This document shows, one piece after another, positions 1 to 64,000 of a stretch of 64,000 bases of DNA. Origin of the DNA: a virus. Taxonomy: Duplodnaviria > Caudoviricetes. Below the pieces are notes generated by a model. It saw only the letters and a list, made by a program, of their open reading frames with translations, had not been told where the DNA came from and did not search any database. Positions within the stretch are counted from its first letter, which is position 1. Each line of letters begins with the position of its first letter. Made by a program: the position numbers and the translations under genes. Location of the stretch: positions 225,235 to 289,234 of IMG/VR virus record IMGVR_UViG_3300035498_000877. The stretch is one strand, 5' to 3'.

Positions 1-2740
1 TAATATCGAAGGAGTAGTTCCTTTAGGAGCGGGAACTAACAGGTATGCATTCAAGTTAAATGGTTTTGTAATCAAAGTAGCAACTAATAGTGAAGGGAAG
101 CTTGATAATCTAAAAGAATTCAAAATGTGTAAGACATTATCAGCATTTGGGAATTGGGTCATTAGATGTTATGAAGTTTCTCAAAATGGAACATTGCTAG
201 TCACTGAATATGTCCAACCATTTGAATCATATTCAGAGATGATGCAGTATAAAAATGAGATAAGAGAAATTTTATCAAAAGTCTCTGATGAATATTTTAT
301 TGGGGATATTGGAATTACTTCAAAGAATTATGCAAACTGGGGATTGCGAGTAGGAACTAATGAACCAGTTTGCCTTGACTTTGCATATGTGTTTGATGTT
401 AATTCAGATATATTGACATGTAAAGTGTGCAAGGAGAATGCAATTTTATCTCCAGATGAAGATTTTAATTATCTTATTTGCACAAATCCAGCATGTAGGC
501 ATAAATATGATTTCAGTATGTTGAGATCACGAATAAGTGAATCAAGATTAAGAGCTGAGATTGGAAACTTAGAAGATGTTGGATATAAAATTAATGCTCC
601 ACAATTAGAAGTAGAACTAGATGAAACTAGATCTGCATATCTTCAAACAAAGAAGATTAAACCAAAACATGAACAAAAATTGGTGGAAGAAATACCACCT
701 GAATACAAGGAGGAAATAGAAATGACAGCAGGAATAGAAAATAAAACAAATGAAGCAGAAGTAATAATAAATGCAACAGCACGTATTGATGAAGATGAAA
801 TACAACAAGAGCAGGTTGAAAAAGGATCAATATTTGATATAAATATTGATTTAGCTGCTAGAGTATTACCAGAAGATGAAGAAGATGAGAATGAGGATGA
901 AGAAGATTATTCTGATGATGTTGAAATAGACGAAAGTTTATTAGTTTCTGAGGAAGAGTTTGAGAAACAGATTCATGAAGCAATAGCTGAAGTAGATAAT
1001 GAAGAGGCTGAAGAAGTTACAGCTAAAACTGATCCAACAATTGATGAAATAATAAACTTGGTATCTGATTCATTCTTAGATAACCAACTAACAGTAATAT
1101 CCCGTTTATCAAATTATATGGAACAGAGTGTTACTATGAGATATGATCTGTTCAATATGATAAGGAAGCATCTTAAATTTAAGATGACTGAAAATGAGTT
1201 TATGAAAGCATTTCAGAATGCAATATTCAGATCATTAATTCAGTATCTTGGAATTGAAGAGACTAAGATTACAAATGCTGATAATAAACAACAAACCAAA
1301 TTCATTCCAGTATTGAATAAGGAGAATAAGTATGAAAAAGGTAGAGAATTGGCAGATGTTATGTTAACATATGCATTTATCTCTAATCTCTGGGAATACA
1401 GATTCTTACCAAAAGTCGATATGAATCCTAACTATGATATAGTAGCATCATATAGTGAACAAGACAATGATGGATTTGCAATCCAAAGAGAGTGGGTTGA
1501 AGTATTCATAAATCGTCTCAGTTCTAAGGTGACTATAGCTCAAGATGGATTGGATATAATTTCTAGTATCATGATGAAATTATTCTGTCCTGTATATGCT
1601 CCACAGGATAATTTCATGAATCCACCTGTTGAAGATAATGAGGAAGATAATGGAATAGAAATAATTGATAATCCAGTAGAGCCAGAACCAGAGGTTTCTG
1701 ATGATACGATTTTACGTGCAGCAACTGGTGAAATTGATGAACCATCTGATCCAGTTGATATTTATGATGAAACTGTAAATAGTTTTAATTCAAGTGAAGC
1801 TGTTGAGCCAGGATATGATGAAGATCATTTGTTAATCAATACAGATGGGAATGGAATAACAGTAATCGTTAATCCTGTAGATGATGAGGACAATTATGAT
1901 CGTATCTATATTAAGTGCAATTGTCATCAGGATGAATTAGCTGCAGCTATTATTCCAATCTATGAGAAGATAGGAGAATTTGATGAGGACCAAGAAATTC
2001 CTATGGAAGGTGATCCTTCAAATTTATATCTGTCATGGTTAACTGCATTTGAACCAATTAAAGTTCATTATACTTCAAATCCAGATGCAGAAATGAGAAT
2101 AAATTATTCATATGGACAAGATGAGGAAAATCAAGTTTATATGATAAATCTTGGATATGATGAGAATAAACAGCAGTATCTGATGGGTACTTATCTAGTT
2201 AATGATATCTTCGTTGTGAATGCTGATGGAGAACCAGTTACGGCATTCGAAGAAGATTTAATGGTAAAATTAGATCTGATTATCAGAAAGAATATTGCAG
2301 GTACAGCTATATCTCATTATAAGAGAACATGGGAAGAAATTGATAGGTTATCAATGATAACAAATGAAGAACTCAATGATGAGGCTTTGGATTCAATTGT
2401 GGATATGGTTCTTGGACATGATGGTGATCAAAATTCTAATGAAAATATTGCTGAATCAGCTGAAGAGAATTCTACTCCAGATGTTAATCCACATTGTGTA
2501 ACACCTGAACAAGTAGGTTTAGACATTGATGATAGACCAGAGAATCCCAATGTAAAATCATATACTGAACCGGGAGCAGCAATTGATTATGATGGAGATA
2601 TGAAACCTGTTGAAGGATTATGGGATCCATCAACTCCTATTACTGTTACCCAGCAAAAACCAAAAACAATTGAAGAAGAAGTTGATGAGATAGAGAAACA
2701 AATCAATGAAGGTGTAATAATACATCCAATTAGAAAATAA
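1..2740 (+). CDS. Protein-kinase-like domain + Zn ribbon + long acidic C-terminal region (5'-truncated by window)
   Basis: Frame is open from position 2, upstream of the listed ATG: LGAGTNRYAF (Gly loop), VIKVA (Lys), LKEF (helix-C Glu), LLVTEYV (hinge), GDIGITSKNYANWG (catalytic-loop-like), VCLDFAY (DFG-like); then CKVC...CTNPAC and a D/E-rich tail. Confidence 0.7.
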   Translation, partial: NIEGVVPLGAGTNRYAFKLNGFVIKVATNSEGKLDNLKEFKMCKTLSAFGNWVIRCYEVSQNGTLLVTEYVQPFESYSEMMQYKNEIREILSKVSDEYFIGDIGITSKNYANWGLRVGTNEPVCLDFAYVFDVNSDILTCKVCKENAILSPDEDFNYLICTNPACRHKYDFSMLRSRISESRLRAEIGNLEDVGYKINAPQLEVELDETRSAYLQTKKIKPKHEQKLVEEIPPEYKEEIEMTAGIENKTNEAEVIINATARIDEDEIQQEQVEKGSIFDINIDLAARVLPEDEEDENEDEEDYSDDVEIDESLLVSEEEFEKQIHEAIAEVDNEEAEEVTAKTDPTIDEIINLVSDSFLDNQLTVISRLSNYMEQSVTMRYDLFNMIRKHLKFKMTENEFMKAFQNAIFRSLIQYLGIEETKITNADNKQQTKFIPVLNKENKYEKGRELADVMLTYAFISNLWEYRFLPKVDMNPNYDIVASYSEQDNDGFAIQREWVEVFINRLSSKVTIAQDGLDIISSIMMKLFCPVYAPQDNFMNPPVEDNEEDNGIEIIDNPVEPEPEVSDDTILRAATGEIDEPSDPVDIYDETVNSFNSSEAVEPGYDEDHLLINTDGNGITVIVNPVDDEDNYDRIYIKCNCHQDELAAAIIPIYEKIGEFDEDQEIPMEGDPSNLYLSWLTAFEPIKVHYTSNPDAEMRINYSYGQDEENQVYMINLGYDENKQQYLMGTYLVNDIFVVNADGEPVTAFEEDLMVKLDLIIRKNIAGTAISHYKRTWEEIDRLSMITNEELNDEALDSIVDMVLGHDGDQNSNENIAESAEENSTPDVNPHCVTPEQVGLDIDDRPENPNVKSYTEPGAAIDYDGDMKPVEGLWDPSTPITVTQQKPKTIEEEVDEIEKQINEGVIIHPIRK

Positions 2741-2746
2741 AATAAT

Positions 2747-2782
2747 ATGGTCCCAGTAAAAATACTGGGACTATTTATTTTT
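2747..2782 (+). terminator. Intrinsic terminator
   Basis: ATGGTCCCAGTA/TACTGGGACTAT hairpin plus T-rich tail after the stop. Confidence 0.6.
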
Positions 2783-2792
2783 GGAGGTTAGC

Positions 2793-3512
2793 ATGTTATA
2801 TCGAATAGATAAACAACATTTCCTAATGCATATGATTGATTACTTTACTAAAGATGAATTACTTCATTTTCAATATCTAGTATTATCGGCAAAAGTAATT
2901 TCACTTGATGGTGGAACATCTGAAAAATTAGGTGATTGGGAGGAAGTAACAAATAGGGGTAAGGTTATGAATGTACAGAAGTTATCATCAGTATTTTATC
3001 CAACTTCAGATACAATTATTGAATATGCAGAGACAGGAAATAAAGAAGTATTTGAAAAAATGTATATGAATGAATTATTTCCAAAAGATAATAATGATTG
3101 TCTACTGACCATGTATCGATCAATAATAGATCCAGTTGTAAAACATAATGATGTGATAATCATAAATGATATGCATGAGAATGATATCATAGATGTATTC
3201 TGTAAAGCTATTAAGAAGAAATTTTCATTAGATACAATTGATCTCAATGAACTATTTTCAAAAGGATCTATTGAGGAAATGATAATTGATATTAATAAAG
3301 TTAAAGATAAATCTGTTGATATCAGAATTATGTCAGCAAAAGAAAAAGAAAAGTTACTAGAGCAAACTGCAGACGGTAGATTAGAATTATTGAATATGAT
3401 GAATAGTTTTGACAAGAAACGTAAATTAAAAAAGCTAGGAATTAAATTCAATAAGAATGATGATCTTGATGTATTATTAACAGAAGCATGGGTAAATGAT
3501 ATAGGTAATTGA
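2793..3512 (+). CDS. Hypothetical protein
   Basis: ORF with GGAGG before ATG 2793. Confidence 0.75.
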   Translation: MLYRIDKQHFLMHMIDYFTKDELLHFQYLVLSAKVISLDGGTSEKLGDWEEVTNRGKVMNVQKLSSVFYPTSDTIIEYAETGNKEVFEKMYMNELFPKDNNDCLLTMYRSIIDPVVKHNDVIIINDMHENDIIDVFCKAIKKKFSLDTIDLNELFSKGSIEEMIIDINKVKDKSVDIRIMSAKEKEKLLEQTADGRLELLNMMNSFDKKRKLKKLGIKFNKNDDLDVLLTEAWVNDIGN

Positions 3513-3613
3513 AAGGAGTGTATCAACATTCCTTTTATTTTTTCTCTCTCCAGCATTCAAACAGAAGCATAATAGAATAATCCAAAAATTAAATAGTAAA
3601 GGAGATATAGATC

Positions 3614-5545
3614 ATGATTATAATTAATGACGATCAAAATGATATCATGGTAGAGGGTTTTATAAAAGATACTCTCAATAATGCAGGCTTAGATACAGAT
3701 GCGATAGCTAATGATATGTCAAATGCAAAAGGTGCAAAAGAACATCTAAAGGTAGCTGCAGATACTACTAAATCCGTGAAATCAGTAAGTGATAAAATAA
3801 TTGCTGACAACGGAGTATCTAATACATCACTTGTATCACGTGCAAGAAATTCAGTACTTCAATTCCCAATTTATATTACACAATCAATGAGAGTTAATGA
3901 GGCTCAGATAATCTCTAATTTTTTTGCTAGAGCATACACAACTCTTGTACAAACAGTATTATCACAGAATCCAATGATTGACGAAGATGATGTTAATAAT
4001 ATGAAATTCTTAAAGAATTTCCATACTAACTTGAAAGAATCATCAGATATTTTCATAAATGAATTTTATGAACCTATTGATGAAATTGATTCAATGTTGA
4101 AAGATAGTGTATTCTATTCAGCTCAGATTAATGAAAGTATCAGTGTTGACTTTAGTGTTATGCCTTCAATTGATAATGATTTAATATTAGAAGATGCTAG
4201 ATTGTCAAATGAGCCATTAACTGGATTTAATTATTTAAGAGAATCAGAAGATAAATATGCTAAGAAATCAGATGCTAAAGAAACACCTGCAAGAAATATT
4301 ACAGCAGAAACTGGGTATGCTAAAATGACTCCTAGCGATATGGATGCATTAGCTATTGAAGAACTTAATAGCGAAAGAGCAAAAAATGGAGATAAACCAT
4401 ATCCATCTGATATTGCTACTGGTAATAAAATTAAAGAAGTTGCTCTTGATGAAGTTAATAGAGAAAGAAAAGCTGCTGGTAAATCTACGTTACCAGATAA
4501 TTATAGTAATTCACTATCAAGTATTGCACTTGATGAGATTAATGATGAGAGAGAAGCAAATGGTGAATCTCCATATACACAAGATGATATTAAAAATGAT
4601 GATGATAGATCTATACGAAAAGAGATTAATAGTAAAAAACAAGAAATTACTAATCAAATAAAAGATAGAGAGAATGAGATCACAAATGAAATTAACAATA
4701 AGAAGTCTGAGATAAAAAAAGAAATTACAAGAGCTAGTATTAAGGGTGATAGATGGCATAATATGTACGTAAAGAAAGGAACTGAGTTCTATAGAGTTGA
4801 TAGCAGAACTACTAAAGCAACTAATGTTGCACCAGTTGAAGTTCCAACTTTATTAAGAGATGCTGATATTAAGAGAATTAATAATCTTACTCCATATACA
4901 ATGAGAGCTACTTTCAGAGTAAAACATAAAGATGGTTCAGTTTCAGATCTTTCATATATCATTGGAGTAAAGAGTATGCTTCATCTAATTCATTCGGATG
5001 ATTTAGCAGATGATCTTGAAGAGCTGGTAACCGGAAAAGTTCACAAGCTTCAGAAAGTACGTTATAAGACAGGAGAAATTAGTACTATTGATTATCTATT
5101 TAATATTAAAGGACTTAAAGCAGATGCATTGAAGAAGACTCAGTCAAATAAGAAGTGGATTTCTTCATTGAAGAGATTATCTGATTATAGCCATCAAAAT
5201 CAATCAATGCTTAAGAAACCTATGCAATTAGCAGCTGAGATTACAAATGGTGGTGTGAGACCAATTCCTAATGGTACATTGGTATTATCAAATATAGATG
5301 TTGTTGCTTTAAAGAGTTCAACAGGTATTGATTTAAACAGTGTTAGTGCAGTTAAAAGTTTAGCACGTAATTTATTTTTGATTGCTGTATGTATTGTAGA
5401 TGAATCAGCAGGAACCCTAAAAGTATTATTCCCTGATGCTGATAATGAATGGGATACGCAATCACTTTCTTCTATTGATGCAGAGTTATCAAAGACTGAC
5501 AATAGTGCATTGATGAAAGAATTAAATAAGGCAGTAAATAGATAA
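3614..5545 (+). CDS. Probable virion (head) structural protein
   Basis: 643-aa ORF, AAGGAG RBS, in an operon with the prohead protease; function inferred from context. Confidence 0.5.
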   Translation: MIIINDDQNDIMVEGFIKDTLNNAGLDTDAIANDMSNAKGAKEHLKVAADTTKSVKSVSDKIIADNGVSNTSLVSRARNSVLQFPIYITQSMRVNEAQIISNFFARAYTTLVQTVLSQNPMIDEDDVNNMKFLKNFHTNLKESSDIFINEFYEPIDEIDSMLKDSVFYSAQINESISVDFSVMPSIDNDLILEDARLSNEPLTGFNYLRESEDKYAKKSDAKETPARNITAETGYAKMTPSDMDALAIEELNSERAKNGDKPYPSDIATGNKIKEVALDEVNRERKAAGKSTLPDNYSNSLSSIALDEINDEREANGESPYTQDDIKNDDDRSIRKEINSKKQEITNQIKDRENEITNEINNKKSEIKKEITRASIKGDRWHNMYVKKGTEFYRVDSRTTKATNVAPVEVPTLLRDADIKRINNLTPYTMRATFRVKHKDGSVSDLSYIIGVKSMLHLIHSDDLADDLEELVTGKVHKLQKVRYKTGEISTIDYLFNIKGLKADALKKTQSNKKWISSLKRLSDYSHQNQSMLKKPMQLAAEITNGGVRPIPNGTLVLSNIDVVALKSSTGIDLNSVSAVKSLARNLFLIAVCIVDESAGTLKVLFPDADNEWDTQSLSSIDAELSKTDNSALMKELNKAVNR

Positions 5546-5560
5546 GGAGGTAAATTAAAC

Positions 5561-6655
5561 ATGGGATATTATGATATAACTAATGACTATCTAGAGATAA
5601 TATCTGGATCATCTAGTAAGTATTCTAGACCATATACAGAAGCAGCTAATAAAACTAAGAATGTCAAATATGCTGAGAAAGCTCTAAAAGCATTTACTAA
5701 ATCAATAAAGAAAGTAAAGAATAATAAAAAGTCTGATAAGGCAATAGATGATTCAAGAGGAAATATTAAACAATTTAGTGGATATGATGATATTGAAAAA
5801 ACATTTGCATTCTTGAAAATGCATTCATTTAGCTCACCATTACTAACTGATCTTCAGGGTTTATATGATTCAATTGTAAAATATACATCTGAATATGTTA
5901 AAGGATATGAGAAACAAGTATTCTTGATTATCTATGAATACCATCAGGCTGTATATTTATTATCTACTGGATTATTGATTGTACTTTCAAGAGATATTGA
6001 TATAGTAGATAGTGATAAGGATCTTAAGATCAAATTTGTTAAGAAGGTTAATACCGATAAGCGAGTGGGTCAATATACTGATATCATTAATAAATATAAT
6101 GGTCAACTAAAGATGGCTAAGCATCAGGAATATTTAAGAGATCTTATTCAGAATAAAGAAGTTGCTGGTATAGATACAAATATTACTGAAGGTACTGTTG
6201 CAGATGTTGTTTCTTCAATTGGTTCATTAGCTGATATTGGATTTACTGCAGCAGTGACTGGAATTAATGCTATGAAATATATAAAGAATACAGCATTCGG
6301 AATTATTCCATTAATAAGATCTATTATATATTTAAAATATAAAAGTAAAGCTGATGCAATAAATTCACTCCATAGCCAGATTTCATATCTTGAGCAGAAT
6401 ATAAATAGGCTTGAGAATAAAACAGCAATGGATCCAAAGAAGAAAGAAGTAATTATTAAGAAGCAAAGAGCCTATATTGAGGCTTATAAAAAGAGAGCTG
6501 ATAAATTAATTGCAGAACTCAGTGAGAGTGAGAAAGATGCAGCAGTTGCTCTAACAGCTGATAATAAAGTAATTGAGCAAGAAATGAAAGATGACGATAT
6601 TGTTATAGAGCATACTGAGATAAATGAGTATATTAATAATTATAGAGAGGAATGA
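5561..6655 (+). CDS. Probable virion structural protein
   Basis: 364-aa ORF between a structural-like gene and the protease; coiled-coil C-terminus. Confidence 0.5.
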   Translation: MGYYDITNDYLEIISGSSSKYSRPYTEAANKTKNVKYAEKALKAFTKSIKKVKNNKKSDKAIDDSRGNIKQFSGYDDIEKTFAFLKMHSFSSPLLTDLQGLYDSIVKYTSEYVKGYEKQVFLIIYEYHQAVYLLSTGLLIVLSRDIDIVDSDKDLKIKFVKKVNTDKRVGQYTDIINKYNGQLKMAKHQEYLRDLIQNKEVAGIDTNITEGTVADVVSSIGSLADIGFTAAVTGINAMKYIKNTAFGIIPLIRSIIYLKYKSKADAINSLHSQISYLEQNINRLENKTAMDPKKKEVIIKKQRAYIEAYKKRADKLIAELSESEKDAAVALTADNKVIEQEMKDDDIVIEHTEINEYINNYREE

Positions 6656-6660
6656 TATAA

Positions 6661-7521
6661 ATGGATAATAGTTTAGATACATTATGCTATATTCATGAGC
6701 AGACTTCTTATATGGAAGACTATAAAGATAGTTTCGGATATGAAGTACATGAAACTGGTCCTAATAGATTTTATGTAACATTCCCAGCTGTATTGCAATC
6801 ATTTGATGTTATGAATAGAAATGGTAGATCCTATGATGCCAATAATATTATGGAATGTATTAATACAGATGATCAGATTCAGTCTATGTTAAGACAGAAT
6901 TCATGGATGGGTGAGATTGATCATCCGGCAGCTGAGAAAAAAGGTGAGGAATTAACAGTTAATAGAATTGCTAATCCCGATCTTAAAAAGACATCTCATT
7001 ATATTAGAAAACCAGTGTTAAATGGAAATCTTTTGGAAGCAAATATCCAGACAGATTCTTCTAATGAGAATGGAATGAATATGGCAATTAAAATTGTTGA
7101 TGGTAAAATAGTACCGTGTTTTAGTGCACGTATATTAGGATCATTAAGAAATGTAATGGGTAAACCAGTAGTACATGTAAACAAATTGGTTACATATGAT
7201 TGGGTTCTATATCCATCACATAAAGAAGCAATGGCTAAGATACATCAACCATTGATGGAATCAGTTAATACTATAAAAGATTATGCTGGCAAGCAAATTA
7301 TATTCTTGAAAGAATTAGCACACATGGCTGCTAATAATTCTAAAGAGACAGAATGGTTATGTGAGTCTTTTAATTTAACTATTGATGATGTGGTTGGGCT
7401 AACATCAACTGGTGATTCAGTAGTTATTCAAGAATCAGGAAATGTGTATATTCAGCCTATTACAGATAAGGCAGTTAGAACAAAAACACAACGTGGATTG
7501 AGTGATTGGTTAAACCAGTAA
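6661..7521 (+). CDS. Prohead core protein protease (T4 gp21/phiKZ gp175-like)
   Basis: Motifs NRNGRSY, GEIDHP, FSARILGS, TYDWVLYPSH. Confidence 0.9.
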   Translation: MDNSLDTLCYIHEQTSYMEDYKDSFGYEVHETGPNRFYVTFPAVLQSFDVMNRNGRSYDANNIMECINTDDQIQSMLRQNSWMGEIDHPAAEKKGEELTVNRIANPDLKKTSHYIRKPVLNGNLLEANIQTDSSNENGMNMAIKIVDGKIVPCFSARILGSLRNVMGKPVVHVNKLVTYDWVLYPSHKEAMAKIHQPLMESVNTIKDYAGKQIIFLKELAHMAANNSKETEWLCESFNLTIDDVVGLTSTGDSVVIQESGNVYIQPITDKAVRTKTQRGLSDWLNQ

Positions 7522-7524
7522 AAT

Positions 7525-7560
7525 GATTGGGAGGATTGATTCCTCCCAATCGTATGTTTC
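7525..7560 (+). terminator. Intrinsic terminator
   Basis: GATTGGGAGGA/TCCTCCCAATC inverted repeat after the protease stop. Confidence 0.65.
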
Positions 7561-7667
7561 CATTTTTCATTAATATATTCTAATAATGTAATAAGATAAG
7601 AGTAAGTTATCATTATTATATAAAAACTGAATATAATATATTAAAATTATCTAAGGAGGATATTAAA

Positions 7668-8267
7668 ATGAGTAAGAAAATTATTAATCAGGTAGAAACA
7701 AACTTAGTGGTAGATGCAAATGAAATGCTGAATGGTGATGGAAATCGTCTTGTTAGTGTTACTGGAACATTAGCAGTTGATGCTTTCCTTACTCCAGGAG
7801 GATATGCAACATTATCTAGCATAATTTACACATCAGAAAAAGGATCAATAGTTGATTTAGCAATCGCTAATAATATTGATCTAAATGTATTATCTGATAA
7901 AATTGTTAATGTATGGATGGCAGCAAACTATGAGCAATGCAATGATAATTGTAATATTACCAGTCATGGATATACATTTAAGCAGGATGATGTAGTAATA
8001 AACATCGGTAGATTCCTGGATCTTAAATGGGTACCAGCTAAAATCTTTGAAGGGAAAGTTGAAGGAGATCATATACAAATGAAAGTCCATAATAATAATT
8101 CTATTCTTAGATTTTATAAAGAATCAGATTTAGAAAGGACACATTGGAATGAGAAACCATGCAAGATTGATATCACTATTGATATGTTATTACATCAGCG
8201 TGATTACCGATATGCAGAACTTGGAAACTTTGAAGATGCTTTCAATATGGCATGCCATATTGAATAA
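7668..8267 (+). CDS. Hypothetical protein
   Basis: ORF with AAGGAGG RBS; TATATTCT motif upstream. Confidence 0.75.
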   Translation: MSKKIINQVETNLVVDANEMLNGDGNRLVSVTGTLAVDAFLTPGGYATLSSIIYTSEKGSIVDLAIANNIDLNVLSDKIVNVWMAANYEQCNDNCNITSHGYTFKQDDVVINIGRFLDLKWVPAKIFEGKVEGDHIQMKVHNNNSILRFYKESDLERTHWNEKPCKIDITIDMLLHQRDYRYAELGNFEDAFNMACHIE

Positions 8268-8280
8268 TGAAGGAGGTATA

Positions 8281-8787
8281 ATGATGTATAAGGATGGACC
8301 AAATACCAATATTGAGATAATTGAAAGTATTGCATCTTTTACACCAGATATCTATGACAAATTATCATACCCTACTACTGGAGAAATAGAATTGTTATAT
8401 CCAGCATTATATGATCATGTTATATATGACAGATTTGGAATTACAAATGACAATGAATGCATGTTGTATTATAATTATAAAACTATAAAGATTGTGATGA
8501 ATGATCGATATAGAATATTTAATCATTATCAGTGTGCATTTATAAATCAGCTAATCTCCCAAGATTGCGGAGATGATGGTTTGTTATCAGATATAGGAAA
8601 TCTTTCTGCAGAAGCAGATATTGATAGGATGGGACTCGAAATGAAAATCAAATATTTATTTAATCAAATGAAAGATCATAAGATATCATTTCAAGTTGTA
8701 ACATATAAATTATATACCATTTATAATTATCTATATGATGGCAGCGATAAGATCTTATATGATAAGCTGCCATTATATAAAAATTAA
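8281..8787 (+). CDS. Hypothetical protein, YPT..YPxLY..NHYQC paralog family
   Basis: GGAGGT RBS before ATG 8281; shares motifs with 23761 and 24476. Confidence 0.75.
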   Translation: MMYKDGPNTNIEIIESIASFTPDIYDKLSYPTTGEIELLYPALYDHVIYDRFGITNDNECMLYYNYKTIKIVMNDRYRIFNHYQCAFINQLISQDCGDDGLLSDIGNLSAEADIDRMGLEMKIKYLFNQMKDHKISFQVVTYKLYTIYNYLYDGSDKILYDKLPLYKN

Positions 8788-8800
8788 GGAGGAAAACAAA

Positions 8801-8992
8801 ATGAAGAAAACATTGGAAAATATTAAAAATGCAGTTGCGATAGTAATTATTATAGGATGCTTTATGAAAGGTTTATATGAGTTCGAGAAAACCATAATGT
8901 ATGCAGGATTTACAATGATTAACAAGACCGAACAAATGTTCACTAGAACATGGAACAATATAAGACTAAGGAAAGATAGGAAGAGAGCATAA
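8801..8992 (+). CDS. Small membrane protein
   Basis: AAGGAGG RBS; hydrophobic AVAIVIIIGCFM segment. Confidence 0.6.
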   Translation: MKKTLENIKNAVAIVIIIGCFMKGLYEFEKTIMYAGFTMINKTEQMFTRTWNNIRLRKDRKRA

Positions 8993-9012
8993 CAGCTCTC
9001 TTCCTTTTCTTA

Positions 9013-9303
9013 TTATGCTAATAAGATATCAATTTTATTTTTTGATATTTCATATCCATTATAATTCCACATATATGCATTATCACGAAATGCTTCTGGA
9101 ACATACTCTTCTGTAATTCTATTTTTTATTGCATCTACTTTTTTAGTTATTTCAACTAAATTCTTTTCAGCTAAATCATATTTATCTGTACCAATCAAAT
9201 TAGTGGCAATTGATTGACGTACTGATTGTGTTGTCAATAAATCTGATAATTCTTTAGCTAATTCATCTGGTATTTCAAAATCAGATATAATATTATTTCC
9301 CAT
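9013..9303 (-). CDS. Hypothetical protein
   Basis: 96-aa ORF with AGGAGG RBS. Confidence 0.75.
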   Translation of the reverse strand: MGNNIISDFEIPDELAKELSDLLTTQSVRQSIATNLIGTDKYDLAEKNLVEITKKVDAIKNRITEEYVPEAFRDNAYMWNYNGYEISKNKIDILLA

Positions 9304-9357
9304 ATAAATAATTCCTCCTAAAAATAAATTTTATTGATTATAGTTTATCTGTAGTAT

Positions 9358-12300
9358 TTATTTAAATTTTATTTCATCTTTTATTTTTCTTTTAAGCTCT
9401 ATCATTACTTTCATTGCAGCACTAATTGCTAAAGAACTTCCAGTCATGCGGCGCGCTATGGTTCCAGGCGAAGTGAGAACGCTGATTTCTTCATCTGGTC
9501 TAAATTCAGAATATGGTTCATATCCTTTTGGTATTACTTCAGATATGATTTGTTTATTCGGACCATATAAAGCAACTTTATCTCCAACACCCATAACATC
9601 AGAATGTTCAATATAAATTTCAATTAGTACATCAATTCCTTTATTGCCTTTAATTGAATTATATTTATCTTTAACTGGCTCAGTAGAATCTTTGATAAAG
9701 TATCCTGCTTTATAAACATCACTATCTCCACTATCAAACTGAGATAGATATTCTTTTTTTGCGGTTCCCTTATCAAAGTATGATTGTACTATATTACCCA
9801 ATGATGGTGACAATTGCTCTGGTTGTAATAATGAATATACTTTAATATCTATTACTTTACCAGCATGATGGGCTTTAATATCATTACGTGTTTCTTCTTT
9901 AAGTAACTCTGCATTCTGGTCATTCAATTTATTTAAATAATCATTTAAAGCATCATCTTGCACAGAAGCATCAAACTTAATTAAAGAATCACCTATGTTA
10001 ACATGATCACCTATCTTCACCATATCAAGTATATTATTATGTCTCTTAAATTTACCTAATTCTTGATATACTATAAGAGTAGACATTCTTTCTGATAATT
10101 GCTCTGTACATATACCAGCATCTTCATATGTATTATATGTAGACATAAATGCTACTTTACATATTGGACCTATTGCATATCTTAAACCATTCATCTTAGA
10201 ATATTTAAAATATTTATCATGATAAGCTAAAGGTTCATCCTTTTTAAATGTTTGACCTACCTTAGTATTTACTAATGTAAGATTATTAGCTAAAAAGAAA
10301 GCACTGCTAGAGTTCTTTACTATTTCTGGATTAGTAGTAATAGCTTGTGTCTTACCGGATTTATATTGTACTACTATAAATCCCATGTCTTTATTTACAT
10401 CTATTACTTTACCATCTTCCTCAGCATTAATTACAAAGTCTGAAGATAAATTAAATTGAACAGCTTCATCATATCCATTAGAAATTAATGCTGGAGCTGC
10501 ATCTTTAACAGGTACCACATGGGCGCTTTGCTTACACGCTCGTATATATTGCTATACGACATATATGTTTAATATATGACTGACTATATCTTTATATCAT
10601 ATTCTGTTACCAAATATGATATACTGTACGTTTCGCTATTTAAGCTACTCTACTCACTTCTTCATATAGATATTTCTTCTATACTATGTTTTCGATAGTC
10701 GATGGATGTTAATCTGATATCAGATTAATAACTGCGGATTGACCATATATCTTTAACCTTTTTACCATACATGAGTAGTTACTTCATCCGCTATCTATGT
10801 CACCATGATAGTTTGGTAGTTAAAGCTCTTAGGCACCCAGTATTATCTAGATCACACATTTGTTTTGATTCGCATATTGTGTGCTTCCCCGCATTATGTA
10901 CAGTTTAACGTCGACAACAGTAAGCAATTTTAATTTATCGACGTGCGAATTGGATCATCGTTACGTGCAGTTCCTGGGGTTAGAAGTTCTACTGGTGAAA
11001 ATATATTTATATCCTGTAATGAATCAATATCATCTACAGGATCTCTATATCCCATTGCATTTGTTATTGTAGGTTCTACTACAAGACTTCTATTAACTCC
11101 AACATTAGCATCAGCCGATGTCGATATTGCTAATTTACCAACTGCAGATGGATCATAAGATCTCTTCTCTTTATCATATGAATAATCTGAGTTACTTCCT
11201 TTATAACCCTTAGTAGATATTGTACTTACTTTAGAAACTTCTACTACAGGATTTAATGTTGAATATGCTTCTACTGTCTTCTCTTTTATTAATGTACTGA
11301 TAACACAATTTTGTTTTAGTGTCATTGGTATCCTGCCACCACTGTTAACATGTGCCTTATATTGATTAGCAATACATGAATATAGAATAGCAGGAATCAT
11401 CTCTATACTACGAAGACGATATGAATTATCACAAGCTTTAGATACATATTTATTATCTGATAATAACTTAACAGCATGAATCATTAATCCAACTGAATCA
11501 TCAGGAAGATTTGTATCCTTACATACTTTCTTTGTTATTGGATCAACTAAGAATTCATAGAAACATTTAATCTCAGAAATAATTTTATATGTACCATATT
11601 CGCTGAATATGAAATCATCATAACTTTCTTCTGTATCAAACTGTTCAAAAGTGAATCTTTCTGGTTTAACTTTCTTTAATCCATTCAATATTAATTCAGC
11701 AAATGTTTGCGCTTGATATTCTAGTATGCCATTACTGAATCTAATATACTTGATAGCAGAAGTATCCTGAGGAGCTCGTTTCATATCAGGATGGAATTTC
11801 CAACTAATATTCATTCTATCCAATGTCTTACTGAGCCCTTGCCATATCATAAATATTACAACAATTGGAACTTCTTGGCCTGCCATCTTTGCTTGTACAT
11901 ACATAGCTTGTTTGCTTCCTTTGATGGAATTAAATAATTTCTGATCTTCATCTGATAAATTCTCTACAATAATATCAACTATTGTTCTACCATTTCTGTC
12001 CAATCCAGTATCTTCATTCATCAATATAGGAATCTTTCCATCTGTTCCAATAAAGAACTCATTACCTTTAATCTCTTTAGGTATTTGATCTGATAAATTA
12101 TCATTGATATAGTCTCTAGAGAAATATAATTCACAATCATTATTTTTGAATTTAAATATTCTCTTAGATAATTCATCATATTCAATAGTAGAAATATATT
12201 TCATATTTCCTTTAGTAGAATCTCCACTAGTAAACATATTAGCAGTTGCTGATTTCTTCATCAATGATAATACTCTTTCAATAGAAGAAAGTGATTTAGT

Positions 12301-14232
12301 AGCTACTCTAGTAACAGTTACTTTGTTATAGTTGGTTGTGACTATTACTGTATCAGGAGTATCCTTTACTAATGGATTATAAAAATTCTGTTTCAATATA
12401 ATCCACTTAGTTCCATTAATATACATAAATCTATTATCTTGGAACTTAGGAATATCTACTTTCATATTATATTTCTTCTTTTCATTGTTAGTGATTGTAA
12501 CTGTCCATGTTTCTTTTAGATTAAGAGAATCAGAAGAATCTTTAATATCAATATTAGTAATATAGAAAGAATTCTCTTTATCTTTGAGCATATCAAAACA
12601 TTCAACTAGTTGCGGCACATATAATTCATCAAGATATGTTTTTTCAAAGTTAGCAAATTTAGTAGTAGTCATATTCTTATTAGAAGTATGCATTACTTTA
12701 GATTTATCACTAGTCTGTATTGGAACTCTGGTAGTATCCATTGATAATATCTCTTCTACTGTAGAATTTTTAACTACTACTTTCTTTTGCTCTTCTCTTA
12801 ACTTCTGATCTCTTTCACTATTAGCTGATATTATCTTATTATCTTTCTTAGGAGCATTATTAGATTGAATCTCATCTAATATTTCTTCTTTTACTTCATC
12901 ATCATTTAATAGTACATCTTCAGCACCATTACTAATAGCATCTTCTTCGTCTTCCAATTCCTCTTTAGTAATAAGATCATCTTCTTCATCTATATCATTA
13001 TCTTGATCATCATCAATCATAATGCTAGTACGCTGTTGTAATGGTTCATATCCAGATATAGCTTTGAATAATCTCTTCTGTTTATCAGTTATATTATCAC
13101 TAGCAGGATTAATTCTAGTAATTGGTTTATCCAAATTCTTAGTAAATATATTATCATCTTTCTTTTTATCAGGAGTAAAACTTCTTCCTGATATTTGTTT
13201 CTGAGTATCTTTAATCTCATCATCAATTTTATCAATCTTAGATATCTTCTCTTTTAATTTATTCTCAACAGCATTTGCTACAGTAACTTTTACATTCGGA
13301 GATGATAGTTTTGTATATGGAGCTACTGTATCTTTTACTATTGAAGATATAGTTATATCTTTTGATGTTGGATCAATTTCTTCTTGCTCTTCTTTAGATA
13401 ATGATTTTGTATAATCATCAAGATTAGCATTCATTATTCTAAATAAAGCAATCTTAAATTTATTCCATTGACTTGCATCAGTAATCTTAGCAGGATTAAA
13501 TTTCATAAACATTCTACTTGAATAAACAAGCATATCCATATCTACCTGTAATGTAGCTAATGATCTAGTTCTCATATATGCTAAGTACATTAGATACAAA
13601 GGATTTGTTTTATTGTCTTTCAATGATGAATCCTGACTAAATGCAAATCTATCACTGTCTATAATCATAATACGGTGATTATCATCATTACCTTTATACT
13701 TATCTAATGGCTCTGGTGTATACTCAGATAATATTGAATTTAATTCTTTCCAGAATGATGTATAATTTATTTTGGCAGAAAATTTATTCATAATAGGCTG
13801 AGCTTTACTATATATATCCGATAGACAGAAAAATACATTTTCTCCTGTATTTGGTATTGTCTTAGTAGCTACAGGTTTCGTTGTAGTACGTGACTTAATT
13901 TCTTTTGATCTTGATGATGATTCTTTCTTCACATTAAAGAATAATCTTCTACCCATAAATCTTCTACTTACAATCCATGGATAATAAAATCTTCGATATG
14001 ATGGTGGTGATACAAATTTCTTATTTGCTATCATACTTAATGCTGAATCGAATGTATCAGTTAATAGATATATGATATTTCCTTTCCCATCAGGTAATCT
14101 GACTTGATTTGCATAAAGTTTATTGAAATCCGTTTTACCATATCTGAAAGCTTCATTATAATATGAACCTTCAATTGAATTGAGATAATAAACTCCATAA
14201 TCTAAATTTTCAAATAATACTTCATCAGTCAT
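9358..14232 (-). CDS. DNA-directed RNA polymerase beta subunit, probably virion RNAP (phiKZ gp178-like); exons 14232-10937 and 10540-9358, 1492 aa spliced
   Basis: Beta motifs FMYINGTKWIILKQ, STSADANVG, NDDPIRTSI|ACKQSAHVVP (restored by splicing), YNTYEDA, GDKVALYGPNKQII, PGTIARRM. Size, N-terminal extension and proximity to the protease favour the virion enzyme. Confidence 0.85.
10541..10936 (-). mobile_element. Group I intron (396 nt, no ORF) in RNAP beta
   Basis: Exon end ACGTCGAT pairs with IGS GTCGACGT (U.G at splice site); terminal G; core elements AATGCGGGGAA, CAATCCGCAG, TCGACTATC, AAGATATAGTC; splicing restores the frame. Confidence 0.9.
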
Positions 14233-14405
14233 CTATTCATCGTTCCTTTCTTATAATTTTGAAATTACATTTAAGAGCTTGTGAGTCAGTTATGATTAAA
14301 CTATTTTATAATGTAATATAAAGTAACATTTTTATCTGAACTAATTATAGATATATTACAAAATTTCATATTTAAAAAATTTCAATATTGAAAGGAGAAA
14401 TTATT

Positions 14406-15404
14406 ATGGCAAAAAAGTATACTGGCTCCCAAGCCTTGTTAACATTTATGCAGATTGTCCAGGCAGAACTTGGTAAAAAAGTTTCTATTGCTGATTTGTT
14501 AACATCACTTGAGAATTATGATTCAACTAATGATGCGAACAAAGCAGTTGCAGCTTCAGTTATAGTAGAATTGAAGACAACTCTTGATTCATTCGTGGAT
14601 GAAGATGGAAAAGTAACTGCTGACTTTATTGGAGATCTTACTGTTGACGATATTGTTAAGACAGCTGATGTTGTTGGTTCACTTGATGATATCACCGATG
14701 ACAATAAGGACACAGCTATAGTATCTGGATCTGTAGCAAAAGAACTCGATGGCAAGATTGATGATATTTTATCTACTATTTCTGGTATCACAGGTGATGA
14801 AGGTAAAGTTGCAACATCTGAAGATGCTGAGAAGTTAGGTGGTCAGGAAGCATCTTACTATGCATCAGCCGAATCTGTAACTGCAGTTTCAGATAAGGTA
14901 GATGAGCTTTCTAAGACAGTTGAAGAAACATACGAAACAAAAGATGAAGCGAAAGCTATTGCTGATGATGTTGCTGAAATTAAGAAAGATTATGCTACTT
15001 CAGCTGCTGTTGCAGAGACATATGCTACAAAGCAATCTGTATCTGATCTCTCTGATACTGTTGATTCAGTTAAAGATAATTATGTAACAAAATCTTCAAT
15101 CCTTGATTCAAATGGACTAATTGATTCTACAGTACTTCCTTCATATGTAGATGATGTTGTTGAAGGTTACCTTGTAACTGGTGATGACAGCTCTCTTACA
15201 TTCTATGAAGATGCAGAGCACACAACTGCTATTACTGGCGAGCGTGGAAAGATCTATATTGATATCACTGAAGGATCTAATAGATCTTATAGATTCTCAG
15301 GATCTACTTATGTTGAAATTACATCAACAGATATGGTAGAGCTTACCTCTGATGAAATTCAGGCTATTTGGGATGAAGTTGCAGCTGAAGATAGTGATTC
15401 TTAA
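14406..15404 (+). CDS. Probable virion fibre/decoration protein
   Basis: AAAGGAGA RBS; coiled-coil middle; C-terminal LPSYVDDVVEGY...GKIYID...YRFSGSTYVEI module typical of phage fibre proteins; N-terminus resembles the poly-G cassette genes. Confidence 0.55.
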   Translation: MAKKYTGSQALLTFMQIVQAELGKKVSIADLLTSLENYDSTNDANKAVAASVIVELKTTLDSFVDEDGKVTADFIGDLTVDDIVKTADVVGSLDDITDDNKDTAIVSGSVAKELDGKIDDILSTISGITGDEGKVATSEDAEKLGGQEASYYASAESVTAVSDKVDELSKTVEETYETKDEAKAIADDVAEIKKDYATSAAVAETYATKQSVSDLSDTVDSVKDNYVTKSSILDSNGLIDSTVLPSYVDDVVEGYLVTGDDSSLTFYEDAEHTTAITGERGKIYIDITEGSNRSYRFSGSTYVEITSTDMVELTSDEIQAIWDEVAAEDSDS

Positions 15405-15484
15405 TAGATTACTTGATTCAACTAATTTATCTTATGTAACGTATTAATTAGAACAAATAAAAAATTACTCTTATGCCTATTATA

Positions 15485-15520
15485 GAAGAGAGGGTTACCC
15501 ACCCTCTCTTCATTTTTCTT
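15485..15520 (+). terminator. Intrinsic terminator
   Basis: GAAGAGAGGGT/ACCCTCTCTTC plus T tract. Confidence 0.7.
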
Positions 15521-15593
15521 TTGTATTTTAAATATATATTATTTATATAAGAAGCAACAATTAAAATATTAAAAGAAAGGAAGTTAAAAATAT

Positions 15594-17018
15594 ATGGCAA
15601 AAAATTATGGTAGTCTTGAATCACTGTACAAAGAATTCTTAGATAATGATGACAACCATGATTCGTATTTAATGAATAATGGTAGTGATTGGAGGAATGA
15701 TGAGGACGCTGTATCTTTTATGACTGAAGAAGATTTAGCCAAGATACATAATAAAGAAGAAGAACTTGGATTGAAGCCAGATAACAAATCTAAGGTTACT
15801 GGTACTGGTAATGAATCACATTTTAAGATTTATAATAAAAGAAGAGTTCATAAGTATACAGATGCAGAAATGGAAGCAATGAAAAAATCATGTGAGGCTA
15901 CAATTGTAAATGATTATGGTGAAAATGATTTCTTCCATATGTCTGATGAGGAACGTGAACGTATTGATATAATGTCAGAGATTGCAAATGAACTTGCACA
16001 GGTTAGAACTATATATAGAAAACCTGATAAGTATGTAACAGCAATGAGATCTGTAATGAGAGCATGGTCTATTCTAGAAAAAGGAAATTATCTTCATTCA
16101 AAGAAAGAATTCTATGAATTAGTATCATCTGGTAATATATATTCAAATAGAATTATTATGCCCAAGCTAAAGAATATTGATGGTTTCAATACAGATGTAA
16201 TAGCTGAGTATATCTACAACACTGATTTAGACCCAGATGATCTTGTTAAAGATGAAGCTAAAAATGATTTTGATTCATGGTTTAATGATTTTGAAAATGA
16301 GGAGGAAGAAACGCCGGAAGAGAAGTTGGAACGATTATTATCTCCAGAAGAGATTGAGTATATTGATGGTAAACTCAATACTGAAGAAAATGAGAAAATG
16401 GTTCCAGTGCAAAATCTAGAAAAGAAATATATTAAGAATTATGATCAGAAATCTTTTAGATTCAATATTAAGAAAAAGAAGAAAAATACTGATTCAAAAT
16501 TTGAGAAACGTATTAAAGATGTCAATCATAAGATGCTTAATAGATTACAAAGTGAAACAATTAGACTTGCTAATTCATATGATCTCAATAGAAGTTATTT
16601 ATTATCAAATAGCATATTTGATGCAGAGAAGAAGAAAGAATCTAATCTTGATAAAGTCAGGTTTAATGGTGACTGGACAAAAGATGATGATGTTGAATTA
16701 TATGAATTACAACTTCTTGGTGCATGGCTTGATGATAGAAGCCAAGAAAATAAATTTAAATTGAATTCTGATATCATGCTTGATAATTTCTTCAAAGATA
16801 TGGAGAACCAAGGAATGAATGTTATTAAACTCAGAAGAGCTATGGGACATGATGATGATTCATTAACTAATGAAACTAAATTAAGAAAGATTAAGACCAA
16901 TAAGAAATTAGAGGCAGCAATTATACAAAGGATTACAAAGCTTAATAATAATGATAAGTTTAAGAAGCTTGTAAAGAAAGTAGAAAAGGGAATTAATAAA
17001 GGATATGAAGATGACTAA
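15594..17018 (+). CDS. Hypothetical protein
   Basis: 474-aa charged ORF with RBS and upstream TATATTAT. Confidence 0.75.
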   Translation: MAKNYGSLESLYKEFLDNDDNHDSYLMNNGSDWRNDEDAVSFMTEEDLAKIHNKEEELGLKPDNKSKVTGTGNESHFKIYNKRRVHKYTDAEMEAMKKSCEATIVNDYGENDFFHMSDEERERIDIMSEIANELAQVRTIYRKPDKYVTAMRSVMRAWSILEKGNYLHSKKEFYELVSSGNIYSNRIIMPKLKNIDGFNTDVIAEYIYNTDLDPDDLVKDEAKNDFDSWFNDFENEEEETPEEKLERLLSPEEIEYIDGKLNTEENEKMVPVQNLEKKYIKNYDQKSFRFNIKKKKKNTDSKFEKRIKDVNHKMLNRLQSETIRLANSYDLNRSYLLSNSIFDAEKKKESNLDKVRFNGDWTKDDDVELYELQLLGAWLDDRSQENKFKLNSDIMLDNFFKDMENQGMNVIKLRRAMGHDDDSLTNETKLRKIKTNKKLEAAIIQRITKLNNNDKFKKLVKKVEKGINKGYEDD

Positions 17019-17053
17019 ATAAAATAATATTAAAAAGAAAGGAAAAATAAAAT

Positions 17054-17647
17054 ATGAAAATAACAATGCCGGTAGAAATATATACTGATGGATCATGTCT
17101 AAGAAATCCAGGTGGTGTAGGTGGACTAGCTTATATCATTCGGTATTACGAGGATTGTGGAGTAGATCAGATGCCAAAAGAACATACTATTGAATTTAAC
17201 CAGGGATATCGATCTACTACTAATAATAGAATGGAAGTAATGGCTTTTATTCTAGCTTGTAAGTGCCTCATTAATAAAGTTGAAACAAAAGAGTTTGAGA
17301 ATGTTAGACAAATAAATGCTTGGTCTGATTCAGAGTACTTTGTTAATCCTATAAATAAGAAATGGATCAATAAATGGGAAGAAAATAACTGGATGACTTC
17401 AGGATTCAAAGGAAGCAAACCTACTGATATAAAGAATAAAGATTTATGGGTACAGATTATAGATCTTCAGAAACAACTTAAGGCAATGGGCATTATATTA
17501 AACATATCTCATGTTAAAGGACATAATGGAGATGAGTTTAATGAAAAATGTGATAAATTAGCTGTAGCTGCATCCAATGGAACAACATTTGTAATAGATG
17601 AAATGTATGAGAAGACAACTAATATTGCAAATGTTAGAAATTGGTAA
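17054..17647 (+). CDS. rnhA: Ribonuclease HI
   Basis: IYTDGSC, TTNNRME, SDSEY, KNKDLW, HVKGH, NEKCDKLA. Confidence 0.95.
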   Translation: MKITMPVEIYTDGSCLRNPGGVGGLAYIIRYYEDCGVDQMPKEHTIEFNQGYRSTTNNRMEVMAFILACKCLINKVETKEFENVRQINAWSDSEYFVNPINKKWINKWEENNWMTSGFKGSKPTDIKNKDLWVQIIDLQKQLKAMGIILNISHVKGHNGDEFNEKCDKLAVAASNGTTFVIDEMYEKTTNIANVRNW

Positions 17648-17661
17648 AAGGAGTGATTTAT

Positions 17662-17808
17662 ATGAGTTATGATGATCTAACTTTATTACCATGCATAAAT
17701 GGAGTAACTGTATATGGTGATAAAAAGTTTGAAGATTATGGATTAATTCCATTAAACTCAGATGAAATTACAGCATTAGAATTAGAAGTATTTGGTTATG
17801 TACTATAA
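17662..17808 (+). CDS. Small 48-aa protein not in the ORF track
   Basis: AAGGAG RBS; MSYDDLTLLPCINGVTVYGDKKFEDYGLIPLNSDEITALELEVFGYVL; followed directly by a terminator. Confidence 0.6.
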   Translation: MSYDDLTLLPCINGVTVYGDKKFEDYGLIPLNSDEITALELEVFGYVL

Positions 17809-17810
17809 CA

Positions 17811-17850
17811 GTATATCCCTAGGAATTTTCCTAGGGATATACATTTTTAT
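17811..17850 (+). terminator. Intrinsic terminator
   Basis: GTATATCCCTAGGAA/TTCCTAGGGATATAC plus T tract. Confidence 0.7.
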
Positions 17851-17933
17851 TTTTCTATGTTCGAGAAAATTTAAAAATATTTTTTTCGTGTCAATATAAT
17901 AAATCTAAAAAATTTGAAAGGAGTAATAATTTA

Positions 17934-18446
17934 ATGAACTACCATAATATTACAAAAAATGACATGAAGAATGGACCTGGATTAAGAGTAGTTCTATGGT
18001 TAGCTGGATGTGATCATCATTGTAAAGGATGTCATAATAAAGTAACATGGGATCCAAATGATGGTATTTTATTTGATGAAGCAGCTAAAGAAGAATTATT
18101 CAAATATCTAGATCAAGATCATATATCAGGATTAACATTGTCTGGAGGAGATCCTTTACACATAGCAAATGCAGTCGACGTATTAAATCTATTATCTGAA
18201 GTAAAAGAAAAATTTCCAAATAAAACAATTTGGCTTTATACTGGATATACTATTGAATATATTCAACAAAATAAATTATTATCTGATGTATTGCAGTATA
18301 TAGATGTATTAGTAGATGGAGAATTTGTAGAAGAATTAAAAGATGTAAATTATCACTGGGCTGGCTCAACAAATCAGCGAGTGATTAATATAAAAGAAAC
18401 TTTAAAGAAAGGAAGTATAATTGTATATGAAAACACAAATATTTGA
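17934..18446 (+). CDS. nrdG: Anaerobic ribonucleotide reductase activating protein
   Basis: NGPGLRVVLW, radical-SAM CDHHCKGC, LSGGDPL, GSTNQR. Confidence 0.95.
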   Translation: MNYHNITKNDMKNGPGLRVVLWLAGCDHHCKGCHNKVTWDPNDGILFDEAAKEELFKYLDQDHISGLTLSGGDPLHIANAVDVLNLLSEVKEKFPNKTIWLYTGYTIEYIQQNKLLSDVLQYIDVLVDGEFVEELKDVNYHWAGSTNQRVINIKETLKKGSIIVYENTNI

Positions 18447-21400
18447 TAAAATATTCATGGATGAAGATACATACTATTTGAATGATGAAAAAATAAAAGT
18501 AATCAAGAAAGATGGTACTATACAAAACTTCAATCCCGAGAAAATAATTATTGCAGTAGATAAATCAGCAAGTAGAATGATGAAGAAATTAACTGCTGAG
18601 CAGAATAATAATCTAGTTCTAATGGTATTAAATGAGATTCAAGAAATGAATCAATCACAAATACAGATTGCTGATATGCATAAAATAATGGAAAAAGTAT
18701 TGGAGCAGTTTGATCCAGTGATTGCTAAATCATATAAAGACTATAGAAACTATAAAGTTGACTTTATTAATATGATGGATGCAAGTTATCGTAAGAGTCA
18801 ATCTATTAGATTCATTGGTGATAAGGATAATGCCAATACTGACTCAGCATTAGTAGCAACTAAACGTTGTTTGATATTCAATGATTTCAATAAACGATTA
18901 TACAGAAAATTCTTTATGACAGTAGATGAACTCCAAGCATGTAATGATGGATACATTTATGTACATGATCAATCTGCACGACTTGATACGATGAACTGTC
19001 TATCACGATCAACCAAATTTATTACGGATCAAGGAATTAAATCATTTTATGATTTTGATGATGGCGATACAGTCTGCGTAATATCTCATAAAGGAATATG
19101 GAGAAATGCAACAGTACATTCATATGGAGAACAACAGGTCCATACTGTAGTATTTGAAAGATGTGATGAAGGTTTAACTATACCAGTAGAAGTAACTCCA
19201 AATCATAGATGGATATTGCAAGATGGATCTGTAACTACAGATTTGAAAGTTGGAGATATAACATGGCCTACTCCAGAAAATCCATTTACTCCTAGTGAGG
19301 GTCATGGTTTAGGATGGAAAGTAATATGTATTACTTCTGAATCAACTAAGAATAAAGTATGGTGTCTTGATGTTGAAGAAGATCATAGTTTCTTATTAGA
19401 ATATGGAATTCCAACTGGAAATTGCTGCCTCTTTGATGCAGAAAATGTGATGAAAAATGGATTTGAAATGGGTAATATATGGTATAATGAACCTAACTAT
19501 CTTGATACTGCATTTGATGTATTGGGTGATATTATATTATCAGCAGCATCCCAACAGTATGGTGGATTTACTGTACCTGAAGTAGATAAATTATTATCAC
19601 CATATGCATCTAAATCATACTATAGATATTATGATGAGTATATAGAACAGATAAATGATTTAGTAGATGATGATACTGTTGAAGTAAAAGTTCCATATGG
19701 AAGAATATACAATAAAGCTGATGTATATGCAATGAAGAAAGTAACAAGAGAATTTGAACAAGGATTCCAAGGAATAGAAATGAAACTAAATACTGTTGGT
19801 AGTAGTAGAGGTGATTATCCATTTATAACTATGACATTTGGATTAGCCACTGATAAGTTTGGTAAGTTAGCAAGTTCTACTTTCTTAAAGGTACATATGA
19901 ATGGTCAAGGAAAACCAGGATTCAAGAAACCTGTTCTATTTCCTAAACTTGTATTCTTATATGATGAAAATTTACATGGAGAAGGAAAAGAGAATGAAGA
20001 CATTTATGAGTTAGCAATTGAATGTTCTTCTAAAACAATGTATCCTGATTGGTTATCATTGACTGGAGAAGGATATGTTCCATCTATGTATAAGAAGTAT
20101 GGAAGAGTTATATCGCCTATGGGTAAGTGCATATTAGCCCATGTAAAACATCTTCAAACCAATTGCTTGTTGGGTGTGGCTTAATAAAGCTGCTAACAGA
20201 TAGGTCTTAGGGAGAAGAGATTTGATGATCTGAGATGAAGCTGTGCCAAGCCTCTATAAAGAGGAAAGGTCAATCGACTAAACGTGATGAGTGTAGCGTT
20301 GTAGGGTTGGAGATAAGCACCAACTCCAAAAGGAGATGCCCGTTGATGGATTTGGCAAATCTGGAGGGAAGAGATAGTCAGTATATATGGTGACATATAA
20401 TAATACGTGTAGAGCATTTCTATCACCTTGGTATGAGAGAGGTGGAATGAAACCTGCTGACGATGACGATAAACCAGTATTTGTTGGTAGGTTTAATATT
20501 GGAGCAGTATCATTACATTTACCAATGATATTAGCAAAATCAAGAAAAGAGAATAAAGACTTCTATGAGGTACTAGATTATTATCTAGAGATGATTAGAG
20601 GAATACATAAACGTACATATGATTATTTGGGAGAGATGAAAGCTAGTACAAATCCTCTAGGATACTGTGAAGGTGGTTTCTATGGTGGACATCTAAATCC
20701 TCATGATAAGATTAAACCAATATTGAAACCAATGACTGCATCATTTGGTATTACAGCATTAAATGAATTACAGCAGCTATACAATGGAAAATCAATTACA
20801 GAAGATGGAGAATTTGCATTAGAAGTAATGAATTACATAAATTACAAAGTTAATAAGTTTAAAGAGGAAGATGGATATCTATATGCATTATATGGAACAC
20901 CAGCTGAATCATTATGTTTTACTGGTGATACATTAGTAAATACTGAAAATGGAACTACTAAGATATCTGAACTTAAAGAGGGAGATAAAGTATATTCATA
21001 TAATAATGAAACTAAAGAGATAGAATTAAAACCTGTTGGAGCAGCTAGAGAAACTAGAAAGGAAGCAGTTGTAATTAATTTAACTTTCCAGAATGGAACT
21101 ATAGTTGAATGTACGCCTGATCATCCTTTTGGAGCTATAAATGCATATGGTGAACTTAAATGGGTTAAAGCAGAAGACTTAAGAAGATTCCACAAAGTAA
21201 AAACCATTAATGGATTCACAAAGATACATGATATACAAAGAGTATTAAAATTGCAGACTGTATACAATATAGAAGTAGAAGATAATAATAACTACTTTGT
21301 CGGTGGTGATGATGCAATATTAGTACATAATTGTGGACTACAAATAAAACAATTCAGACAGTTATATGGTATAGTAGAAAATGTTTCTGATAGACCATAT

Positions 21401-22228
21401 GTATCTAATTCATTCCATTGTCATGTATCAGAAGATATAGATCCAATAGAGAAACAAGATCTTGAGGGAAGATTCTGGAATCTATTTAATGGTGGTAAAA
21501 TACAATATGTCAGATACCCTATAAGCTATAATAAAGATGCTATAAAGACATTAGTTAATAGGGCTATGAAGAAAGGATATTATGAAGGAGTAAATCTTGC
21601 ATTGGGATATTGCGATGATTGTGGGCATCAAGAACTTGAAATGGATGTATGCCCTAAGTGCGGAAGTAAGAACCTTACTCTTATATCAAGAATGAATGGT
21701 GAAGGAAATTATGTTATGACATATTGCCATTCTAAAATTAATTGAATTGCTGGGAGTTCCTTAGAGCCTAAATAACCGCAGCTAGTAGTGATACATAGTG
21801 TAGCAGATAGTATAACGACTATCGGATGGTAAAATCATTTAGGATTGGATAATCATAAGCAGCGAAGATACTGAATACAGTATAACGTTCAACGACTATC
21901 GACCAGCTATAGTGTTCGAGAAATACGGCACCAATATAGTCAGTAGAGTACACCCTAAGCTAATGAGGGATCTAGAAGTGGAATGTCTAGATGGTGAACT
22001 GGAAGTGGTTAACTAAGAAGATATAGTCTCAACTGTGTAATTTTTATATTACACACCTCATGTTTGAGATAACATGTTGTCCTATGAGAGTAGGAGCTGC
22101 ATTAAGTTGCGATATACATTTTGCGAATGTATATGAAGAAATTGTATTTGTCATATTCAAGAGTTCATGGAGATACTAGATTGAATGATGCTAAGATGGC
22201 TGAGATAGCTGATAGAAAAAGCATGTAA
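18427..22228 (+). CDS. nrdD: Class III ribonucleotide reductase; exons 18427-20124, 20408-21700, 22145-22228; two inteins (1024-aa precursor, about 743 aa mature)
   Basis: ATP cone, YVHD, N|CCL, QYGG, PVLFPKL, SPMG|CRAFL, TPAESL|C, CDDC/CPKC, SRMNG|YLSYSRV glycyl-radical loop restored by splicing. Confidence 0.93.
18997..19422 (+). mobile_element. Mini-intein 1 in NrdD (142 aa)
   Basis: Begins CLSRSTKF, has VTPNHRW block B, ends VWCLDVEEDHSFLLEYGIPTGN before Cys; removal restores TMN-CCL. Confidence 0.9.
20125..20407 (+). mobile_element. Group I intron (283 nt) in nrdD
   Basis: Exon end ATGGGT pairs with IGS GCCCAT; TCGACTA/GATAGTC P7 pair; ends ...TAATACG before TGT AGA (CR). Confidence 0.9.
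20915..21331 (+). mobile_element. Mini-intein 2 in NrdD (139 aa)
   Basis: CFTGDT start, ECTPDHPF, VYNIEVEDNNNYF...LVHN before Cys. Confidence 0.92.
21701..22144 (+). mobile_element. Group I intron (444 nt) in nrdD, directly after the glycyl-radical Gly codon
   Basis: GAATGGT pairs with IGS GCCATTC; AATTGCTGGGA, GCAGC, TTCAACGACTA, AAGATATAGTC; ends ...AATTG before TAT TTG. Confidence 0.92.
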
Positions 22229-22239
22229 TTTTATTTTTG

Positions 22240-22280
22240 ATAGAGGGGGAGCTTAGTACTCCCCTCTATTTTATTTTTTA
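22240..22280 (+). terminator. Intrinsic terminator after nrdD exon 3
   Basis: ATAGAGGGG/CCCCTCTAT plus T tract. Confidence 0.65.
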
Positions 22281-22326
22281 ATTATATATTATAAATATAA
22301 TAAAGAATATTAGGAGGTACTATTAT

Positions 22327-22782
22327 ATGCATAAAAATCTAGAAGTTGAGAATAAAGCTATATATGGGGAATATTGTGATAAGATGTATGGTCAGAAATA
22401 TTGCATATGCTTGATTAGAGAATTTCGGAAAATAAGAAGAAGGAAGTGCAAAGAAGTTCATGAATTACATGAGATATTAGAATATCAGAAAATATATCCT
22501 ATAACAGAATCTAAATATGAATTAATACGTAAACAAGGATTAGATTACTATTTTAATTCATTCAGTAATTATCATAATCATGGTGTTCATAATATTTTTG
22601 AGAATAAAGAAGAAGATATGATGCATCCATTATTAAATCTCAATATGGATTATGCTAAGAAAAAACTACATACCTTAGAGGTAGAATTGTGTTATATAAA
22701 TGCAAATATTAAATCAATAAGTAAAATTCTAAGAGGTAAAAAAGAATTTACTAATAAAAAATTAAAGGAGGAAACAAAATGA
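22327..22782 (+). CDS. Hypothetical protein
   Basis: ORF with AGGAGG RBS and upstream TATATTAT. Confidence 0.7.
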   Translation: MHKNLEVENKAIYGEYCDKMYGQKYCICLIREFRKIRRRKCKEVHELHEILEYQKIYPITESKYELIRKQGLDYYFNSFSNYHNHGVHNIFENKEEDMMHPLLNLNMDYAKKKLHTLEVELCYINANIKSISKILRGKKEFTNKKLKEETK

Positions 22783-23738
22783 TTTTGCATGATAAAATCA
22801 AACTAAAAAATCAAAAGAGATTCACTGAACAATTCAAAAATCCAGTTCAACGTATTATTGATCGATGTGATGAAATTGATGAAATAATTAGAGGAGTTGA
22901 TAACTCACTAATGAATGATGATCCAGATAATGTGGATTATTATAAAACATCTATACAGGTACAAAATGCATTAGCAGTATATGATAAGGCCTTGGTATCA
23001 GTAATATATGATGCTGGATATCTGGCTAATAATATTAAGATATTACAAAAAAGATTCTTAAAACTTCATATATCTAAAGAAAAGAGTGGAGAGATAATTG
23101 GACCTATGGTTGATTTCCATAATCAATTATTGGAATGCAGATCTATAATATCTTCATATATAGTGAATGCTAAAAATCTATATTCACATGCATTATCTGC
23201 AATGCCACTGCAAACCTATAAAGATTTAGTACATTATAATGATGATGAACATGATGAGTTTGATGAAGATCAGGATTGCAATGATGAACAACTGGCAGAA
23301 ATGAAAGTACAACAGTTTGGGACTAAGAATAAGAATGGTTGTGTATATAATGGAGAAACATTAGTTGGTGAAGCTACAATAGATCCAACTCCAAATAATA
23401 CACATACAGTTCGTCTCAGAACAGATTTTGGAACTATTGAAAGTTATTGTAAAAATATAATAGATCCAATAAATGAATTGGTACATGCAATGACAGATGG
23501 TAATACTTCTCACAATAAACAAAATGACATCTTTAAAGAATCTATAGATGATGAAGATGAAGATGAGGATGATGAATATGATAAATTTATGTTAAAATAT
23601 ATTGATAAATCTGTGGCTGAATGTAGGAATATGGATAGATATAATAAAGATAATGTTCATGATGATAGTAGGTATTTTAGTAAATCTGCATATGAAGCAT
23701 ATCTTGAGAGTCGTTCATTAGAAGACGAGGAGGAATAA
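22779..23738 (+). CDS. Hypothetical protein
   Basis: 319-aa ORF, ATGA overlap with the previous gene. Confidence 0.75.
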   Translation: MILHDKIKLKNQKRFTEQFKNPVQRIIDRCDEIDEIIRGVDNSLMNDDPDNVDYYKTSIQVQNALAVYDKALVSVIYDAGYLANNIKILQKRFLKLHISKEKSGEIIGPMVDFHNQLLECRSIISSYIVNAKNLYSHALSAMPLQTYKDLVHYNDDEHDEFDEDQDCNDEQLAEMKVQQFGTKNKNGCVYNGETLVGEATIDPTPNNTHTVRLRTDFGTIESYCKNIIDPINELVHAMTDGNTSHNKQNDIFKESIDDEDEDEDDEYDKFMLKYIDKSVAECRNMDRYNKDNVHDDSRYFSKSAYEAYLESRSLEDEEE

Positions 23739-23760
23739 TATTCAATAAAGGAGGTAATAT

Positions 23761-24354
23761 ATGTTCAATCCGTTAATACCAGAATTACTTAATAATACAC
23801 CACCAAATTATGGTCCTAATAGCAAGATTCAAATAATTGAAAAAATTGCAAGTGGTGATACGAAAGTATGGGATAACTTAAATTATCCCACTTTATCAGA
23901 TATTGAAAAATTATATCCTGATTTATATAAACATATAATATCGGGGCCAGTACCAAATAATATATTTATAATAGAATCAATTTTATATGAACATGAATTT
24001 GGTATAAAAATTCGTATGAAGAATAATAGTGGAATTAATCATTACCAGTGTGAATTTCTTCAACAAATGTATAGTGGAAATGATAGATTTCCAGATGGCC
24101 TATTAACTATGATTGATACTGAACTAAATAAAATATATGAAGCTAGCCCAACAGCTGCTGATTCAGTATACCAAAAAATTCGCAATAAATTTCGAATAAC
24201 AATATTATCTATGCTAGCTCATAATACTACCTTTACTAAAACTGAGGTCAATTTCTATATTATATTAGATTATTTGAAAACATTAATTCCTCCAGACTAT
24301 AATGCAATTCCTCCATTTTCTACCAGTATTAAGGAATATTATATGGATGAATAA
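23761..24354 (+). CDS. Hypothetical protein, YPT..NHYQC paralog family
   Basis: NYPTLSDIEKLYPDLYKHI...NHYQCEF. Confidence 0.75.
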   Translation: MFNPLIPELLNNTPPNYGPNSKIQIIEKIASGDTKVWDNLNYPTLSDIEKLYPDLYKHIISGPVPNNIFIIESILYEHEFGIKIRMKNNSGINHYQCEFLQQMYSGNDRFPDGLLTMIDTELNKIYEASPTAADSVYQKIRNKFRITILSMLAHNTTFTKTEVNFYIILDYLKTLIPPDYNAIPPFSTSIKEYYMDE

Positions 24355-24475
24355 GACACATGAAATTGAAGATGGATGATTCATCCATCTTCTTTTATCG
24401 TATTTATTTTACTATGTATTATATATTCTATATATATGTAGCTAATAAATAATAAATTATCTAAGGAGGTAAAAC

Positions 24476-24982
24476 ATGAATAACTATAATAATATGCCAA
24501 ATACAAATGAGGAGATCATAAATGCAATCAATAATAAATTTGATGATATTTATAATAATCTTTCGTATCCCACGGTTTCTGAAATAACATTACGTTATCC
24601 AGCTTTATACAAACATATCAAAATTGAAAATGAATTGAGATGGGATATTATATGGCCTGCATTTATTTATTGTAATGAAGTTAGATGTTGGAATCATTAT
24701 CAATGTGAATTCCTAAATGATAATATTGCAGGTGATGCTACTGATGATAATCATAATGGTATAATCACAAAGATTGAACAGGCAATATCAGAAGCATGTT
24801 GGGCTTCTGATGAGTTCAACAAAGATAAAGAGGCTAATGATAAGCTAACAGGATATCTAACTCAGGCAAAATCAATATTAGCTTCAATGAGAGAACATGA
24901 GATATCATTCAAAGAGACAGAAAATAGATTAAATAAGTTTCTTGAAGATTTTAATAACCGTAAAAAGGAAAGAGAGGAATAA
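24476..24982 (+). CDS. Hypothetical protein, YPT..NHYQC paralog family
   Basis: SYPTVSEITLRYPALYKHI...NHYQCEF. Confidence 0.75.
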   Translation: MNNYNNMPNTNEEIINAINNKFDDIYNNLSYPTVSEITLRYPALYKHIKIENELRWDIIWPAFIYCNEVRCWNHYQCEFLNDNIAGDATDDNHNGIITKIEQAISEACWASDEFNKDKEANDKLTGYLTQAKSILASMREHEISFKETENRLNKFLEDFNNRKKEREE

Positions 24983-24997
24983 ATCCTCCCTTTCTTT

Positions 24998-26344
24998 TTA
25001 TACATTTTTAACCCAAGTTACATATTTTTCATTTATTGAGATCCATCCAGCACCACTCTTAAGCTTTCCAAATCCATTCTTTTCTTCAGTAATTGTATAT
25101 TGAACATTCTTGGTTACCGATCCATTTGCAGTATATGATGTTCCAGCACCAGTTCTAATACGTAATCCATCAACTATTACCTTTACTATATATGGAACTC
25201 TCTTTGTATTAGTTGTATCTGCTGTAGCTTTTGTATCAGTATGATGTCTATTATAGATTTCAGTTCCATATCCAGCTCTTCTAGTTTTTACTGTATCACT
25301 TTGATCAGCTGGTTTCTCAAATTGAGTAAGTACAGCATCAGAAGCAACTTTAATAGAAGTAGCTGTCTTTAATGTTTCCATAAGAACTTTATAACCTTGA
25401 AGTTCTAACCATAGATAATCACACTGCATATCAAAGTCACCAATTGACTTATTGGCAGAATTTGCATATGATAACAATTTCTGTTTTCTAGTATAATATG
25501 TCCATTGAGCTAATCCATATCCAGCTGAATCTTTCACAAAGTTTGTGTATGTTCCGTTGTCTACTGCATTAGTATATTCGTCATCTGTATAACCCAATTT
25601 CTTTTCATATGAATTCTGGAGGTTATTAGATTTAATACCAGACTCAGCATAAATATTACCCATTAATCCAGCAGTTGCATATTCATTTAATCCTTTACCA
25701 ATAAGGAAATTCCACATTTTTAATTCATTATTAGCATCATCTGATACAGTATTCTCTGCAGATACAGTATCATCATTATTAACAGGATTAGTTGCTTTAA
25801 CTGTCGTAGCAGTTGGGGTTGCTAAGAATGCATTTACTGTTTCAGCAATTGTTCCCATATTATCATAGAAGAAACCACCAGGGCAAGCTTTATTTTTAAA
25901 CCATCTATGTGCAGTCATATTCTGTTTATCCACTTGGCCGATTAATGATTTATCGCCTTGCCATAATAATTTAGGAATACCATTTCTCTTACATATATCT
26001 ACAATCAAGTTGATTAATGAAGTATATGCTTCACTTGATGGCATATAATCAGGTGAACTTGTTATAGATGCTACTTCAATAGTTACAGCCCTATTATCAT
26101 TTGATCTACTAGAAGAACACCAAGATCTATTTGCTTCATCTACATATAGTGCAATACGACCATCAGATCCTATTCCATAGTTAGAAGATGCTCCTCTATT
26201 TGGATCTATAAAGATATTACCTAATGTTTCTACTGTACAGTTACCTGCCATAGTATGTATAGTAATTGTATCTATTGTATGATTTCTAGGCTTATCACAA
26301 TTTGGACTTAATTTTGTATAACTAATCAAACTACTATTACTCAT
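24998..26344 (-). CDS. Endolysin: Amidase_2 + phage-tail-lysozyme-like + SH3-like domain
   Basis: TITIHTMAG, ASSNYGIG, AVTIEVA, HRWFKNKACPG; GLMGNIYAESG, GYGLAQWT, FEKPAD; LRIRTGAGT...GKLKSGAGWI. Likely start is ATG 26344. Confidence 0.88.
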   Translation of the reverse strand: MSNSSLISYTKLSPNCDKPRNHTIDTITIHTMAGNCTVETLGNIFIDPNRGASSNYGIGSDGRIALYVDEANRSWCSSSRSNDNRAVTIEVASITSSPDYMPSSEAYTSLINLIVDICKRNGIPKLLWQGDKSLIGQVDKQNMTAHRWFKNKACPGGFFYDNMGTIAETVNAFLATPTATTVKATNPVNNDDTVSAENTVSDDANNELKMWNFLIGKGLNEYATAGLMGNIYAESGIKSNNLQNSYEKKLGYTDDEYTNAVDNGTYTNFVKDSAGYGLAQWTYYTRKQKLLSYANSANKSIGDFDMQCDYLWLELQGYKVLMETLKTATSIKVASDAVLTQFEKPADQSDTVKTRRAGYGTEIYNRHHTDTKATADTTNTKRVPYIVKVIVDGLRIRTGAGTSYTANGSVTKNVQYTITEEKNGFGKLKSGAGWISINEKYVTWVKNV

Positions 26345-26450
26345 CTTTTTCGTCATCTCCTTTGTTATTACTAATCTCATTTATAAAGTTCTCATCATAT
26401 TCTTCAGTCTTTCCAGCATCAATATTTTCAATATCTGTCATGTTGATCAT
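26337..26450 (-). CDS. Small acidic 37-aa ORF overlapping the endolysin start
   Basis: AAGGAGGTG RBS; MINMTDIENIDAGKTEEYDENFINEISNNKGDDEKDE. Confidence 0.45.
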   Translation of the reverse strand: MINMTDIENIDAGKTEEYDENFINEISNNKGDDEKDE

Positions 26451-26562
26451 CACGATCACCTCCTTTTAAATAAACGTACCTATTAAATAGAATATCAACC
26501 GACTTACTAATAACTTATCTATTGAGAAAATATTTAAAAATAATATGTAAAGGAGTGTAATT

Positions 26563-27864
26563 ATGTTAAACAGTATAAAAGAAATGATCAAGCAAAAACA
26601 AAGTCTTATGGAAGCATCTTCTTTGATATTTGATGATGCAAATGGACTTAATATTGAAGATCTTATTGTATTAGGTGAAGAGACTACAGAAGAGCCTGTT
26701 ACAGAAGAAGAGATGGAAGATGATAATGACAAAGAAAAAGATAAACCTGAAGAGAAGGAACCAGAAGCAGAGCCAGAGTCAGAACCAGAAACAAATATGA
26801 TGGATGAGCCAGTAGAAGATGATTTACCTGCTCCTGAACCTGATGAAGTACCAGCTGGTGATAATATGCTTGATGAGCCAATCGATGGACCTGTTGATGG
26901 AACAGGAGAAGTATCACCCGAAGGAGATCCATCTATAGATCCAATTGATGATATACTTAGTGTATCAATAGATCTTAGAACTAATACATTGAATGATACA
27001 TTACCAATACCTCCAGCAAATGCAGCTGATGCATTGCCATCTGAAGATGATGATTCATTATTATCTCAAAAAGTTGATAGTGGATTTGGTGGAGAAGATG
27101 ATGATACATCTACATTAGTTCCTGAGCAGGAAGGAGAACTCGATACTACTGAATCAGAATCTGAAGAAGAATTAAGTATTGAATCAAAAATAGCTAAATT
27201 GAATAATACTACAAGATTGCTTCAAGAGTTTAGAGGATTTAGGGATGTTGGAAATCCAGAAAGACATATTGAAGATATGGATAGAAGACCCGATGGTAGA
27301 TTTGCTAATTCTCCATTAGGACAAGCAGCTATAAGTAAAGATGCTATGGATAAATATCACAGATTAATGGGTGATCTACCTGATGAAATCGTCGATAATG
27401 ATGGAACAGATTCATTGCCTGATGAAATAACAGATAAATCTGAATATGATAAGCCTTTGACTGCAGTGCAGCGATTAAGAAATCGATATGGAAAAGAATG
27501 TGATGATATATTAGGTGAGGAATGTGGTGAATCTGATAGTGTAATTGAATCTATTGAAAATATATTCAATGACGATATCTTCACCGAAGAGATTTCATTA
27601 GGTGATGGAGATAATAGTCAGAATCAAGATACTCCTCCAGATGCAAACAACAATGGAGAAAATTCTGTTACAGCTGCTGTACGTGATAAGGTGAGTGAAT
27701 CTCAACCTGATGAAAGTACCGGAGATGATGATCTATCAGATGGATTAGAAGACGATCTCAGTGGTGCTGATGAAACTGTTAATAAGAGTGATATATTCAG
27801 TAAATTGAGTAATCTCACAAAGAACCTTGAAGATATCAAGAAAGATATAATTTCAAATAAATAA
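26563..27864 (+). CDS. Highly acidic protein, possible head scaffold/internal protein
   Basis: D/E/P-rich low-complexity ORF; function is inference. Confidence 0.5.
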   Translation: MLNSIKEMIKQKQSLMEASSLIFDDANGLNIEDLIVLGEETTEEPVTEEEMEDDNDKEKDKPEEKEPEAEPESEPETNMMDEPVEDDLPAPEPDEVPAGDNMLDEPIDGPVDGTGEVSPEGDPSIDPIDDILSVSIDLRTNTLNDTLPIPPANAADALPSEDDDSLLSQKVDSGFGGEDDDTSTLVPEQEGELDTTESESEEELSIESKIAKLNNTTRLLQEFRGFRDVGNPERHIEDMDRRPDGRFANSPLGQAAISKDAMDKYHRLMGDLPDEIVDNDGTDSLPDEITDKSEYDKPLTAVQRLRNRYGKECDDILGEECGESDSVIESIENIFNDDIFTEEISLGDGDNSQNQDTPPDANNNGENSVTAAVRDKVSESQPDESTGDDDLSDGLEDDLSGADETVNKSDIFSKLSNLTKNLEDIKKDIISNK

Positions 27865-27984
27865 CATGTAAAGAAGAAGGAGAATTATCTCCTTCTTCTT
27901 TTTTATCGTATATTTTATGTATTAATTTATATATTCTATATATAGTAAGATAGAAACAATAACTTTCAAAAGGAGGAAAATAAA

Positions 27985-29682
27985 ATGAAAGTAGTATTAA
28001 AAGAATGGCTCAAAGATAAAACTGCATGTGGATTAATGGTGATATGGTTTATTGCTCAAGTTATAGCAACATACATCAGTGTATTTACAATATCAATTGT
28101 ATCAGATACAATTGCTGACATTGATAATATGTCTTATCACATGCCACGATTGATAGCATTTCTTACAGCCTCAATAATCATACAAGTGATAACTACTTAT
28201 TGCAGGCCAAGAGCTATAAATCATTTGTACTCATTTTTGTATGATCAGTATAATGGCAAAATCTTGGATTCAGATTATGATTTGTATTCCAAGTATTCAG
28301 CTGTAAAGATTGATACAATATCTGATTTCATATGGAAGATTACAAATGTTGGGAGATCTACATTGAATCAAATCATTAGTGCTATAAGTATTGTAGTAAC
28401 ATTGATTGCAATGTGGAAAATCGCTGGTGAAGTAGTTTTCCCTATACTTGGAATTTATTTACTAGCAGCATTGCTTCTTAAAGTATTATTCAAGAAATAT
28501 GATGAAATGCATCAAAAAGCTACAAAGATTATGCATAAGAGAAATCAGGAATTCGAGAATATGATTAATGGATTCCAAGAAGTTAGATCATTCAATCTCA
28601 GCAATAAATATCGTAAGAATATTCATGAAATGAATATGGAAACAATGAGATTGATGAACAAGAAAAATTTACTTAATATTCCTATTGATTTTAGTATAGA
28701 AGTAATTGATACTGTTGCATTAATCATTATAATATTCTATGCAGCAAAATTAATGGGAATGAATGTACTAACTCAGTCAGCAGCAATGAGTTTGGTAATG
28801 TATGTATGGAGGATAATTAATCCGATAATTAATATCGTTGATTATTTCGACCAACTATCTGATGATCTATCATTGAAGAAAGATTATGAAGAGATTATGA
28901 GTTACCAAAATAAGACAATAGATTCTGGTACAATAAATCTTCAATCTTTCGAAGATAAGATCGAGCTGAAACACGTTGGTTTTGCATATAATGATTCATC
29001 GACTATTCTTAATGATGTTTCTATGGTCATTAAGAAAGGTCAGAGGATTGGTATATGTGGAGTATCTGGAGGTGGCAAGACAACTTTGTTCAAATTATTG
29101 AACAAGTTCTATCAAGTTACCAAAGGAGAAATTGCCATTGATGGTATTAATTTAAATGATATCAGCAGTGAGAGTTATCGTAAGTTTGTTGGTACTGTCC
29201 ATCAAGATAATACTATATTCCCTGGTACAATAAAAGAGAATATTGCATATGGTGTATCTTCATATACTGAGTACGAACTCATAGAAGCTTGCAAGAAAGC
29301 AAATATCTATGAATTCATAATGGGATTAGAGAAGAAGTTCGACACTGAAGTAGGACCGAGAGGTGTTAAACTATCAGGTGGTCAGAGACAACGTATAGCA
29401 CTTGCCAGGGTGTTTATGGTAAACCCAGAAATCATTTTATTAGATGAAGCTACATCTGCTTTAGATTCAGAATCAGAAACTATGATACAAGATGCAATAG
29501 ACAATACTAAAGACAAAACTATTATAACCATAGCCCATAGGCTCGATACGATCAAGAACTGTGATTGTATTTATGTAATGGGAAATCATAAGATAGTAGA
29601 GTCAGGCACTTATGATGAACTGATTAATCAACATGGAATATTCTATTCCATGGTCAATACAAAAAATAAAGAGAGACAATAA
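27985..29682 (+). CDS. ABC exporter half-transporter (TMD+NBD, MsbA/ATM1-like)
   Basis: N-terminal TM segments; GVSGGGKTT, VHQD, LSGGQRQR, ILLDEATSALD, IAHRL. Confidence 0.93.
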   Translation: MKVVLKEWLKDKTACGLMVIWFIAQVIATYISVFTISIVSDTIADIDNMSYHMPRLIAFLTASIIIQVITTYCRPRAINHLYSFLYDQYNGKILDSDYDLYSKYSAVKIDTISDFIWKITNVGRSTLNQIISAISIVVTLIAMWKIAGEVVFPILGIYLLAALLLKVLFKKYDEMHQKATKIMHKRNQEFENMINGFQEVRSFNLSNKYRKNIHEMNMETMRLMNKKNLLNIPIDFSIEVIDTVALIIIIFYAAKLMGMNVLTQSAAMSLVMYVWRIINPIINIVDYFDQLSDDLSLKKDYEEIMSYQNKTIDSGTINLQSFEDKIELKHVGFAYNDSSTILNDVSMVIKKGQRIGICGVSGGGKTTLFKLLNKFYQVTKGEIAIDGINLNDISSESYRKFVGTVHQDNTIFPGTIKENIAYGVSSYTEYELIEACKKANIYEFIMGLEKKFDTEVGPRGVKLSGGQRQRIALARVFMVNPEIILLDEATSALDSESETMIQDAIDNTKDKTIITIAHRLDTIKNCDCIYVMGNHKIVESGTYDELINQHGIFYSMVNTKNKERQ

Positions 29683-29698
29683 GCCTCTCTTTATTTTT
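29662..29698. terminator. Bidirectional terminator
   Basis: AAAAATAAAGAGAG/CTCTCTTTATTTTT between convergent genes. Confidence 0.6.
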
Positions 29699-31016
29699 AA
29701 TAATCGAACATTCTTTCATCAAATTTTTGTTCTGCTGGTTCCATAAATGGAAGATGCCTATTCAGATCTGGTACTATGTATTTCTTTATATTTTCCCATA
29801 TAGGTTTCTCATCTTTTTCTTTATAGATCTCTTTGAATGAGAATGTGAATGATGGATCATCCCTAAACTTCATTCTTGATTTGTTTCCTTCAATCAATCC
29901 ATTATCTTTTCCATACATGATCATAGAACGTAGTGGATCAAATCCATCTCTAAATGCAAATACCATTAAGAATGATATTCCCTTACTATTATTACCTGAT
30001 TGATTTGATGAACTCTTTATAGGTTCTACCATTACCATATGTCCTGCAAATCCATCTGATTCCTCAGTAAAATCATCTGATGGTTTAGCTGTTAATTTGA
30101 CTATGTTATATGGAGAGTAAAGCATCATTCTTCCACCAGGAATTGATTCATCCTGTTTTAAGAAATTCTGTTGTTTAGCTACAGGTATAAATGCATTCAT
30201 ACTCATATTGAAGTTAATATGACTAATTCCATATACAATGATATTCGCTTCCTTACATAATGGAATTATATCCTTTAGAAATCCTTTTAATGTTTTAGCA
30301 TCTCTTGCTCCTTCAGTATTACCTCTTATCTTCTCTGCTTCACTAGCTTCTTTATTACTCTCAGCATTAAAGGTATCATTCATTACAGTAGTTAAAGAAT
30401 CTATAATCACAACGGTAGGTTGATATATCATTACATCTTTTCCAAATTCATTCTTGAATCCAGATTTAACCATCAACTGCTCTTTCAGTCTTACTTTAGT
30501 TACATATAATTTTACTATCATCTCTTGAATAGTATCAAGACCAACACCAGCTCCAGACTTCAATGTATATCTACTATTTCCTTCACCATCATCAAAATAA
30601 CTAGCAGGAAGTTTAGTAATATTTTCACATCTAGAAATATCAGTTCTGTTTTCACAATCATAATGAATTACATTTGCATATGGATATTGCCTAATGATAT
30701 TTCCAGCAATTTGTACTGCTAATGTTGTTTTACCTGATCCTGTATTTCCTATTATCAAGTTAAATGTTCCAGCTGCTTGTCCAACTCTCGGTTCTTGCCC
30801 AGTAATATTTCCTAACTTATCATGTACATTGATCACAGATCCAAAATAATAATCAAATTGATGAAATCCAGTTTTAATGAAAGCTGTGGTAACATTCGTA
30901 TTGAATAAATTTTTCTTATCATTTTCTCTCAATGCATTTAATAATGGATTAAATATTCTAGAATTCTCATCAGATTCTATTAATGCTTTATCCAATGCTG
31001 ATTCATTTTTAGCCAT
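29697..31016 (-). CDS. RecA/UvsX-like recombinase
   Basis: IKTGFHQFD, GNTGSGKTT, HYDCE, VIIDSLT, ISHI, IPGG. Confidence 0.85.
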   Translation of the reverse strand: MAKNESALDKALIESDENSRIFNPLLNALRENDKKNLFNTNVTTAFIKTGFHQFDYYFGSVINVHDKLGNITGQEPRVGQAAGTFNLIIGNTGSGKTTLAVQIAGNIIRQYPYANVIHYDCENRTDISRCENITKLPASYFDDGEGNSRYTLKSGAGVGLDTIQEMIVKLYVTKVRLKEQLMVKSGFKNEFGKDVMIYQPTVVIIDSLTTVMNDTFNAESNKEASEAEKIRGNTEGARDAKTLKGFLKDIIPLCKEANIIVYGISHINFNMSMNAFIPVAKQQNFLKQDESIPGGRMMLYSPYNIVKLTAKPSDDFTEESDGFAGHMVMVEPIKSSSNQSGNNSKGISFLMVFAFRDGFDPLRSMIMYGKDNGLIEGNKSRMKFRDDPSFTFSFKEIYKEKDEKPIWENIKKYIVPDLNRHLPFMEPAEQKFDERMFDY

Positions 31017-31153
31017 ATTTTATTTTTCCTCCTTTTATTTCATTAAATACATCGTTAATAAATTATCATAATCTTAGTGGATGATGTATTTAATTAGTTT
31101 ATTTTCAACATGCCTATTAAGTACAATATATATTTATAAAAAGGAGAATTATT

Positions 31154-32299
31154 ATGTCAAATGAAGAAAATAAAACAGCAAAAGCAGTTCAATCTTCGGT
31201 ATCTTCAATATATTCATCTTTATTAAATAAAAGAAAAGAACAAGAAGAAGCTAAAGAAGAACGTAAAAGATTAGAGAAAGAACAAGAATTAGCAGAGAAA
31301 GAGGCTAAAGAAACAAAACCTGATGGTACTAAGAAAACTAAAAAAGAAATAAGAGAAGAAGAACTAAAGAAGTGGAATGAAGTTCTTATTGGACTTACAG
31401 GAGATGATCTTGAATATACTTCTAAGAAAAGTAAAAAGAAAAGATTTAAGAAATGGATTGATGATGAAATTGGTGATGCAACTATAAATGCTAAACCAAA
31501 GAAAGTCAAGAAGAAAAACTATAATAAGGAATTTGAGTCAGAATTAAATATGCTAAAGAATCTTGTCACAGAACAAAATAAATTTACTCAAACTCTGCAA
31601 AAGAGATATGATATTATGGCTGGTCCAAATACTAAAGATGCAATGCCATTAAATAAAACTCAAGTAGATCTTGCTAGTGCAATAAATGCATCTAGAGCTA
31701 ACTCACTTGGAGTACTTAGAGAAATAGGTGGAATCAAGAAATCAATAGCTGACTTAACTATGAAACAGAAAAAACTTGATGCTGACCTTGGCGGTGCAGG
31801 AAATGTTGACTCTGCTGATATTGGACTGATGGGTTCATCTATAGCATCATCTCTATTTGGTGATTCCGGATCATACACAAATTCATATAATAATGGAGTT
31901 AGCGGCAATGGTGGAATAAATCCTGGAACATATGAACCACAAGTAAAGAACATAGTGCAAACTCCACAGATGGAAGCTGCTTATAGAAATGGAGAAATAT
32001 TAGGATCATCAAATAATTATGTTGATGCTGAATCATCATTCGACCCTTCTACTTGGGATGGAGGTCCATCATTAGATCCAAACAGTTCTATTATGTTTGA
32101 GAATATACCTCATCATGTAGTAGTTGAGTATCATGAGAATGAAGGAACTGCTAGATTCAAAGCTGTTAAAGATGAAGACGGTTCAGAATTAGTGGGATGT
32201 CCAGTACCAACTACAGATCCAAAGAATTTAACATTTAATACAAAAGATAAAATAGTTAAAGGTGAATTTGATGAGACCTATAAACTTGAAATTGTTTAA
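31154..32299 (+). CDS. Hypothetical protein (coiled-coil)
   Basis: 381-aa ORF with AAGGAG RBS. Confidence 0.75.
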   Translation: MSNEENKTAKAVQSSVSSIYSSLLNKRKEQEEAKEERKRLEKEQELAEKEAKETKPDGTKKTKKEIREEELKKWNEVLIGLTGDDLEYTSKKSKKKRFKKWIDDEIGDATINAKPKKVKKKNYNKEFESELNMLKNLVTEQNKFTQTLQKRYDIMAGPNTKDAMPLNKTQVDLASAINASRANSLGVLREIGGIKKSIADLTMKQKKLDADLGGAGNVDSADIGLMGSSIASSLFGDSGSYTNSYNNGVSGNGGINPGTYEPQVKNIVQTPQMEAAYRNGEILGSSNNYVDAESSFDPSTWDGGPSLDPNSSIMFENIPHHVVVEYHENEGTARFKAVKDEDGSELVGCPVPTTDPKNLTFNTKDKIVKGEFDETYKLEIV

Positions 32300-32308
32300 T
32301 GAAGGGAA

Positions 32309-35300
32309 GTGAATACAATGTCGAGAGATTCTAAACAAACAGATCCTCTTCAGAATTTATATTCCGACATAAAGAAAATTCTAAGTTTCACAGAGTTCAA
32401 AGATTTAAAGAAAGCAAATGCTAATGAAATATCATCCGAATCAGGTAATGTTGAGATGTGGATGAATTTAAAGTTGGGAAGAGATTCATATTTAACATAC
32501 ACAAAGTATTGGGATATCGCTATGTTCCAAGAAGTACTTCCAACAATTAAATGGAATAACTATCAATATTTCTTAGCTAATCCATATAATGTACCTTTAG
32601 ATTTCAGGGATAACTTATTAACTAGAGGAAGAGAAAGATTTCTTGCTGAGTATGAAGAGAAAAATAATTATTATAGAACATTATATGGATTACCTCCATA
32701 TGGTACTAATAAATCAGATTATATCTATTTATCTTCTAAAGTACGAAACCAATTACATGCATCAGAATTACCAGTTCATGAGTTATCTACTTTGATTCAG
32801 AATAATTATATTAATACTGATGAATATAAACAAGTATTAGCTGATAATCCTGATAAAGAATATCTTAAATACTTGGGTATGTATAAAATTGATCCATTTA
32901 CTGCTCGTAATGCAAAAGACTTTGATATTATTAGATATCCACTTGATCGAAATGATATAAATGAGAATCTATTAAATAGATTTGCTGCTATATATGCTGA
33001 TTGCCGTGAATATATAATGGTAGCTATTTATAATAGTCAACTTGAAGATATTTACACAGGATATAGAGATTTTATGAAGTTTCTAATACTAATGTATACT
33101 TTCCTTCAGGTTAATAATGCTGCAGTAGAATCAATTCATAATAAAAAATTCTTTGATGATTCAATATTGCATATATACTTATCAATATTTGGAATACCAG
33201 ATAATCTATCATTGACCAATGATGTGCGTAGAGACTTAGCAATCAATATGTGCAAGTTGATAAAAGAAAAAGGTACCAATGAAGTTTATTATGATTTAAT
33301 AAATTTATTAGGATATCAGGATGTTTCAGTTAGTAAGTTAATGTTAGTTAAAGGGCAACAATTTGATTCAGATAATAATTATATGGCATTATCTGAAGAT
33401 GATTCTAATTTCACATCAGTATCTGATATTGAAAATAAGAATATTAAAACTGATCCTTACTTTATTAAAGTAGACTTAACCGATGATGACCCATATAATA
33501 CTATAGTAAATTGTGATGCTCCTACATATTCATATCATGATATAGTTGATTCAGATCCTACTTGGTGGGATTTATCTGATACAAGAGAAATATTGTCAGC
33601 CAATAATTATAGTATTGCAGATTCAAAATATATTATGATAGAATCAACTATTCATCAGATGGAGTATATTACTGAAGCTATTTATTTCATGAGAATGGTA
33701 TTGGATAATAAAGAATCAACGGATGACTTTTATATGCAGTTACCAGAATTATTAGGAACATCAACTGTGTCAATATATGATGCATTAGTATTCATTTTAT
33801 GTGCAATGTGTATGAGCAATAATCTCAAAGGCACTATTATCAATGATGAAGAGAATTTATATGCAGTAGCTGGATTTAACTTTAATATGGATTATGATTC
33901 ATTTGAGGAGTATTTAAATTCTACTGAATATGTTGATAAGGAAAGAGTTATTGAATTCTTAAACAATCTTACTATGACAGATGAATCTGATATTAATAGA
34001 TTATTTAATGATGTAATAATTCCTATGAGAGAATGGTTAGAGCATAAGATAGAATCAACTACTATCAGAGAAGAGTATATTGAATATGAAAATATTTATA
34101 GAGCTTTATATACTTATGATATTAATTACAATACATTCTATGATGATTTTGAAATGCCATTGGAAATAATAGAAAAAGATAATGATATATCTGAAGAGGA
34201 TATGGAAGCATATAAATATTTCTATCCTCATAAATTAGCAGGTGGGCATGTAACTGTTGATGACTATAGTACATCTTCTTATAAGTATCCATTTCTTGAA
34301 AGAAATTATAAACCTACATGGTACATTCATATAGTAATAGAGACACCACAAGGAGAAGATGATCGTGGATATTTATATTTCTATGATGTATTGAATTGTG
34401 ATGATGTTAAATTATTAACTAATGATGATGGTACTAGAATATTTATGGACTATAATGATTCTGATGTAGGATGGGTAGTAAATCAGAAGGCAGTTAATAG
34501 AGCATTATATTTGATTGACCAATTAGATGAAACTGAATTATCTAAAGCATATTTCCAAATAGATACTCCAATACCTAATAGTGGTGGCAAACATTATGAT
34601 ATGGGAACTAAACTTCCTGCATCTATCCGCAATGGTACATATAAAAATGTACTTAAATCCAAAATTGAAATGGATATCAATGGATTATGTGATAAACCAA
34701 CTACTTATTTGGAGTATTTATATAGAAAGAATGAATCATTATATAATATTCTAATGGAAGATGATAGATTCAATACAAATAAAGACGCTTGGCTTGATGA
34801 TGTTTTGAAAGTAGTATTAGCTGTAGAAACAGAATTAGATTTACATATGAAATATTTCGAACAGTCTGTAGTAGGAACATCCTTATTCTTTAAACCATTA
34901 ATTACTTTGATTAAATACTTCAAATCAACTTTTGTTAATTTTGCAAAAACTGAATTCAACTATATTTTTGATGATAAAATGGATGCAGGTGGTAATTGTA
35001 ATATGATTAAATTATTTGATGAAGTATTATTTAAAATTCATTTTGTAACATTAGGAAATACTGGATATGAATCCCAATTAGGTTTCTATGATGCTATTCA
35101 TAAAATGACTAAACATATATTGATGAAAGATAGATCTACATTGATGAATAAATCAATAAATATATTTGAGGAATCTGGAAAACCAATACGAATGGGTTCT
35201 GTTGGATTAGTAGATGAAGTTAAATTCTATAAGAATGGAACTGAATTAGATCCCGATGGAAGTAAAGCATATTGGATTCATGGAGAAGATAATTCATATA

Positions 35301-35392
35301 CTTATTTAATGAATAATAGAGATAGTAAAGAAACTGTACAAAATGTTGATTTAGAAGGATGGAAAGACTATGTAGTATCATACAATCCATAA
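32309..35392 (+). CDS. Large virion structural protein, possibly baseplate
   Basis: 1027-aa ORF; KEKGTNEVYYDLINLLG resembles baseplate-wedge KGT motifs; lies upstream of a fibre gene. Confidence 0.45.
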   Translation: MNTMSRDSKQTDPLQNLYSDIKKILSFTEFKDLKKANANEISSESGNVEMWMNLKLGRDSYLTYTKYWDIAMFQEVLPTIKWNNYQYFLANPYNVPLDFRDNLLTRGRERFLAEYEEKNNYYRTLYGLPPYGTNKSDYIYLSSKVRNQLHASELPVHELSTLIQNNYINTDEYKQVLADNPDKEYLKYLGMYKIDPFTARNAKDFDIIRYPLDRNDINENLLNRFAAIYADCREYIMVAIYNSQLEDIYTGYRDFMKFLILMYTFLQVNNAAVESIHNKKFFDDSILHIYLSIFGIPDNLSLTNDVRRDLAINMCKLIKEKGTNEVYYDLINLLGYQDVSVSKLMLVKGQQFDSDNNYMALSEDDSNFTSVSDIENKNIKTDPYFIKVDLTDDDPYNTIVNCDAPTYSYHDIVDSDPTWWDLSDTREILSANNYSIADSKYIMIESTIHQMEYITEAIYFMRMVLDNKESTDDFYMQLPELLGTSTVSIYDALVFILCAMCMSNNLKGTIINDEENLYAVAGFNFNMDYDSFEEYLNSTEYVDKERVIEFLNNLTMTDESDINRLFNDVIIPMREWLEHKIESTTIREEYIEYENIYRALYTYDINYNTFYDDFEMPLEIIEKDNDISEEDMEAYKYFYPHKLAGGHVTVDDYSTSSYKYPFLERNYKPTWYIHIVIETPQGEDDRGYLYFYDVLNCDDVKLLTNDDGTRIFMDYNDSDVGWVVNQKAVNRALYLIDQLDETELSKAYFQIDTPIPNSGGKHYDMGTKLPASIRNGTYKNVLKSKIEMDINGLCDKPTTYLEYLYRKNESLYNILMEDDRFNTNKDAWLDDVLKVVLAVETELDLHMKYFEQSVVGTSLFFKPLITLIKYFKSTFVNFAKTEFNYIFDDKMDAGGNCNMIKLFDEVLFKIHFVTLGNTGYESQLGFYDAIHKMTKHILMKDRSTLMNKSINIFEESGKPIRMGSVGLVDEVKFYKNGTELDPDGSKAYWIHGEDNSYTYLMNNRDSKETVQNVDLEGWKDYVVSYNP

Positions 35393-35591
35393 TAAGTAGG
35401 GGGGATTAATATCCCCTCTATATTTTTATTATTTTAATAAAACGAATAAAATTTAAGAGGGTGACTGATTTACTACAAATTTTTAAGTATTAAAAATATT
35501 ATAATTACATCTATCGGAATTTGACATAATAGCCTAATATTTTTGATAAAATAACTTTATAACATTTTAAAAATAGAAGGGAGAAACTATT

Positions 35592-36898
35592 ATGAGTAAC
35601 AAAGTACTTGGGGGGGGGGTTCATTAAAATCCCTAATTAATATAATTAGAAATGGTAATGATGATAAATATGCTGATTTATTAAAATATGGCAATAAAGC
35701 TATTAGTTTAGGCAGAAAAGCTGATACTAATATTGGAGATCATTCTTCAGCTGTAGGATATAATAATGCAGCATTGGGAATATATAGTCATGCTGAAGGT
35801 GTTTATACTACTGCAAAAAATCCATATTCTCATGCTGAGGGATGCGGTACTACAGCTGGTTCAGATGATAATGATAGTGATGAGTTTAGTTATAATACAT
35901 ATGATGGTACATGTTATGATGAAGATGGATTTTCTAGACGCTCACAACATGCAGAAGGAGAATATACCATAGCATTACATGGAGCTTCTCATACTGAGGG
36001 ATGTTATACTATGGCAATAGGTTTATGTTCTCATGCTGAGGGTGCAGGATGTGAATATGAAATAGGCCCAGAATCATCCCTCAATCTATCAGGAGATTAT
36101 GCTTATAGTAAAGCTGTTGGTGATTATTCACATGTAGAAGGATTCCATAATCTAGCAGCAGATTATCAACATGTGCAAGGACATTTCAATGAATGGAAAA
36201 GTGGTGGACATCATTATGGTGTTTATGGTACTGCATTTATAATTGGTAACGGGACATATGATGGTTCAACAAAAGAAATTACAAATAGTAATGCATTCAG
36301 AGTTACTTATAAGGGAGAGACATATGCTCAAGCTGCATATTCTGCAACTGGTGCTGACTATGCTGAGTACTTTGAGTGGTTAGATGGTAATCCAGATAAT
36401 GAAGATAGACGTGGTAAGTTTGTTACAATGGATGGTAAAAAGATAACCTTTGCTAAAGAAGGAGATTGGGTATTAGGAATAGTATCTGCTAATCCATGTG
36501 TACTTGGTAATACTGATACTGAGTGGCAAGGCAAATTCATGAAAGATGAGTTTGGATCATATATAAAAGAAAAGTCAATTCAAACTATTAAATTACCTAA
36601 AAAAGTAACTGATGCAAATGGTAATGTCACTTTTGAAAAGATTGACCAAGAAGTAGAATTCTATAAAGTAAATCCTGATTATGATCCAGATAAAGAATAT
36701 GTACAACGTGATGATAGACCAGAATGGAGTGCTATTGGTATGCTAGGAGTACTTGCTGTATATGATGATGGCACATGTGAAGTAAATGGATTCTGCAAAT
36801 GTAATAATAACTCAATAGCTACTAAATCAGATACAGGTTATAGAGTAATAGAACGTGTTACAGATAACATTGTAAGAATAGTATTTAGTGTAAGATAA
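35592..36898 (+). CDS. Tail fibre/spike with SHAEG (YadA-head-like) repeats and C-terminal peptidase-G2-type chaperone; frameshifted at a G10 tract
   Basis: RBS + ATG 35592 reads MSNKVLGGGVH*; the -1 frame is open from the tract into ORF 35774-36898; seven xxH(A/T/V)(E/Q)G repeats; GADYAEYFEW...LGIVS...RPEWSAIGMLG. Confidence 0.8.
35610..35619 (+). repeat. G10 homopolymer in the fibre-gene 5' cassette
   Basis: GTACTT-G10-TTCATTAAAATCCCTAAT. Confidence 0.9.
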
Positions 36899-36909
36899 AA
36901 TAAGTATAT

Positions 36910-36940
36910 TAGAAGAGGGATTTATATCCCTCTTCTATTA
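36910..36940. terminator. Terminator between convergent genes
   Basis: TAGAAGAGGGA/TCCCTCTTCTA. Confidence 0.65.
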
Positions 36941-36944
36941 TTAA

Positions 36945-38258
36945 TTATTCGATTATCATTTCATTTATGTAATTCAAATATTTACCACGATAAATCATAT
37001 AATGATCAACCAATGTAATTAATTTTGAAACAATATCTGTAAGTTGATTAATTACATCAAGTAAAGCTCTTTCAGAAGTAATTTCAATATATTGTGGATA
37101 ATACTCAGATAATTCTTTACTATTTTTTACAGTATTCCAAAATTCATTACGTTTGTCTATTACATCTGGAGTATTCCAATTATCAGGTTTATTAGTTTTA
37201 TTAGTAATGACATCATCAAGTTTATTTTTATAATCAATTGTGTGATATCTAGCTGTTGCCCCAATTACCATATGTGATGCTTTATTATCTCTAGCAATAT
37301 TAAAATCTTTATAATATTGAGCAATATGACCAACTAAAGTACCAGATGATGGACTTCCAGACATTGAATAAATATAGCTTTGTAATAAGACATATAAATC
37401 ATTCAATAAATTACCAGCAGTAATAATATCAATATTGGTATCACCCATCTTTGGAATCATTTCAGTTTCAACAGATAATACTCCATCTAATACCATAATT
37501 AGAGAATTATATCCAATAGTCTCATTTATTGAAAGAGATTGATTGCCATATATTGCTTCAGCGATAGATGCAAATTCATCAAAATCCTCTTTATCTAATT
37601 TATGTAATGCATCTGCACTAGCAGCATGTTTTGGTTTAGACAACATAACATGATCAATCCCATAAAATTTAATATTCAAACCATCATTTGCATGCATATG
37701 AGCATCATATAATATTTTACCAGCCTTTGAATATCTTTCTTTTTTCTCTGCATTTTCTTTAGCTTTTTCTTCACCACGTTTCATCATATCATCTAATTTT
37801 TCTTCAGTTGCTTTAATATCTTTTTTATTGGCTGGCTTATGATCTTCATCTACAGGATTAGAAGCTTTATCTGATTTACTTTTATTTAGTTTATTAATAA
37901 TATTTTCAACTTCTTTTTTAACAGTTGTCTTGTCTTTATGGGTTAACTTTTTGAATATTCCGGTTACCCATCCAGTAAATTTGCTATACCATTTCTTAAC
38001 AAGTTCAACTGCTTTCCAGAATGCTTCAGAAATTTTTTTACTAACTGATTTAGCTTTATTAGTTAAATCATCAATTCCTTCAGTAAAATATAATGATTCT
38101 GTAATTGCTTCATTATCAGAATTATTAGTTCCAAATTGAAGTGATTCTAAATATATACTATACAAATTATATTGTGCTATTGCTTGTTGCATTTCGAAGT
38201 AATCTTTTGTATATTGATAATTCTCTAGGTAATTAATATCTTCAAATGTTAATTGCAT
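36945..38258 (-). CDS. Probable internal head protein
   Basis: AAAGGAG RBS before ATG 38258; acidic N-terminal segment with YLES/ITES/FTEG, then an amphipathic W/F helix. Confidence 0.5.
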   Translation of the reverse strand: MQLTFEDINYLENYQYTKDYFEMQQAIAQYNLYSIYLESLQFGTNNSDNEAITESLYFTEGIDDLTNKAKSVSKKISEAFWKAVELVKKWYSKFTGWVTGIFKKLTHKDKTTVKKEVENIINKLNKSKSDKASNPVDEDHKPANKKDIKATEEKLDDMMKRGEEKAKENAEKKERYSKAGKILYDAHMHANDGLNIKFYGIDHVMLSKPKHAASADALHKLDKEDFDEFASIAEAIYGNQSLSINETIGYNSLIMVLDGVLSVETEMIPKMGDTNIDIITAGNLLNDLYVLLQSYIYSMSGSPSSGTLVGHIAQYYKDFNIARDNKASHMVIGATARYHTIDYKNKLDDVITNKTNKPDNWNTPDVIDKRNEFWNTVKNSKELSEYYPQYIEITSERALLDVINQLTDIVSKLITLVDHYMIYRGKYLNYINEMIIE

Positions 38259-38277
38259 AGTTAAATACTCCTTTCTA

Positions 38278-40524
38278 TTAATAACAATCCCAGCTGAAAA
38301 ATACTGTACCATTGAATTTTCTATTCATTAAATTAGTTTTACTAATAAAGAAATTAGCTACTCCATTATCACCCCATGTGATACCTTTATTATCACTATC
38401 TATCTGAAGTAATAATTCAGTGTATTCACCTTTACGAGCATCCCATTGAGTAAAGAATGGATATCCACCAATTCTGTGTCCATCTGGGATACCTTTTATC
38501 CATAAACCTTCATCAATAGCTTTATCTGCAGATCTATTTTTGTGATATAATTCATGTGCTTTACATCCAAATTCTTTTTGAACTAATGGGTCTAAAATTT
38601 CATAATACTCATTACATGTCATATTTACCCATTGCTCTTGTAATGTTCCTTTGATTGGAAAGCATCCTGTAAATGCACCTATTTGACCATTATTCCAATC
38701 ATTAGTATAAGTTGTTTTTACAATATCATTTGATTGTTTCTTGTTGAGATTTGTGTGATATATGCATGTTATACCTTTGGTAGTGCCCCATCTTTCGTCA
38801 TCGGCTATGAAAAATTGTAATAGACCTGATGTTGGATAACCTTTTAATTTTGGTAATTCGGCAAAATTAATCTGAGCTATCATAGTTAAAGGAACTTTCT
38901 TTCCATTAGTATTAGTATATGTTGGCCACTTCATACCTTCAGGCCAATATGGTATACCGCCAATTTTACTTTTAATTAGATAACTTTTTATATCAATTTC
39001 TTTACTAATTTTTTCAGATGTTGATAATTTAATAGATTGCTTTTTAGATTTAGATTTTACTGTTTCAATGATTCTATCTACTTTAGCACGCTCTTCAGCA
39101 GTTAATGGTTTTTGAGGAGAAGTTGTTGCTGAATGCTGAACTTTACCACTCTTATTATTCTTATTAGCTATTGACCTACTTTTTCTAATAGAAAATAATT
39201 TAACTGGGTTATCAGCTCTACGTATTTTGTTTTTTCTACTAGTAGCTTCAGTATATTCAGTTGATTCTTTAACCTCTTTATCTTCTTCTTTGTCCTCTTC
39301 TTTATCTTCGTCCTTTTTCTCTTCTTTGGTATCTTTCTCCTCTTGCTTAATCAATGCTTGATTTATAATTTTATTCATATTAGTCTCAAGCATATCCTTA
39401 TCATTGATATAAGCATCAAGTAATGTTTCTGCTTCCTTCAGATCTTCTTCAATCTGTTTCTTAACTTCCTTAGGAATATTAGGATCTTTCAGATCTTCTT
39501 TATACTCTTTGATCAATGCTCTGAATCTATGAACATCAGTTTTATGTTCATCACTGATTAATTCCATTGTCATAGAAGTAATAAACTCTTCTCGTTCAGC
39601 TTCCAGTTTATATCTAGTCATTATCTTTTCATTATAATACTTATCTACTTTACTTAACCCTGATATTAATTCTGGACCATATCCGTACATTCTGGAAATG
39701 TTATCAGCATATGCTTCCTCAAAATCTTTTCTAGTAAAGCGTTTATCTTTCTTAATAATATCTTCTATTCGTTGTTTATTCTTTTCAGTAATTTCACCTT
39801 CTTGATGTTTCCATTTCTTTAATTTTGATTTAAACCAATATGAAAACTTTTGGAGTCCAACTTTTATAGCAATTAATGCACATAAAGCAGCAAATATAAC
39901 TCCAATGGCATATACACCTTTCTTTTCTTTAGTTGATTGATATTTCTTTTCAGCATTAGTAAGTGATCCATTTCTATCAGTAAGATATTTAGATATAATA
40001 TTTGATTCAGTATATGAAATATTTACAAGTGCTGGATCAATATTATGACCAAATTCATGAAGTATAATTGCTATCAATTCTCCTGGTGTTAATAATTTAA
40101 TAATTCCTAATGATATAGCCATCTCGAATATTAATGAATTTGATACATCTTTGAAACCTTTATCTGTTACAATACCTTCAATAGGATATCTATTATATGT
40201 ATAAGCATAAGCATTTAACTCACACGTCTCAAATGTATCACTTTTTTCACTATATTTTTCAATAAATGGATGAACTGCTACAGTTCTAAATCCAAATATA
40301 CTTTTTAATTCATCCTCAAAATCTTTCCATAATTTATTACGCCAAAATGTTTGTGGATCAAAATCTTTATTTTCTTTCTTTTGAGCTGCAATCTGTGTCT
40401 CTAATTCGCTCTTTATATCAGTCATTATTGATTGAAGTTTTTCTAATGTTTTTTTACCTTCAGCAAATACTGCTTCCTGATATATGCTGTCTATATTTTT
40501 TCCTAGTTCAAAACCATTATACAT
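38278..40524 (-). CDS. Zincin metallopeptidase-like protein fused to a DUF1963/YwqG-like domain
   Basis: ELIAIILHEFGH, EEAYAD, YGYG; C-terminal SKIGGIPYWP, GLLQFF, HRIGGYPFFTQ, LLLQIDS, WGDNG. Confidence 0.7.
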   Translation of the reverse strand: MYNGFELGKNIDSIYQEAVFAEGKKTLEKLQSIMTDIKSELETQIAAQKKENKDFDPQTFWRNKLWKDFEDELKSIFGFRTVAVHPFIEKYSEKSDTFETCELNAYAYTYNRYPIEGIVTDKGFKDVSNSLIFEMAISLGIIKLLTPGELIAIILHEFGHNIDPALVNISYTESNIISKYLTDRNGSLTNAEKKYQSTKEKKGVYAIGVIFAALCALIAIKVGLQKFSYWFKSKLKKWKHQEGEITEKNKQRIEDIIKKDKRFTRKDFEEAYADNISRMYGYGPELISGLSKVDKYYNEKIMTRYKLEAEREEFITSMTMELISDEHKTDVHRFRALIKEYKEDLKDPNIPKEVKKQIEEDLKEAETLLDAYINDKDMLETNMNKIINQALIKQEEKDTKEEKKDEDKEEDKEEDKEVKESTEYTEATSRKNKIRRADNPVKLFSIRKSRSIANKNNKSGKVQHSATTSPQKPLTAEERAKVDRIIETVKSKSKKQSIKLSTSEKISKEIDIKSYLIKSKIGGIPYWPEGMKWPTYTNTNGKKVPLTMIAQINFAELPKLKGYPTSGLLQFFIADDERWGTTKGITCIYHTNLNKKQSNDIVKTTYTNDWNNGQIGAFTGCFPIKGTLQEQWVNMTCNEYYEILDPLVQKEFGCKAHELYHKNRSADKAIDEGLWIKGIPDGHRIGGYPFFTQWDARKGEYTELLLQIDSDNKGITWGDNGVANFFISKTNLMNRKFNGTVFFSWDCY

Positions 40525-40585
40525 TTTGATTGTCTCCTTTACTATATATTTTAAAAAATTATTTTTAAAGAGAGGTAGATATGAT

Positions 40586-41362
40586 ATGAAGTTTCATGAA
40601 GAATATGAACGAATAGTTTCAGAGAGTGAAGAATCGATTAAATTATTTCAAAAATCTATGATAAATGCTATAGCTTCTTATGTGTATAGCGAGTATCTAC
40701 TCCGATGTAATATCAACGAAGATAAAACATATTCAGTACCATGTATAGATAGTGTTAAGAAGTTTTTAAAGAAGAATGGATTATTTATGAATTATTTAAA
40801 AGGGTCGGGGATAATTTATATGCAACATAATTCATTATTAATTAATAATATAAAGGAATATTCTGATTTCAATATATTTAAATATTTAGATTTTCTAGAA
40901 TTGATATTTGTTAATTATGTAGAGAATAATGCAGCTGAATTCATATCAAAAATAATTGCTAATAAATTTAGTTTAGATAAAAAACTCGAACATCCAGTGG
41001 CTATAGAAGACTTTAATAAAAAATTTAACTTTCAAACATTACTGCCAACTCTAGCAGATATTGATTATATTGTTGATGCAATGTTCGGAAATATGATTTA
41101 TTATTCTAAGCAGATTGAAAAAGAGGAAGTATCAATATTAACTTATACAATTATAGACTTGGAGTTTTTTAGATATTCATTTGTAGTAATTGATCATCAG
41201 AATGCAATATGCCCAGTCATATTGAATAGTGATATGATATTTAAATGGAAAAATGACAATCATATTTTAAAAATGACTAATAGTAAAATTGTAGAAGATT
41301 CAATAATATCAACTTCGAAAAATAATAATGTAAAATATTATAGAACAAGATTAGAGGTATAA
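40586..41362 (+). CDS. Hypothetical protein
   Basis: GAGGT RBS before ATG 40586. Confidence 0.65.
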   Translation: MKFHEEYERIVSESEESIKLFQKSMINAIASYVYSEYLLRCNINEDKTYSVPCIDSVKKFLKKNGLFMNYLKGSGIIYMQHNSLLINNIKEYSDFNIFKYLDFLELIFVNYVENNAAEFISKIIANKFSLDKKLEHPVAIEDFNKKFNFQTLLPTLADIDYIVDAMFGNMIYYSKQIEKEEVSILTYTIIDLEFFRYSFVVIDHQNAICPVILNSDMIFKWKNDNHILKMTNSKIVEDSIISTSKNNNVKYYRTRLEV

Positions 41363-41425
41363 TTATACCTCTAATCTATTATTTTTAAAGATATATTATA
41401 TTATTATAAAGGAGGTAAGATTATT

Positions 41426-43507
41426 ATGAGTGTCAAATCTAAATATATAAATGAAGTAACTAAAGTTGCTTTAAAGATAAGACCTGATCTGGATAAAGAT
41501 AAAGTTAAAAAATTAGCTGCCAGTTATACTGAACAGCACTGGAAAGATCCAACTGTAATATTATCTAATTCAGTTACAGGGCAAACTGATGAAACAACAT
41601 TTTCTGGATTATGTGATTGGATAGATCATCGAAATCCAAATCCAATAGTATCTGGTAATGCAACATTCTATCTACAACCAGAAGAACTTGAGTCACCAAC
41701 TTCTGGAATGTTACTTGCATTAAAGAGGGAAAGAAAAGCAGTTAAGAAAGAAATGTTTAAATTCAAAGAGGATTCAAATGAGTATGCTGATTTAGACCTT
41801 GATCAGCAGAATAAGAAAGTAATTATGAATGCTGACTATGGAGGATCAGGTACTCCAACTGCAGCATTCTATACTAAGGAAGCTCCTGCAGCTACTACAT
41901 TGATGGCTCAATCTATAATTACAACAATGGCTGCATTCTTTGAAAGCTGGTTAGGTGATAACCAGAAATTTTTCAGTATCAATGAATGTTATGATTGGAT
42001 GCAACGAGTTATTGAATTTAAACAGGATGAGAAAGTTCCAAAGTGGATATATGTTCCAAGTGCTAAAGAAACAGCTGATAGAATATTAAAACATTTCTAT
42101 ATTTTAAATAGAGATGATATTCCATTTATCAGAGATTATATTGACAATTGTTCAGAGCATGATAGAGTATTCCTATATTATGCAAATAATTATAGGGAGT
42201 TATTTAGTAGAAATCCAGCTACTGCTGACTATATTGCAAATATATTATCTAAGTTACCTAATTATGAATTATCAGAAAGAGATATTCCGAAGTTCATGAA
42301 CAAGGAAAGTGATAATCTGAAATTCAATAGTGTAAATGATTATAATAACTGGGTAACTGCTCAGATGTTTTTAGATCCTTCTAAGGTACCTGAACAAATA
42401 AAAGATGATCTTGATAAATTAAAAGACATATGTACTAGAATGTTATATGTTGAATATATAACTCCTGATTCTATAGAGAAGCTTAATAATCATAAACGAA
42501 ATACTGTATTGTTAGTAGATACAGATTCAAATATTATAAATGGTGATCTATTTGTATCTTATATACTTAATGATATATTCCATGGATATAATTTCGGAAG
42601 AGGTAAATTATATAATGAAATTATATTGATTAACGTATTGGCACAGATACTCGATATTGCTGTAGCAAATACCCTTGATTATTATGCTAGATGCCACAAT
42701 ATTGGTGAAGAAGCTAGAAAAGAATTATCTATGAAGAATGAGTTTATGTTCCGACGTTTGTTCTTGATGCTAAAGAAGAAGAGATATGCAGGTTCTATAG
42801 TAAGACGTGAAGGAAAGATAATGGTACCACAGAAATTAGAGATTAAGGGAATGGATTTCATAAAGTCTGGAGTATCTGATAATGTTTCGAAACGTTTTAC
42901 AAAAATGCTAGATGAGCATATATTGAATGCAGAAGATATTGATCTAAAAGGATTGATGAAAGATTTAAAGAACTTTGAAAAAGAGATATATGGAGATTTG
43001 AGAAATGGTGGAGTTACTTATTTAAAGCCTCAAATGTTTAAGGCAGAAAATGCATATAAAGATATAAAAGACAAAGAAGGCAATGTTATAAGAAGTCAGG
43101 CATGGTCACTTCCGGTATTCAGAGGTGCAATGGTTTGGAATGAGATATATCCAGAGAATAAAATATATTCATTAGATAGAGTTAATATTGCAAAGTTGGC
43201 AGTAACTGATATGCAATCTCTGGAAAGGATTAGATATAAATATCCTGACGACTATGATAGAATAGTAAAAGGTGTATTTAATTCAGATGATCCAAGAATT
43301 AGAAAAGCTGGTCTTAAGGTAATTAGTATTCCTGCATATATAACTAAGTTACCTGATTGGATAGTTGAATTATTGGATTATGATATAACTATATCTGACA
43401 CAATATCATCATTCAGATCTGTACTTGATGCATTGCATATTGAAGACTTTAAATTCAAAACTCCAAATGGTGATGCTTCAATTGTATCATGCATGATTAG
43501 TCTATAA
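41426..43507 (+). CDS. Family-B DNA polymerase, polymerase subunit (phiKZ-like)
   Basis: KKVIMNADYG, LVDTDS, KKRYAG, EIKGMD; no exonuclease domain recognised. Confidence 0.85.
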   Translation: MSVKSKYINEVTKVALKIRPDLDKDKVKKLAASYTEQHWKDPTVILSNSVTGQTDETTFSGLCDWIDHRNPNPIVSGNATFYLQPEELESPTSGMLLALKRERKAVKKEMFKFKEDSNEYADLDLDQQNKKVIMNADYGGSGTPTAAFYTKEAPAATTLMAQSIITTMAAFFESWLGDNQKFFSINECYDWMQRVIEFKQDEKVPKWIYVPSAKETADRILKHFYILNRDDIPFIRDYIDNCSEHDRVFLYYANNYRELFSRNPATADYIANILSKLPNYELSERDIPKFMNKESDNLKFNSVNDYNNWVTAQMFLDPSKVPEQIKDDLDKLKDICTRMLYVEYITPDSIEKLNNHKRNTVLLVDTDSNIINGDLFVSYILNDIFHGYNFGRGKLYNEIILINVLAQILDIAVANTLDYYARCHNIGEEARKELSMKNEFMFRRLFLMLKKKRYAGSIVRREGKIMVPQKLEIKGMDFIKSGVSDNVSKRFTKMLDEHILNAEDIDLKGLMKDLKNFEKEIYGDLRNGGVTYLKPQMFKAENAYKDIKDKEGNVIRSQAWSLPVFRGAMVWNEIYPENKIYSLDRVNIAKLAVTDMQSLERIRYKYPDDYDRIVKGVFNSDDPRIRKAGLKVISIPAYITKLPDWIVELLDYDITISDTISSFRSVLDALHIEDFKFKTPNGDASIVSCMISL

Positions 43508-43552
43508 AAAGATTATTAAACATGAACAATAAAGCAATTAATTAAAGGAGGT

Positions 43553-44317
43553 ATGGTACTAATGAACAAAAAGGATGAATTAAATCAAGAGAACCAAGAA
43601 AGTTCTCTTGATGAAGATCTAATTAATTATACTGATATAATTAAAGATTCTGCATTCCTTGGTGAATATCCATATGTATCTATAATGGAAGCAATCACTG
43701 GACAATTCAATGATTATGTTAAATTGGAAGATCCTGAGAATTATGTAGATATCTTTTATCAACAGTTACATGATTCCTATTATGCAGTTAATACAGATGA
43801 TGAAGAAGATCATCCTACTGAAAAGATAGAAGCATTAAATGATCTATATGAGAAGTTTGTAATTGAGATGAGAGATTTATTTAAAGCTCGATTGGAAATT
43901 ACAATATTAGATTGCGAGGATTACAACTTTACATCAGTAGATAAAAATGACATAGAATATGAAATCAGAACATTATACAATTATTTCATATTAAATGCTA
44001 AGGAGAATTTTAAGAATGCTATATCAAAAGATATTATTGAGCATGTAGATATCAGTGAAAGAGATGACAGGGAATTCTATAAATCAATAGACAATCAGAT
44101 GTATAGGTATACTCCATTATTTAGAACTATTAATCCACCACAATTTCTTGATATGACTGGTGGTAATGAAGTATTGGAGTTATATGAAGCATCTAAGGTA
44201 GTTGGTAATTTCTTAAAGAAATATTCTCCAAAGTTATATGCCAATGAGGAATTTAAAATGGAACTAGTTAGCTATATTGTAATGGCAACTACGATAACTG
44301 ATAATAATCCTGTATGA
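43553..44317 (+). CDS. Hypothetical protein
   Basis: 254-aa ORF with AAGGAGG. Confidence 0.75.
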   Translation: MVLMNKKDELNQENQESSLDEDLINYTDIIKDSAFLGEYPYVSIMEAITGQFNDYVKLEDPENYVDIFYQQLHDSYYAVNTDDEEDHPTEKIEALNDLYEKFVIEMRDLFKARLEITILDCEDYNFTSVDKNDIEYEIRTLYNYFILNAKENFKNAISKDIIEHVDISERDDREFYKSIDNQMYRYTPLFRTINPPQFLDMTGGNEVLELYEASKVVGNFLKKYSPKLYANEEFKMELVSYIVMATTITDNNPV

Positions 44318-44357
44318 GGATGATTATAGATTTTATTTTAAAAGGAGGAAATATGTT

Positions 44358-45059
44358 ATGGCAGCACAAACAAACACATCTACACAGATACGAAACATGT
44401 ATTCTGAAGGACTATCATACATGAATGTCAGATTCTATAATACTAGTCTTTCAATTCAGATGTCCCCATGTACTGGAAAAGATGCCAATGGTCGTATGCA
44501 ATATGATCGAAATGGTCAGCTAACTACGATCAATTATGATGGAGCATTTGCACTTTATGAAACCATCAAAGATATCATCAGTGAAAAGATAAATGAATGC
44601 AATTTATCTATTCCGTGTAATGGGGCTAATCTGATTCTAACTAGGCAGTTAGGAAATAATGGTATTGAAACTATACTTACTTTGAATAAAGCCAATGCTT
44701 CAATTCCATTTAAATTTGGTACACAACAAATACAAATCAAAGAAAATGGACAATTTGTTACTAAACAGATAGAGTCCCAGCTAGGTGCTTTCGGGAAAAT
44801 ACTCGAGGGATATTTGACAGGAATCAACGCTGATAGGCACCTTGATAAGTTAACAGATGACTATGTTAAATCTATCAATTCTTCTAATCAACAGCAAGAT
44901 GGTCAACAGCAATTCCAATCAAATAATTACAACAATAACTTTACAAAACCAAATGGGAATTATAAGTATAAGAACAATAATTACCGCAATAACAATGGTG
45001 GCAATAACTGGAATAAAAATGCACAGCAGCAATCTATGTCAACATATCAGTTGTCTTAA
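44358..45059 (+). CDS. Hypothetical protein with N/Q-rich tail (possible ssDNA-binding protein)
   Basis: Beta-rich-looking N-terminus, low-complexity C-terminus, next to the DNA polymerase; function speculative. Confidence 0.4.
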   Translation: MAAQTNTSTQIRNMYSEGLSYMNVRFYNTSLSIQMSPCTGKDANGRMQYDRNGQLTTINYDGAFALYETIKDIISEKINECNLSIPCNGANLILTRQLGNNGIETILTLNKANASIPFKFGTQQIQIKENGQFVTKQIESQLGAFGKILEGYLTGINADRHLDKLTDDYVKSINSSNQQQDGQQQFQSNNYNNNFTKPNGNYKYKNNNYRNNNGGNNWNKNAQQQSMSTYQLS

Positions 45060-45124
45060 AAAATAAAAGCATGTAAGTCAATTTTACATGCTTTTATTTT
45101 TTTATATAAGGGAAGGGATTATAT

Positions 45125-45880
45125 ATGATTAGTGATGGAAAGAAGTTTGATACAAATGTATTTTTTTCTGGTGGTGCTGGTATGTTTATACAATATCATG
45201 ATATTGTGAAACCAGCATATTTTTATGCCATCATTAAGATGATTTGTACTAATACGTCATATGGTCTTCCAATAGATATCATAAATAAAATGTCTGCATT
45301 TTCTTTGATAGAATGGTATAAAAATAGGAGATATAAAAATCCATTACAATGTTTAGACTTTAAACATTCGATACCTCAGGAAGATCTAGATAATCTATTA
45401 CAGCAAATTTTACTAACAGATGAGTCTATTTATAAGGTAGCTCCTGCACTCAATATTGAAAAAATGATGCAGGTATACCGTAGGGAGCATATGTCATTTC
45501 CAATCTATATCTATAGTGTCCAAGAAGAGCCATATATACTTACTGACTGTAAGGAAGTATTTAGGGGGATAAGTGTAAAATATATTTATGGAGATCTGAA
45601 GGAAGCAATTAAGAAATGTGATCAAAATTTCACTTATATATTTTCTGATATAGAGTTGGTAAAAATGGCAGCTGAGATACTTGTAGGTACATGCTCTCAT
45701 GTTTTATTAGCCCAAGATTATCGATATAATTATATTGATAATTTTAAGACATTAAAGTATGATCTGAAAAGTATAGCAGATGCTCATCCATTCATTCGGT
45801 TAGGCACCACAGTATCGATGAATTCTGCCGACTTAGCTATATCATTAATAGAGTTAATGGATATAGGAGGAGGATCATAA
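45125..45880 (+). CDS. Hypothetical protein
   Basis: 251-aa ORF; stop overlaps the next start (TAATG). Confidence 0.75.
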   Translation: MISDGKKFDTNVFFSGGAGMFIQYHDIVKPAYFYAIIKMICTNTSYGLPIDIINKMSAFSLIEWYKNRRYKNPLQCLDFKHSIPQEDLDNLLQQILLTDESIYKVAPALNIEKMMQVYRREHMSFPIYIYSVQEEPYILTDCKEVFRGISVKYIYGDLKEAIKKCDQNFTYIFSDIELVKMAAEILVGTCSHVLLAQDYRYNYIDNFKTLKYDLKSIADAHPFIRLGTTVSMNSADLAISLIELMDIGGGS

Positions 45881-48800
45881 TGTTACAAGTTAATGCACTA
45901 AAACCAACCGAGAAACCTGTTGAACAATTAAAACGTTGGAAGTACAAGAAACATGCATTTCCAAATGGAGCTGAATCATATTGGATTAAATGGAAATTAT
46001 ATCCAGATGATGCTAGATTTTTCTCTGCACCGAAAACGATGATAATTAAGTTCGACAAGGAATTGTCACACGTTAACAATGAAAACATCTCTGCACTCAA
46101 TGAGTGGAAAGTATCTAAAATATCCTATTCCACTTACCTACCAACTATGTGTGAAGAGTTGAATTTCTTTGAAACAATGTATGATCAGGAAGGAGAACTA
46201 ATCACAGCACTATTTAGAATTAAATACCTTATAGATGGAGATAATGTATCTTATACTATGAAGAACTTTGAAGCATTCAAAGATATTTGTTATAAGACTA
46301 TATTCACAGACTCCATCAAGGAAAAGATCATCAAGATGGTAGAAGAAAATTATGTTGATGACATTGAAGCTGAAAATATTAAAAACATGAAAAACCCAGA
46401 TATGTTATCTATTATGCAACGCAAAAAGAAATCATTAGAATTTCTGAATGTCCATGTAAAAGCAATGCTAAAGATATCATTCTGTATAAAAATATTGTCA
46501 TTTGTAATTAATCATTTTGCAGTAATGAGATCTATCAACATACAAAAGAATATAGATATCTTTTATCAATTCTATGTAGATACATTCTATATATTTGATT
46601 TTGATTTTGATATCTACAATAAGATATACGCCTGAAACACACGGGCATACTTCTTTAATTGCCGGAAGTTCCTTAGAGCCTAAATAACTGCAGCTAGTAG
46701 TGATATATAGTGTAGCAATATACATAACGGTATATGGATAGTAAAATCATTTAGGATTGGATAATCAAAGGCAGCTAAATAACTATTAATGATACGAATT
46801 ATATATTATAAAAGAAAGGAGGTTAAATATCATGAAAAATAAAGATAAATGTAAATTGATATGTCAAGATTGCGGAGCAGAATTCTACTTACAATATGGA
46901 TGGGTTAAGAAATTTCCATCTAATCATCATTGGAGATGTAAACATTGTAGAATCGAATATCATAAGTTATGGCATAAAAATATGGATCCTGAAAGAAAAG
47001 CTGCAGTATCTAAGAAAATGTCAGAAAGTGCAACAAAACGTTGGAAATCAATGACAGATGAAGAATATAAAAATATGTGCGAAGCTATGTCTAAAGGTGA
47101 TGTAAAATATTGGTCTAATTTGCTTGATGAAGAATATGAAGCTAGATGCAAAGTCAATCAAATGATTCAAGATAATTTATCTGATGAGAAAAAGAAAATT
47201 CGCTCAGAAAAGATATCAAAAGCTCAGGCAGAACGATGGAAAAATATGAGTGATGATATGTATGATTACATGTGTGAAAAATTATCCGAAGCAGCCCATT
47301 TGTATTGGGATAATATTACAGATGAAGAACTGAATAAACGAAAAGAAGATATGTCAATTAGATCTAAATCATTCTGGAAGAATATGACTAAGAAAGAATT
47401 TGAAGAATGGTGCATCAAACAAATGAAACGTCGAAAGGAAAACTTTACAAAGAATGAATTAGATTTTATGAAAATCTTGAATTTGTATAATATTAATTAT
47501 GAAGCACGTGTTTGTAGTACAATAATTCATCCAGATTTTTATAAATTATTTCCTAGAAATCCAATAATGGATAATGAACATGTAGTTCCATACCATGAAT
47601 GGGATTTCAAATTAAATTTAATAGATAAAAGTATATTTATTGATGTTGATGGGAGTATACATGATCCTCAAAAAACTAATTATCAAGTTGAATATTATAC
47701 TGGTAAGATGTTTAAAAAATCAGATTATATTCAATTCAATGATTCTCAAAGACCATATCAAACTGATGGTTTAGATTCATATATAATATTAGTTTATGAT
47801 GATAATTTAACTATGGATTGCATAGTTAAAAATGTATCCAATGATGATACAATGAAATTATCTGAATTTATTAGTTTGATTTATGCAAATAATTTGACAG
47901 ATAAAGAATTAAAAGAAATTATAAAAGTATCAAATAATAGTTAGAAGTTCAACGACTATCGACCAACTATAGTGTTCGAGAAATACGGCACCAATATAGT
48001 TAGTAGAGTACTTACCAAGCTAATGGGTTATATAACAATGGAATGGTTATATGTAAAAGGAAATGGGAAGCTAGAATATTAGTGATATAGTCTCAACGAC
48101 CAATAGGTCCTTCATACTTGAAATAGTATGTCGTTATGTGAGAGCATAAGCTGCATTAAGTTGCGATATACATTTTGCGAATGTATATGAAGATAATTGA
48201 TGTGGAGAACAAAGTAAACAGTTCTTACAATTTTAACAAAGCCATATTCCAACAACAAGAGATTGACTTTCAGTCTCACCTCTCATAATTGCGGAGAACT
48301 CTCGTTAAGTCAATACTACCAAATTACTATAGTGATATAAGTAATGGCAAGAGGTAATATCTCAAGGTATGGTAAAAAGGTATTGAATAGAGACAACCGT
48401 CGCAGCTAAATTAATCTAATAATTAATAGTTATATATTATTGAAAGAAAGGAGGTAATCAATATGATTAAAAAATTAAAAATTAAAAGTAACAATTCAAC
48501 CAAATCTACTAAAGATTCAGAATCATCAATGGAAGAACTATTGAAGTGTTCAGCATTTTCAGTTGATGAAGAAGCTGACTATATCAAAAAATTCTCATCA
48601 TTAACACCTGAGAAGAAAATTGCTTTACTTAACTATATCTTCAATGAATCTATTCCAGAGCAATTAAATATTCCATTTAAGAATCCATTCTATATTAGAG
48701 ATAAAGAATTTCTTAAAATGTATGAAGATGGATACAAAAATGAAGTATATGAAATGATAGTCATGAATGATTTGAAGAAAAGTGATTTAATGGCTACTCG

Positions 48801-50411
48801 TACATATGTAAGCAAAAAGGTAGATCCAAGATTTTATGAGTTATTTTCACCCAATCCAATATATCCAGCATTTGGAATGAGCCCAACATATTCATGGGAT
48901 ATCTTAGTACGTACTATAGACGGAGATATATTAGTTGATGTTGATGGTCCAATCCATAATGAAGAACTTGTTACCGATACACTCACTTATGATGACAAGT
49001 ATCAACTTAAAATTATTGATTATATTCGTCTTAAAGAATTACAGAGGTTATATCAAACTGATGGGCTACAAGCATATACAATAAGATGTATTAATGGAGA
49101 AATTACTGATGAAACTCCTGTAATTGATATTTATACAAATAAAGAAATGACTTATAAAAGTTTCATTGGATACTTAGAATGGACAAGTTTATCAATTGAA
49201 ACACGATCATGCATAATACTTGATGATGAAGAAGAATTAGATTAATATGTTCAACGACTATCGACCAGCTACGTATATGGACTAATAACCTATACAATGT
49301 AGTCAGTAGAGTAAATCCCAAATCACCAATGGGGACTGTAATTCTTGGAAGGAAACAGAGTAATTTGAAACGAGAGGCCCCGTATATTTAATAGTAGAAT
49401 ATACGGGGAAGATATAGTCTCAACAACCAATAGGTTCTTCAATTGTGGAATTCAATTGTCGTATGCCGAGAGGCATAGCAGAGTTAAAAGCTCGATATAC
49501 ATGTTGTGTATGTATATGAAGATATTTGTGAAGGCAAGGATAAAAGTATTATTATCGATCAGATACTCCGAAGGAACTGCGTAATCGATAATTTCATCAA
49601 ATTTTCCCTACCTAAGACATGGAATAAGGTTAAAGAGCAACCAAATGAGAGAGTACTATCATTCTTATGTAGTATTGTAAATACACATATATCAATTTTC
49701 ATTATGCAGGTGTTTAGAAGAAATCTCATCGAAACTTCAATAGTTCCTGATGTTGATGGAAATAGTAAGAATGATAGATACAGAGCTTCTAAGATGAAGC
49801 TAAATGAAGAATATGTAATCACATGTACTATGGATATGAATAATCTAACTAAGGATCTGTTTAAACGTTACGAAAGTGAAATATCTATAGAGGAATTAGA
49901 TTACTATCGAAGAAATCTAAAACCTAGTAGATTACATCAGCTGATGATAGAAATTTATTTCTTTAATTATACATCATCAGCATCAGAGTTTGCACTACTT
50001 CGAAATATGGATTGGTACAAGCTATTATTAATCATGAGAAAAGATATCATGAGAAGATTTAATGTTACAAAAGATTCGTTATTAGATTCATCACTGGTAC
50101 TATTATTGACATCTAATATTGAGGAAACACCAGTAGGTGAGAAAATGTATATTAAAGATACTAAGTATCTCAAAGACAATGAAACCTACAACTATCTTGT
50201 TGATCACTATTACAGTACTATCGTAAGTATCAACGAGGACATCATCAAGAAGTTTTTAATTACCTTCGTCAATAGTAAATATACATTCGTATTATATGAA
50301 CACAAAGAACTATTTGGCGAAGAGGTCTCAATGAATAAGAGAGATCTAATAGATCGTTTATTAGACTTCCTTGTTTTAGCAAATACCAACATATCGTTGG
50401 ATAACTTTTAA
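45880..50411 (+). CDS. Probable sigma-like promoter-specificity subunit of non-virion RNAP (AR9 gp226/phiKZ gp68-like); exons 45880-46633, 48200-48263, 49529-50411 (566 aa)
   Basis: Splicing gives one frame: ...YNKIYA|YVENKV...QQQEI|EGKDK. The N-terminal IKFDK..ISALNEW.VSK.SY pattern resembles my recollection of AR9 gp226; it lies near beta-prime. Confidence 0.65.
46802..46809 (+). promoter_or_regulatory. TATATT(A/C)T putative phage early promoter motif (representative of 11 copies)
   Basis: Also at 7574, 15535, 22285, 24422, 27930, 41392, 48433, 52478, 57749 (+) and 61552-61559 (-), each shortly upstream of an RBS; resembles the phiKZ early consensus TATATTAC. Confidence 0.6.
46832..47944 (+). 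CDS. Intron-encoded endonuclease (Zn ribbon, Trp-containing helical repeats, Vsr/EDxHD-like domain)
   Basis: CQDC/CKHC, repeated W(K/S/D)(N/S)(M/L/I)(T/S/L)DE units, EWDF...IDVDGSIHD. Confidence 0.7.
   Translation: MKNKDKCKLICQDCGAEFYLQYGWVKKFPSNHHWRCKHCRIEYHKLWHKNMDPERKAAVSKKMSESATKRWKSMTDEEYKNMCEAMSKGDVKYWSNLLDEEYEARCKVNQMIQDNLSDEKKKIRSEKISKAQAERWKNMSDDMYDYMCEKLSEAAHLYWDNITDEELNKRKEDMSIRSKSFWKNMTKKEFEEWCIKQMKRRKENFTKNELDFMKILNLYNINYEARVCSTIIHPDFYKLFPRNPIMDNEHVVPYHEWDFKLNLIDKSIFIDVDGSIHDPQKTNYQVEYYTGKMFKKSDYIQFNDSQRPYQTDGLDSYIILVYDDNLTMDCIVKNVSNDDTMKLSEFISLIYANNLTDKELKEIIKVSNNS
48264..49528 (+). mobile_element. Group I intron B with nuclease ORF
   Basis: GAGAT pairs with IGS GTCTC; TTCA can pair with 3' exon TGAA (P10); core elements present; terminal G at 49528. 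Confidence 0.88.
48463..49245 (+). CDS. Intron-encoded endonuclease, paralog of 46832
   Basis: SWDI...VDVDGPIHN...QRLYQTDGL matches EWDF...IDVDGSIHD...QRPYQTDGL. Confidence 0.7.
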   Translation: MIKKLKIKSNNSTKSTKDSESSMEELLKCSAFSVDEEADYIKKFSSLTPEKKIALLNYIFNESIPEQLNIPFKNPFYIRDKEFLKMYEDGYKNEVYEMIVMNDLKKSDLMATRTYVSKKVDPRFYELFSPNPIYPAFGMSPTYSWDILVRTIDGDILVDVDGPIHNEELVTDTLTYDDKYQLKIIDYIRLKELQRLYQTDGLQAYTIRCINGEITDETPVIDIYTNKEMTYKSFIGYLEWTSLSIETRSCIILDDEEELD

Positions 50412-50431
50412 ATGAAAGGATAACACAATAA

Positions 50432-51127
50432 ATGGAATACCTGAACATTTATTTCGATTCAGAATTTACTGGATTGAGAAAAGATACAGAGCTTATTAGT
50501 TTAGGATTCGTATCAGAAAGCGGGGCTACTTTCTATGCTGAATTCAATGACTTTAGTATGAAATATGTAGATGAATGGATAACAAAGAATGTTATAGATA
50601 ATCTAGTTATGTTCATAAAGAGTGTACGGGAATTAGGATTAGTAGATCCATATACTTGCTTTAAGAAAACTATCAATCATACTAATCATTATAACACTCA
50701 GATGTTATCAAATAAAACTAATATTGCTAATGAGCTACAAGATTGGCTAAACAATGAATACGCATTAGCAAATAAAGAAATCAGATTTATATCAGATTGC
50801 TATGCATATGACTGGATGTTATTATGTGATTTGATGTGTGATGATGGATGTGCAATCAATACTATTCCTAATACATCATATATTCCAATTGATCTATCTA
50901 CTATGCTGTATATGAATCAAATTGATCCAGATGTCAACAGAGAAGAATTTATTGGAAATGAAACATGTAATTCAATTGAAACAACAATGTTGAAGTTGAA
51001 ATTATTTGAACATACTAGTTTCAAATCAATTAAACATAATTCATTATGGGATGCATATGTAATCAAAGCAGCATGTGAGAAAGTAATTAGTATGCCCAGA
51101 GTAGTACCATGGGGTAGTTTGGGATAA
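50432..51127 (+). CDS. DEDDh 3'-5' exo(ribo)nuclease (Rv2179c-like)
   Basis: YFDSEFTGL, YDW, HNSLWDA. Confidence 0.85.
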   Translation: MEYLNIYFDSEFTGLRKDTELISLGFVSESGATFYAEFNDFSMKYVDEWITKNVIDNLVMFIKSVRELGLVDPYTCFKKTINHTNHYNTQMLSNKTNIANELQDWLNNEYALANKEIRFISDCYAYDWMLLCDLMCDDGCAINTIPNTSYIPIDLSTMLYMNQIDPDVNREEFIGNETCNSIETTMLKLKLFEHTSFKSIKHNSLWDAYVIKAACEKVISMPRVVPWGSLG

Positions 51128-51206
51128 ATAATTAAAATATAATAATGAGGCATTCATTAATTTGAATGCCTTATTATTTTAAAATCTTTTTAGGAGATAT
51201 AAAGGT

Positions 51207-51407
51207 ATGAAGAATGGTAAGAAGATTACTAGACAGCAGAGAAATGTATTGATTAAAAACAAAAGAGATCCTGAGAAATACCTATTTATCAAAGAAATTG
51301 TTAGGCAGCCAGGTAATGGCAGTCTTAACAAAGTTGACAAAAGTGTACATACAATGATTTTTTGGAACACAGAAACTGAGTGCCAGGAATCATTTGATGT
51401 AATATAA
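51207..51407 (+). CDS. Small basic hypothetical protein
   Basis: AGGAGA RBS; MKNGKKITRQQ start typical of small Firmicute phage proteins. Confidence 0.6.
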   Translation: MKNGKKITRQQRNVLIKNKRDPEKYLFIKEIVRQPGNGSLNKVDKSVHTMIFWNTETECQESFDVI

Positions 51408-51432
51408 AAAGCAAAGAAAGAAGGAATGCATT

Positions 51433-54400
51433 ATGCGAATTAAGTTTTCACGTATTAATTTCGAAGAAATGTGTGCATGGGACATTATTAATGACAAAGG
51501 ATTTTTAATTAATGATACACCATTTGCAGACATTGACAAATCAATACGTAACATGGATGGACCTAGATCACCACGATTTGGTACTACCTATGGAGATACA
51601 AATGAGTTCATGGACAGATACAGATGTGATTGTGGTAAAACATTTGGAGCAGCATTTGAAGGAGAAAAATGTCCTCACTGTGGACATATTGTAGAGTACA
51701 AAGATGTAGATATGTTATACACGGCGTATTTGAATTTTTATCCGTTTCACGTAATCAACCCGCTGATGTACCATAGGCTGCAGTCGGCATTATCTAAAAA
51801 GAACTTAGAAAATATTATATCAAATGAAAATATAATTACATCTGCTGGTATAATAAGAAAACATAATGATCAGATAGAAGTAAAGAAATCTATGTTATTG
51901 TATCATAACATTGGATTGAAAGAATTCTATGATAATTATGAAGAGATTATGGAGTATTATAAATCTAAGAGAAAGATAAAAGCTGATTTAATAGATCAAC
52001 TAATTAGAGATAAAGATTTAGTATGGACATCCAAGATTCCTGTATATAGTACTACATTAAGACCAATGGGAATATCATCTGAATCTTATTTCTTTAATTC
52101 ATTAGATAAACAGATATATCCATTGACAAATATCTCACTGAATCTGAGAAAAGCATCTGCCATTGAAGTTCCATTATATTTGTATCAGGCACAGATGAGA
52201 GTTAATGAATTATGGAATCTTAACTTTTCTCTTATTGATGGAAAATATGGATGGATACGATCTCAAGTACTTGGCGGTGAGTTCAATTATTCGAGTGAAT
52301 TTAAATGGCCCGTCACTTCGTAATTGCTGGAACGCCTTCAGAGCCTAAATAACCGCAGCTGGTGGTGACATGCAGTGTAGCAGATAGTATAACGACTATC
52401 GGATGGTAAAATCATTTAGGATTAGGTAATCATAAGCAGCTAATTAACTATCTTAAATTATAAATTAAATCTGGTAATATATTATAAAAGAAAGGAGGTA
52501 GATATCATGAAAGATAAATTAACTAAAAAATTACTTAAAGATCAAGAAAAAGAATTAAACAAAAGATCTATGGAATTATTTGGCAAATGTTATGCTGAGT
52601 TAATGATTGCTGAGATTACTAAATTAGATCAGTATATGAAAGATTTAGCCAATCCACAATGGAAACGAGTGATAATCGATAATATAGTTACTTCTTATGA
52701 AGTTAATAATGTTGGTGAAGTCAGAAATATAAATACTGGGCATATTAAAGAACACCAAATAAATCAAGATGGATATAACCGCATTTCAATGTGGTATAAT
52801 AATAAACAAAGGAAATTCCAGAATGTTCATAGATTAGTTGCAATAGCTTTTATTCCTAATCCAGAAAATAAACCTCAAGTAAATCATAAAAATGTCAATA
52901 AACAATGTAACTGGGTTGGTAATTTAGAATGGGCTACTGCTAGCGAAAATCAAATTCATGCATATATTCATGATCTTCATATTCCAAAAACTGGTACTGA
53001 ATATTGGAATTGCAAACATACAGAAGAACAAGTTCATCAAGTATGTAAATTGCTTGAAAGATCTATTCCAATAAATAAAATTGCTAATAAGCTAAATGTT
53101 ACTGAAGCATTTGTCATTGGAATAAAATATGGTAATTGGGGATATATTCGTGCCCAGTATGATATTCCTCCATCAAATACTTATGGAGATAGAACCCAAG
53201 AGCAAGTTGATATAATAAATAACTTGATAAGGAATGGGTGTAGAAATAGGAAATATATACTTAGCCAAGCAGGTTTACCAGATACCAAGACTAATATATC
53301 ATACGTGAAATATCGTATTAAAATTTATAATGAGATAGCTAAAGGTTCAACGACTATCGAATGCTCAGATGCTGGAAGAAATACCACATCATAAGTACTC
53401 GTTACCCCCTAAGCCAATGAGGGCCAGTAAGCGTGAGCAGCTGGAGTAATGGGAAGTGAAGTGCTCTATATATTTGGTAATAGAGTATATAGGGAAGATA
53501 TAGTCTCAACTACAGAAATGTACTTCATACTTGAAATAGTATGTCGTCTACTGAGAGGTAGAGAAGCATTAAGTTGCTGCTAGTATGTTGCGAATACTAG
53601 TGTAAGATATTGCGTGCAGTTATAGTTCTTGATCCAACTCTTCATATAGATGAAGTAGATGTATCATATAAACAATTTATAGTTCAATATAAAGGATTAA
53701 TAATAAAACATATTATAGCAGATAAAGGATGGACTGTTACAAAGACATCAAATTATTTAGCATCTAAATTCAAATTTGATGAATATGTATACAGTATCAT
53801 GTGTAAAATAATTGAAGAAGAATGCCCGAGGTTGATACTCAACCGCAATCCTCAACATGTGGGATAAACTGACCTAATTGCGGGAATATCTTGTTAGACT
53901 TATACTACTAACTTTAGATAGCAATATACTAAAGGGCAATGGGTAATTCCAAAGGTATAGTAAAAAGGTATAAGATAGAGACAATCGACGCAGCGAAGTA
54001 TCTATTAATAGATATGAGTTCAACGACTATCCCATTGGATTCTATATGAATCAACAGGAGTACGGCTACAAGCTAATGGTAGCGGGTGAAATTCCCTTAA
54101 TTGGAAAAGGCAGCTCTAATATTATTAGAGAGATATAGTCTCAACTGTAGAAATACACTTCATACTTGAAATAGTATGTCGTCTACTGAGAGGTAGAGAA
54201 GCATTAAGTTGCTGCTAGTATGTTGCGAGTACTAGTGTAAGATAATGACAATTACATTTGGTAGTATTTTACTAATGAAAATACGGAAAGTAAAGATGGA
54301 TGCAAATGACTACACATTAGCGATTCCATCAGCAATTTTACCGGGTCAACAGGCGGCCCATCCTCTCTTATATGCGGGAAAGCATTGTGCCTAACAATGG

Positions 54401-56255
54401 CCTGGATAATACTGGGTGCCTAAGAGCTTTAACTACCAAGTTATATTAGTGATGATATGATGGATGAAGTAACTATTCATGTATGGTAAAAAGGTTAAAG
54501 ATATATGGTCAATCCGCAGGGAAGATAATTGATTATCAACTATCACCCTCAACGACTATCCCTGTGAAGGGAGTAGATTCTAAAGCTAATGTAGAATCGA
54601 AATGAGATGTCATGATAAATTATTATGAAAGATATAGTCTAGTATCCTAGCGAATAGTTAGGGAAGTTCATAAGAGAACTGCACAGAGTTGCGACCTGTG
54701 TGAATAGTACGCTTAATGCTGACTTAACGTCTTCCCAGTCGAGGTCAGCCTAAACTCTTCTAATTGCGGGAAACTTATAATAGGATTCTATATACCAAAT
54801 TATCATGGTGACATAGATAGTGGCAAGAGGTAATATCTCAAGGTATGGTAACAAATATGGAATTATCAAGTAATCGACGCAGCGAAGTATCTAGTAATAG
54901 ATATGAGTTCAGAGACTATCGAAAACATAGTATGAATAGTGATATTCATATGAAGAAGTGAGTAGAGTAGGGCCATATAAAATATATGGTGGGGTTGGGA
55001 TCCCTTAAATCCAAACGGAGAGTTCTATGAGAGTATGAGTAGTTATCCACACTCCCATAGTGAAGATATAGTCCTTTAAATAATTATTATTCTGATTTAT
55101 TATCTTTATATTCTAATGGTGGCAACAAAGTAAATCCTGGAAAATATTCCATTTTGATTTTAGGATTTGTTTCATTGATATATAAAGATATAGTATTATA
55201 TAAACCTTTGTAAAATTCTTTAGCTTTGTCAGAATGACGATCTTGAGTACGAGCATTTTGATCATTCAATACTGCACTATTTAATATGTATGCACGCTTT
55301 TCATCATTAATATAAAATGAAAACCAGCCTTTGTATGGTTTACCTGTACGCACAGAATTCTTTATTATATCTTTTGAAGTTCCAACAAAATTACCAAATA
55401 GTTTCATTGATTCAGATAAGATTATTTGCTGTTGATTCATATTAATTGATATGATTGGTTCTGAACGAAGTCGTTTACCATTAATGGTCATTCCATATGT
55501 TCTAATTGATGGATATAATCCTTCACCTGTACTACTTAGATTATAGCCATTCTTTATTGTGTCATACTTATTAATGAAATACTCTTCAGCAGCTTTATGA
55601 TTGTATTTATTTGTTTCTGCAATTGGATACATTATAAAATTATTGAATCCTTCATTAGCCATAGCTTTTATGATAGGTCGATTTGCATGTTTACTGGTGT
55701 TTTTATTCTCCTTAATACAGTTATATTCATATAAATAATGCGACGCTCGTTTCTTAAGTGGATTTAATGGGTTAGGATTTCTAACATCTGTCCATTTGGA
55801 ATAAACCGAACCTATATATTTCTGATGGTTAGTTTTATTCTCAATACAGTAAATATATCCATATGGTGGTGAACCATTTGGGGTTTGTTCTTTAAACTTA
55901 TTGGGGATAGGTTTGTCAATAAGAAATTGTTCCATTAGTTCACGATTTTGTTTTAGTTTTTCTTCACTTGCCATATTATTACATCCTTTCTTAATTTCCA
56001 CACTTCAGGTGGGATAGATTTTTAGGTATCATATTAATAATATGTAAGTGAAAAATAAGGTTTTATTAGAATAATTAATTATCCCATGTTGACGGAGATG
56101 TACTTAATAATTTAGCATTAACAATGGAAGAATTTTGGGAGATGTTTGATGGATTTTCCCCTACTAACATGTTGATAGATAGAACTAATTCATCTATCAA
56201 ATATGATTGTTCTGCATTGGAAAATGTTACGTTAGCAATCTTATCAGATAATTAA
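51433..56255 (+). CDS. RNA polymerase beta-prime N-terminal subunit (non-virion type); exons 51433-52296, 53613-53852, 54248-54346, 54712-54724, 56089-56255 (460 aa)
   Basis: Zn finger CDCG..CPHC; spliced motifs GGEFNYSS|RAVIV, LNRNP|TI, LPG|LNADF|DGDVLN; the exons total 1383 nt in frame. Confidence 0.92.
52297..53612 (+). mobile_element. Group I intron 1 of beta-prime, with HNH ORF
   Basis: Exon ends in U; IGS GCCCG (one mismatch); core elements present; terminal G before CGT GCA GTT. Confidence 0.87.
52507..53394 (+). CDS. NUMOD4-HNH homing endonuclease
   Basis: YEVNNVGEVRN, VHRLVAIAFIPNP, VNHKN, NLEWAT..EN..H; the 3' end runs through the P7 element (STTIE). Confidence 0.9.
   Translation: MKDKLTKKLLKDQEKELNKRSMELFGKCYAELMIAEITKLDQYMKDLANPQWKRVIIDNIVTSYEVNNVGEVRNINTGHIKEHQINQDGYNRISMWYNNKQRKFQNVHRLVAIAFIPNPENKPQVNHKNVNKQCNWVGNLEWATASENQIHAYIHDLHIPKTGTEYWNCKHTEEQVHQVCKLLERSIPINKIANKLNVTEAFVIGIKYGNWGYIRAQYDIPPSNTYGDRTQEQVDIINNLIRNGCRNRKYILSQAGLPDTKTNISYVKYRIKIYNEIAKGSTTIECSDAGRNTTS
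53853..54247 (+). mobile_element. Group I intron 2 of beta-prime (395 nt)
   Basis: ATCCT pairs with GGGAT; AATTGCGGGAA, TTCAACGACTA, GATATAGTC; ends GATAATG. Confidence 0.9.
54347..54711 (+). mobile_element. Group I intron 3 of beta-prime (365 nt)
   Basis: GGGT pairs with GCCC; ATGCGGGAAA, CAATCCGCAG, TCAACGACTA, AAGATATAGTC; ends TAGTACG. Confidence 0.9.
54725..56088 (+). mobile_element. Group I intron 4 of beta-prime with antisense GIY-YIG ORF
   Basis: GCTGACT pairs with GGTCAGC; GTCGA pairs with 3' exon TTGAC (P10); TTCAGAGACTA, AAGATATAGTCC; ends CCCATG. Confidence 0.88.
55087..55974 (-). CDS. GIY-YIG homing endonuclease (antisense within intron)
   Basis: GYIYCIEN...YIGS, R, E, GYN; AAAGGA RBS before ATG 55974. 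Confidence 0.85.
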   Translation of the reverse strand: MASEEKLKQNRELMEQFLIDKPIPNKFKEQTPNGSPPYGYIYCIENKTNHQKYIGSVYSKWTDVRNPNPLNPLKKRASHYLYEYNCIKENKNTSKHANRPIIKAMANEGFNNFIMYPIAETNKYNHKAAEEYFINKYDTIKNGYNLSSTGEGLYPSIRTYGMTINGKRLRSEPIISINMNQQQIILSESMKLFGNFVGTSKDIIKNSVRTGKPYKGWFSFYINDEKRAYILNSAVLNDQNARTQDRHSDKAKEFYKGLYNTISLYINETNPKIKMEYFPGFTLLPPLEYKDNKSE

Positions 56256-56261
56256 TAATAT

Positions 56262-56294
56262 AAGAGAGGGATACTAATCCCTCTCTTTATTTTT
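56262..56294 (+). terminator. Intrinsic terminator after beta-prime exon 5
   Basis: AAGAGAGGGA/TCCCTCTCTT plus T tract; supports the reconstructed gene end. Confidence 0.7.
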
Positions 56295-56363
56295 TACCAA
56301 TAAATAAAGCTCTATTAGTTATTAAATAACACAAAATAAATACTAGAAAGGAGATATACTATT

Positions 56364-57655
56364 ATGAGCAAGAAGTACTTGGGGGGGGGGGTTCATTAAA
56401 ATCCCTAATACAAACTATATTAACAACATTTCCAACAAGTGAAATTACTGAAGATGAAATAAATGATATGTACTATCCTAAATATGGATTTAGTATAGAT
56501 CAAACACAATCTGATCCTAATAATGTAATATCATATATAGGATTAAATAAAGACTATACACCAGTACATATGGATTATGATAATGATGTATTTGATTATG
56601 GTGATTGGGGCAATGCATTCTTTATTAAGAATCTTAGACCATGTATGTTAAATTATAATGGTACTGAAGCATACTTATTAGATCCTAATGATTATACTAA
56701 GAAACTAGACGGTACTGATTCAGATGCTACTAATTCTGACTTTGCTGGTAATGTGATGGTAGGAATACCTAAAGTATATTTTAAGATAGTACCTATAGAT
56801 GATGACCATTGTAATTTCTATTTTTCTGAAACTAAAAGAGATGGATATCATTGTTGGGCACATATTAACAATTATGGTGATGAGGTACCTTATATGTATA
56901 TGCCAGCATATGATGGTAGTAATGTAGATAGTGTATTACGTAGTATTAGCGGATTAGACGCTATTTGGAAAGCTGAAAACATACAAATTATAGCTGATTA
57001 TGCATATGCTAATAATCAAGATGATGATAATATATGGTCTATGAATACATATAGTGATTGGTTATTAATAGTATTATTATCACTATTAATATCTAAAACT
57101 ACAGATAGCAAAACAGCATTTGGCAAGGGTAATTATTCTGCCAGATCTACTCAGAATTATGGTATGATTAAATCAGGTACTATGGATCAAAAAGGATTAT
57201 TCTGGGGTAGTACTGATAATACAATTGGTGTTAAAATATTTGGTATTGAAAACTTCTGGGGAAATATTAATAGATTAATGTATGGATTAATAAATTATTA
57301 TGGTACTCAGAAAGTAAAACTTACATATGGTACACAAGATGGTAGTACAGTAGAAGGATATAACTTTACAGGTGATGGATATATAGAAGCTGGTTCTACA
57401 CTTCGAGGTTCAAATCGCTTATACTATTTATCCAAAATGACATTTACTGAAAATGGTATATTCATTAAAGACATATCAGGAACTGCAGGTACTACATATG
57501 GTAATACAATACCCTATTATGATCATAGTAAATTGGAGATAGCTTGTATTGGAAACAATACAGGATACACGTTATTATTGGGTATATATTTCATTACAAA
57601 TTCATCGTCATATGCAGGTGGTTCTCCCAAATGCCTACCAAAATTAGTAAGTTAA
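56364..57655 (+). CDS. Fibre/receptor-binding-like protein (GIENFWGN, probable C-type-lectin-like fold); frameshifted at a G11 tract
   Basis: AAAGGAG + ATG 56364 reads MSKKYLGGGVH*; the -1 frame is open into ORF 56468-57655. Confidence 0.7.
56381..56391 (+). repeat. G11 homopolymer in the fibre-gene 5' cassette
   Basis: GTACTT-G11-TTCATTAAAATCCCTAAT. Confidence 0.9.
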
Positions 57656-57796
57656 ATTATTTTATTTATATAAATATTTGAAATATGTTTTAATAGTAGT
57701 GGGAAATATTTCCCACTACTATCAAATTTTATTTCCATTATTCAGTTATATATTATTATCGTATACATAGAACAAAAATCTAGGAGGTATAAAAAT

Positions 57797-58612
57797 ATGT
57801 ATAATGAAACTGAAAATTCAATGGATGTAAGGACTAGTATTATTTCATGTGAAAACAAAATATTGGCAGGTAATATTTCATTTGTACTAAATACTATGTT
57901 TGGAAAAGTTCTGGTGGAAGTAAATCCACCTGAAGAAACTTTTGAATTTATGCATCCAACAAAAGTATTTGAATTTAAAAATGCACCAATGACATCTATT
58001 GTTAAATCGGCTGAAGGGAAGTTTGACTTCTATATTGCTATGAGAATTACTGGTAATAGGATTACTGATCACTATGTAATTATTGAAGGATTGGTACATA
58101 CTATTCTTCTATCAATGGGACTATCTGACAATGTCGACTTAGCTATTGATAATGATGTTGTTGATGCAGCTACTCTATCATATGTACTAAATTGTGATTC
58201 ACCTGTATTGCCAAATGAAAGATTAACTGAAGAAGTTATTAAGTTAAATTTCAAACTATTCCAGAGAAGAAAACCAGTAATAATTAAAATGGTAAATGAG
58301 ATGATATCTACAAGAAGAGATCATGCGGAAAAAATTATTACATGGGCTAATAGATCTTATGATGACCATATCAAAGCTGAATATGAACAGATGATTGCTG
58401 AAGGTAGGGAATATAAAGATACAAAATGGATCAATGTATTCAGTAAGGAATTATATGCAATTGCATTATATACACAGAAAGAATATACAGCAAATGTTAA
58501 GGATATTCAATCATCACTATTAGCAATAAAAGAAATAGAGGACGAAAATAACAGTAAACAAAATATTCCTGCATATAAAAATGCAGAAGAAGAAATAGTA
58601 GAAGGAGAATAA
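57797..58612 (+). CDS. Hypothetical protein
   Basis: AGGAGG RBS and upstream TATATTAT. Confidence 0.75.
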   Translation: MYNETENSMDVRTSIISCENKILAGNISFVLNTMFGKVLVEVNPPEETFEFMHPTKVFEFKNAPMTSIVKSAEGKFDFYIAMRITGNRITDHYVIIEGLVHTILLSMGLSDNVDLAIDNDVVDAATLSYVLNCDSPVLPNERLTEEVIKLNFKLFQRRKPVIIKMVNEMISTRRDHAEKIITWANRSYDDHIKAEYEQMIAEGREYKDTKWINVFSKELYAIALYTQKEYTANVKDIQSSLLAIKEIEDENNSKQNIPAYKNAEEEIVEGE

Positions 58613-58616
58613 AATT

Positions 58617-59351
58617 ATGGGATTAAATGAAACGATTAAAAGGAATACAGAAAATGAACATGTGACATATAATTTTATTGTAGATTTAACATTATCAGCA
58701 TTCATAGATGATGATTATGGAGTAAAGATTGCTCGCTCAAATCCGCATAGTGAGTATCTATACTATCGTGATGTATTAAATAGAAACTATGATAATATTA
58801 TGGAGCGAGAAAGAGAGTATTATTCATTATTACATAAAACTCAATTACCAGAGATGCCATTAGAATTAATTCAAGTGATAGTTCCTCTTGGATTTAATGA
58901 TGACACTCACCAAGGTACTGAAATGTTTGTGCTTAAATGCGAAGAAGATAATTTAATATATGTTATTGATCATGATGTAATTCCAGTTTATATGCCAGCA
59001 GAATTATTTGCATATAATAAGGAAGGAGATTATCAATATATTTCAATTGAAAGATATGGCATTTGGAAAGAAAAAGATGGAGATTTTTATTTCGAACCAA
59101 AAAATTTGAATGATTTCTATTCTGACCAATGGGATTATAAATCATATCTAAATAATGATCATATCAGAGTTCCATCATATAAAGGATGTGAATTGAGTAG
59201 AGTTACATTTAATCTTTCACTTAAACTAAATAATATGGATTATGGATATGGACCATTTGAAAATGCATTGCGTAGAAAATGTGAGGGGACATATGAAGAT
59301 TATCACATGGAGTATGGAATTCTAACTGTTGATAAAATAAAGAAGAAATAA
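58617..59351 (+). CDS. Hypothetical protein, tandem paralog A
   Basis: LELIQVIVP, YMPAEL, YGPFENALR. Confidence 0.72.
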   Translation: MGLNETIKRNTENEHVTYNFIVDLTLSAFIDDDYGVKIARSNPHSEYLYYRDVLNRNYDNIMEREREYYSLLHKTQLPEMPLELIQVIVPLGFNDDTHQGTEMFVLKCEEDNLIYVIDHDVIPVYMPAELFAYNKEGDYQYISIERYGIWKEKDGDFYFEPKNLNDFYSDQWDYKSYLNNDHIRVPSYKGCELSRVTFNLSLKLNNMDYGYGPFENALRRKCEGTYEDYHMEYGILTVDKIKKK

Positions 59352-59381
59352 TCATAATATTTATTGGAAGGGATTGATATA

Positions 59382-60068
59382 ATGGATGTGCCTATATATG
59401 GTTATTTTAAGAGAAATCCTAAATATGGATTAAAAAATGATTATATAATCAATTTGAAATTATTAGGATCACTTTATACATATCATGATGCTAAATCAAT
59501 TAATGATTATGCACATTATGGTGATATTTATGAATATTATCATGATATGCTTAAATTAAACTATATGAAAAACAAAAGTGATGATTATGCTAATTGTGAA
59601 ATACCAATTGAATTCATTCAAGTATTGGCTCCAGTTTGTTTAGAATTTGATGGGAATATTGATAGAACTGAATATGCATCATTGAAATTAACTTGTTACG
59701 ATAATAAAATCTATCAAATCTATCAATTTAGTAATATTATCTTTCCAGAATATATCCCAGCAGAATTATTAGCCTTCGTAAAAGAAGGCTATCATTCTCA
59801 TTTAACGATAATTTGTTATGGAACATGGGAAAAATATGGAGATGATGAAGATCTGTTCTATTTTCTTCCTAATGAAATAAACGGCTATAATTTATATAGA
59901 TCTCATTTTAAAATGTTGGAAGATGGAAATAATGGTTTCAATGGTTCTGATTGGGAATCATTAGTCCGCATTACACTTGAGTGTGATATTAAATGGGATA
60001 ATATTTCTAATGGGTATGGGTTATTTGAGAATGCATTAAGGTACAAATGCCATATGTTATATAAATAA
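59382..60068 (+). CDS. Hypothetical protein, tandem paralog B
   Basis: IEFIQVLAP, YIPAEL, YGLFENALR. Confidence 0.72.
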   Translation: MDVPIYGYFKRNPKYGLKNDYIINLKLLGSLYTYHDAKSINDYAHYGDIYEYYHDMLKLNYMKNKSDDYANCEIPIEFIQVLAPVCLEFDGNIDRTEYASLKLTCYDNKIYQIYQFSNIIFPEYIPAELLAFVKEGYHSHLTIICYGTWEKYGDDEDLFYFLPNEINGYNLYRSHFKMLEDGNNGFNGSDWESLVRITLECDIKWDNISNGYGLFENALRYKCHMLYK

Positions 60069-60169
60069 AAGAGGGGTTTATACCCCTCTTTTATTTTTTT
60101 ATACAATTTGATAAAAATATAAAAGTAAATAATGTTATTAAATATGATTATTGACAAGGAGGGATTTAT

Positions 60170-60616
60170 ATGAAAGAAGCATTGAGTTCAATTTCTACTA
60201 CTGTTTTAATTCCTGCATTAACAACAATTGCATCAGTAGTATTAGTATTTATATCTAATTATGTAAAGAAAGCAGTTGAATCATTTCAAGCAAAGAATGA
60301 TCTTGAGCAGTTAAAGAAATTAAATGAGATTAAAACTACATTATTGGATCAAATAGAAACAGTTACAAAATCAGTAGTAGCTTCTAAGATGCAAATTGCA
60401 TTAGGATATAAGAAAGAAAATACAGATGGGCATTTAACTGATGAACAATCAACTGAATTAAAAACTAAAGCTAAAGAAGAAGTATTGGCAATGCTTCCAA
60501 ATTCACTGACAGAAGACGATGGATCATTGCTATCAATAATAGGAAGTAAAGAAAAGTTAAATTTGATAATAGACAGTTTCATAGAAAAATATGTATATGA
60601 ATATAATAATAAATAG
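60170..60616 (+). CDS. Holin-like membrane protein
   Basis: Single N-terminal TM helix plus helical soluble domain (LL-H-holin-like layout). Confidence 0.5.
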   Translation: MKEALSSISTTVLIPALTTIASVVLVFISNYVKKAVESFQAKNDLEQLKKLNEIKTTLLDQIETVTKSVVASKMQIALGYKKENTDGHLTDEQSTELKTKAKEEVLAMLPNSLTEDDGSLLSIIGSKEKLNLIIDSFIEKYVYEYNNK

Positions 60617-60643
60617 AAGAGAGTATTAAACTCTCTTCTATTT

Positions 60644-61207
60644 TTATTTAAATAATATTTGATGTATTAAATCTGATATCGGTGCCCATATTTTATAAAT
60701 ATAAAATATGGGTAATGGCATTGTCATTTTAAATTTATTAGAACTGAATCTGAATACTTTAATATCCATTAACCATTTGCATATCTTTAGTTTTGAAAAT
60801 TCAATATTTTCATAATCAGGTAAATACCACTTTGGTTCTCTTGTAGATATATAGTAGTCAGGAATATCTTTGAATAACCATTTAAATTGTGATGATGTTA
60901 TATCAATATAGAATGTATATTTATCTATAATCATTACTACCCATGTATGTTCATAACTCCAGTATTCTGATTTTACTCTTGGAGTATGTCGTAATTCTCC
61001 ATGTATCATCTTACAATATATTTCAGAACCTATTGCCTGGTTTAATTTATTTATTCTATTTATAAATGATTGAGAAGCTTCATTGCATAATCCTTTATAA
61101 TTGTAATATTTTTTAGAATAAATATTATACTTACTCGATAATTCTCTATTCCTGATATCATCTACGAAAGGCATTATTATATTATTAATTACATCTTTCT
61201 TTTTCAT
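60644..61207 (-). CDS. Papain/transglutaminase-like Cys-His-Asp protein
   Basis: GLCNEAS, EHTWV, YIDIT..QF. Confidence 0.5.
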   Translation of the reverse strand: MKKKDVINNIIMPFVDDIRNRELSSKYNIYSKKYYNYKGLCNEASQSFINRINKLNQAIGSEIYCKMIHGELRHTPRVKSEYWSYEHTWVVMIIDKYTFYIDITSSQFKWLFKDIPDYYISTREPKWYLPDYENIEFSKLKICKWLMDIKVFRFSSNKFKMTMPLPIFYIYKIWAPISDLIHQILFK

Positions 61208-61210
61208 GAT

Positions 61211-61363
61211 TTACTCCGTGAAGTATTGTATCTCATCTTCTTCTGTATTTACCTTTTCAAGATTGACACCTTCTTCTAATTTCTTCTTTTTGTTCATACT
61301 ATTCAGATACTTTTTATCATTGTCTGAATTACTTTTAATTATTTTAACAAATTCATCATTCAT
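61211..61363 (-). CDS. Small 50-aa ORF
   Basis: AAAGGAG RBS; overlaps the upstream ORF and abuts the next gene. Confidence 0.55.
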   Translation of the reverse strand: MNDEFVKIIKSNSDNDKKYLNSMNKKKKLEEGVNLEKVNTEEDEIQYFTE

Positions 61364-61517
61364 GTTTGAAAAACTCCTTTCCCTTTATTTCTTTTTTCTT
61401 TTCAATTTTTACTAGATTTGCATATTTACCTGATTGAATTTTGCCATTTTTAATCATTAGTATAACATCATCAAAAGCATCCTTTTTATATTCTTCATAT
61501 CTTTCCTTTCCATTCAT
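61356..61517 (-). CDS. Small 53-aa ORF
   Basis: AAGGAGG RBS and TATATTCT motif upstream. Confidence 0.55.
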   Translation of the reverse strand: MNGKERYEEYKKDAFDDVILMIKNGKIQSGKYANLVKIEKKKEIKGKEFFKHE

Positions 61518-61620
61518 ATATAAATTTCCTCCTTATCTTTATTATAAATAAAGAATATATAATTAATAAAGACAGAACCCGAATTTAAAAGTATAAATTA
61601 GTAGAAAGGAAGAAAACATT

Positions 61621-62667
61621 ATGAACATGTGTGATGTATATCTTAATGATATTAATGATATGGAAATAGATTTATATAATCAAAGTATTGAATATAATGA
61701 ATTTATTGAAGCAATGGATATACTAGATAATCTATTTAAAGATAGTAATGAAATTGTATTAGAGGCTGTTACAAATCAGAAATCAAATCATGCCACAGTT
61801 AAAAAAATTATCAATAATACTGGAGAAACAATTGGTACTGTTGGATACATATATGGTGGATTAACTGATGCTGAAGGAATGGAATTAAAAGGTGGATTTA
61901 ATATAGTTGCTTCTCTAGCTAAAATATTTGCTAAAATAGTTAATTGGGTAATGAGAAAAGTAGGATTTTTTGCGGAGCAAATTAGTAGATTTCTCAATTT
62001 TATATCATCAATACCTAAAGAGATTAAATTAAAGATTACTGGTGATATTGAATTATATATAACTGCTAATGACTTACAAGGATTATTTAATAGGGGATTA
62101 GTAGATCAGATAGATAATTATATATCAGCTGCATCTCAATTTGTTCAAGGTGACTACTGGAAATCAGTTTTTGCCCATGGAAATATAAAAGAAGGTTTCA
62201 ATAATAGTGATGGTCATTATTATAATCAAATGGATAATATATATAACTATTTGAAGAAACTTAATTTTACTAAGACAGTCATAAATATGAGAGATAGAAC
62301 TAATCATGTTATTTATTTTGGTGATAATAAATCAATAACATATACACATCATGGAACTGTTGTGAAATGTAATTACTATAATGCATTATTGAATTTAATA
62401 AAAGCAATTAAAGCTAGAGATAAAGATTTGGAAATAATACGTGATGCAGCAATTCTTAAAGTTGATAATGCTAAATGTAACGGAGCATATGCAAAAGCTT
62501 TAGGCGTACAACGAAAAAAGTTAGATAAATCTATTGAACTGGTCTCTGGTATAATAAATGTAATTGGAAAAATAGTGAAGTATATTAATATGGATATAAA
62601 GACAATGAATGATGCTTTTAAAGTAGTAATGCATCAAGCAGGTGTTAATGAAGCAAATACTAAATAA
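61621..62667 (+). CDS. Probable internal head protein
   Basis: Acidic N-terminal segment ending IVLEA, then an amphipathic helix, as in 38258. Confidence 0.45.
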   Translation: MNMCDVYLNDINDMEIDLYNQSIEYNEFIEAMDILDNLFKDSNEIVLEAVTNQKSNHATVKKIINNTGETIGTVGYIYGGLTDAEGMELKGGFNIVASLAKIFAKIVNWVMRKVGFFAEQISRFLNFISSIPKEIKLKITGDIELYITANDLQGLFNRGLVDQIDNYISAASQFVQGDYWKSVFAHGNIKEGFNNSDGHYYNQMDNIYNYLKKLNFTKTVINMRDRTNHVIYFGDNKSITYTHHGTVVKCNYYNALLNLIKAIKARDKDLEIIRDAAILKVDNAKCNGAYAKALGVQRKKLDKSIELVSGIINVIGKIVKYINMDIKTMNDAFKVVMHQAGVNEANTK

Positions 62668-62700
62668 ATAGAAGAGGGAAATTAATCCCTCTTCTATTAT
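62667..62700. terminator. Terminator between convergent genes
   Basis: AATAGAAGAGGGA/TCCCTCTTCTATT. Confidence 0.65.
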
Positions 62701-64000
62701 TAACTAACTTTAGGTAAACATTTAATGCATGCATTTTCACTATTATCAGATCCATCAGCAGTAAAACAAAAATACATAAATAATGGCCCGGCAGATTTAA
62801 TATGTATCGTATCGCCACCAAAAGAAGCAACAGCTGAATAAGTACCATTTGAGCTTTTCCATGAAGTTGTAGTATAATACATTGAATTATCTATTTCTTC
62901 GCCAGATTCATCGACATCTTTAATAAATATACCATTCTCAGTAAATCTTAAAGATTTGATAAGTCCTCCTGTACTCTGGGTTTGACCAACTTCTATATAT
63001 CCATCACCAGTAAAGTTATATCCTTCTACTGTAGAACCATCTTGGGTACCATAAGTAAGTTTCACTTTTAAAACATTGGAACAATCAATCAATCCATATA
63101 TAAATCTGAATGCATTGCCCCAGAAATTTTCAATACCAAATATTTTAACACCGGATACTTTATCTGTAGATCCCCAGAATAATCCTTTCTGATCCATAGT
63201 ACCTGAATTAATATAACCTTGCTTATTTACATTTACGTATGAATCAGTATTGCCTTGACCGAATGCTGTTCTGTGATCAGTAGTTTTAGATATTAACCAT
63301 AATAATAGAGTTATTAATAGCCAATCATTATAACATGTAATAGACCAAATGTTATCATCATTTTGATTATTTGCATACGCATATTCAGCAAATTTACTTA
63401 TAGAAGTTTTTTTCGTTGTTGGTTCCATTCCACTCATTGATCTTAATATATTACTAGATTCAACTCCATCATATGCTGATAAATAGCAATATGGTACTTC
63501 ATCTCCATAGTTATTTATATGAGCCCAACAATGATAGTTATCATCTACTTTCTTATCTGAAAAATAAAAATTACAATGATCATCATCAATAGGTGTTATC
63601 TTGAAATATACTCTTGGTATTCCTACCATAACATTGCCAACACCATTAAGACTATCAATAGCTGTACCATCTAATTTCTTTTTATAATTATTATGGTCTA
63701 ATAAATATTCTTCTGTGCCATTAAAATTCAATACACATGGTCTAAGATTCTTGATAAAGAATGCATTTTCCCAGTCACCATAATCAAATATGTCATTATC
63801 ATAATCCATATGTACTGGTGTATAGTTTTCATTAACAGTACCTTCTATATATGATATCATACTATTAGGATCAGATTGTGTTTGATCTATACTAAAACCA
63901 AATACTTCTGCTTCGAATTCATGTCCACATTTTTCACATGTAGTTCCTGGATCTGATGGGCTACATTCTTCTGTTGTACCACATCCACCTTCTGTAATAC
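62700..64000 (-). CDS. Fibre/receptor-binding-like protein, paralog of 56364 (5' end outside window)
   Basis: Frame is open to the window edge (ITEGGCGTTEECSPSDPGTTCEKCGHEFEAEVFGFSIDQTQ...); extensive identity to 56468-57655. Confidence 0.8.
   Translation of the reverse strand, partial: ITEGGCGTTEECSPSDPGTTCEKCGHEFEAEVFGFSIDQTQSDPNSMISYIEGTVNENYTPVHMDYDNDIFDYGDWENAFFIKNLRPCVLNFNGTEEYLLDHNNYKKKLDGTAIDSLNGVGNVMVGIPRVYFKITPIDDDHCNFYFSDKKVDDNYHCWAHINNYGDEVPYCYLSAYDGVESSNILRSMSGMEPTTKKTSISKFAEYAYANNQNDDNIWSITCYNDWLLITLLLWLISKTTDHRTAFGQGNTDSYVNVNKQGYINSGTMDQKGLFWGSTDKVSGVKIFGIENFWGNAFRFIYGLIDCSNVLKVKLTYGTQDGSTVEGYNFTGDGYIEVGQTQSTGGLIKSLRFTENGIFIKDVDESGEEIDNSMYYTTTSWKSSNGTYSAVASFGGDTIHIKSAGPLFMYFCFTADGSDNSENACIKCLPKVS

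Follow-up and report, generated by a model that had tools for sequence, protein, structure and literature searches.

At least 14 related group I introns interrupt essential genes in the 289-kb genome of an uncultured jumbo phage, and they form a mosaic in which near-identical modules recur in different combinations. The most likely mechanism, to which we give a probability of about 70% as the whole explanation, is gene conversion in short patches, limited to those that leave splicing intact. The source record is an uncultivated viral genome from a metagenomic assembly (IMG/VR), and the window analysed here is a 64,000-nt stretch of it. An earlier note on this DNA described the mosaic in the window and proposed looking for further copies; the observation is confirmed, and a genome-wide search places eight of the 14 members inside the window and the rest elsewhere in the genome. 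The features in the window are listed below, where alpha type and beta type are names coined in the present analysis for 5' blocks.

10535-10936, minus strand: intron F of the RNAP beta gene, between exons 10937-14232 and 9358-10534
21701-22144, plus strand: nrdD intron 2, 444 nt, ORF-less; it follows the codon of the glycyl-radical Gly
46634-48199, plus strand: intron A of the sigma-like gene, 1566 nt, whose P6 loop carries a 370-aa ORF (46832-47944)
48200-48263: 64-nt exon between introns A and B of the sigma-like gene
48264-49528, plus strand: intron B of the sigma-like gene, 1265 nt, with a 260-aa ORF (48463-49245)
52297-53612, plus strand: beta-prime intron 1, 1316 nt, whose P6 loop carries an ORF (52507-53394) for an HNH endonuclease
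53496-53612, plus strand: P9 region of beta-prime intron 1, the clearest candidate for a recent conversion tract, 95% identical to 54131-54247 of intron 2
53853-54247, plus strand: beta-prime intron 2, 395 nt, no ORF, beta-type 5' block
54347-54711, plus strand: beta-prime intron 3, 365 nt, with a 5' block like that of intron F, followed by a 13-nt exon (54712-54724)
54725-56088, plus strand: beta-prime intron 4, with a ribozyme core to about 55075, then about 1 kb, then the 3' splice site

The host genes are nrdD, the sigma-like gene, the RNAP beta and beta-prime genes, gyrB, terL and a polymerase gene, and the introns interrupt conserved motifs within them. Members outside the window are B1 (polymerase gene), B2, C (RNAP beta), D (RNAP beta-prime-like gene), E (gyrB) and A(terL). 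All 14 carry the paired P7 strands GACTAT / ATAGTC, and nine have no ORF. The 5' end is short and P2-less, and a large insert after P7 is probably P7.1/7.2; it separates the P7 5' strand from P3' by ~94 nt in beta-prime intron 4, and the P7-to-P7' stretch measures 82-160 nt across the family. With the Rfam RF00028 covariance model (cut-off 50 bits), beta-prime intron 4 scores 55.2 bits in the window, and the terL intron A and intron D score 55.8 and 50.7 bits in the rest of the genome; seven more members fall under the cut-off, each with E <= 0.006, and beta-prime introns 2 and 3 score 34.6 and 38.1 bits. An alignment of eight ORF-less members was too gapped for consensus folding to recover more than P7 and the P9 hairpins, and helix labels are taken from the Rfam alignment instead. 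A close-match search of GenBank phages returned only a 90-nt HNH match, and a distant-match search returned partial intron matches of 70-80%; the partial matches in this range are to AR9/PBS1, Lak, Twort-like and Vibrio phage introns, and membership of the phage-type subgroup IA2 is possible. The introns are read here as one lineage-specific family of phage-type group I introns, predicted to be self-splicing. The first nrdD intron (~20119-20400) was considered as a member and rejected, being of another group I type with no module in common.

The five predicted beta-prime exons are colinear with the intronless beta-prime genes of three of the related phages compared here (L006, L040 and L042), and because the L006 gene matches all five in order, the predicted intron calls hold. 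The boundaries of nrdD intron 2 are corrected to 21701-22144. For intron C, outside the window, RNAP beta of G001, a related phage with a complete genome, is continuous across the insertion site; in intron C a U(-1) and a terminal G cannot both hold, and the exact junctions of introns C and D could not be placed. A P1 of 4-8 bp with a U.G pair and a terminal G is present in nrdD intron 2, introns A, B and F, and beta-prime introns 2-4. In nrdD intron 2 it has 7 bp (GAATGGT/GCCATTC) with omega-G at 22144; the nrdD exon contains NRDD and Gly_radical domains, and the intron 2 junction restores the glycyl-radical motif. P1 has 8 bp in intron F, whose downstream exon carries an Rpb2_6 domain, and 7 bp in beta-prime intron 4. 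The earlier claim of site-specific guide sequences is borne out in six of seven introns, where the guide pairs with its own exon; for beta-prime intron 1, a search for a convincing P1 gave at best 4 bp with U-A at the splice site.

Pfam matches HNH_3 in the ORFs of beta-prime intron 1 (E = 1.8e-7) and the terL intron (E = 2.7e-10). The ~1 kb downstream of the beta-prime intron 4 core holds an antisense ORF (55087-56001, minus strand) with a weak match to SegE_GIY-YIG (E = 0.005), and the ORFs of introns A and B matched no Pfam family. Intron B's ORF is 34% identical to that of intron A over 117 aa; because the ORFs are only 33-34% identical, ribozyme modules appear to move independently of the endonuclease ORFs.

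Long near-identical blocks had been described as shared in different combinations, and all four quoted blocks are present. The 5' block starting GAGCCTAAATAAC has exactly three plus-strand copies, at 21764, 46676 and 52341, in nrdD intron 2, intron A and beta-prime intron 1, as stated; it extends to 122-nt copies at 21745-21866, 46657-46778 (84%) and 52322-52443 (88%). The GGCAAGAGGTAATATCTCAAGGTATGGTAA block occurs as an exact 31-mer in both intron B and beta-prime intron 4, and both blocks assigned to nrdD intron 2 and intron A are real, the 3' one including an exact 45-mer. The resemblance reported for the last ~110 nt of beta-prime introns 1 and 2 extends over 117 nt, with a 72-nt exact run inside the tract, and their 5' halves are of different sequence types.

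Each intron combines modules in its own way. The second nrdD intron has an alpha-type 5' block, a P7.1/7.2 like those of introns E and A, and a P9 end identical to that of intron A, which is itself a mosaic of nrdD intron 2, intron D and intron B1 (7:44 vs 50:6, p = 4e-16). Intron B joins a beta-type 5' block like that of B1 to a P7.1/7.2 like that of B2. The alpha-type 5' block of beta-prime intron 1 includes windows 100% identical to nrdD intron 2 and B2. Beta-prime intron 2 has a 58-nt exact run in common with intron C in P7.1/7.2, and its P9 is that of introns A(terL), beta-prime 1 and E. In BLAST comparisons, intron F matches beta-prime intron 3 in the P4-P6 block and beta-prime intron 4 in the P7.1/7.2 block; introns F and beta-prime 3 have a 43-nt exact run in common.

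Along every intron the nearest neighbour switches, with windows reaching 97-100% identity; exact runs of 72, 58, 53, 51 and 50 nt connect introns of different genes on both strands, and the allele table over 12 modules is combinatorial. Chance falls far short of explaining the pattern: with domain borders fixed beforehand, 177 of 2526 Fisher triplet tests pass Bonferroni correction. In the best of them (p = 8e-21), the 5' domain of beta-prime intron 1 sides 39:0 with B2, and its 3' domain sides with beta-prime intron 2 (2:39). These exact tests replaced a permutation test in which 278 of 1092 triplets lay at the floor of p = 1/2001, since that floor alone does not survive correction for 1092 tests. 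Each of the three intron domains rejects the maximum-likelihood trees of the others (dlnL 96-155, AU p <= 1e-4), so the congruent domain trees that the earlier note named as evidence against its view are replaced by strongly incongruent ones. The PHI statistic is 0.44 against 0.67 +/- 0.01 in shuffled alignments (0 of 2000 shuffles) and is inflated by covarying helix sites, and the conclusions therefore rest on the triplet and tree tests. Module shuffling among the introns, as proposed earlier, is supported by the incongruent trees and by chimeric segments from paralogues of the same genome.

Could shared descent with strong selection or convergence on the ribozyme structure, and no exchange, give the same pattern? 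Core elements (the P7 strands, AATTGC and GGTAAAA) are indeed conserved in every copy and in introns of distant phages. However, the hairpins within the shared tracts are free to vary in sequence from allele to allele by compensatory changes (both partners are altered in 11 base pairs), and some pairs of introns are 100% identical over 50-72 nt in a helix that is mostly different in others. Together with the extreme incongruence of the domain trees this leaves the reading with next to no chance, and the Fisher triplet and AU tests refute it. Of the readings considered, only recombination fits the mosaic.

An assembly artefact, in which mis-assembly or consensus collapse over short repeats created the shared tracts, is very unlikely. 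The record is an uncultivated genome from IMG/VR, exact repeats of 50-72 nt can tangle assembly graphs, and bubble-popping could have turned near-identity into identity in some tracts. Collapse of this kind could raise 98% identity to 100%, but it could not produce alternating neighbours. The mosaic spans 14 loci that occupy both strands and lie as much as 190 kb from one another, the exons are all in order and in frame and colinear with an intronless homologue, and the independent assembly of G001 repeats the pattern more weakly.

The exchanged parts are self-contained domains only, namely the P4-P6 region, P7.1/7.2 and the P9 hairpins, while the predicted P1, P3 and P8 are private to each intron. 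P3 pairs are intron-specific, and alignment columns 234-298 (P3' and P8) contain no shared windows. Sharing of 24-mers is 6% in the P3'/P8 zone versus 43% and 47% in the flanking domains, and the introns of G001 repeat this pattern (4% versus 16% and 25%). Some lineages are faithful to their site in the private core: the P3 and P8 of gyrB intron E match the same-site intron of G001, and its P9 repeats that of beta-prime intron 2 exactly over 51 nt.

The private zone also traces movement between genes. One lineage, recognised by its P3 and P8, interrupts RNAP beta here and beta-prime in G001, where RNAP beta is intronless at the site, suggesting that introns also move between genes. The beta-prime gene has at least nine different insertion sites over 13 homologues, three of which are intronless. 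Intragenomic spread to new sites, the other half of the earlier proposal, is supported more indirectly, by these variable sites and by the P3/P8 lineage found in two genes. The same lineage, along with the presence of 14 copies in at least eight genes and the 94% identity of the 'offspring' introns of Bodo saltans virus (PMC5871332), would suit whole-intron duplication to new sites ('parental and offspring') with uneven divergence and no later exchange. We consider this distinctly unlikely, as no intron pair is near-identical end to end (the best pairs reach 91%, 82% and 83% over the three domains), relations are reticulate and not tree-like, with a single tree for all domains rejected by the AU test, and uneven rates cannot yield strongly supported conflicting clades. 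Because no pair is near-identical throughout, the recent events are short patches of ~30-130 nt and not fresh copies of whole introns.

The sharing is largely restricted to the phage's own genome. For 21.9% of family 40-mers, a copy with at most three mismatches exists in another intron of this genome, versus 1.1% in 12 relatives (567 kb); against the complete G001 genome alone, the figures are 23% and 0.5%. Sharing among G001's own introns is far lower (3.8%), so the rate differs between lineages. The closest relatives of the modules are not always at the same site in other phages, the second pattern that would have spoken against the earlier view; nearly every module is closest to a paralogue in another gene of the same genome. 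A query with beta-prime exon 1 against IMG/VR and metagenome contigs found no relative above 80% amino-acid identity (~70% nucleotide identity), and since the closest relative is this distant, single conversion events cannot be polarised or dated.

These data also bear on whether the mosaic came mainly from co-infecting phages, through homing and partial co-conversion from a population-wide pool of modules. Intron occupancy of sites varies greatly among relatives, and endonuclease ORFs are present. An IMG/VR scan with the alpha-type 5' block allele gave one match, in the related phage G002, where a 37-nt exact run lies in the same-site intron between exons only 72% identical at the protein level; this may reflect some inter-phage exchange or strong conservation of the 37-nt module. 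However, no match came from the equivalent scan with the P9 allele that beta-prime introns 1 and 2 have in common with intron E, only 1% of 40-mers are near-identical in the relatives compared with 22% within the genome, and the near-identical partners lie in non-homologous genes of the same genome, which makes the exchange ectopic whichever genome copy was the donor. Co-infection as the main source is therefore unlikely, though it keeps a small share of the probability.

For the favoured reading, short-patch gene conversion under a requirement to splice, we infer both the recombination mechanism and the selective filter. Copies of the family would repeatedly swap stretches of ~30-130 nt by non-reciprocal homologous recombination, either through gene conversion or through template switching in recombination-dependent replication or break repair. 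Exchanges would probably start at short core sequences common to all copies, such as AATTGC, the P7 strands and hairpin junctions; tract ends adjoin conserved columns (0.67 vs 0.57 +/- 0.02, a significant difference), in a test that is biased and circular, as every tract runs on through conserved positions. Since phage survival depends on the host genes, only exchanges that leave the ribozyme foldable would persist. Self-contained domains (the P4-P6/P5 region, P7.1/7.2 and each P9 hairpin) could then circulate freely, while the guide sequence (P1), both P3 strands and the adjacent P8 would stay private. More rarely, a whole intron lineage may move to a new site, where its guide sequence then differs.

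With 14 copies and 12 modules, the family is a large natural record of recombination among self-splicing introns, which is otherwise known mainly from T4 crosses. It amounts to a natural domain-swap experiment in which P4-P6, P7.1/7.2 and P9 tolerate replacement whereas P3 and P8 resist it, presumably since the strand with which P3 pairs lies beside the guide sequence. The family is relevant to how introns without endonucleases multiply in the genomes of jumbo phages, and it carries a warning for annotation, as the RNAP, nrdD, gyrB and terL genes of such phages are split by near-repeats that can also confuse assembly. A broader, tentative reading, possible but held with less than even confidence, is that of a modular ribozyme kit, in which interchangeable domains are kept uniform by conversion and identity and target reside in a minimal private scaffold of a 4-8-nt guide sequence, two P3 strands and P8. 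If so, the P2-less 5' end would mean that a new guide sequence is enough to retarget an intron to a new gene, and such easy retargeting would explain how endonuclease-free copies colonised many catalytic motifs. Conversion between paralogues might also mend damaged copies in essential genes, and the P3/P8 tag would serve as a lineage marker for intron transposition between genes and phages.

Comparable systems share some of these features. Intron-rich large phages include the Jug phages, with ~18.5 group I introns per genome (PMC12880540), and the Bastillevirinae (PMC11878797). Such jumbo phages resemble the present one in having many group I introns in nrdD, terL, polymerase and RNAP genes, HNH and GIY-YIG endonucleases in some of them, and the same ribozyme type by the partial 70-80% matches; introns of the AR9/PBS1 RNAP genes match the family partially at 79.5%, and Twort-like phages also give partial matches. 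The passages of these papers that were consulted deal with counts, splicing and endonuclease colonisation, and not with module recombination or a private P3/P8 zone; our literature search for natural mosaics among phage group I introns found no paper. In Bodo saltans virus, 'parental' and 'offspring' group I introns occupy RNA polymerase genes (Deeg et al. 2018, PMC5871332). As here, the related introns have multiplied within a single large virus, in its RNA polymerase genes; endonucleases are absent from most copies, and high identity is read as recent spread. That case differs in being described as the seeding of whole introns, alike overall, whereas here no pair is alike throughout and modules are exchanged instead.

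The closest parallel is phage T4, in which the td, nrdB and sunY (nrdD) introns reportedly recombine, as Hall, Liu and Shub are said to have described in 1989 and Bryk and Belfort in 1990, the latter under the title 'Spontaneous shuffling of domains between introns of phage T4'. In both phages, several essential genes of a single genome carry related group I introns, and recombination runs, or here would run, through short shared core sequences; chimeric introns with segments from different paralogous introns of the same genome, the hallmark of the T4 case, are found here as well. The T4 chimeras reportedly still work, as the present ones would. T4 offers three introns and chimeras from laboratory crosses or selections, whereas here the pattern over 14 natural copies is combinatorial, deletions and rearrangements do not accompany it, and the zone that is not exchanged (P1, P3 and P8) is mapped. 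Recombination between introns is thus already known from T4 laboratory crosses, and the present genome is a rich natural example of it.

The 289,234-bp IMG/VR virus record, of which the window is bases 225235–289234, is rated 100% complete and derives from a jumbo phage in which the multisubunit RNA polymerase (RNAP) genes are split. Its beta-prime protein is 25–28% identical to those of phiR1-37 and vB_BpuM-BpSp, so that cultured phages are distant kin only. Rfam recognizes group I introns in the window and returns 11 matches genome-wide. A BLAST comparison of the region with the whole genome showed that blocks of the window introns recur in six to seven further introns outside it, six of which are labelled here, and a genome search for two P7 strands at the correct spacing found 14 introns, precisely the labelled family. 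The mosaic family of the earlier note thus has further copies in the genome, some of them outside the window. The map below was built from the sequence and subsequent tests.

Introns and associated elements (window coordinates unless marked genome)
10535–10936, minus strand: intron F, RNAP beta gene
about 20119–20400: nrdD intron 1, a group I intron of another type
21701–22144: nrdD intron 2
46634–48199: intron A of the sigma-like gene; ORF 46832–47944, preceded by a box at 46800–46831
48264–49528: intron B of the sigma-like gene; ORF 48463–49245, box 48429–48462
52297–53612: beta-prime intron 1; HNH ORF, box 52474–52506
53853–54247: beta-prime intron 2
54347–54711: beta-prime intron 3
54725–56088: beta-prime intron 4; antisense ORF with a weak GIY-YIG match
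genome 57255–58806 (locus L001): terL intron A; HNH ORF 57326–58381, upstream of the core
genome about 85.7–86.7 kb, minus strand: introns B1 and B2, polymerase gene
genome 101195–102000 (locus L003), minus strand: intron C, RNAP beta gene
genome 104.7–105.1 kb: intron D, RNAP beta-prime-like gene with DYDGD
genome 212.8–213.2 kb: intron E, gyrB

The beta-prime exon structure is independently verified, as its five predicted exons are contiguous in a related phage (locus L006, 6001–7383); the beta-prime genes of two other relatives (L040 and L042) are likewise intronless. Site-specific guide sequences are borne out for all but one of the family members in the window: a P1 with U.G and a terminal G is predicted for nrdD intron 2, sigma introns A and B, beta-prime introns 2–4 and F, but the P1 search in beta-prime intron 1 gave 4 bp only, with U-A in place of U.G. 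Intron C interrupts RNAP beta at GRHG|N, and comparison with the intronless gene of the related phage G001 yields no junction with U at −1 plus a terminal G; the intron's 127-aa ORF encodes a hydrophobic stretch at the N-terminal end and no recognisable endonuclease.

Nrd​D intron 1 has no module in common with the other introns. The exon ends before it and before intron D (genome 104741) are near-identical (ATGGGT|), and nrdD intron 1, intron D and intron C have similar 5' ends (CCCATG or CTCATG, then TAAAAC), which hints that a guide sequence is reused across intron types. A Hint/intein domain (PT-HINT, E = 1.4e-13) is encoded in the exon between the two nrdD introns (20387–21745), and the gene would accordingly need RNA splicing as well as protein splicing. 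A 60–65-nt cassette with a run of 10–11 G, unrelated to the introns, lies 5' of several long ORFs (35574–35637, 56344–56409 and genome ~21.3, 95.6 and 107.8 kb; 82–89% identity).

All shared blocks quoted in the earlier note exist, with the places and partners it gave. In sliding windows, the closest neighbour switches along every intron, often at 97–100% identity. Beta-prime intron 1 passes from nrdD intron 2 to beta-prime intron 2; sigma intron A from nrdD intron 2 to D, back to nrdD intron 2, to B1 and again to nrdD intron 2; and B2 from nrdD intron 2 or beta-prime intron 1 to sigma intron B and then C. The longest exact shared run, 72 nt, joins beta-prime introns 1 and 2; beta-prime intron 2 also has 58 nt in common with C and 51 nt with E, and beta-prime intron 1 has 53 nt in common with B2. 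Partners lie up to 190 kb apart, some of them on opposite strands. For formal tests, introns were split at conserved anchors into 5' (P4-P6 region), middle (P7 to P7') and 3' (P9) domains, each aligned separately. When the domain limits served as borders chosen in advance, 177 of 2526 triplet tests remained significant after Bonferroni correction (best 39:0 versus 2:39, p = 8e-21). Maximum-likelihood trees of the three domains contain conflicting, strongly supported clades, and every domain rejects both other domains' trees (dlnL 96–155; AU p 1e-4 to 1e-60); the congruence that the earlier note had named as counting against module shuffling is thus replaced by incongruence. PHI is extreme for the family alignment, although helix covariation inflates it and we give it little weight. 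Common descent at uneven rates, or convergence, cannot yield both the mosaic and the conflicting trees.

The partners of exchange were located by comparison with 567 kb from relatives: G001 (complete, 292 kb), four partial genomes and seven metagenome loci, all with about 68–70% identity to this genome where the DNA can be aligned. Among family 40-mers, 23% have a copy with at most three mismatches in another intron of the same genome and 0.5% in G001; for P7-to-3' parts only, the values are 21.9% here versus 1.1% in all relatives. Internal sharing in G001 is weaker (3.8% versus 0.7%). The gyrB intron E and its same-site counterpart in G001 have a private core in common; in P9, however, E is unlike the G001 intron and matches beta-prime intron 2 exactly over 51 nt. 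Closest relatives are not always found at the same site, and the sharing is intragenomic, as first proposed, rather than site-faithful alone. Together, these comparisons indicate that introns exchange with paralogues of their own genome, and that this has happened since the lineage parted from every relative sampled.

One part of the ribozyme stays out of this exchange. In the Rfam alignment, the P3 5' strand lies directly 5' of the conserved AATTGC, beside the guide sequence, and the P3 3' strand and P8 directly precede the second P7 strand. No two introns have the same P3 duplex, and no window in alignment columns 234–298 (P3' and P8) has a partner at ≥92% identity; such partners are frequent in P5, P7.1/7.2 and P9 windows. 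Sharing of 24-mers is 6% in P3' plus P8, against 43% and 47% in the domains on either side, with the same pattern in G001 (4%, against 16% and 25%); the windows overlap, which makes the p-values too low, but the difference is large and recurs in G001. Compensatory changes separate the hairpin alleles. In our reading, recombination products persist only where the intron can still splice, which would account for the private P3/P8 pattern: a patch replacing P3' without its distant partner would break a ribozyme in an essential gene. A literature search found no description of a private P3/P8 zone.

Spread to new sites is supported, more indirectly, by at least nine insertion sites across 13 homologous beta-prime genes, three of them intronless. 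The beta-prime gene at locus L045 (metagenome contig Ga0123353_10020461, 1078–8105) is in at least eight pieces, with at least seven insertions. A G001 intron 14 nt upstream of the beta-prime intron 1 site has the same P3 strand as intron C and matches its P3'-P8 at 43/47 nt (91.5%), and G001 RNAP beta is continuous at the intron C site; one lineage thus occupies different genes in the two phages, and its guide sequences differ between them. Nowhere in this genome are two introns near-identical from end to end, and so no very recent whole-intron copy is seen.

The related phage G002 also has an intron at the beta-prime intron 1 site; its HNH ORF is a relative of the one in beta-prime intron 1 but is placed upstream of the core instead of in P6. 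In terL intron A, the HNH ORF likewise lies between P1 and the core, and related ribozymes thus carry the endonuclease gene in different loops. The endonuclease ORFs are mutually 33–34% identical, and by sequence they are probably old and travel separately from the modules. A common box, TATATTAT(A/T)(A/G)AAAGAAAGGAGGT, precedes the ATG of the three sense-strand intron ORFs (sigma A, sigma B and beta-prime 1) by 6–8 nt and could serve all three as a promoter-like element plus ribosome-binding site.

The mechanism we favour, either short-patch gene conversion or switching of templates between copies, may accompany recombination-dependent replication or the repair of breaks. Products without a crossover would be the only viable ones, since crossing over between dispersed or inverted copies would delete essential DNA or invert it. 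Overall, the mosaic is confirmed, and its interpretation as exchange and spread is supported by the sequence comparisons.

Recombination and domain shuffling among the three T4 introns are known from laboratory work. 'Offspring' introns have been described in the RNAP genes of Bodo saltans virus (PMC5871332), and another report finds about 18 introns per genome in jumbo phages (PMC12880540). A literature search found no natural combinatorial intron mosaic of comparable size. The process is known, and this intron family is a large and clear example of it from nature, with a useful structural refinement.

Follow-up and report, generated by a model that had tools for sequence, protein, structure and literature searches.

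The stretch of DNA that we analyzed (the window; 64 kb) comprises bases 225235 to 289234, the final 64 kb, of a single 289,234-bp IMG/VR virus record from a jumbo phage. The genome has a GC content of 29.8%, is classed as linear by IMG/VR, and has a CheckV completeness of 100%. Genes in the window include those for an RNA polymerase beta-type subunit, a DNA polymerase, and a virion structural protein, and the phage has its own multisubunit RNA polymerase. A minus-strand gene at window positions 62700 to 64000 runs past the window end and resumes at C1:1-854 of the genome, and its 726-aa full-length version (P0249) occurs on a 17.5-kb contig that bridges the junction. Thus, the genome is circular or circularly permuted and essentially complete.

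Two genes in the window begin with a long run of G, and all features of these two copies given here are on the plus strand, in window coordinates. Copy 1 lies downstream of an ORF (32309 to 35392) that matches phrog_20751, a virion structural protein. As a terminator-like hairpin (35396 to 35421) marks the 3' end of this virion-protein gene, copy 1 is a separate transcription unit. It is preceded by a 5' module (35474 to 35591; here termed type B) with a putative promoter and the SD GGGAG, which has ~95% identity to the module before the poly-G gene at genome position 95591. In the G10 assembly, the start codon at 35592 opens an out-of-frame reading of 11 codons, MSNKVLGGGVH*, which ends in TAA (35592 to 35627). 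As counted, 18 nt lie between the start of the ATG and the G10 tract (35610 to 35619). The leader is longer by one A than in the other four copies described below, and therefore the in-frame tract lengths are G8 or G11 rather than G9 or G12. The 18 nt after the tract (35620 to 35637), identical in four of the five copies, encode SLKSLI of a shared N-terminal peptide. The long ORF (P0001; 425 aa; 35621 to 36898), in the -1 frame relative to the start codon, encodes a fiber or spike protein and is followed by another terminator-like hairpin (36910 to 36937). P0001 combines YadA-like SHAEG head repeats with a Peptidase_G2 self-cleaving chaperone domain (C-terminal intramolecular chaperone domain PF11962, E value of 2.9e-40), and its PDB matches include phi29 gp12 (3gqh and 3suc) and Dpo31. 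Judging from these matches, it is a spike like the phi29 gp12 pre-neck appendage, and self-cleavage is predicted.

Copy 2 likewise lies between terminator-like hairpins (56262 to 56287 and 57693 to 57722), and the upstream hairpin is the same as that found before other modules of its kind. Its 5' module (56288 to 56363; type A) carries a putative promoter and the SD AGGAG. In the G11 assembly, the start codon at 56364 opens the 11-codon out-of-frame reading MSKKYLGGGVH* (56364 to 56399), in which 17 nt lead to the tract (56381 to 56391; in-frame lengths G9 or G12) and the following 18 nt are the same as those in copy 1. The ORF downstream (P0002; 420 aa; 56393 to 57655) is of receptor-binding type and matches phrog_5302 (tail protein). 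Two paralogues, P0003 and P0005, match the same family; the N-terminal ~270 residues are conserved among the three, and the C-terminal parts have diverged. An AlphaFold2 model of P0002 (pLDDT of 86, pTM of 0.88) has the DGR variable protein TaqVP as its best PDB match (5vf4; E value of 4.5e-8), with weaker matches to TvpA and Mtd. As modeled, P0002 folds like a DGR variable protein (C-type lectin/FGE-like). A minus-strand gene for a GIY-YIG-type homing endonuclease (55087 to 56001; phrog_314 and phrog_5123) lies just upstream of copy 2 and might drive the mobility of genes in this region.

In both copies the SD is strong, and the arrangement of RBS, G run, 11 codons, and stop is exactly that of the original prediction. 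The frame relations hold as well: both long ORFs are in the -1 frame, so that gain of one G or loss of two fuses either of them to its start codon. Profile and family matches place the two downstream proteins in different families, which agrees with the earlier claim that they are unrelated.

Runs of at least seven G occur only five times in the whole genome (G9, G9, G9, G10, and G11), with one C7 run besides, and none of the five is a G7 or G8. A first-order Markov model of the whole genome leads us to expect 0.05 runs of G9 to G11, where five are observed. Within the window, runs of at least eight G are found only at the two poly-G copies (0.07 expected from 100 shuffles). GGG makes up 4.3% of Gly codons in long ORFs. 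The earlier statements that these are the only long G runs of the window and that Gly is mostly encoded by other codons are both borne out. Apart from the five tracts, homopolymers of seven or more nucleotides are strongly depleted genome-wide under the same model. There are 17 runs of A7 (54 expected), no A runs of eight or longer (~26 expected), and two such T runs (~19 expected), and even G4 to G6 runs fall below expectation. This depletion suggests general selection against slippage in the genome. Avoidance of runs globally, together with enrichment locally, is the usual signature of contingency loci.

The genome-wide tract search proposed with the original prediction thus extends the set from two loci to five. 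All five tracts are on the plus strand, at codons 7 to 10 of stand-alone tail or fiber genes, after ATGAG.AA...GTACTT and a strong SD. In genome coordinates, the tracts are G9 at 21379 (start codon at 21359; in frame), G9 at 95608 (start codon at 95591; out of frame), G9 at 107792 (start codon at 107775; in frame), G10 at 260844 (window copy 1; start at window position 35592; out of frame), and G11 at 281615 (window copy 2; start at window position 56364; out of frame). As assembled, two tracts are in frame and three, including both window copies, are out of frame, and each of the three is one G away from an in-frame length. Every one of the five genes is monocistronic, with terminator-like hairpins on either side.

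The five genes share one start module, although they belong to three unrelated protein families and carry two upstream (promoter) types. The genes at 21359 and 107775 and window copy 2 have type A, and the other two (window copy 1 and the gene at 95591) have type B; within each type, ~100 nt are nearly identical. Type-A upstream sequence is also found before a tract-less paralogue at 99353(-) and a mini-gene at 109315(-). The product of the gene at 95591 (P0004) has Cys-rich repeats and a Listeria-Bacteroides repeat. These observations support the portable N-terminal module that had been proposed from the two window copies.

The N-terminal peptide common to these fibers is MS.KKYLGGGSLKSLI. 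Tract-less paralogues have the same peptide, with G-E-N or G-T-N where the tract-bearing copies have G-G-G. Thus, the gene at 99353(-), with type-A upstream sequence, begins MSKKYAGENSIKTLID; the tract-less DGR target of this phage (P0008) begins MSNNKYIGTNSIRDLV; and in a related phage, a tract-less homologue with 71% identity (L016) begins MDNDKYLGSKLIDDL. These starts show that the peptide is the true conserved N terminus of the fibers, in which the three GGG codons stand for ordinary codons. Because tract-less relatives carry the same peptide, translation begins upstream of the tract. The opposite case, translation only from downstream of the tract, had been named as fatal to the original prediction, and it is ruled out by these relatives and by internal starts that have no SD. 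Gene callers nonetheless place three of the five poly-G genes at internal starts without an RBS, and those picked in the window (35774 and 56468) lack an SD. The five poly-G genes are all on the plus strand and the tract-less sharers of the N-terminal peptide (99353, the DGR target, and the mini-gene) are all on the minus strand, a split with too few independent events for a conclusion.

The tract and its flanks are common to both upstream types and to nonhomologous genes. Therefore, we infer that the module (promoter, RBS, anchor peptide, and tract) was copied onto unrelated fiber genes by recombination. The shared peptide probably docks the fibers to the tail. An 8-nt palindrome, AAGTACTT, lies directly 5' of all five tracts and is conserved as DNA even in copy 1 (compare window positions 35602 to 35637 and 56373 to 56409), which keeps the nucleotide string AAGTACTT-Gn but reads it in another frame. 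The CCC just 3' of the tract gives rare codons (TCC makes up 2.4% of Ser codons). At the sequence level, the palindrome and the CCC together point to either nucleotide-level constraint or very recent copying.

Exact and gapped pattern scans for the cassette across IMG/VR and JGI metagenome contigs returned unrelated matches or nothing, the sole JGI contig with a pattern match (L012) being a chance match inside an OTU-like gene. The N-terminal cassette is present in none of 115 outside homologues of P0003 among the matches listed. When 20 kb were compared with 50,697 phage records by megablast, there was no match, and a search for related loci that started from the neighboring virion protein was likewise without a result. 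Among outside homologues, those in phages of Butyrivibrio, Faecalibacterium, and Clostridioides and in Lachnospiraceae/Clostridiales MAGs are the nearest; the best outside homologue (P0012) is carried on a 229-kb contig. Given these homologues, the host is probably a member of the Clostridia.

Other contigs of the same phage, obtained by exact-protein look-ups in JGI metagenome samples, match the genome except for tract lengths and a small number of single-base changes. For copy 1, the genome and L015 (3300035499) have G10, and L021 (3300035495) has G9; over 5006 bp, L021 differs from the genome by no mismatches and a single gap, which is at the tract. The tract at 21379 is G9 and in frame (ON) in the genome and in L011 (3300035495) and is G10 and out of frame (OFF) in L022 (3300035497), again with no mismatches and one gap, over 6598 bp. 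The remaining tracts have the same lengths in the genome and in a second assembly: G11 for copy 2 (L010), G9 at 95608 (L013), and G9 at 107792 (L014). Cluster matches for the gene at 95608 are fragments without tract information. The tract is thus the sole difference over 5 to 6.6 kb, including G10 versus G9 in copy 1, and this variation supports slipped-strand change as originally envisaged. Alternation between ON and OFF among assemblies is seen only for the gene at 21379 (G9 ON, G10 OFF). A fixed in-frame tract without variation was the outcome that the original prediction set against itself. Variation among assemblies is indeed seen; an in-frame allele of either window copy was not found in the assemblies compared, in which copy 1 is G9 or G10 and copy 2 is G11 twice.

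All of these lengths were taken from metagenome assembly consensus, and 1-nt differences in G9 to G11 runs of short-read assemblies could be partly technical. However, random consensus error is not what one would expect to give identical lengths, some of them out of frame, in separate assemblies. The JGI samples compared are probably from one study and contain essentially one phage strain, so these are few independent observations.

The out-of-frame genes seem to be maintained by selection. They retain open frames of 420 to 560 codons, where ~8% of random codons would be stops. Pairwise dN/dS values of copy 2 against five paralogues are 0.35 to 0.49, in the same range as those for in-frame copies, and the values for copy 1 are 0.26 against a related-phage homologue and 0.42 against a constitutive paralogue. 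As judged from these ratios, which cover the two window copies among the three OFF genes, the OFF genes are under purifying selection and are kept functional.

We consider it probable that the five tracts are poly-G contingency loci that confer slipped-strand phase variation on receptor-binding or fiber genes. During replication of the phage DNA, a G9 to G11 run would gain or lose a G by slipped-strand mispairing. One-third of the lengths would fuse the start codon to the long ORF (ON), and the other two-thirds would end translation after 11 to 15 codons (OFF). The OFF state would come without polar cost, as each gene has terminators on both sides. The particles of a burst would then carry differing subsets of up to five alternative fibers, and such mixed sets could serve as a bet-hedge against variation of host receptors. 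The tail, fiber, and lectin-fold nature of the products suggests that what the switch would control is the display of adhesins on the virion, as the original prediction held. The rate and reversibility of switching, incorporation into virions, and an effect on host range are, likewise, expectations of the model.

The alternative that fares best is programmed decoding, in which out-of-frame tracts would be read by slippage of the phage RNA polymerase or by ribosomal frameshifting, so that tract length sets a level of expression rather than an all-or-none state. The recurrence of out-of-frame lengths in independent assemblies (copy 2 G11 twice and 95608 G9 twice) is in its favor, as are the multisubunit RNA polymerase encoded by the phage and the selected appearance of the OFF genes. 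The end of the tract can also pair with a downstream AATCCC to form a small hairpin. However, we reject this hairpin as a frameshift stimulator, as folds of the tract with the downstream 60 to 90 nt are no better than shuffled controls (z of -0.9 to +0.4). Moreover, the shifts needed at the five loci differ (0, 0, +1, -1, and -1), the G9 allele of copy 1 needs +1, and tract length itself varies. With nonuniform shifts and no stimulatory structure, a fixed ribosomal frameshift signal is unlikely, and that part of the programmed-slippage option raised in the original prediction is disfavored. Well-documented slippage by bacterial RNA polymerase involves A/T runs. Slippage by the phage RNA polymerase could nevertheless add leaky expression, and programmed decoding might act along with slippage at the DNA level. 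Overall, we regard programmed decoding as an unlikely explanation.

It seems less likely still that the true tracts are fixed and in frame and that the OFF states are artifacts of homopolymer sequencing or assembly. The differences are, admittedly, single nucleotides in G9 to G11 runs of metagenome assemblies. Against this, the recurring lengths (out-of-frame ones included) come from assemblies of different samples, and all other positions over 4 to 6.6 kb agree, which indicates high consensus quality. Sequencing error would also fail to explain why five runs of at least nine G share one codon position when long runs are otherwise purged from the genome.

We give the least credence to permanent inactivation of redundant paralogues at a mutation-prone site: both known alleles of copy 1 are out of frame, the extra A in its leader shifts the ON length, and a truncated mini-gene carries the same module (genome positions 109204 to 109315), but the long frames remain open, dN/dS in the two copies is no higher than in the in-frame paralogues, the tracts stay uninterrupted at highly mutable lengths, and each OFF copy is one G from an ON length. 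A 95-bp perfect inverted repeat that flanks the gene at 107775 was rejected as an invertible switch, as both of its arms carry the same promoter and start and inversion would leave expression unchanged.

The proposed phase variation of the five fiber genes by slipped-strand mispairing has close precedents. Poly-G and poly-C contingency loci are known in Campylobacter jejuni, Haemophilus, and Neisseria, in which a homopolymer near the 5' end of the coding sequence toggles the frame by polymerase slippage. The phage loci resemble these in that the tract is overrepresented against a genome that otherwise avoids long runs. Stochastic change of host recognition is also achieved by invertible tail-fiber segments (the G segment of Mu and the C segment of P1) and by DGR tropism switching (Mtd of Bordetella phage BPP-1). 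There is a likeness to the latter, in that the copy 2 product has a DGR variable-protein fold and the DGR of the phage acts on its paralogue. In contrast to inversion and DGRs, however, the poly-G switch needs neither a recombinase nor a reverse transcriptase, and it alters which fibers are made rather than their sequence. The overlap of a short upstream frame with a long downstream frame at a slippery run recalls the programmed -1 frameshifting of lambda G/GT. Here, the frame relations are not uniform, two of the copies need no shift, the tract is variable in length, and folding gave no sign of a stimulatory RNA structure.

To our knowledge, poly-G phase variation of receptor-binding proteins has been experimentally shown only in Campylobacter phages. 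In Fletchervirus phages, genes for receptor-binding proteins contain tracts of G7 to G11 (Sorensen 2021, Cell Rep 35:109214, cited through PMC10579305, PMC10877375, and bioRxiv 10.1101/2025.10.21.683753). In bioRxiv 10.1101/2025.10.21.683753 and PMC10579305, these tracts are described as producing subpopulations that infect hosts without the phase-variable receptor. Our phage resembles the fletcherviruses in that several long G runs are located inside receptor-binding genes of a lytic-type phage, where changes in length would yield ON and OFF subpopulations that may differ in host recognition. It differs in being a 289-kb jumbo phage with Clostridia-phage-like fiber genes and no P0002 sequence relation: tblastn of P0002 against the 50,697 phage records matched no Campylobacter phage and only phages of Butyrivibrio, Faecalibacterium, Clostridioides, Bacillus, and Psychrobacillus. 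It also differs in that the tract sits at one codon position of one shared module on nonhomologous genes at five dispersed loci, and in having a DGR in the same genome. The contingency loci reported for T2 and T4 consist of short repeats and are spread over many classes of genes, and repeats of at least 6 bases were found to be underrepresented in coliphage tail-fiber genes (bioRxiv 10.1101/2025.10.21.683753). The present phage, in contrast, has long tracts in fiber genes only. Given this scarcity of repeats in coliphage fiber genes, fiber-specific long tracts constitute a distinct pattern.

The mechanism, then, is already known from Fletchervirus; what is new is one shared start module that gates five fiber genes of three families, beside a DGR. 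The present case would extend the phenomenon to an uncultured jumbo phage with Clostridia-phage-like fiber genes, in a form more organized than that of the Campylobacter phages. If slipped-strand switching operates as proposed, stochastic fiber switching would be a general phage strategy and not a peculiarity of Campylobacter phages. It would also follow that gene callers systematically truncate such genes, and that one consensus genome leads to host-range predictions too narrow for the phage population as a whole.

The DGR lies outside the window, on the minus strand (C1:66474-68120; L024). It comprises a reverse transcriptase gene at 66474 to 66992 (PF00078, E value of 2e-18) and two adjoining GC-rich, TR/VR-like islands (67380 to 67445 and 67992 to 68120). 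Its target, P0008, is a paralogue of the copy 2 product and has the same N-terminal peptide. The variable region of P0008 showed no variation, with one identical sequence on 5 contigs. P0002 was rejected as a current DGR target, as the 3' end of its gene is rich in AT and mismatches the TR-like sequence over the majority of its length.

In the mini-gene (C1:109204-109315, minus strand; L003:1880-2180), the type-A start module makes up a sixth copy, with only G5. Here, the module is fused directly to a stretch of ~100 nt with 65% GC that shows homology to the DGR TR/VR and closes with the C-terminal motif of the family (GGSPKCLPKSVS*), and no single frame is open throughout. The first 95 bp of the mini-gene and the start of the gene at 107775 together constitute a perfect inverted repeat. 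The mini-gene looks like a relic of deletion or recombination that unites a poly-G tract with a DGR variable region. Two contigs are clean 5'/3' chimeras of paralogues. In L013 (3300035495), the start and the Cys-rich part of the gene at 95591 continue into the lectin-fold gene at the contig end, and in L023 (3300043077) an exact match to the gene at 107775 switches to an exact match to the gene at 21359 at about nt 340. Either domains are truly shuffled within the population, or the assembler jumped between repeats that the genes share.

A further reading, which we hold tentatively and with somewhat more doubt than conviction, is that the promoter, RBS, 15-residue docking peptide, and poly-G tract constitute a start cassette, both anchor and switch, that moves by recombination between unrelated receptor-binding genes. 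The phage would then possess at least five fibers that are switched independently and stochastically (up to 32 combinations), and, as part of the same tentative reading, the DGR would diversify a sixth fiber, with a seventh being constitutive. Such shuffling would have left its traces in the chimeras and in the truncated cassette that is joined to DGR-like sequence.

Apart from the tracts, a minus-strand gene next to copy 1 (window positions 36945 to 38312) carries six SNPs within 145 bp (37401 to 37545). Nothing else distinguishes L015 from the genome over 4.66 kb, and the six SNPs fall at the end of the L015 contig.

Follow-up and report, generated by a model that had tools for sequence, protein, structure and literature searches.

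The closest described relative of the protein studied here is gp226 of Bacillus phage AR9 (PDB 7S01, 7UM0, 7UM1), the promoter-specificity subunit of a non-virion RNA polymerase (RNAP), in which helix 2.1bis (residues 205-214) forms the -10 base pocket (PMC9209446). The gp68 protein of phage phiKZ (PDB 8QUE, 9RJS, 7OGP, chain B) sits in the position of sigma and has a two-domain organisation (PMC7618050). Nuclease-bearing mobile group I introns are known inside catalytic-subunit genes of jumbo-phage multisubunit RNAPs, as in AR9 (g270/g271, the annotation of g270 joining two pieces on either side of the HNH gene g271) and in PhiPA3 (gp210), whose intron endonuclease serves in inter-phage competition (PMC11620839). 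We found no published description of introns in the gene of such a sigma-like subunit, and the AR9 gp226 gene itself is annotated as a single uninterrupted CDS. Landthaler and Shub reportedly described, in 1999, several group I introns with short exons between them in one gene, orf142 of Staphylococcus phage Twort, and other phage genes with multiple introns are known. Here we analysed a locus from an uncultured gut giant phage (a 289-kb record) within a 64-kb window, by which we mean the whole stretch of DNA examined and to which all positions refer. The locus very probably represents one gene for a sigma-like promoter-specificity subunit (AR9 gp226/phiKZ gp68 family) of a non-virion multisubunit RNAP, interrupted by two mobile group I introns. 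Whereas the AR9 and PhiPA3 introns lie in beta/beta' homologues and encode HNH enzymes, the introns described here lie in the sigma-like gene and encode nucleases predicted to have a PD-(D/E)xK/Vsr-like fold. The locus is like Twort orf142 in having multiple group I introns in one gene with short exons between them; however, the host gene is different and both introns bear ORFs.

To find intact homologues we used the 251-aa first ORF of the locus as the query and sought longer proteins. This yielded 109 uninterrupted homologues of 523-576 aa with 67-85% identity over the 251-aa query, which align with the window in three collinear pieces. When one of these homologues (P0001, 568 aa) was compared with the window by tblastn, its aa 1-250 matched 45880-46632, its aa 252-273 matched 48202-48267 (18 of 22 residues identical; E 7e-07 for a search space of 64 kb) and its aa 273-564 matched 49530-50405. 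Group I introns are preceded by U at the 5' splice site and end in G at the 3' splice site. Among all donor/acceptor pairs within +/-36 nt that obey this convention, the joins 46633|48200 and 48263|49529 scored highest, and the exon boundaries in Table 1 follow from the convention together with homology. All five elements lie at the positions assigned to them in an earlier sequence-only reading of this DNA. The joined exons (754+64+883 nt) form an open frame of 1701 nt, or 566 codons and a stop, with no internal stop codon, and residues 1-565 of the product align with P0001 1-564 at 82% identity with one gap; the 566-aa spliced protein proposed in that reading is thereby borne out. The ATG of exon 1 overlaps the stop codon of the upstream ORF (TAATG) and has AGGAGGAGG upstream of it, and the frame closes with TAA at 50409-50411. 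The gene is present as a single copy in the 289-kb record, where a second copy was sought and was absent. In a set of 50,697 phage records, neither megablast with the locus nor tblastn with the two large exons returned a match, and a near-identical intron-less allele was not found, the best intact homologue having 85% amino acid identity.

Table 1. Exons, introns and intron-encoded ORFs of the split sigma-like gene, in window positions.
Feature	Position	Strand	Description
Exon 1	45880..46633	+	codons 1-251, with only the first base of codon 251; 85% identity to aa 1-250 of intact homologues
Intron 1, group I, 1566 nt	46634..48199	+	core helices fully paired; ORF in P6 loop
Intron 1 ORF, 370 aa (putative homing endonuclease)	46832..47944	+	N-terminal Cys4 zinc ribbon, Trp-containing helical repeats, C-terminal nuclease domain
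Exon 2, micro-exon, 64 nt	48200..48263	+	codons 251 (bases 2-3) to 272 (bases 1-2); 18/22 residues match intact homologues
Intron 2, group I, 1265 nt	48264..49528	+	core helices fully paired; ORF in P6 loop
Intron 2 ORF, 260 aa	48463..49245	+	C-terminal nuclease domain as in intron 1 ORF; without zinc ribbon and repeats
Exon 3	49529..50411	+	codon 272 third base to stop; linker and C-terminal domain; 79% identity to aa 273-564

On the strength of complete core pairings, both interruptions can be assigned to the group I introns and would be expected to self-splice. Intron 1 contains P1 (46630-46633/46643-46646), P10 (46638-46641/48201-48204; 4 bp), P3 (46650-46655/48065-48070), P4 (46661-46663/46770-46772) and P7 (47954-47959/48087-48092), and its P8 is also fully paired. 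Its splice-site signals are a U46633.G46643 pair in P1, formed by the last base of exon 1, and the terminal G 48199; a P1 of only 4 bp is a point against the assignment. Intron 2 contains P1 (48259-48264/48272-48277), P10 (48268-48272/49529-49533; 5 bp), P3 (48279-48284/49372-49377), P4 (48291-48293/48401-48403), P7 (49256-49261/49414-49419) and P8 (49378-49387/49399-49408), with a U48263.G48273 pair and the terminal G 49528 as splice-site signals; its P3 and P8 were also recovered when the RNA lacking the ORF was folded by MFE without constraints. The J3/4-P4, J6/7-P7 and P7' consensus strings are present in both introns. Neither was called by the Rfam model RF00028, even at E up to 1-10 and so short of the gathering score, which we believe to be due to the 0.8-1.1-kb ORFs in L6 that the model presumably cannot span. 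Both cores, however, share 73-87% identity with introns detected by Rfam: the core halves of intron 1 share 87% and 76% identity with an ORF-less paralogue at 21742-22144, matched as RF00028 at window positions 21675-22054 (25.6 bits, E 2.5e-4), and the core of intron 2 has 73-86% identity to further introns, among them the ORF-less one of the related locus L017 (55 bits). The two introns resemble each other as well as further introns in the window and in relatives, many of these siblings lack any ORF, and both belong to a family that litters this phage genome. A tRNA cargo was absent from the introns here and in ten related loci. Overall, the proposal of two nuclease-bearing introns around a 64-nt exon stands, given the complete cores, the Rfam-called ORF-less siblings and a C-terminal domain common to both ORFs, whose AlphaFold2 (AF2) model matches PD-(D/E)xK-type nucleases.

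Homology of the spliced product to AR9 gp226 is visible at the level of family profiles. No gp226 or gp68 match in the PDB was obtained when individual exons were searched by phmmer or when the profile was built from close homologues, and the relationship appeared only after relatives of 20-30% identity, obtained by exhaustive HMMER search, had been added to the profile. With this wide family profile, hmmsearch against the PDB returned 7s01_A at E 1.2e-52 (residues 10-462). Similarly, the hhalign probability for the family was only 5.7% with the AR9 sequence alone as the target; it was 98.7% (E 4e-16) with a six-member gp226 alignment and 100% (E 1.4e-43, 456 columns) once the wider alignment was used. 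No sequence-level match to phiKZ gp68 was obtained, even with the wide profile against the PDB. As a structural proxy we used the intact homologue P0001, which is 82% identical to the spliced product (AF2 pLDDT 85). Its model consists of two helical domains joined by a linker, a gp226/gp68-like fold, and Foldseek ranked 7s01_A (E 4e-15), 7um0_A (E 6e-12) and 8que_B (E 1.3e-05) highest, all with probability 1.00, the first unrelated match having E 0.3. From the modelled lengths (495 and 203 residues) we take chain B of 8QUE to be gp68, which is thus alike in fold as the third-ranked match. Global TM scores reached only 0.43-0.52, a range to be expected if the placement of the domains differs. 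Compared with AR9 gp226, the protein has the same two-domain helical layout over its full length; it differs in identity (~19-20%), in being ~100 residues longer and in that its gene is split in three. The genome encodes a split beta/beta' core for such a subunit, and an RNAP subunit gene annotated as 'beta' (phrog_2987, E 2e-20) starts at 51433, 1 kb downstream. On profile and model grounds, the spliced product is a homologue of AR9 gp226 and is predicted to bind the core and to confer promoter specificity. The sequence-only reading had noted a resemblance to AR9 gp226/phiKZ gp68, had called for a profile or structure comparison and had named a lack of similarity as the outcome that would count against it; both kinds of comparison found the similarity, with profile homology to gp226 and a fold match to both proteins.

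In the alignment with AR9 gp226, the 64-nt exon corresponds to residues ~192-213, the stretch that includes helix 2.1bis, and it encodes the end of a sigma-2.1-like helix together with the equivalent of helix 2.1bis. In the AF2 model the corresponding helices span residues 244-262 and 264-272, and the latter aligns with AR9 205-213, with its Ile, its aromatic residue and adjacent positions retained, so that a role in forming the -10 pocket is predicted. The motif N..I(F/W).Q.EI.G around helix 2.1bis is kept with respect to AR9, and the micro-exon encodes the best-conserved helix of the family. The position of AR9 V206, which is uracil-selective and excludes thymine, is occupied by Ala here and by Ser in close relatives, and is variable in the wider family. 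In view of the result obtained with AR9 V206G (PMC9209446), this hints that the enzyme of this clade may need no uracil in its promoters.

Each intron ORF begins a few bases 3' of the Shine-Dalgarno-like sequence AAAGGAGG. No Pfam or PHROGs family matched the exons or the intron ORFs, nor was a NUMOD or HTH family found in the latter. Homologues of the intron 1 ORF (370-470 aa) occur in or beside introns of related phages, and the C-terminal domains of the two intron ORFs share 34% identity over 117 aa (E 1e-19). Among eight homologues, the invariant residues in intron 2 ORF numbering are W145, D146, D159, D161, G162, H165, R195, Q198, T199 and D200. For the intron 2 ORF, AF2 modelled the C-terminal domain with a pLDDT of 80-97, and Foldseek ranked Hjc first for this domain (probability 0.99). 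VIA-align of the nuclease domain gave Hjc Z 7.8 and 7.3, 3r3p_B Z 7.0 (97 residues aligned), 1cw0_A (Vsr) Z 6.1, I-Ssp6803I Z 5.9 and 3hrl_A (DUF559) Z 5.8; these scores of 6-8 are only moderate and include ties. ESM Atlas leads for the intron 1 ORF were DUF559, DpnII and DUF723. Searches for sequence similarity of the nuclease domain to I-Bth0305I (3R3P) or Vsr found no match, and a nuclease-family profile against the PDB returned zinc-finger noise only. AR9 g265, annotated as Hef-like, was considered as a relative and rejected, as hhalign matched only the zinc ribbon (13% probability). In the models, the superfamily is clearly restriction-endonuclease-like (Hjc/I-Bth0305I/Vsr-like), with a tie at the family level.

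Like I-Bth0305I (EDxHD; PDB 3R3P), the nuclease domain described here is encoded in a phage group I intron, and 97 of the 98 residues of 3R3P_B can be superposed with it. A further likeness to I-Bth0305I and Vsr is the Asp/His-rich motif DxDGxxH...QTD in the window nuclease domain, and D146, D159, D161, H165 and D200 could correspond to the E-D-x-H-D motif. However, there is no detectable sequence similarity to either, and Hjc resolvases score equally or higher. The N-terminal part of I-Bth0305I consists of NUMOD2/HTH motifs (PMC3239194), whereas here it is a zinc ribbon with Trp repeats in the intron 1 ORF and neither in the intron 2 ORF.

Related loci taken from IMG/VR place the two introns in a wider pattern. 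Relatives carry introns at at least eight sites in the sigma-like gene, five of which lie within codons 251-275, and presence varies by site among relatives, as would be expected of mobile elements; five close relatives (L007-L011) have no intron in the gene, and L025 may hide a further micro-exon. The suggestion, made from the sequence alone, that such subunits are poorly conserved and an unexpected homing target did not hold: the protein is 65-89% identical within the phage clade, the introns lie on either side of the helix that is best conserved and critical to its function, and the gene of relatives has many other introns. Homing elements favour conserved, indispensable sequence. The intron-split sigma-like gene is real, yet it adds one more case to a behaviour already known for mobile introns.

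We considered whether the gene might work without splicing, such that a 251-aa N-terminal and a ~300-aa C-terminal polypeptide assemble in the manner of split beta/beta' and the 64-nt piece goes unused. Jumbo-phage RNAP subunits are often split (PMC7598289), and the L017 intron begins with TGA and ends with ATG, which in principle would allow separate translation of the halves. However, the complete group I cores place P1 and P10 exactly at the joins that restore the homologue sequence, the micro-exon has been kept at 18 of 22 residues and encodes the best-conserved helix, the in-frame GTG at 49506 in the exon 3 frame has no visible Shine-Dalgarno-like sequence before it, and all 109 homologues are uninterrupted; we regard separate polypeptides as extremely improbable. 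Splicing could instead serve as a timer that regulates or delays the late-promoter specificity subunit, and all late transcription would indeed hang on two splicing events here and several more in the adjacent beta' gene. Yet close relatives vary freely in the number and position of introns, from none (the five intron-free relatives) to several, which points to selfish mobility rather than to a conserved regulatory design and makes a timer improbable.

A more serious contender, although we still consider it unlikely, is that the introns splice but no longer move, one or both ORFs being decaying or domesticated remnants instead of working homing endonucleases. All seven aligned homologues possess an N-terminal zinc ribbon and repeats; the intron 2 ORF has neither and for this reason may have lost its homing activity. 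Its N-terminal 90 residues have a pLDDT <50, its exact sequence was found on only four contigs, with a single other relative at 32% identity, and ORF-less sibling introns are numerous. Against this, both ORFs are intact with strong ribosome-binding sites, both retain every invariant residue of the nuclease domain, and the intron 1 ORF is complete in its domain architecture. Somewhat more doubtful, as a combined claim, is that the 75 bp encoding the promoter-reading helix are a contested homing hot spot across the whole gut jumbo-phage clade (at least five distinct insertion sites in codons 251-275), that the intron nucleases are an undescribed homing-endonuclease family and that they act as weapons like PhiPA3 gp210, cutting the specificity-factor gene of a co-infecting rival and disabling its late transcription.

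If the locus is one gene split by two mobile introns, the pre-mRNA would self-splice by the usual route of two guanosine-initiated transesterifications, joining ...GCCU|AUGUGG... and ...GAGAU|UGAAGG... and thereby giving the 566-aa protein. On an unspliced transcript, translation would end at the first intron codon after 251 aa, and skipping of the micro-exon would shift the frame. The intron ORFs would be translated from their own ribosome-binding sites and would act, or would once have acted, as homing endonucleases that cut alleles without the intron in co-infecting relatives, close to where the introns insert, and repair of the cut allele would copy the intron in. The two introns would thus bracket the 22 codons of the AR9-equivalent -10-pocket helix, the kind of sequence that homing elements favour.

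Overall, the results indicate that two 'hypothetical' ORFs and an unannotated 64-nt exon constitute a single late-promoter specificity factor, and for the same cause gene callers will overlook this factor in many uncultured jumbo phages. They further indicate that mobile introns target the sigma-like subunit in addition to the catalytic RNAP subunits, and specifically the -10-reading helix, in keeping with the rule that indispensable sequence is where homing elements insert. The intron/intron-less polymorphism among relatives, together with an uncharacterised nuclease family, provides material for testing intron-mediated competition between phages.

The window forms the final 64 kb of a 289,234-bp IMG/VR virus record that is rated complete, and its G+C content is ~30%. 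Neither Pfam and PHROGs, which gave no family, nor 50,697 deposited phage genomes, which held no relative, accounted for any of the four ORFs at 45880-50411. With the 251-aa ORF as query, a search for longer homologues retrieved 109 proteins without interruption. They are 523-576 aa long, share 67-85% identity with the query across its length, and are encoded on gut-type metagenome contigs that reach ~290 kb. One of these intact homologues, the 568-aa P0001, aligns with the window in three collinear pieces (aa 1-250 with 45880-46632; aa 252-273 with 48202-48267, 18/22 identical; aa 273-564 with 49530-50405). Splice sites were chosen among all donor/acceptor pairs near the ends of these pieces with a U preceding the 5′ site and a G preceding the 3′ site; each join was scored by comparing the translation of the joined exons with P0001. 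The top-scoring joins, 46633/48200 and 48263/49529, set the exon limits in the Table, and these limits are identical to those implied by the sequence-only reading. The joined exons comprise 1701 nt, or 566 codons and a stop, without internal stops, and the product aligns with P0001 end to end at 82% identity with one gap, in agreement with the 566-aa spliced protein that had been proposed. Truncated products would arise from unspliced RNA (ending at the TGA that opens intron 1), from retention of intron 2 (stop after 280 aa) or from skipping of the micro-exon (frame shift, stop after 269 aa). Since a whole-genome profile search with the sigma-like gene matched only the pieces at this locus, there is no second copy. 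A weak tblastn similarity of the C-terminal part of the protein to 34712-35083 (29% over 146 aa, E 1e-4), inside a 1027-aa ORF (32309-35392), is absent from the results of that profile search and is possibly due to chance. An RNase H-like / 3′-5′ exonuclease gene (50432-51127; phrog_2259 E 9e-39; Pfam Rv2179c-like at cut-off) lies directly 3′ of the sigma-like gene, and a gene for an RNAP subunit is found 1 kb downstream of the latter.

Features of the split sigma-like gene and intron sites in its close relatives (L numbers denote loci from other phages)
Feature	Position	Strand	Detail
251-aa ORF	45880-46635	+	ORF call
370-aa ORF	46832-47944	+	ORF call
260-aa ORF	48463-49245	+	ORF call
301-aa ORF	49506-50411	+	ORF call
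Exon 1	45880-46633	+	best joins
Exon 2 (64 nt)	48200-48263	+	best joins
Exon 3	49529-50411	+	best joins
P1, intron 1	U46633.G46643		GCCU/GGGC
P1, intron 2	U48263.G48273		GAGAUU/AGUCUC
P10, intron 1	into exon 2		CACA/UGUG
P10, intron 2	into exon 3		UUUCA/UGAAG
P3			6 bp in intron 1, 6 bp in intron 2
P4			present in introns 1 and 2
P7, both introns			GACUAU/AUAGUC
P8			present in intron 1; 10 bp in intron 2
Terminal base, intron 1	G48199
Terminal base, intron 2	G49528
Intron site	codon ~172		L025
Intron site	codon 251		window; L025 at or next to same codon
Intron site	codon 256		L016, L021/L022
Intron site	codon 267		L015/L018, L019
Intron site	codon 272		window
Intron site	codon 274/275		L017, L020/L023
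Intron site	codon ~290-300		L019, L025
Intron site	codon 333		L012-L014 (354 nt)

Both introns contain short sequences characteristic of group I cores in phages, namely AAUUGC(G/C)GG at J3/4-P4, GUUCAACGACUAUCG at J6/7-P7 and GAUAUAGUC at P7′; their ORF-flanking parts align with each other, and the named core helices are fully complementary in both. A scan with Rfam RF00028, which has eight matches genome-wide, called neither intron 1 nor intron 2, probably because of the 0.8-1.1-kb ORFs in their P6 loops; siblings that lack an ORF are called by Rfam. In the RNAP gene next to the sigma-like gene, three introns reach 55, 38 and 35 bits. An ORF-less paralogue of intron 1 at 21675-22144 (25.6 bits), overlapping 21742-22144, shares 87% and 76% identity with the intron 1 core halves and directly follows an NrdD-like anaerobic ribonucleotide reductase ORF (20387-21745; phrog_487 E 2e-88), a gene that probably continues past the intron. 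In the same sigma-like gene of L017, an intron located a few nucleotides away from the intron 2 site reaches 55 bits and shares 73-79% identity with the core of intron 2. The introns of this locus were also searched for tRNA cargo and had none. The complete core pairings and the calling of ORF-less siblings support the earlier proposal of two nuclease-bearing introns around a 64-nt exon; both introns would be spliced from the sigma-like pre-mRNA.

PDB searches with single sequences and with a profile of close homologues gave no match for the sigma-like protein. Against a reference alignment of AR9 gp226 (GenBank) and five relatives (BpSp, LPJP1, Machias, SA1 and phiR1-37), hhalign with the window-family alignment gave 98.7% (E 4e-16, 450 columns). 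Further relatives, at 20-31% identity, came from an exhaustive HMMER search that used exon 3 as query; with the resulting wider alignment of 48 sequences hhalign gave 100% (E 1.4e-43), and hmmsearch of the PDB matched 7s01_A (AR9 gp226; E 1.2e-52, residues 10-462). The top Foldseek matches of an AF2 model of P0001 (pLDDT 85) were 7s01_A (E 4e-15), 7um0_A and 8que_B (phiKZ non-virion polymerase, E 1.3e-05), with unrelated matches only from E 0.3. We read 8que chain B as gp68 on the basis of its modelled lengths, notably the 203 residues in apo 7OGP, which fit the report that only the C-terminal domain is resolved in the apo phiKZ polymerase structure (PMC7618050). Overall, these results support the suggested resemblance to AR9 gp226 and phiKZ gp68, and with it a spliced product that is a sigma-like subunit of this type. 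The LPJP1 homologue (L003) is annotated as two CDSs (13-1161 and 1240-1635); the 78 nt between them are too short for a group I intron, and the break is therefore perhaps a frameshift or sequencing error.

Micro-exon codons 251-272 lie opposite AR9 residues ~192-213 in the profile alignments, whose AR9 numbers are 1 too low because the reference lacked the start codon. In AR9, helix 2.1bis (residues 205-214) bridges the polymerase claw and, with the beta-N subunit, builds the pocket that receives the obligatory uracil at -10; V206 and I207 touch this base, and Y210 stacks against -9G (Fraser et al., PMC9209446). The P0001 model has a short helix (264-272) matching 2.1bis, preceded by a long helix (244-262), and N263, I266, F/W/Y267, Q269, E271, I272 and G274 are among the most conserved positions of the protein in the 48-sequence alignment. 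Judged from these alignments, the micro-exon is the predicted promoter-reading helix. The Val206-equivalent position is variable (Ala in the window, Ser in close relatives), and since a V206G AR9 enzyme accepts thymine (PMC9209446), this clade might not require promoter uracil.

Relatives of the sigma-like protein are encoded at 29 IMG/VR loci. The gene is uninterrupted in five close ones (L007-L011), and the remaining close loci have introns at varied positions, with 5 of 8 sites within 25 of 568 codons, a distribution far from uniform, although the 25-codon stretch was delimited post hoc. Such recurrent insertion contradicts the claim of the sequence-only reading that homing into this gene would be unexpected; the gene is an intron hot spot in this phage clade. 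The literature searched describes introns only for catalytic subunits, which is absence of evidence and not proof of novelty. Distant homologues carry additional introns, including three tandem Rfam-called ones in L029. A 39%-identical homologue at L029:6669-9130 and L030:6669-8233 is broken by a 1.6-2.4-kb stretch with three to four tandem intron-core copies, of which the three called in L029 exceed the Rfam gathering score, and several micro-exons must lie between these cores. The ORF-less intron of L017 (6816-7280) opens with TGA and closes with ATG, so that both exons are separately translatable; the base before its 5′ splice site is apparently C, not U, and no convincing P1 could be drawn. 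In L025 (8441-9332), an 871-nt gap at codon 251 leaves ~eight helix codons unaccounted for and may conceal a further micro-exon, or these codons may be deleted; no micro-exon turned up in a motif search of this gap.

The 370-aa and 260-aa intron ORFs share a C-terminal domain (34% identity over 117 aa, E 1e-19), and relatives of 370-470 aa are located within introns of related phages or next to them. One of 470 aa (L011:3790-5202), located 0.8 kb 5′ of a sigma-like gene that has no intron, is either free-standing or within an intron of the upstream gene. W145, D146, D159, D161, G162, H165, R195, Q198, T199 and D200 (260-aa ORF numbering) are invariant in an 8-member alignment, in which every member but the 260-aa ORF opens with a Cys4 ribbon and then has repeats that share a conserved Trp; a weak match to the STPR DNA-binding repeat was seen in one member. 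The 260-aa ORF may be a derivative with a reduced N-terminus and is possibly inactive. Its AF2 model, confident in the C-terminal domain only, retrieved archaeal Hjc resolvases first in Foldseek (probability 0.99), then other PD-(D/E)xK nucleases; I-Ssp6803I ranked 50th. With this domain, VIA-align gave Z 7.8 and 7.3 for Hjc, 7.0 for the I-Bth0305I catalytic domain (97/98 of its residues aligned), 6.1 for Vsr and 5.8 for a DUF559 protein; ESM Atlas leads were DUF559, DpnII and DUF723. These structural matches clearly place the modelled domain in the restriction-endonuclease-like fold class, a nuclease class known from homing enzymes. Sequence searches gave no support for the candidate assignment to the EDxHD family, and the N-terminal architecture of I-Bth0305I is unlike that of the intron ORFs (PMC3239194).

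Overall, the results support a gp226-type gene with two nuclease-bearing group I introns and a 64-nt exon, with putative splicing and nuclease activities. In mechanism, the case would be a commonplace one of introns homing into an essential and conserved site. Beyond the sequence-only reading, they add that the micro-exon would correspond to the promoter-reading helix, that in this clade the sigma-like gene is a hot spot for introns of this kind, and that the intron nucleases have a predicted restriction-endonuclease-like fold, with no family assigned.

Follow-up and report, generated by a model that had tools for sequence, protein, structure and literature searches.

The window analysed here is a 64,000-nucleotide stretch (IMGVR_UViG_3300035498_000877:225235-289234) from the genome of an uncultured gut jumbo phage, a metagenomic assembly of 289 kb that is rated complete. 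Positions 51433-56255, counted from the first letter of the window, cover the 3' portion of a gene that encodes the N-terminal half of a split RNA polymerase beta-prime subunit. Within this part, five predicted exons alternate with four predicted introns, two of which contain putative homing endonuclease reading frames:

51433..52296, plus strand: exon 1, 288 codons ending ...NYSS, located by tblastn with the intronless homologue P0003, its 3' splice site set by analogy with the relative L010
52297..53612, plus strand: intron 1, group I, 1316 nt, with J3/4-P4 element AAUUGCUGG and P7 element GAUAUAGUC
about 52507-53394, sense: HNH/NUMOD4 homing endonuclease reading frame in intron 1 (Pfam HNH_3, 1.9e-7; NUMOD4, 1e-3, under the Pfam cut-off)
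53613..53852, plus strand: exon 2, 80 codons, RAVIVLDP...LILNRNP
53853..54247, plus strand: intron 2, group I, 395 nt, without a reading frame (RF00028, 34.6 bits, E 7.6e-6)
54248..54346, plus strand: exon 3, 33 codons, TITFGS...AILPG, ending CCGGGT
54347..54711, plus strand: intron 3, group I, 365 nt, without a reading frame, ending in G54711
54712..54724, plus strand: exon 4, the 13-nt micro-exon CTTAATGCTGACT, encoding Leu-Asn-Ala-Asp and the first base of a Phe codon
54725..56088, plus strand: intron 4, group I, 1364 nt, core at 54750-55076, ending in G56088
55087..55974, minus strand: putative GIY-YIG homing endonuclease gene, running antisense to intron 4 within its P9 loop
56089..56255, plus strand: exon 5, starting TTGACGGAGAT directly after G56088; TT GAC GGA GAT...TAA completes the Phe codon and continues as DGDVLNN...ILSDN to the stop

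Joining the five exons gives a 1383-nt frame of exactly 460 codons, including ...AILPG-LNAD-FDGDVLN..., and the gene ends 51 codons past the NADFDGD motif, i.e. it is split after the catalytic domain. The predicted product aligns without gaps to 37 intronless homologues of 460 amino acids, with identities of approximately 76-79% to eight of them, and LNADFDGD is invariant in 36 of these, the remaining row having a gap at this place. Alignment to intronless homologues was one of the checks that an earlier sequence-only reading of this DNA had proposed. Between the joined frame and its relatives, nonsynonymous differences amount to 0.16-0.22 and synonymous differences to about 0.7, the same as among the intronless relatives themselves; judged by codon comparison, the joined frame is under strong purifying selection. 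One residue departs from the family at the border of exon 1 and intron 1, where codon 288 reads Ser here and Gly in all 37 homologues. The Ser codon introduces an A-C mismatch into P1 of intron 1, which could hint at a weakened allele.

In the intronless homologue P0003, the Pfam family PF00623 is matched at 44.8 bits (cut-off 25.3), and the spliced product, 79% identical to P0003, contains LNADFDGD. The same search of the unspliced phage genome returned no match, and in the six frames of the 289-kb genome neither D[FYWLIMV]DGD nor [FY]DGD can be read contiguously for this gene, the metal-binding codons of NADFDGD being brought together solely by the predicted splicing. The earlier expectation that the active site would be invisible to ORF callers was borne out not only by this blank result but also by the database proteins of the relatives, as public protein sets include dozens of truncated versions ending at intron sites. 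By sequence, the gene product is closest to the non-virion RNA polymerase of jumbo phages of the AR9/PBS1/MarsHill type: among cultured phages, the best matches include AR9 g270, 'non-virion RNAP subunit, N-terminus', and the MarsHill and Madawaska 'non-viral RNA polymerase beta-prime subunit'. The assignment to the non-virion enzyme is based on how these distant relatives (35-41% identity) are annotated. In the second beta-prime gene of the phage, an intron lies directly before ADYDGD; a junction inside SN|ADYDGD was considered for this paralogue and rejected, since intronless homologues read LDGMG|ADYDGD.

The micro-exon is the sole match in the window, on both strands, to a degenerate pattern for Leu-Asn-Ala-Asp followed by T. 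Shuffled sequences gave 0.36 matches per 128 kb searched, which corresponds to a chance expectation of approximately 0.005 for the correct strand of the 1.7 kb that separate exon 3 from exon 5. The sequence-only reading had proposed that NADFDGD is assembled from this 13-nt exon with its Phe codon split T|TT, that the 5' end of the exon is the 3' splice junction of intron 3 and that seven of its 13 nucleotides form P1 of intron 4. All of these proposals held: the exon borders are set by intronless, single-intron and double-intron relatives, the joined exons restore the 460-codon frame across the split codon, the terminal G of intron 3 (G54711) stands immediately before the first exon base, and positions 54718-54724 pair with 54743-49, the last exon base U54724 forming a U-G wobble with G54743. 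The ligated junctions are predicted to read CCGGGU-CUUAAUGCUGACU-UUGACGGAGAU, giving CCG GGU CUU AAU GCU GAC UUU GAC GGA GAU, i.e. PGLNADFDGD.

Intron 4 was assessed for the group I core elements P3-P8, including P4 (UGCGGG) and P7 (GACUA/UAGUC), and its Rfam match at 54687-55095 scores 55.2 bits (E 2.8e-11), above the gathering score of 50. Its guide sequence at 54738-54749 comprises GUCGA for P10 and GGUCAGC for P1; the former pairs with the start of exon 5, UUGAC, and the latter with the exon bases GCUGACU in a hairpin of -12 kcal/mol. The Rfam alignment places a 'P1' for this match within the 3' end of intron 3, which was rejected in favour of GCUGACU/GGUCAGC because of the wobble, the contiguous P10 and the conservation in the relatives L015 and L014, where both P1 and P10 are kept and a C-to-U change in P10 is absorbed as a G-U pair. 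Further downstream, approximately 55071-55097 and 56059-56081 form a P9 stem around a loop of some 960 nt, with a closure energy of -14.7 kcal/mol, compared with -9.6 +/- 2.6 for shuffles, and at the same site L015 carries a homologous intron of only 298 nt without a reading frame. The antisense reading frame inside the loop matches PHROG 314 (5.9e-10) and PHROG 5123, 'homing endonuclease with GIY-YIG motif' (3.6e-8), and weakly Pfam SegE_GIY-YIG (17.4 bits, below the cut-off of 25), is 45% identical to an antisense reading frame at the same place in L014, and had no relevant match among solved structures. This putative endonuclease probably drives the homing of intron 4.

For intron 3, the RF00028 core at 54254-54663 scores 38.1 bits (E 7e-7), below the gathering score of 50. 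Its P1 pairs 54343-54347 with 54355-54359 (GGGUC/GGCCC), five pairs only, with the wobble U54346-G54356; the 3' strand of P7 lies at 54630-54639, and a terminal hairpin at 54680-54702 is followed by a 9-nt tail to G54711. Homologous introns occupy this site in L016, L018, L012, L014, L042 and L044, and in six homologues one helix is 100% paired with five compensatory pairs; the terminal hairpin is preserved through six differing stem sequences. No consistent P10 pairing between intron 3 and the micro-exon was detected. Compared with shuffles, the folding energies of the short P1 hairpins of introns 3 and 4 were not significant; the support for these pairings is comparative, from the sequences of relatives, and not thermodynamic.

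Upstream, P1 of intron 2 pairs AUCCU with GGGAU, a U-G wobble included, and the last 117 nt of intron 1 are 95% identical to the end of intron 2. For intron 1, GUAAUUG was considered as the guide sequence, with the splice site after TAT, and rejected: GUAAUUG is part of the conserved J3/4-P4 (AAUUGCNGG), and in the L010 homologue the junction falls directly after codon 288.

The relatives present all combinations of the two downstream introns: neither (L009, L010, L011), intron 3 only (L016/17, L018, L042/43, L044), intron 4 only (L015) and both (L014/L023/L028, L012/L013, L045). In upstream-intron-only alleles (L016, L018, L042 and L044) the 13 nt are contiguous with the exon 5 start TTGAYGG, and in the downstream-intron-only allele CCCGGT is contiguous with the 13 nt. 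The three further double-intron lineages have exons of 13 or 15 nt, and their micro-exon equivalents (L014, L012, L045) differ at synonymous positions alone (CTT/CTA/CTC and GCT/GCA). L045 additionally shows a compensatory change in the P1 of the upstream intron, with exon CCUGGU and guide GCCAGG. Across the relatives, introns occupy at least nine sites in this gene of 460 codons, and a stretch of six codons, G401 to F406, contains at least four of them. This phage clade is represented by contigs of about 290 kb in assemblies from human and pig gut, and one homologue lies in a bin with the label Roseburia, which hints at a host and no more. When metagenomes were scanned for the junction of exon 4 with intron 4, 21 matches were obtained, of which L020 (the L014 contig), L023 and L028 are relevant and the rest unrelated; viral-contig scans for this junction and for the atypical 3' junction of L014 returned the L014 contig alone, and a near-identity search in phage records returned an unrelated endonuclease fragment and nothing else. 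Rfam missed most introns at the relatives' loci because large reading-frame insertions break the model, and it is unusable there as a negative.

Based on these data, we consider it very likely that four group I introns interrupt the beta-prime N-terminal gene, and that introns 3 and 4 arrived by independent insertion at two homing sites, 13 bp from each other, within and just upstream of the catalytic-loop codons NADFDGD, and are spliced out as predicted. Each intron would fold on the pre-mRNA, intron 3 pairing the exon 3 end GGGU with GCCC and intron 4 pairing the last seven bases of the micro-exon with its guide. Guanosine attack would follow the wobble-paired U of each P1, after which the terminal G of each intron (54711 and 56088) would dock and the exons would be ligated, guided in intron 4 by P10. 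Intron 3 would be co-transferred in the gene-conversion tract of the putative intron 4 endonuclease, since it lies 13 bp away and is without an endonuclease gene. We infer splicing itself and its order; on paper, introns 3 and 4 could be removed in either order, because intron 3 has no consistent P10 and the division of the micro-exon into 6 and 7 nt leaves the contacts non-overlapping.

As an addition to this explanation, the two ribozymes could be coupled: 13 nt may be too short for both to be docked at once, imposing an obligatory order, or sizeable skipping of the micro-exon may yield a frameshifted inactive product as a control of timing or dosage. Between the terminal G of intron 3 and P1 of intron 4 there are only six bases, the double-intron layout recurs in four lineages, and phage group I introns are documented to cause exon skipping in Twort orf142 and the SIOphi terminase (PMC11878797). 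However, intron 3 makes no P10 with the micro-exon and intron 4 uses its last seven nucleotides only, each intron is found alone at the same site in relatives, which implies that neither requires the other, and intron 3 is fully transcribed ahead of intron 4, allowing simple sequential splicing, so that we hold coupling to be unlikely. Considerably less probable still is a decaying or splicing-defective allele in a phage that uses another polymerase, with the micro-exon as a relic. Decay would be in line with the change of Gly288 to Ser at an invariant position, with the loss of the intron 3 endonuclease gene and with the downstream introns of L014 and L045, two double-intron alleles that are without the canonical 3' terminal G, for which reason not every double-intron allele need be splicing-competent. 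Against it, the joined frame is intact over 460 codons under strong purifying selection, introns 3 and 4 of the present phage appear to retain complete cores and keep the U-G wobble and the terminal G, and the other beta-prime gene of this complete-rated genome is a distinct paralogue of about 940 aa and not a spare copy.

Since the record is a metagenomic assembly and both single-intron alleles circulate in related phages, the layout might also be a chimera of intron-3-only and intron-4-only variants within one metagenome. Such an artefact would require a crossover within 13 bp, and double-intron alleles were assembled independently in several samples and lineages (L012, L013; L014, L023, L028; L045), making it the least credible of the alternatives, with next to no weight in our judgement. 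Independent insertion of two introns that splice as predicted remains the preferred reading, and with it the present layout is a real, yet crowded, instance of a known mobile-intron habit with precedents in AR9, phiNIT1 and mitochondria.

Of these, AR9 g270/g271 is a member of this gene family, with 38.5% identity across residues 3-129 of a 178-aa query; it has a GenBank CDS joined from two pieces with an HNH/NUMOD4 endonuclease within a group I intron, and has its catalytic motif cut by that intron before the last Asp (DYDG|D); RNA polymerase genes of AR9-type phages are reported to be frequently intron-disrupted (bioRxiv 10.1101/2020.12.14.422802). The AR9 gene differs in having one intron inserted after the Gly of DYDG, a sense endonuclease and no micro-exon, whereas four introns interrupt the present gene, two of them with just 13 nt in between, and the putative GIY-YIG gene is antisense. 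Nanopore cDNA sequencing of Bacillus phage phiNIT1 recovered a small exon flanked by two group I introns in the gene for the large subunit of ribonucleotide reductase (PMC11878797), which shows that neighbouring introns with a small exon do splice in phages; gene and phage group are other ones, and the layout is transcript-supported there and predicted from DNA here. Very short exons between self-splicing organellar introns in a conserved gene are also found in mitochondrial cox1, including a 1-bp exon in placozoans (PMC5436844) and fungal examples such as Agaricus bisporus (PMC2987802), although these reside in organelle genomes, where splicing is often assisted by protein cofactors, and involve neither a phage nor an RNA polymerase active site.

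More broadly, the genomes of gut Jug phages and crAss-like phages are rich in group I introns and in endonucleases, free-standing or intronic, by which essential genes are fragmented; splicing was partly confirmed there by metatranscriptomes (PMC12880540). These phages belong to other clades, the genes differ (terL, nrdD, DNA polymerase), and the layouts are not known to include a micro-exon. PhiPA3 gp210, an endonuclease in a mobile group I intron of another jumbo phage, is reported to interfere with a phage that co-infects the cell (Birkholz et al. 2024, PMC11620839); it concerns a single intron in a chimallivirus, and interference of this type is a plausible reason for such sites turning into intron hot spots. 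It is doubtful, in our view, that the intron pair and its 13-15-nt exon form a functional unit, with ribozymes on so short a common tether that fixed order or cooperative action is forced on them, a reading-frame-less upstream intron riding in the conversion tract of the downstream antisense endonuclease, and a layout favoured as a weapon or shield between co-infecting gut jumbo phages that compete at the polymerase active site, such that recurrence in four lineages would reflect selection in addition to a hot spot being invaded repeatedly by chance.

For this clade, the finding means that the catalytic domain of the polymerase is missed both by ORF calling and by Pfam searches of raw genomes, and that micro-exons of 13-15 nt escape even homology-guided exon joining unless they are sought. 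The 13-nt exon serves as the 3' exon of one ribozyme while providing the 7 nt of P1 for the next, near the minimum size for both roles, and it therefore lends itself as a natural substrate to studies of how neighbouring ribozymes interfere with each other. The gene as a whole is a clear natural case of homing elements crowding the active site of an enzyme.

The IMG/VR virus record is 289,234 bp long and rated complete, and the window (G+C ~30%) is its last 64 kb. The first open reading frame of the gene at 51433-56255 (protein P0001) resembles the N-terminal part of jumbo-phage RNA polymerase beta-prime subunits, with 25-28% identity to phiR1-37 g274 and BpSp RpoC. Exon 1 as a protein query retrieved 215 relatives, many of them 460 aa long, carrying PF00623 and 75-81% identical to exon 1; the intronless 460-aa relatives read ...AIPSAILPGLNADFDGDVLN... 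Using tblastn with one intronless homologue (P0003), exons were recovered at 51433-52293, 53613-53852, 54248-54355 and 56091-56252, while residues 402-406 (LNADF) were unmatched in the window. On both strands, the sole window site able to encode Leu-Asn-Ala-Asp plus T is 54712-54724 (~0.005 matches expected by chance in the gap), exactly where the sequence-only reading had placed a 13-nt exon.

Features of the two beta-prime genes
51433-52296, joined frame: exon 1
52297-53612: intron 1, a fourth intervening sequence, with an HNH/NUMOD4 endonuclease ORF inside
53613-53852, joined frame: exon 2
54248-54346, joined frame: exon 3
54712-54724, joined frame: exon 4 (micro-exon)
56089-56255, joined frame: exon 5
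55087-55974, opposite strand (antisense): endonuclease ORF of 295 codons within the intron 4 loop
Genome 104726-105096 (L002:1535-1905), outside the window: group I intron of 371 nt in the second beta-prime gene, Rfam 50.7 bits

Joined, the five exons make 1383 nt, or 460 codons and a stop. Alignment to intronless homologues, proposed earlier as a check, bears this model out: the 460-aa product aligns end to end and without gaps with 37 full-length homologues (identity ~76-79% for the eight listed), 36 of which have LNADFDGD unchanged. Compared with three relatives, the joined frame differs by 0.16-0.22 at nonsynonymous and ~0.7 at synonymous sites, the same contrast as between relatives without these introns, so it is under purifying selection. 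Codon 288 (52294-52296) reads AGT (Ser), whereas Gly occupies this position in all 37 homologues (NYSG|R); the codon lies in P1 of intron 1 (CGAGU versus GCCCG) and creates an A-C mismatch where the ancestral GGT would pair perfectly. The change may be genuine, may stem from the assembly, or may mark a weakened splice site.

Every allele state at the two junctions of exon 4 was found among related contigs. Three (L009, L010 and L011) are uninterrupted at this place, and CCNGGN directly joins CTNAAYGCNGAYTTYGAYGG. Only the upstream intron is present in L016/L017, L018, L042/L043 and L044, where its 3' end reads ...GTGAAT..ACG and unbroken CTNAAYGCNGACTTTGATGG comes next; the 5' edge of exon 4, the proposed 3' splice junction of intron 3, is thereby fixed. 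Only the downstream intron is present in L015, in which CCCGGT-CTTAATGCTGACT is unbroken, followed by TAACGC...GTCGAGGTCAG, and the intron (298 nt, ORF-less) ends ...ATG before TTGATGGGGAC. This layout fixes the 3' edge and, with it, the proposed division of the Phe codon as T|TT. For L015 and L016, too, the reconstructed coding sequence translates to 460 aa that include LNADFDGD. Both introns occur in three further lineages, namely L014 with L023 and L028 (micro-exon of 13 nt, CTCAATGCTGACT), L012/L013 (15 nt, CTAAATGCAGACTTT) and L045 (15 nt), and between lineages the micro-exons differ at synonymous positions only.

Some of these alleles deviate at the downstream intron. At L014:7238-7255 and L045:5480-5495, A rather than G precedes the exon restoring ...DFDGD, and shifting the register in L045 would put a G-C pair at the 5' splice site in place of the U-G wobble. 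Either these alleles are defective, or the bases are sequence errors, or the splice sites are non-canonical; a search for another contig across the L014 junction found none. In L012/L013, the downstream intron (L012:10999-11768) shares 76-79% core identity over 135 and 61 nt with intron 4 of the window (54725-56088), is inserted 2 nt beyond the site of intron 4, behind the complete Phe codon, so that the exon has 15 nt and not 13, and has the guide GGAGUCU, unlike that of intron 4. It looks like a relative of intron 4 retargeted by two bases.

Rfam identified three group I intron cores downstream of the P0001 frame, at 53823-54160 (34.6 bits), 54254-54663 (38.1 bits; intron 3, under the curated threshold) and 54687-55095 (intron 4; 55.2 bits, above the gathering score). 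As had been proposed, seven of the 13 exon bases form P1 of intron 4: GCUGACU (54718-54724) pairs with GGUCAGC (54743-54749), including a U54724-G54743 wobble. Immediately 5' of this guide, GUCGA (54738-54742) pairs as P10 with UUGAC, the opening five bases of exon 5, so that the guide reads as a classical contiguous P10/P1; L015 has UUGAU, with pairing retained as G-U. The Rfam alignment covers P3, P4 (UGCGGG), P6, P7 (GACUA/UAGUC) and P8, and P7 and P3' are separated by a long insert, which may be the subgroup IA P7.1/P7.2 extension. Downstream of P7, a stem rich in A+U (~55071-55097 with 56059-56081) closes a ~960-nt loop at -14.7 kcal/mol; shuffles give -9.6 +/- 2.6, and 15 of 500 reach this energy. 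The antisense ORF in this loop matches phage homing-endonuclease families, one with a GIY-YIG motif, and is 45% identical to an L014 ORF in the same antisense position, so its odd orientation is inherited and no product of chance in this assembly.

For intron 3, P1 pairs GGGUC with GGCCC, with a wobble at U54346-G54356. Across six homologues, a helix near P1 is fully paired (100%) and each of its five pairs shows compensatory changes, a covariation score reached by none of 500 shuffles; a 3'-terminal hairpin with the loop UUGCGA is maintained by six different stem sequences, and the homologues continue 8-12 bases beyond it, ending in G. No consistent P10 pairing between intron 3 and the micro-exon was found. 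L045 has a different intron of 202 nt at this site, where P1 pairing is kept by a compensatory change, with exon CCUGGU and guide GCCAGG. Introns 1 and 2 are 95% identical over their last 117 nt (53496-53612 and 54131-54247) although their 5' parts differ, which suggests recent recombination or gene conversion within the gene. Elsewhere in the window, a further intron 3' element of the GAAGATATAGTC type occurs at 49245-49490, between ORFs 48430-49245 and 49488-50411 of the upstream gene, and a G run (56381-56391) shortly follows the ATG opening the next downstream gene (56364 onward), where the long ORF 56330-57655 is in a different frame from that ATG.

The sequence-only reading had also proposed a constrained splicing order, which the comparisons neither support nor exclude. 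Exon 4 places six bases against the 3'-terminal G of intron 3 and gives the other seven to P1 of intron 4; the contacts of the two ribozymes thus do not overlap, and since each intron occurs alone at its own site in relatives, neither appears to need the other. Removal in either order is thus possible on paper. The six-base tether may keep both cores from docking at once, and intron 3 is transcribed before intron 4, making sequential removal of intron 3 and then intron 4 the simplest expectation.

For AR9-type jumbo phages, group I introns within RNA polymerase genes are already published (bioRxiv 10.1101/2020.12.14.422802), and the present phage belongs to an AR9-related gut clade. The annotation of AR9 g270 gives a CDS in two pieces, with HNH gene g271 lying in the intron; this intron, as verified in the sequence, cuts DYDG|D. 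PMC11878797 describes a small phiNIT1 exon between two group I introns, seen by cDNA sequencing, and mitochondrial cox1 has micro-exons as small as one base (PMC5436844). PMC12880540 covers intron-dense gut phages, and the abstract of PMC11620839 reports that a PhiPA3 intron endonuclease adds to competition between co-infecting jumbo phages. The present case comes from a different clade, and its comparative support is unusually complete; it also has an antisense endonuclease.

Across the ~290-kb gut phage clade, database proteins ending early (P0007-P0121) and contigs (L009-L046) place at least nine insertion sites in the 460-codon gene, after approximately residues 161, 224, 273, 288, 368, 401, 402/403, 405 (+1 nt) and 406, with at least four inside the six-codon segment G401-F406; a further site, following the Gly of DYDG, is known from AR9 g270. 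Presence varies for the introns as well as for their endonuclease genes, and intron lengths go down to 202 nt (L045). The second beta-prime gene (~940 aa, genome 103.3-106.5 kb) is interrupted directly before the catalytic ADYDGD, intronless homologues reading LDGMG|ADYDGD across this point; its intron has P1 AUGGGU with GCUCAU and ends in G. The active site was indeed invisible to ORF callers: a Pfam search of the raw genome gave no PF00623 match, and a genome scan for D-x-DGD gave only two places, the paralogue exon and window 2585, and never the gene at 51433-56255. Since the second gene is also interrupted, directly before ADYDGD, both catalytic loops of this phage would exist only after splicing. 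Exon skipping is known for Twort orf142 and SIOphi terminase (PMC11878797), and skipping of the 13-nt exon 4 would cause a frameshift.
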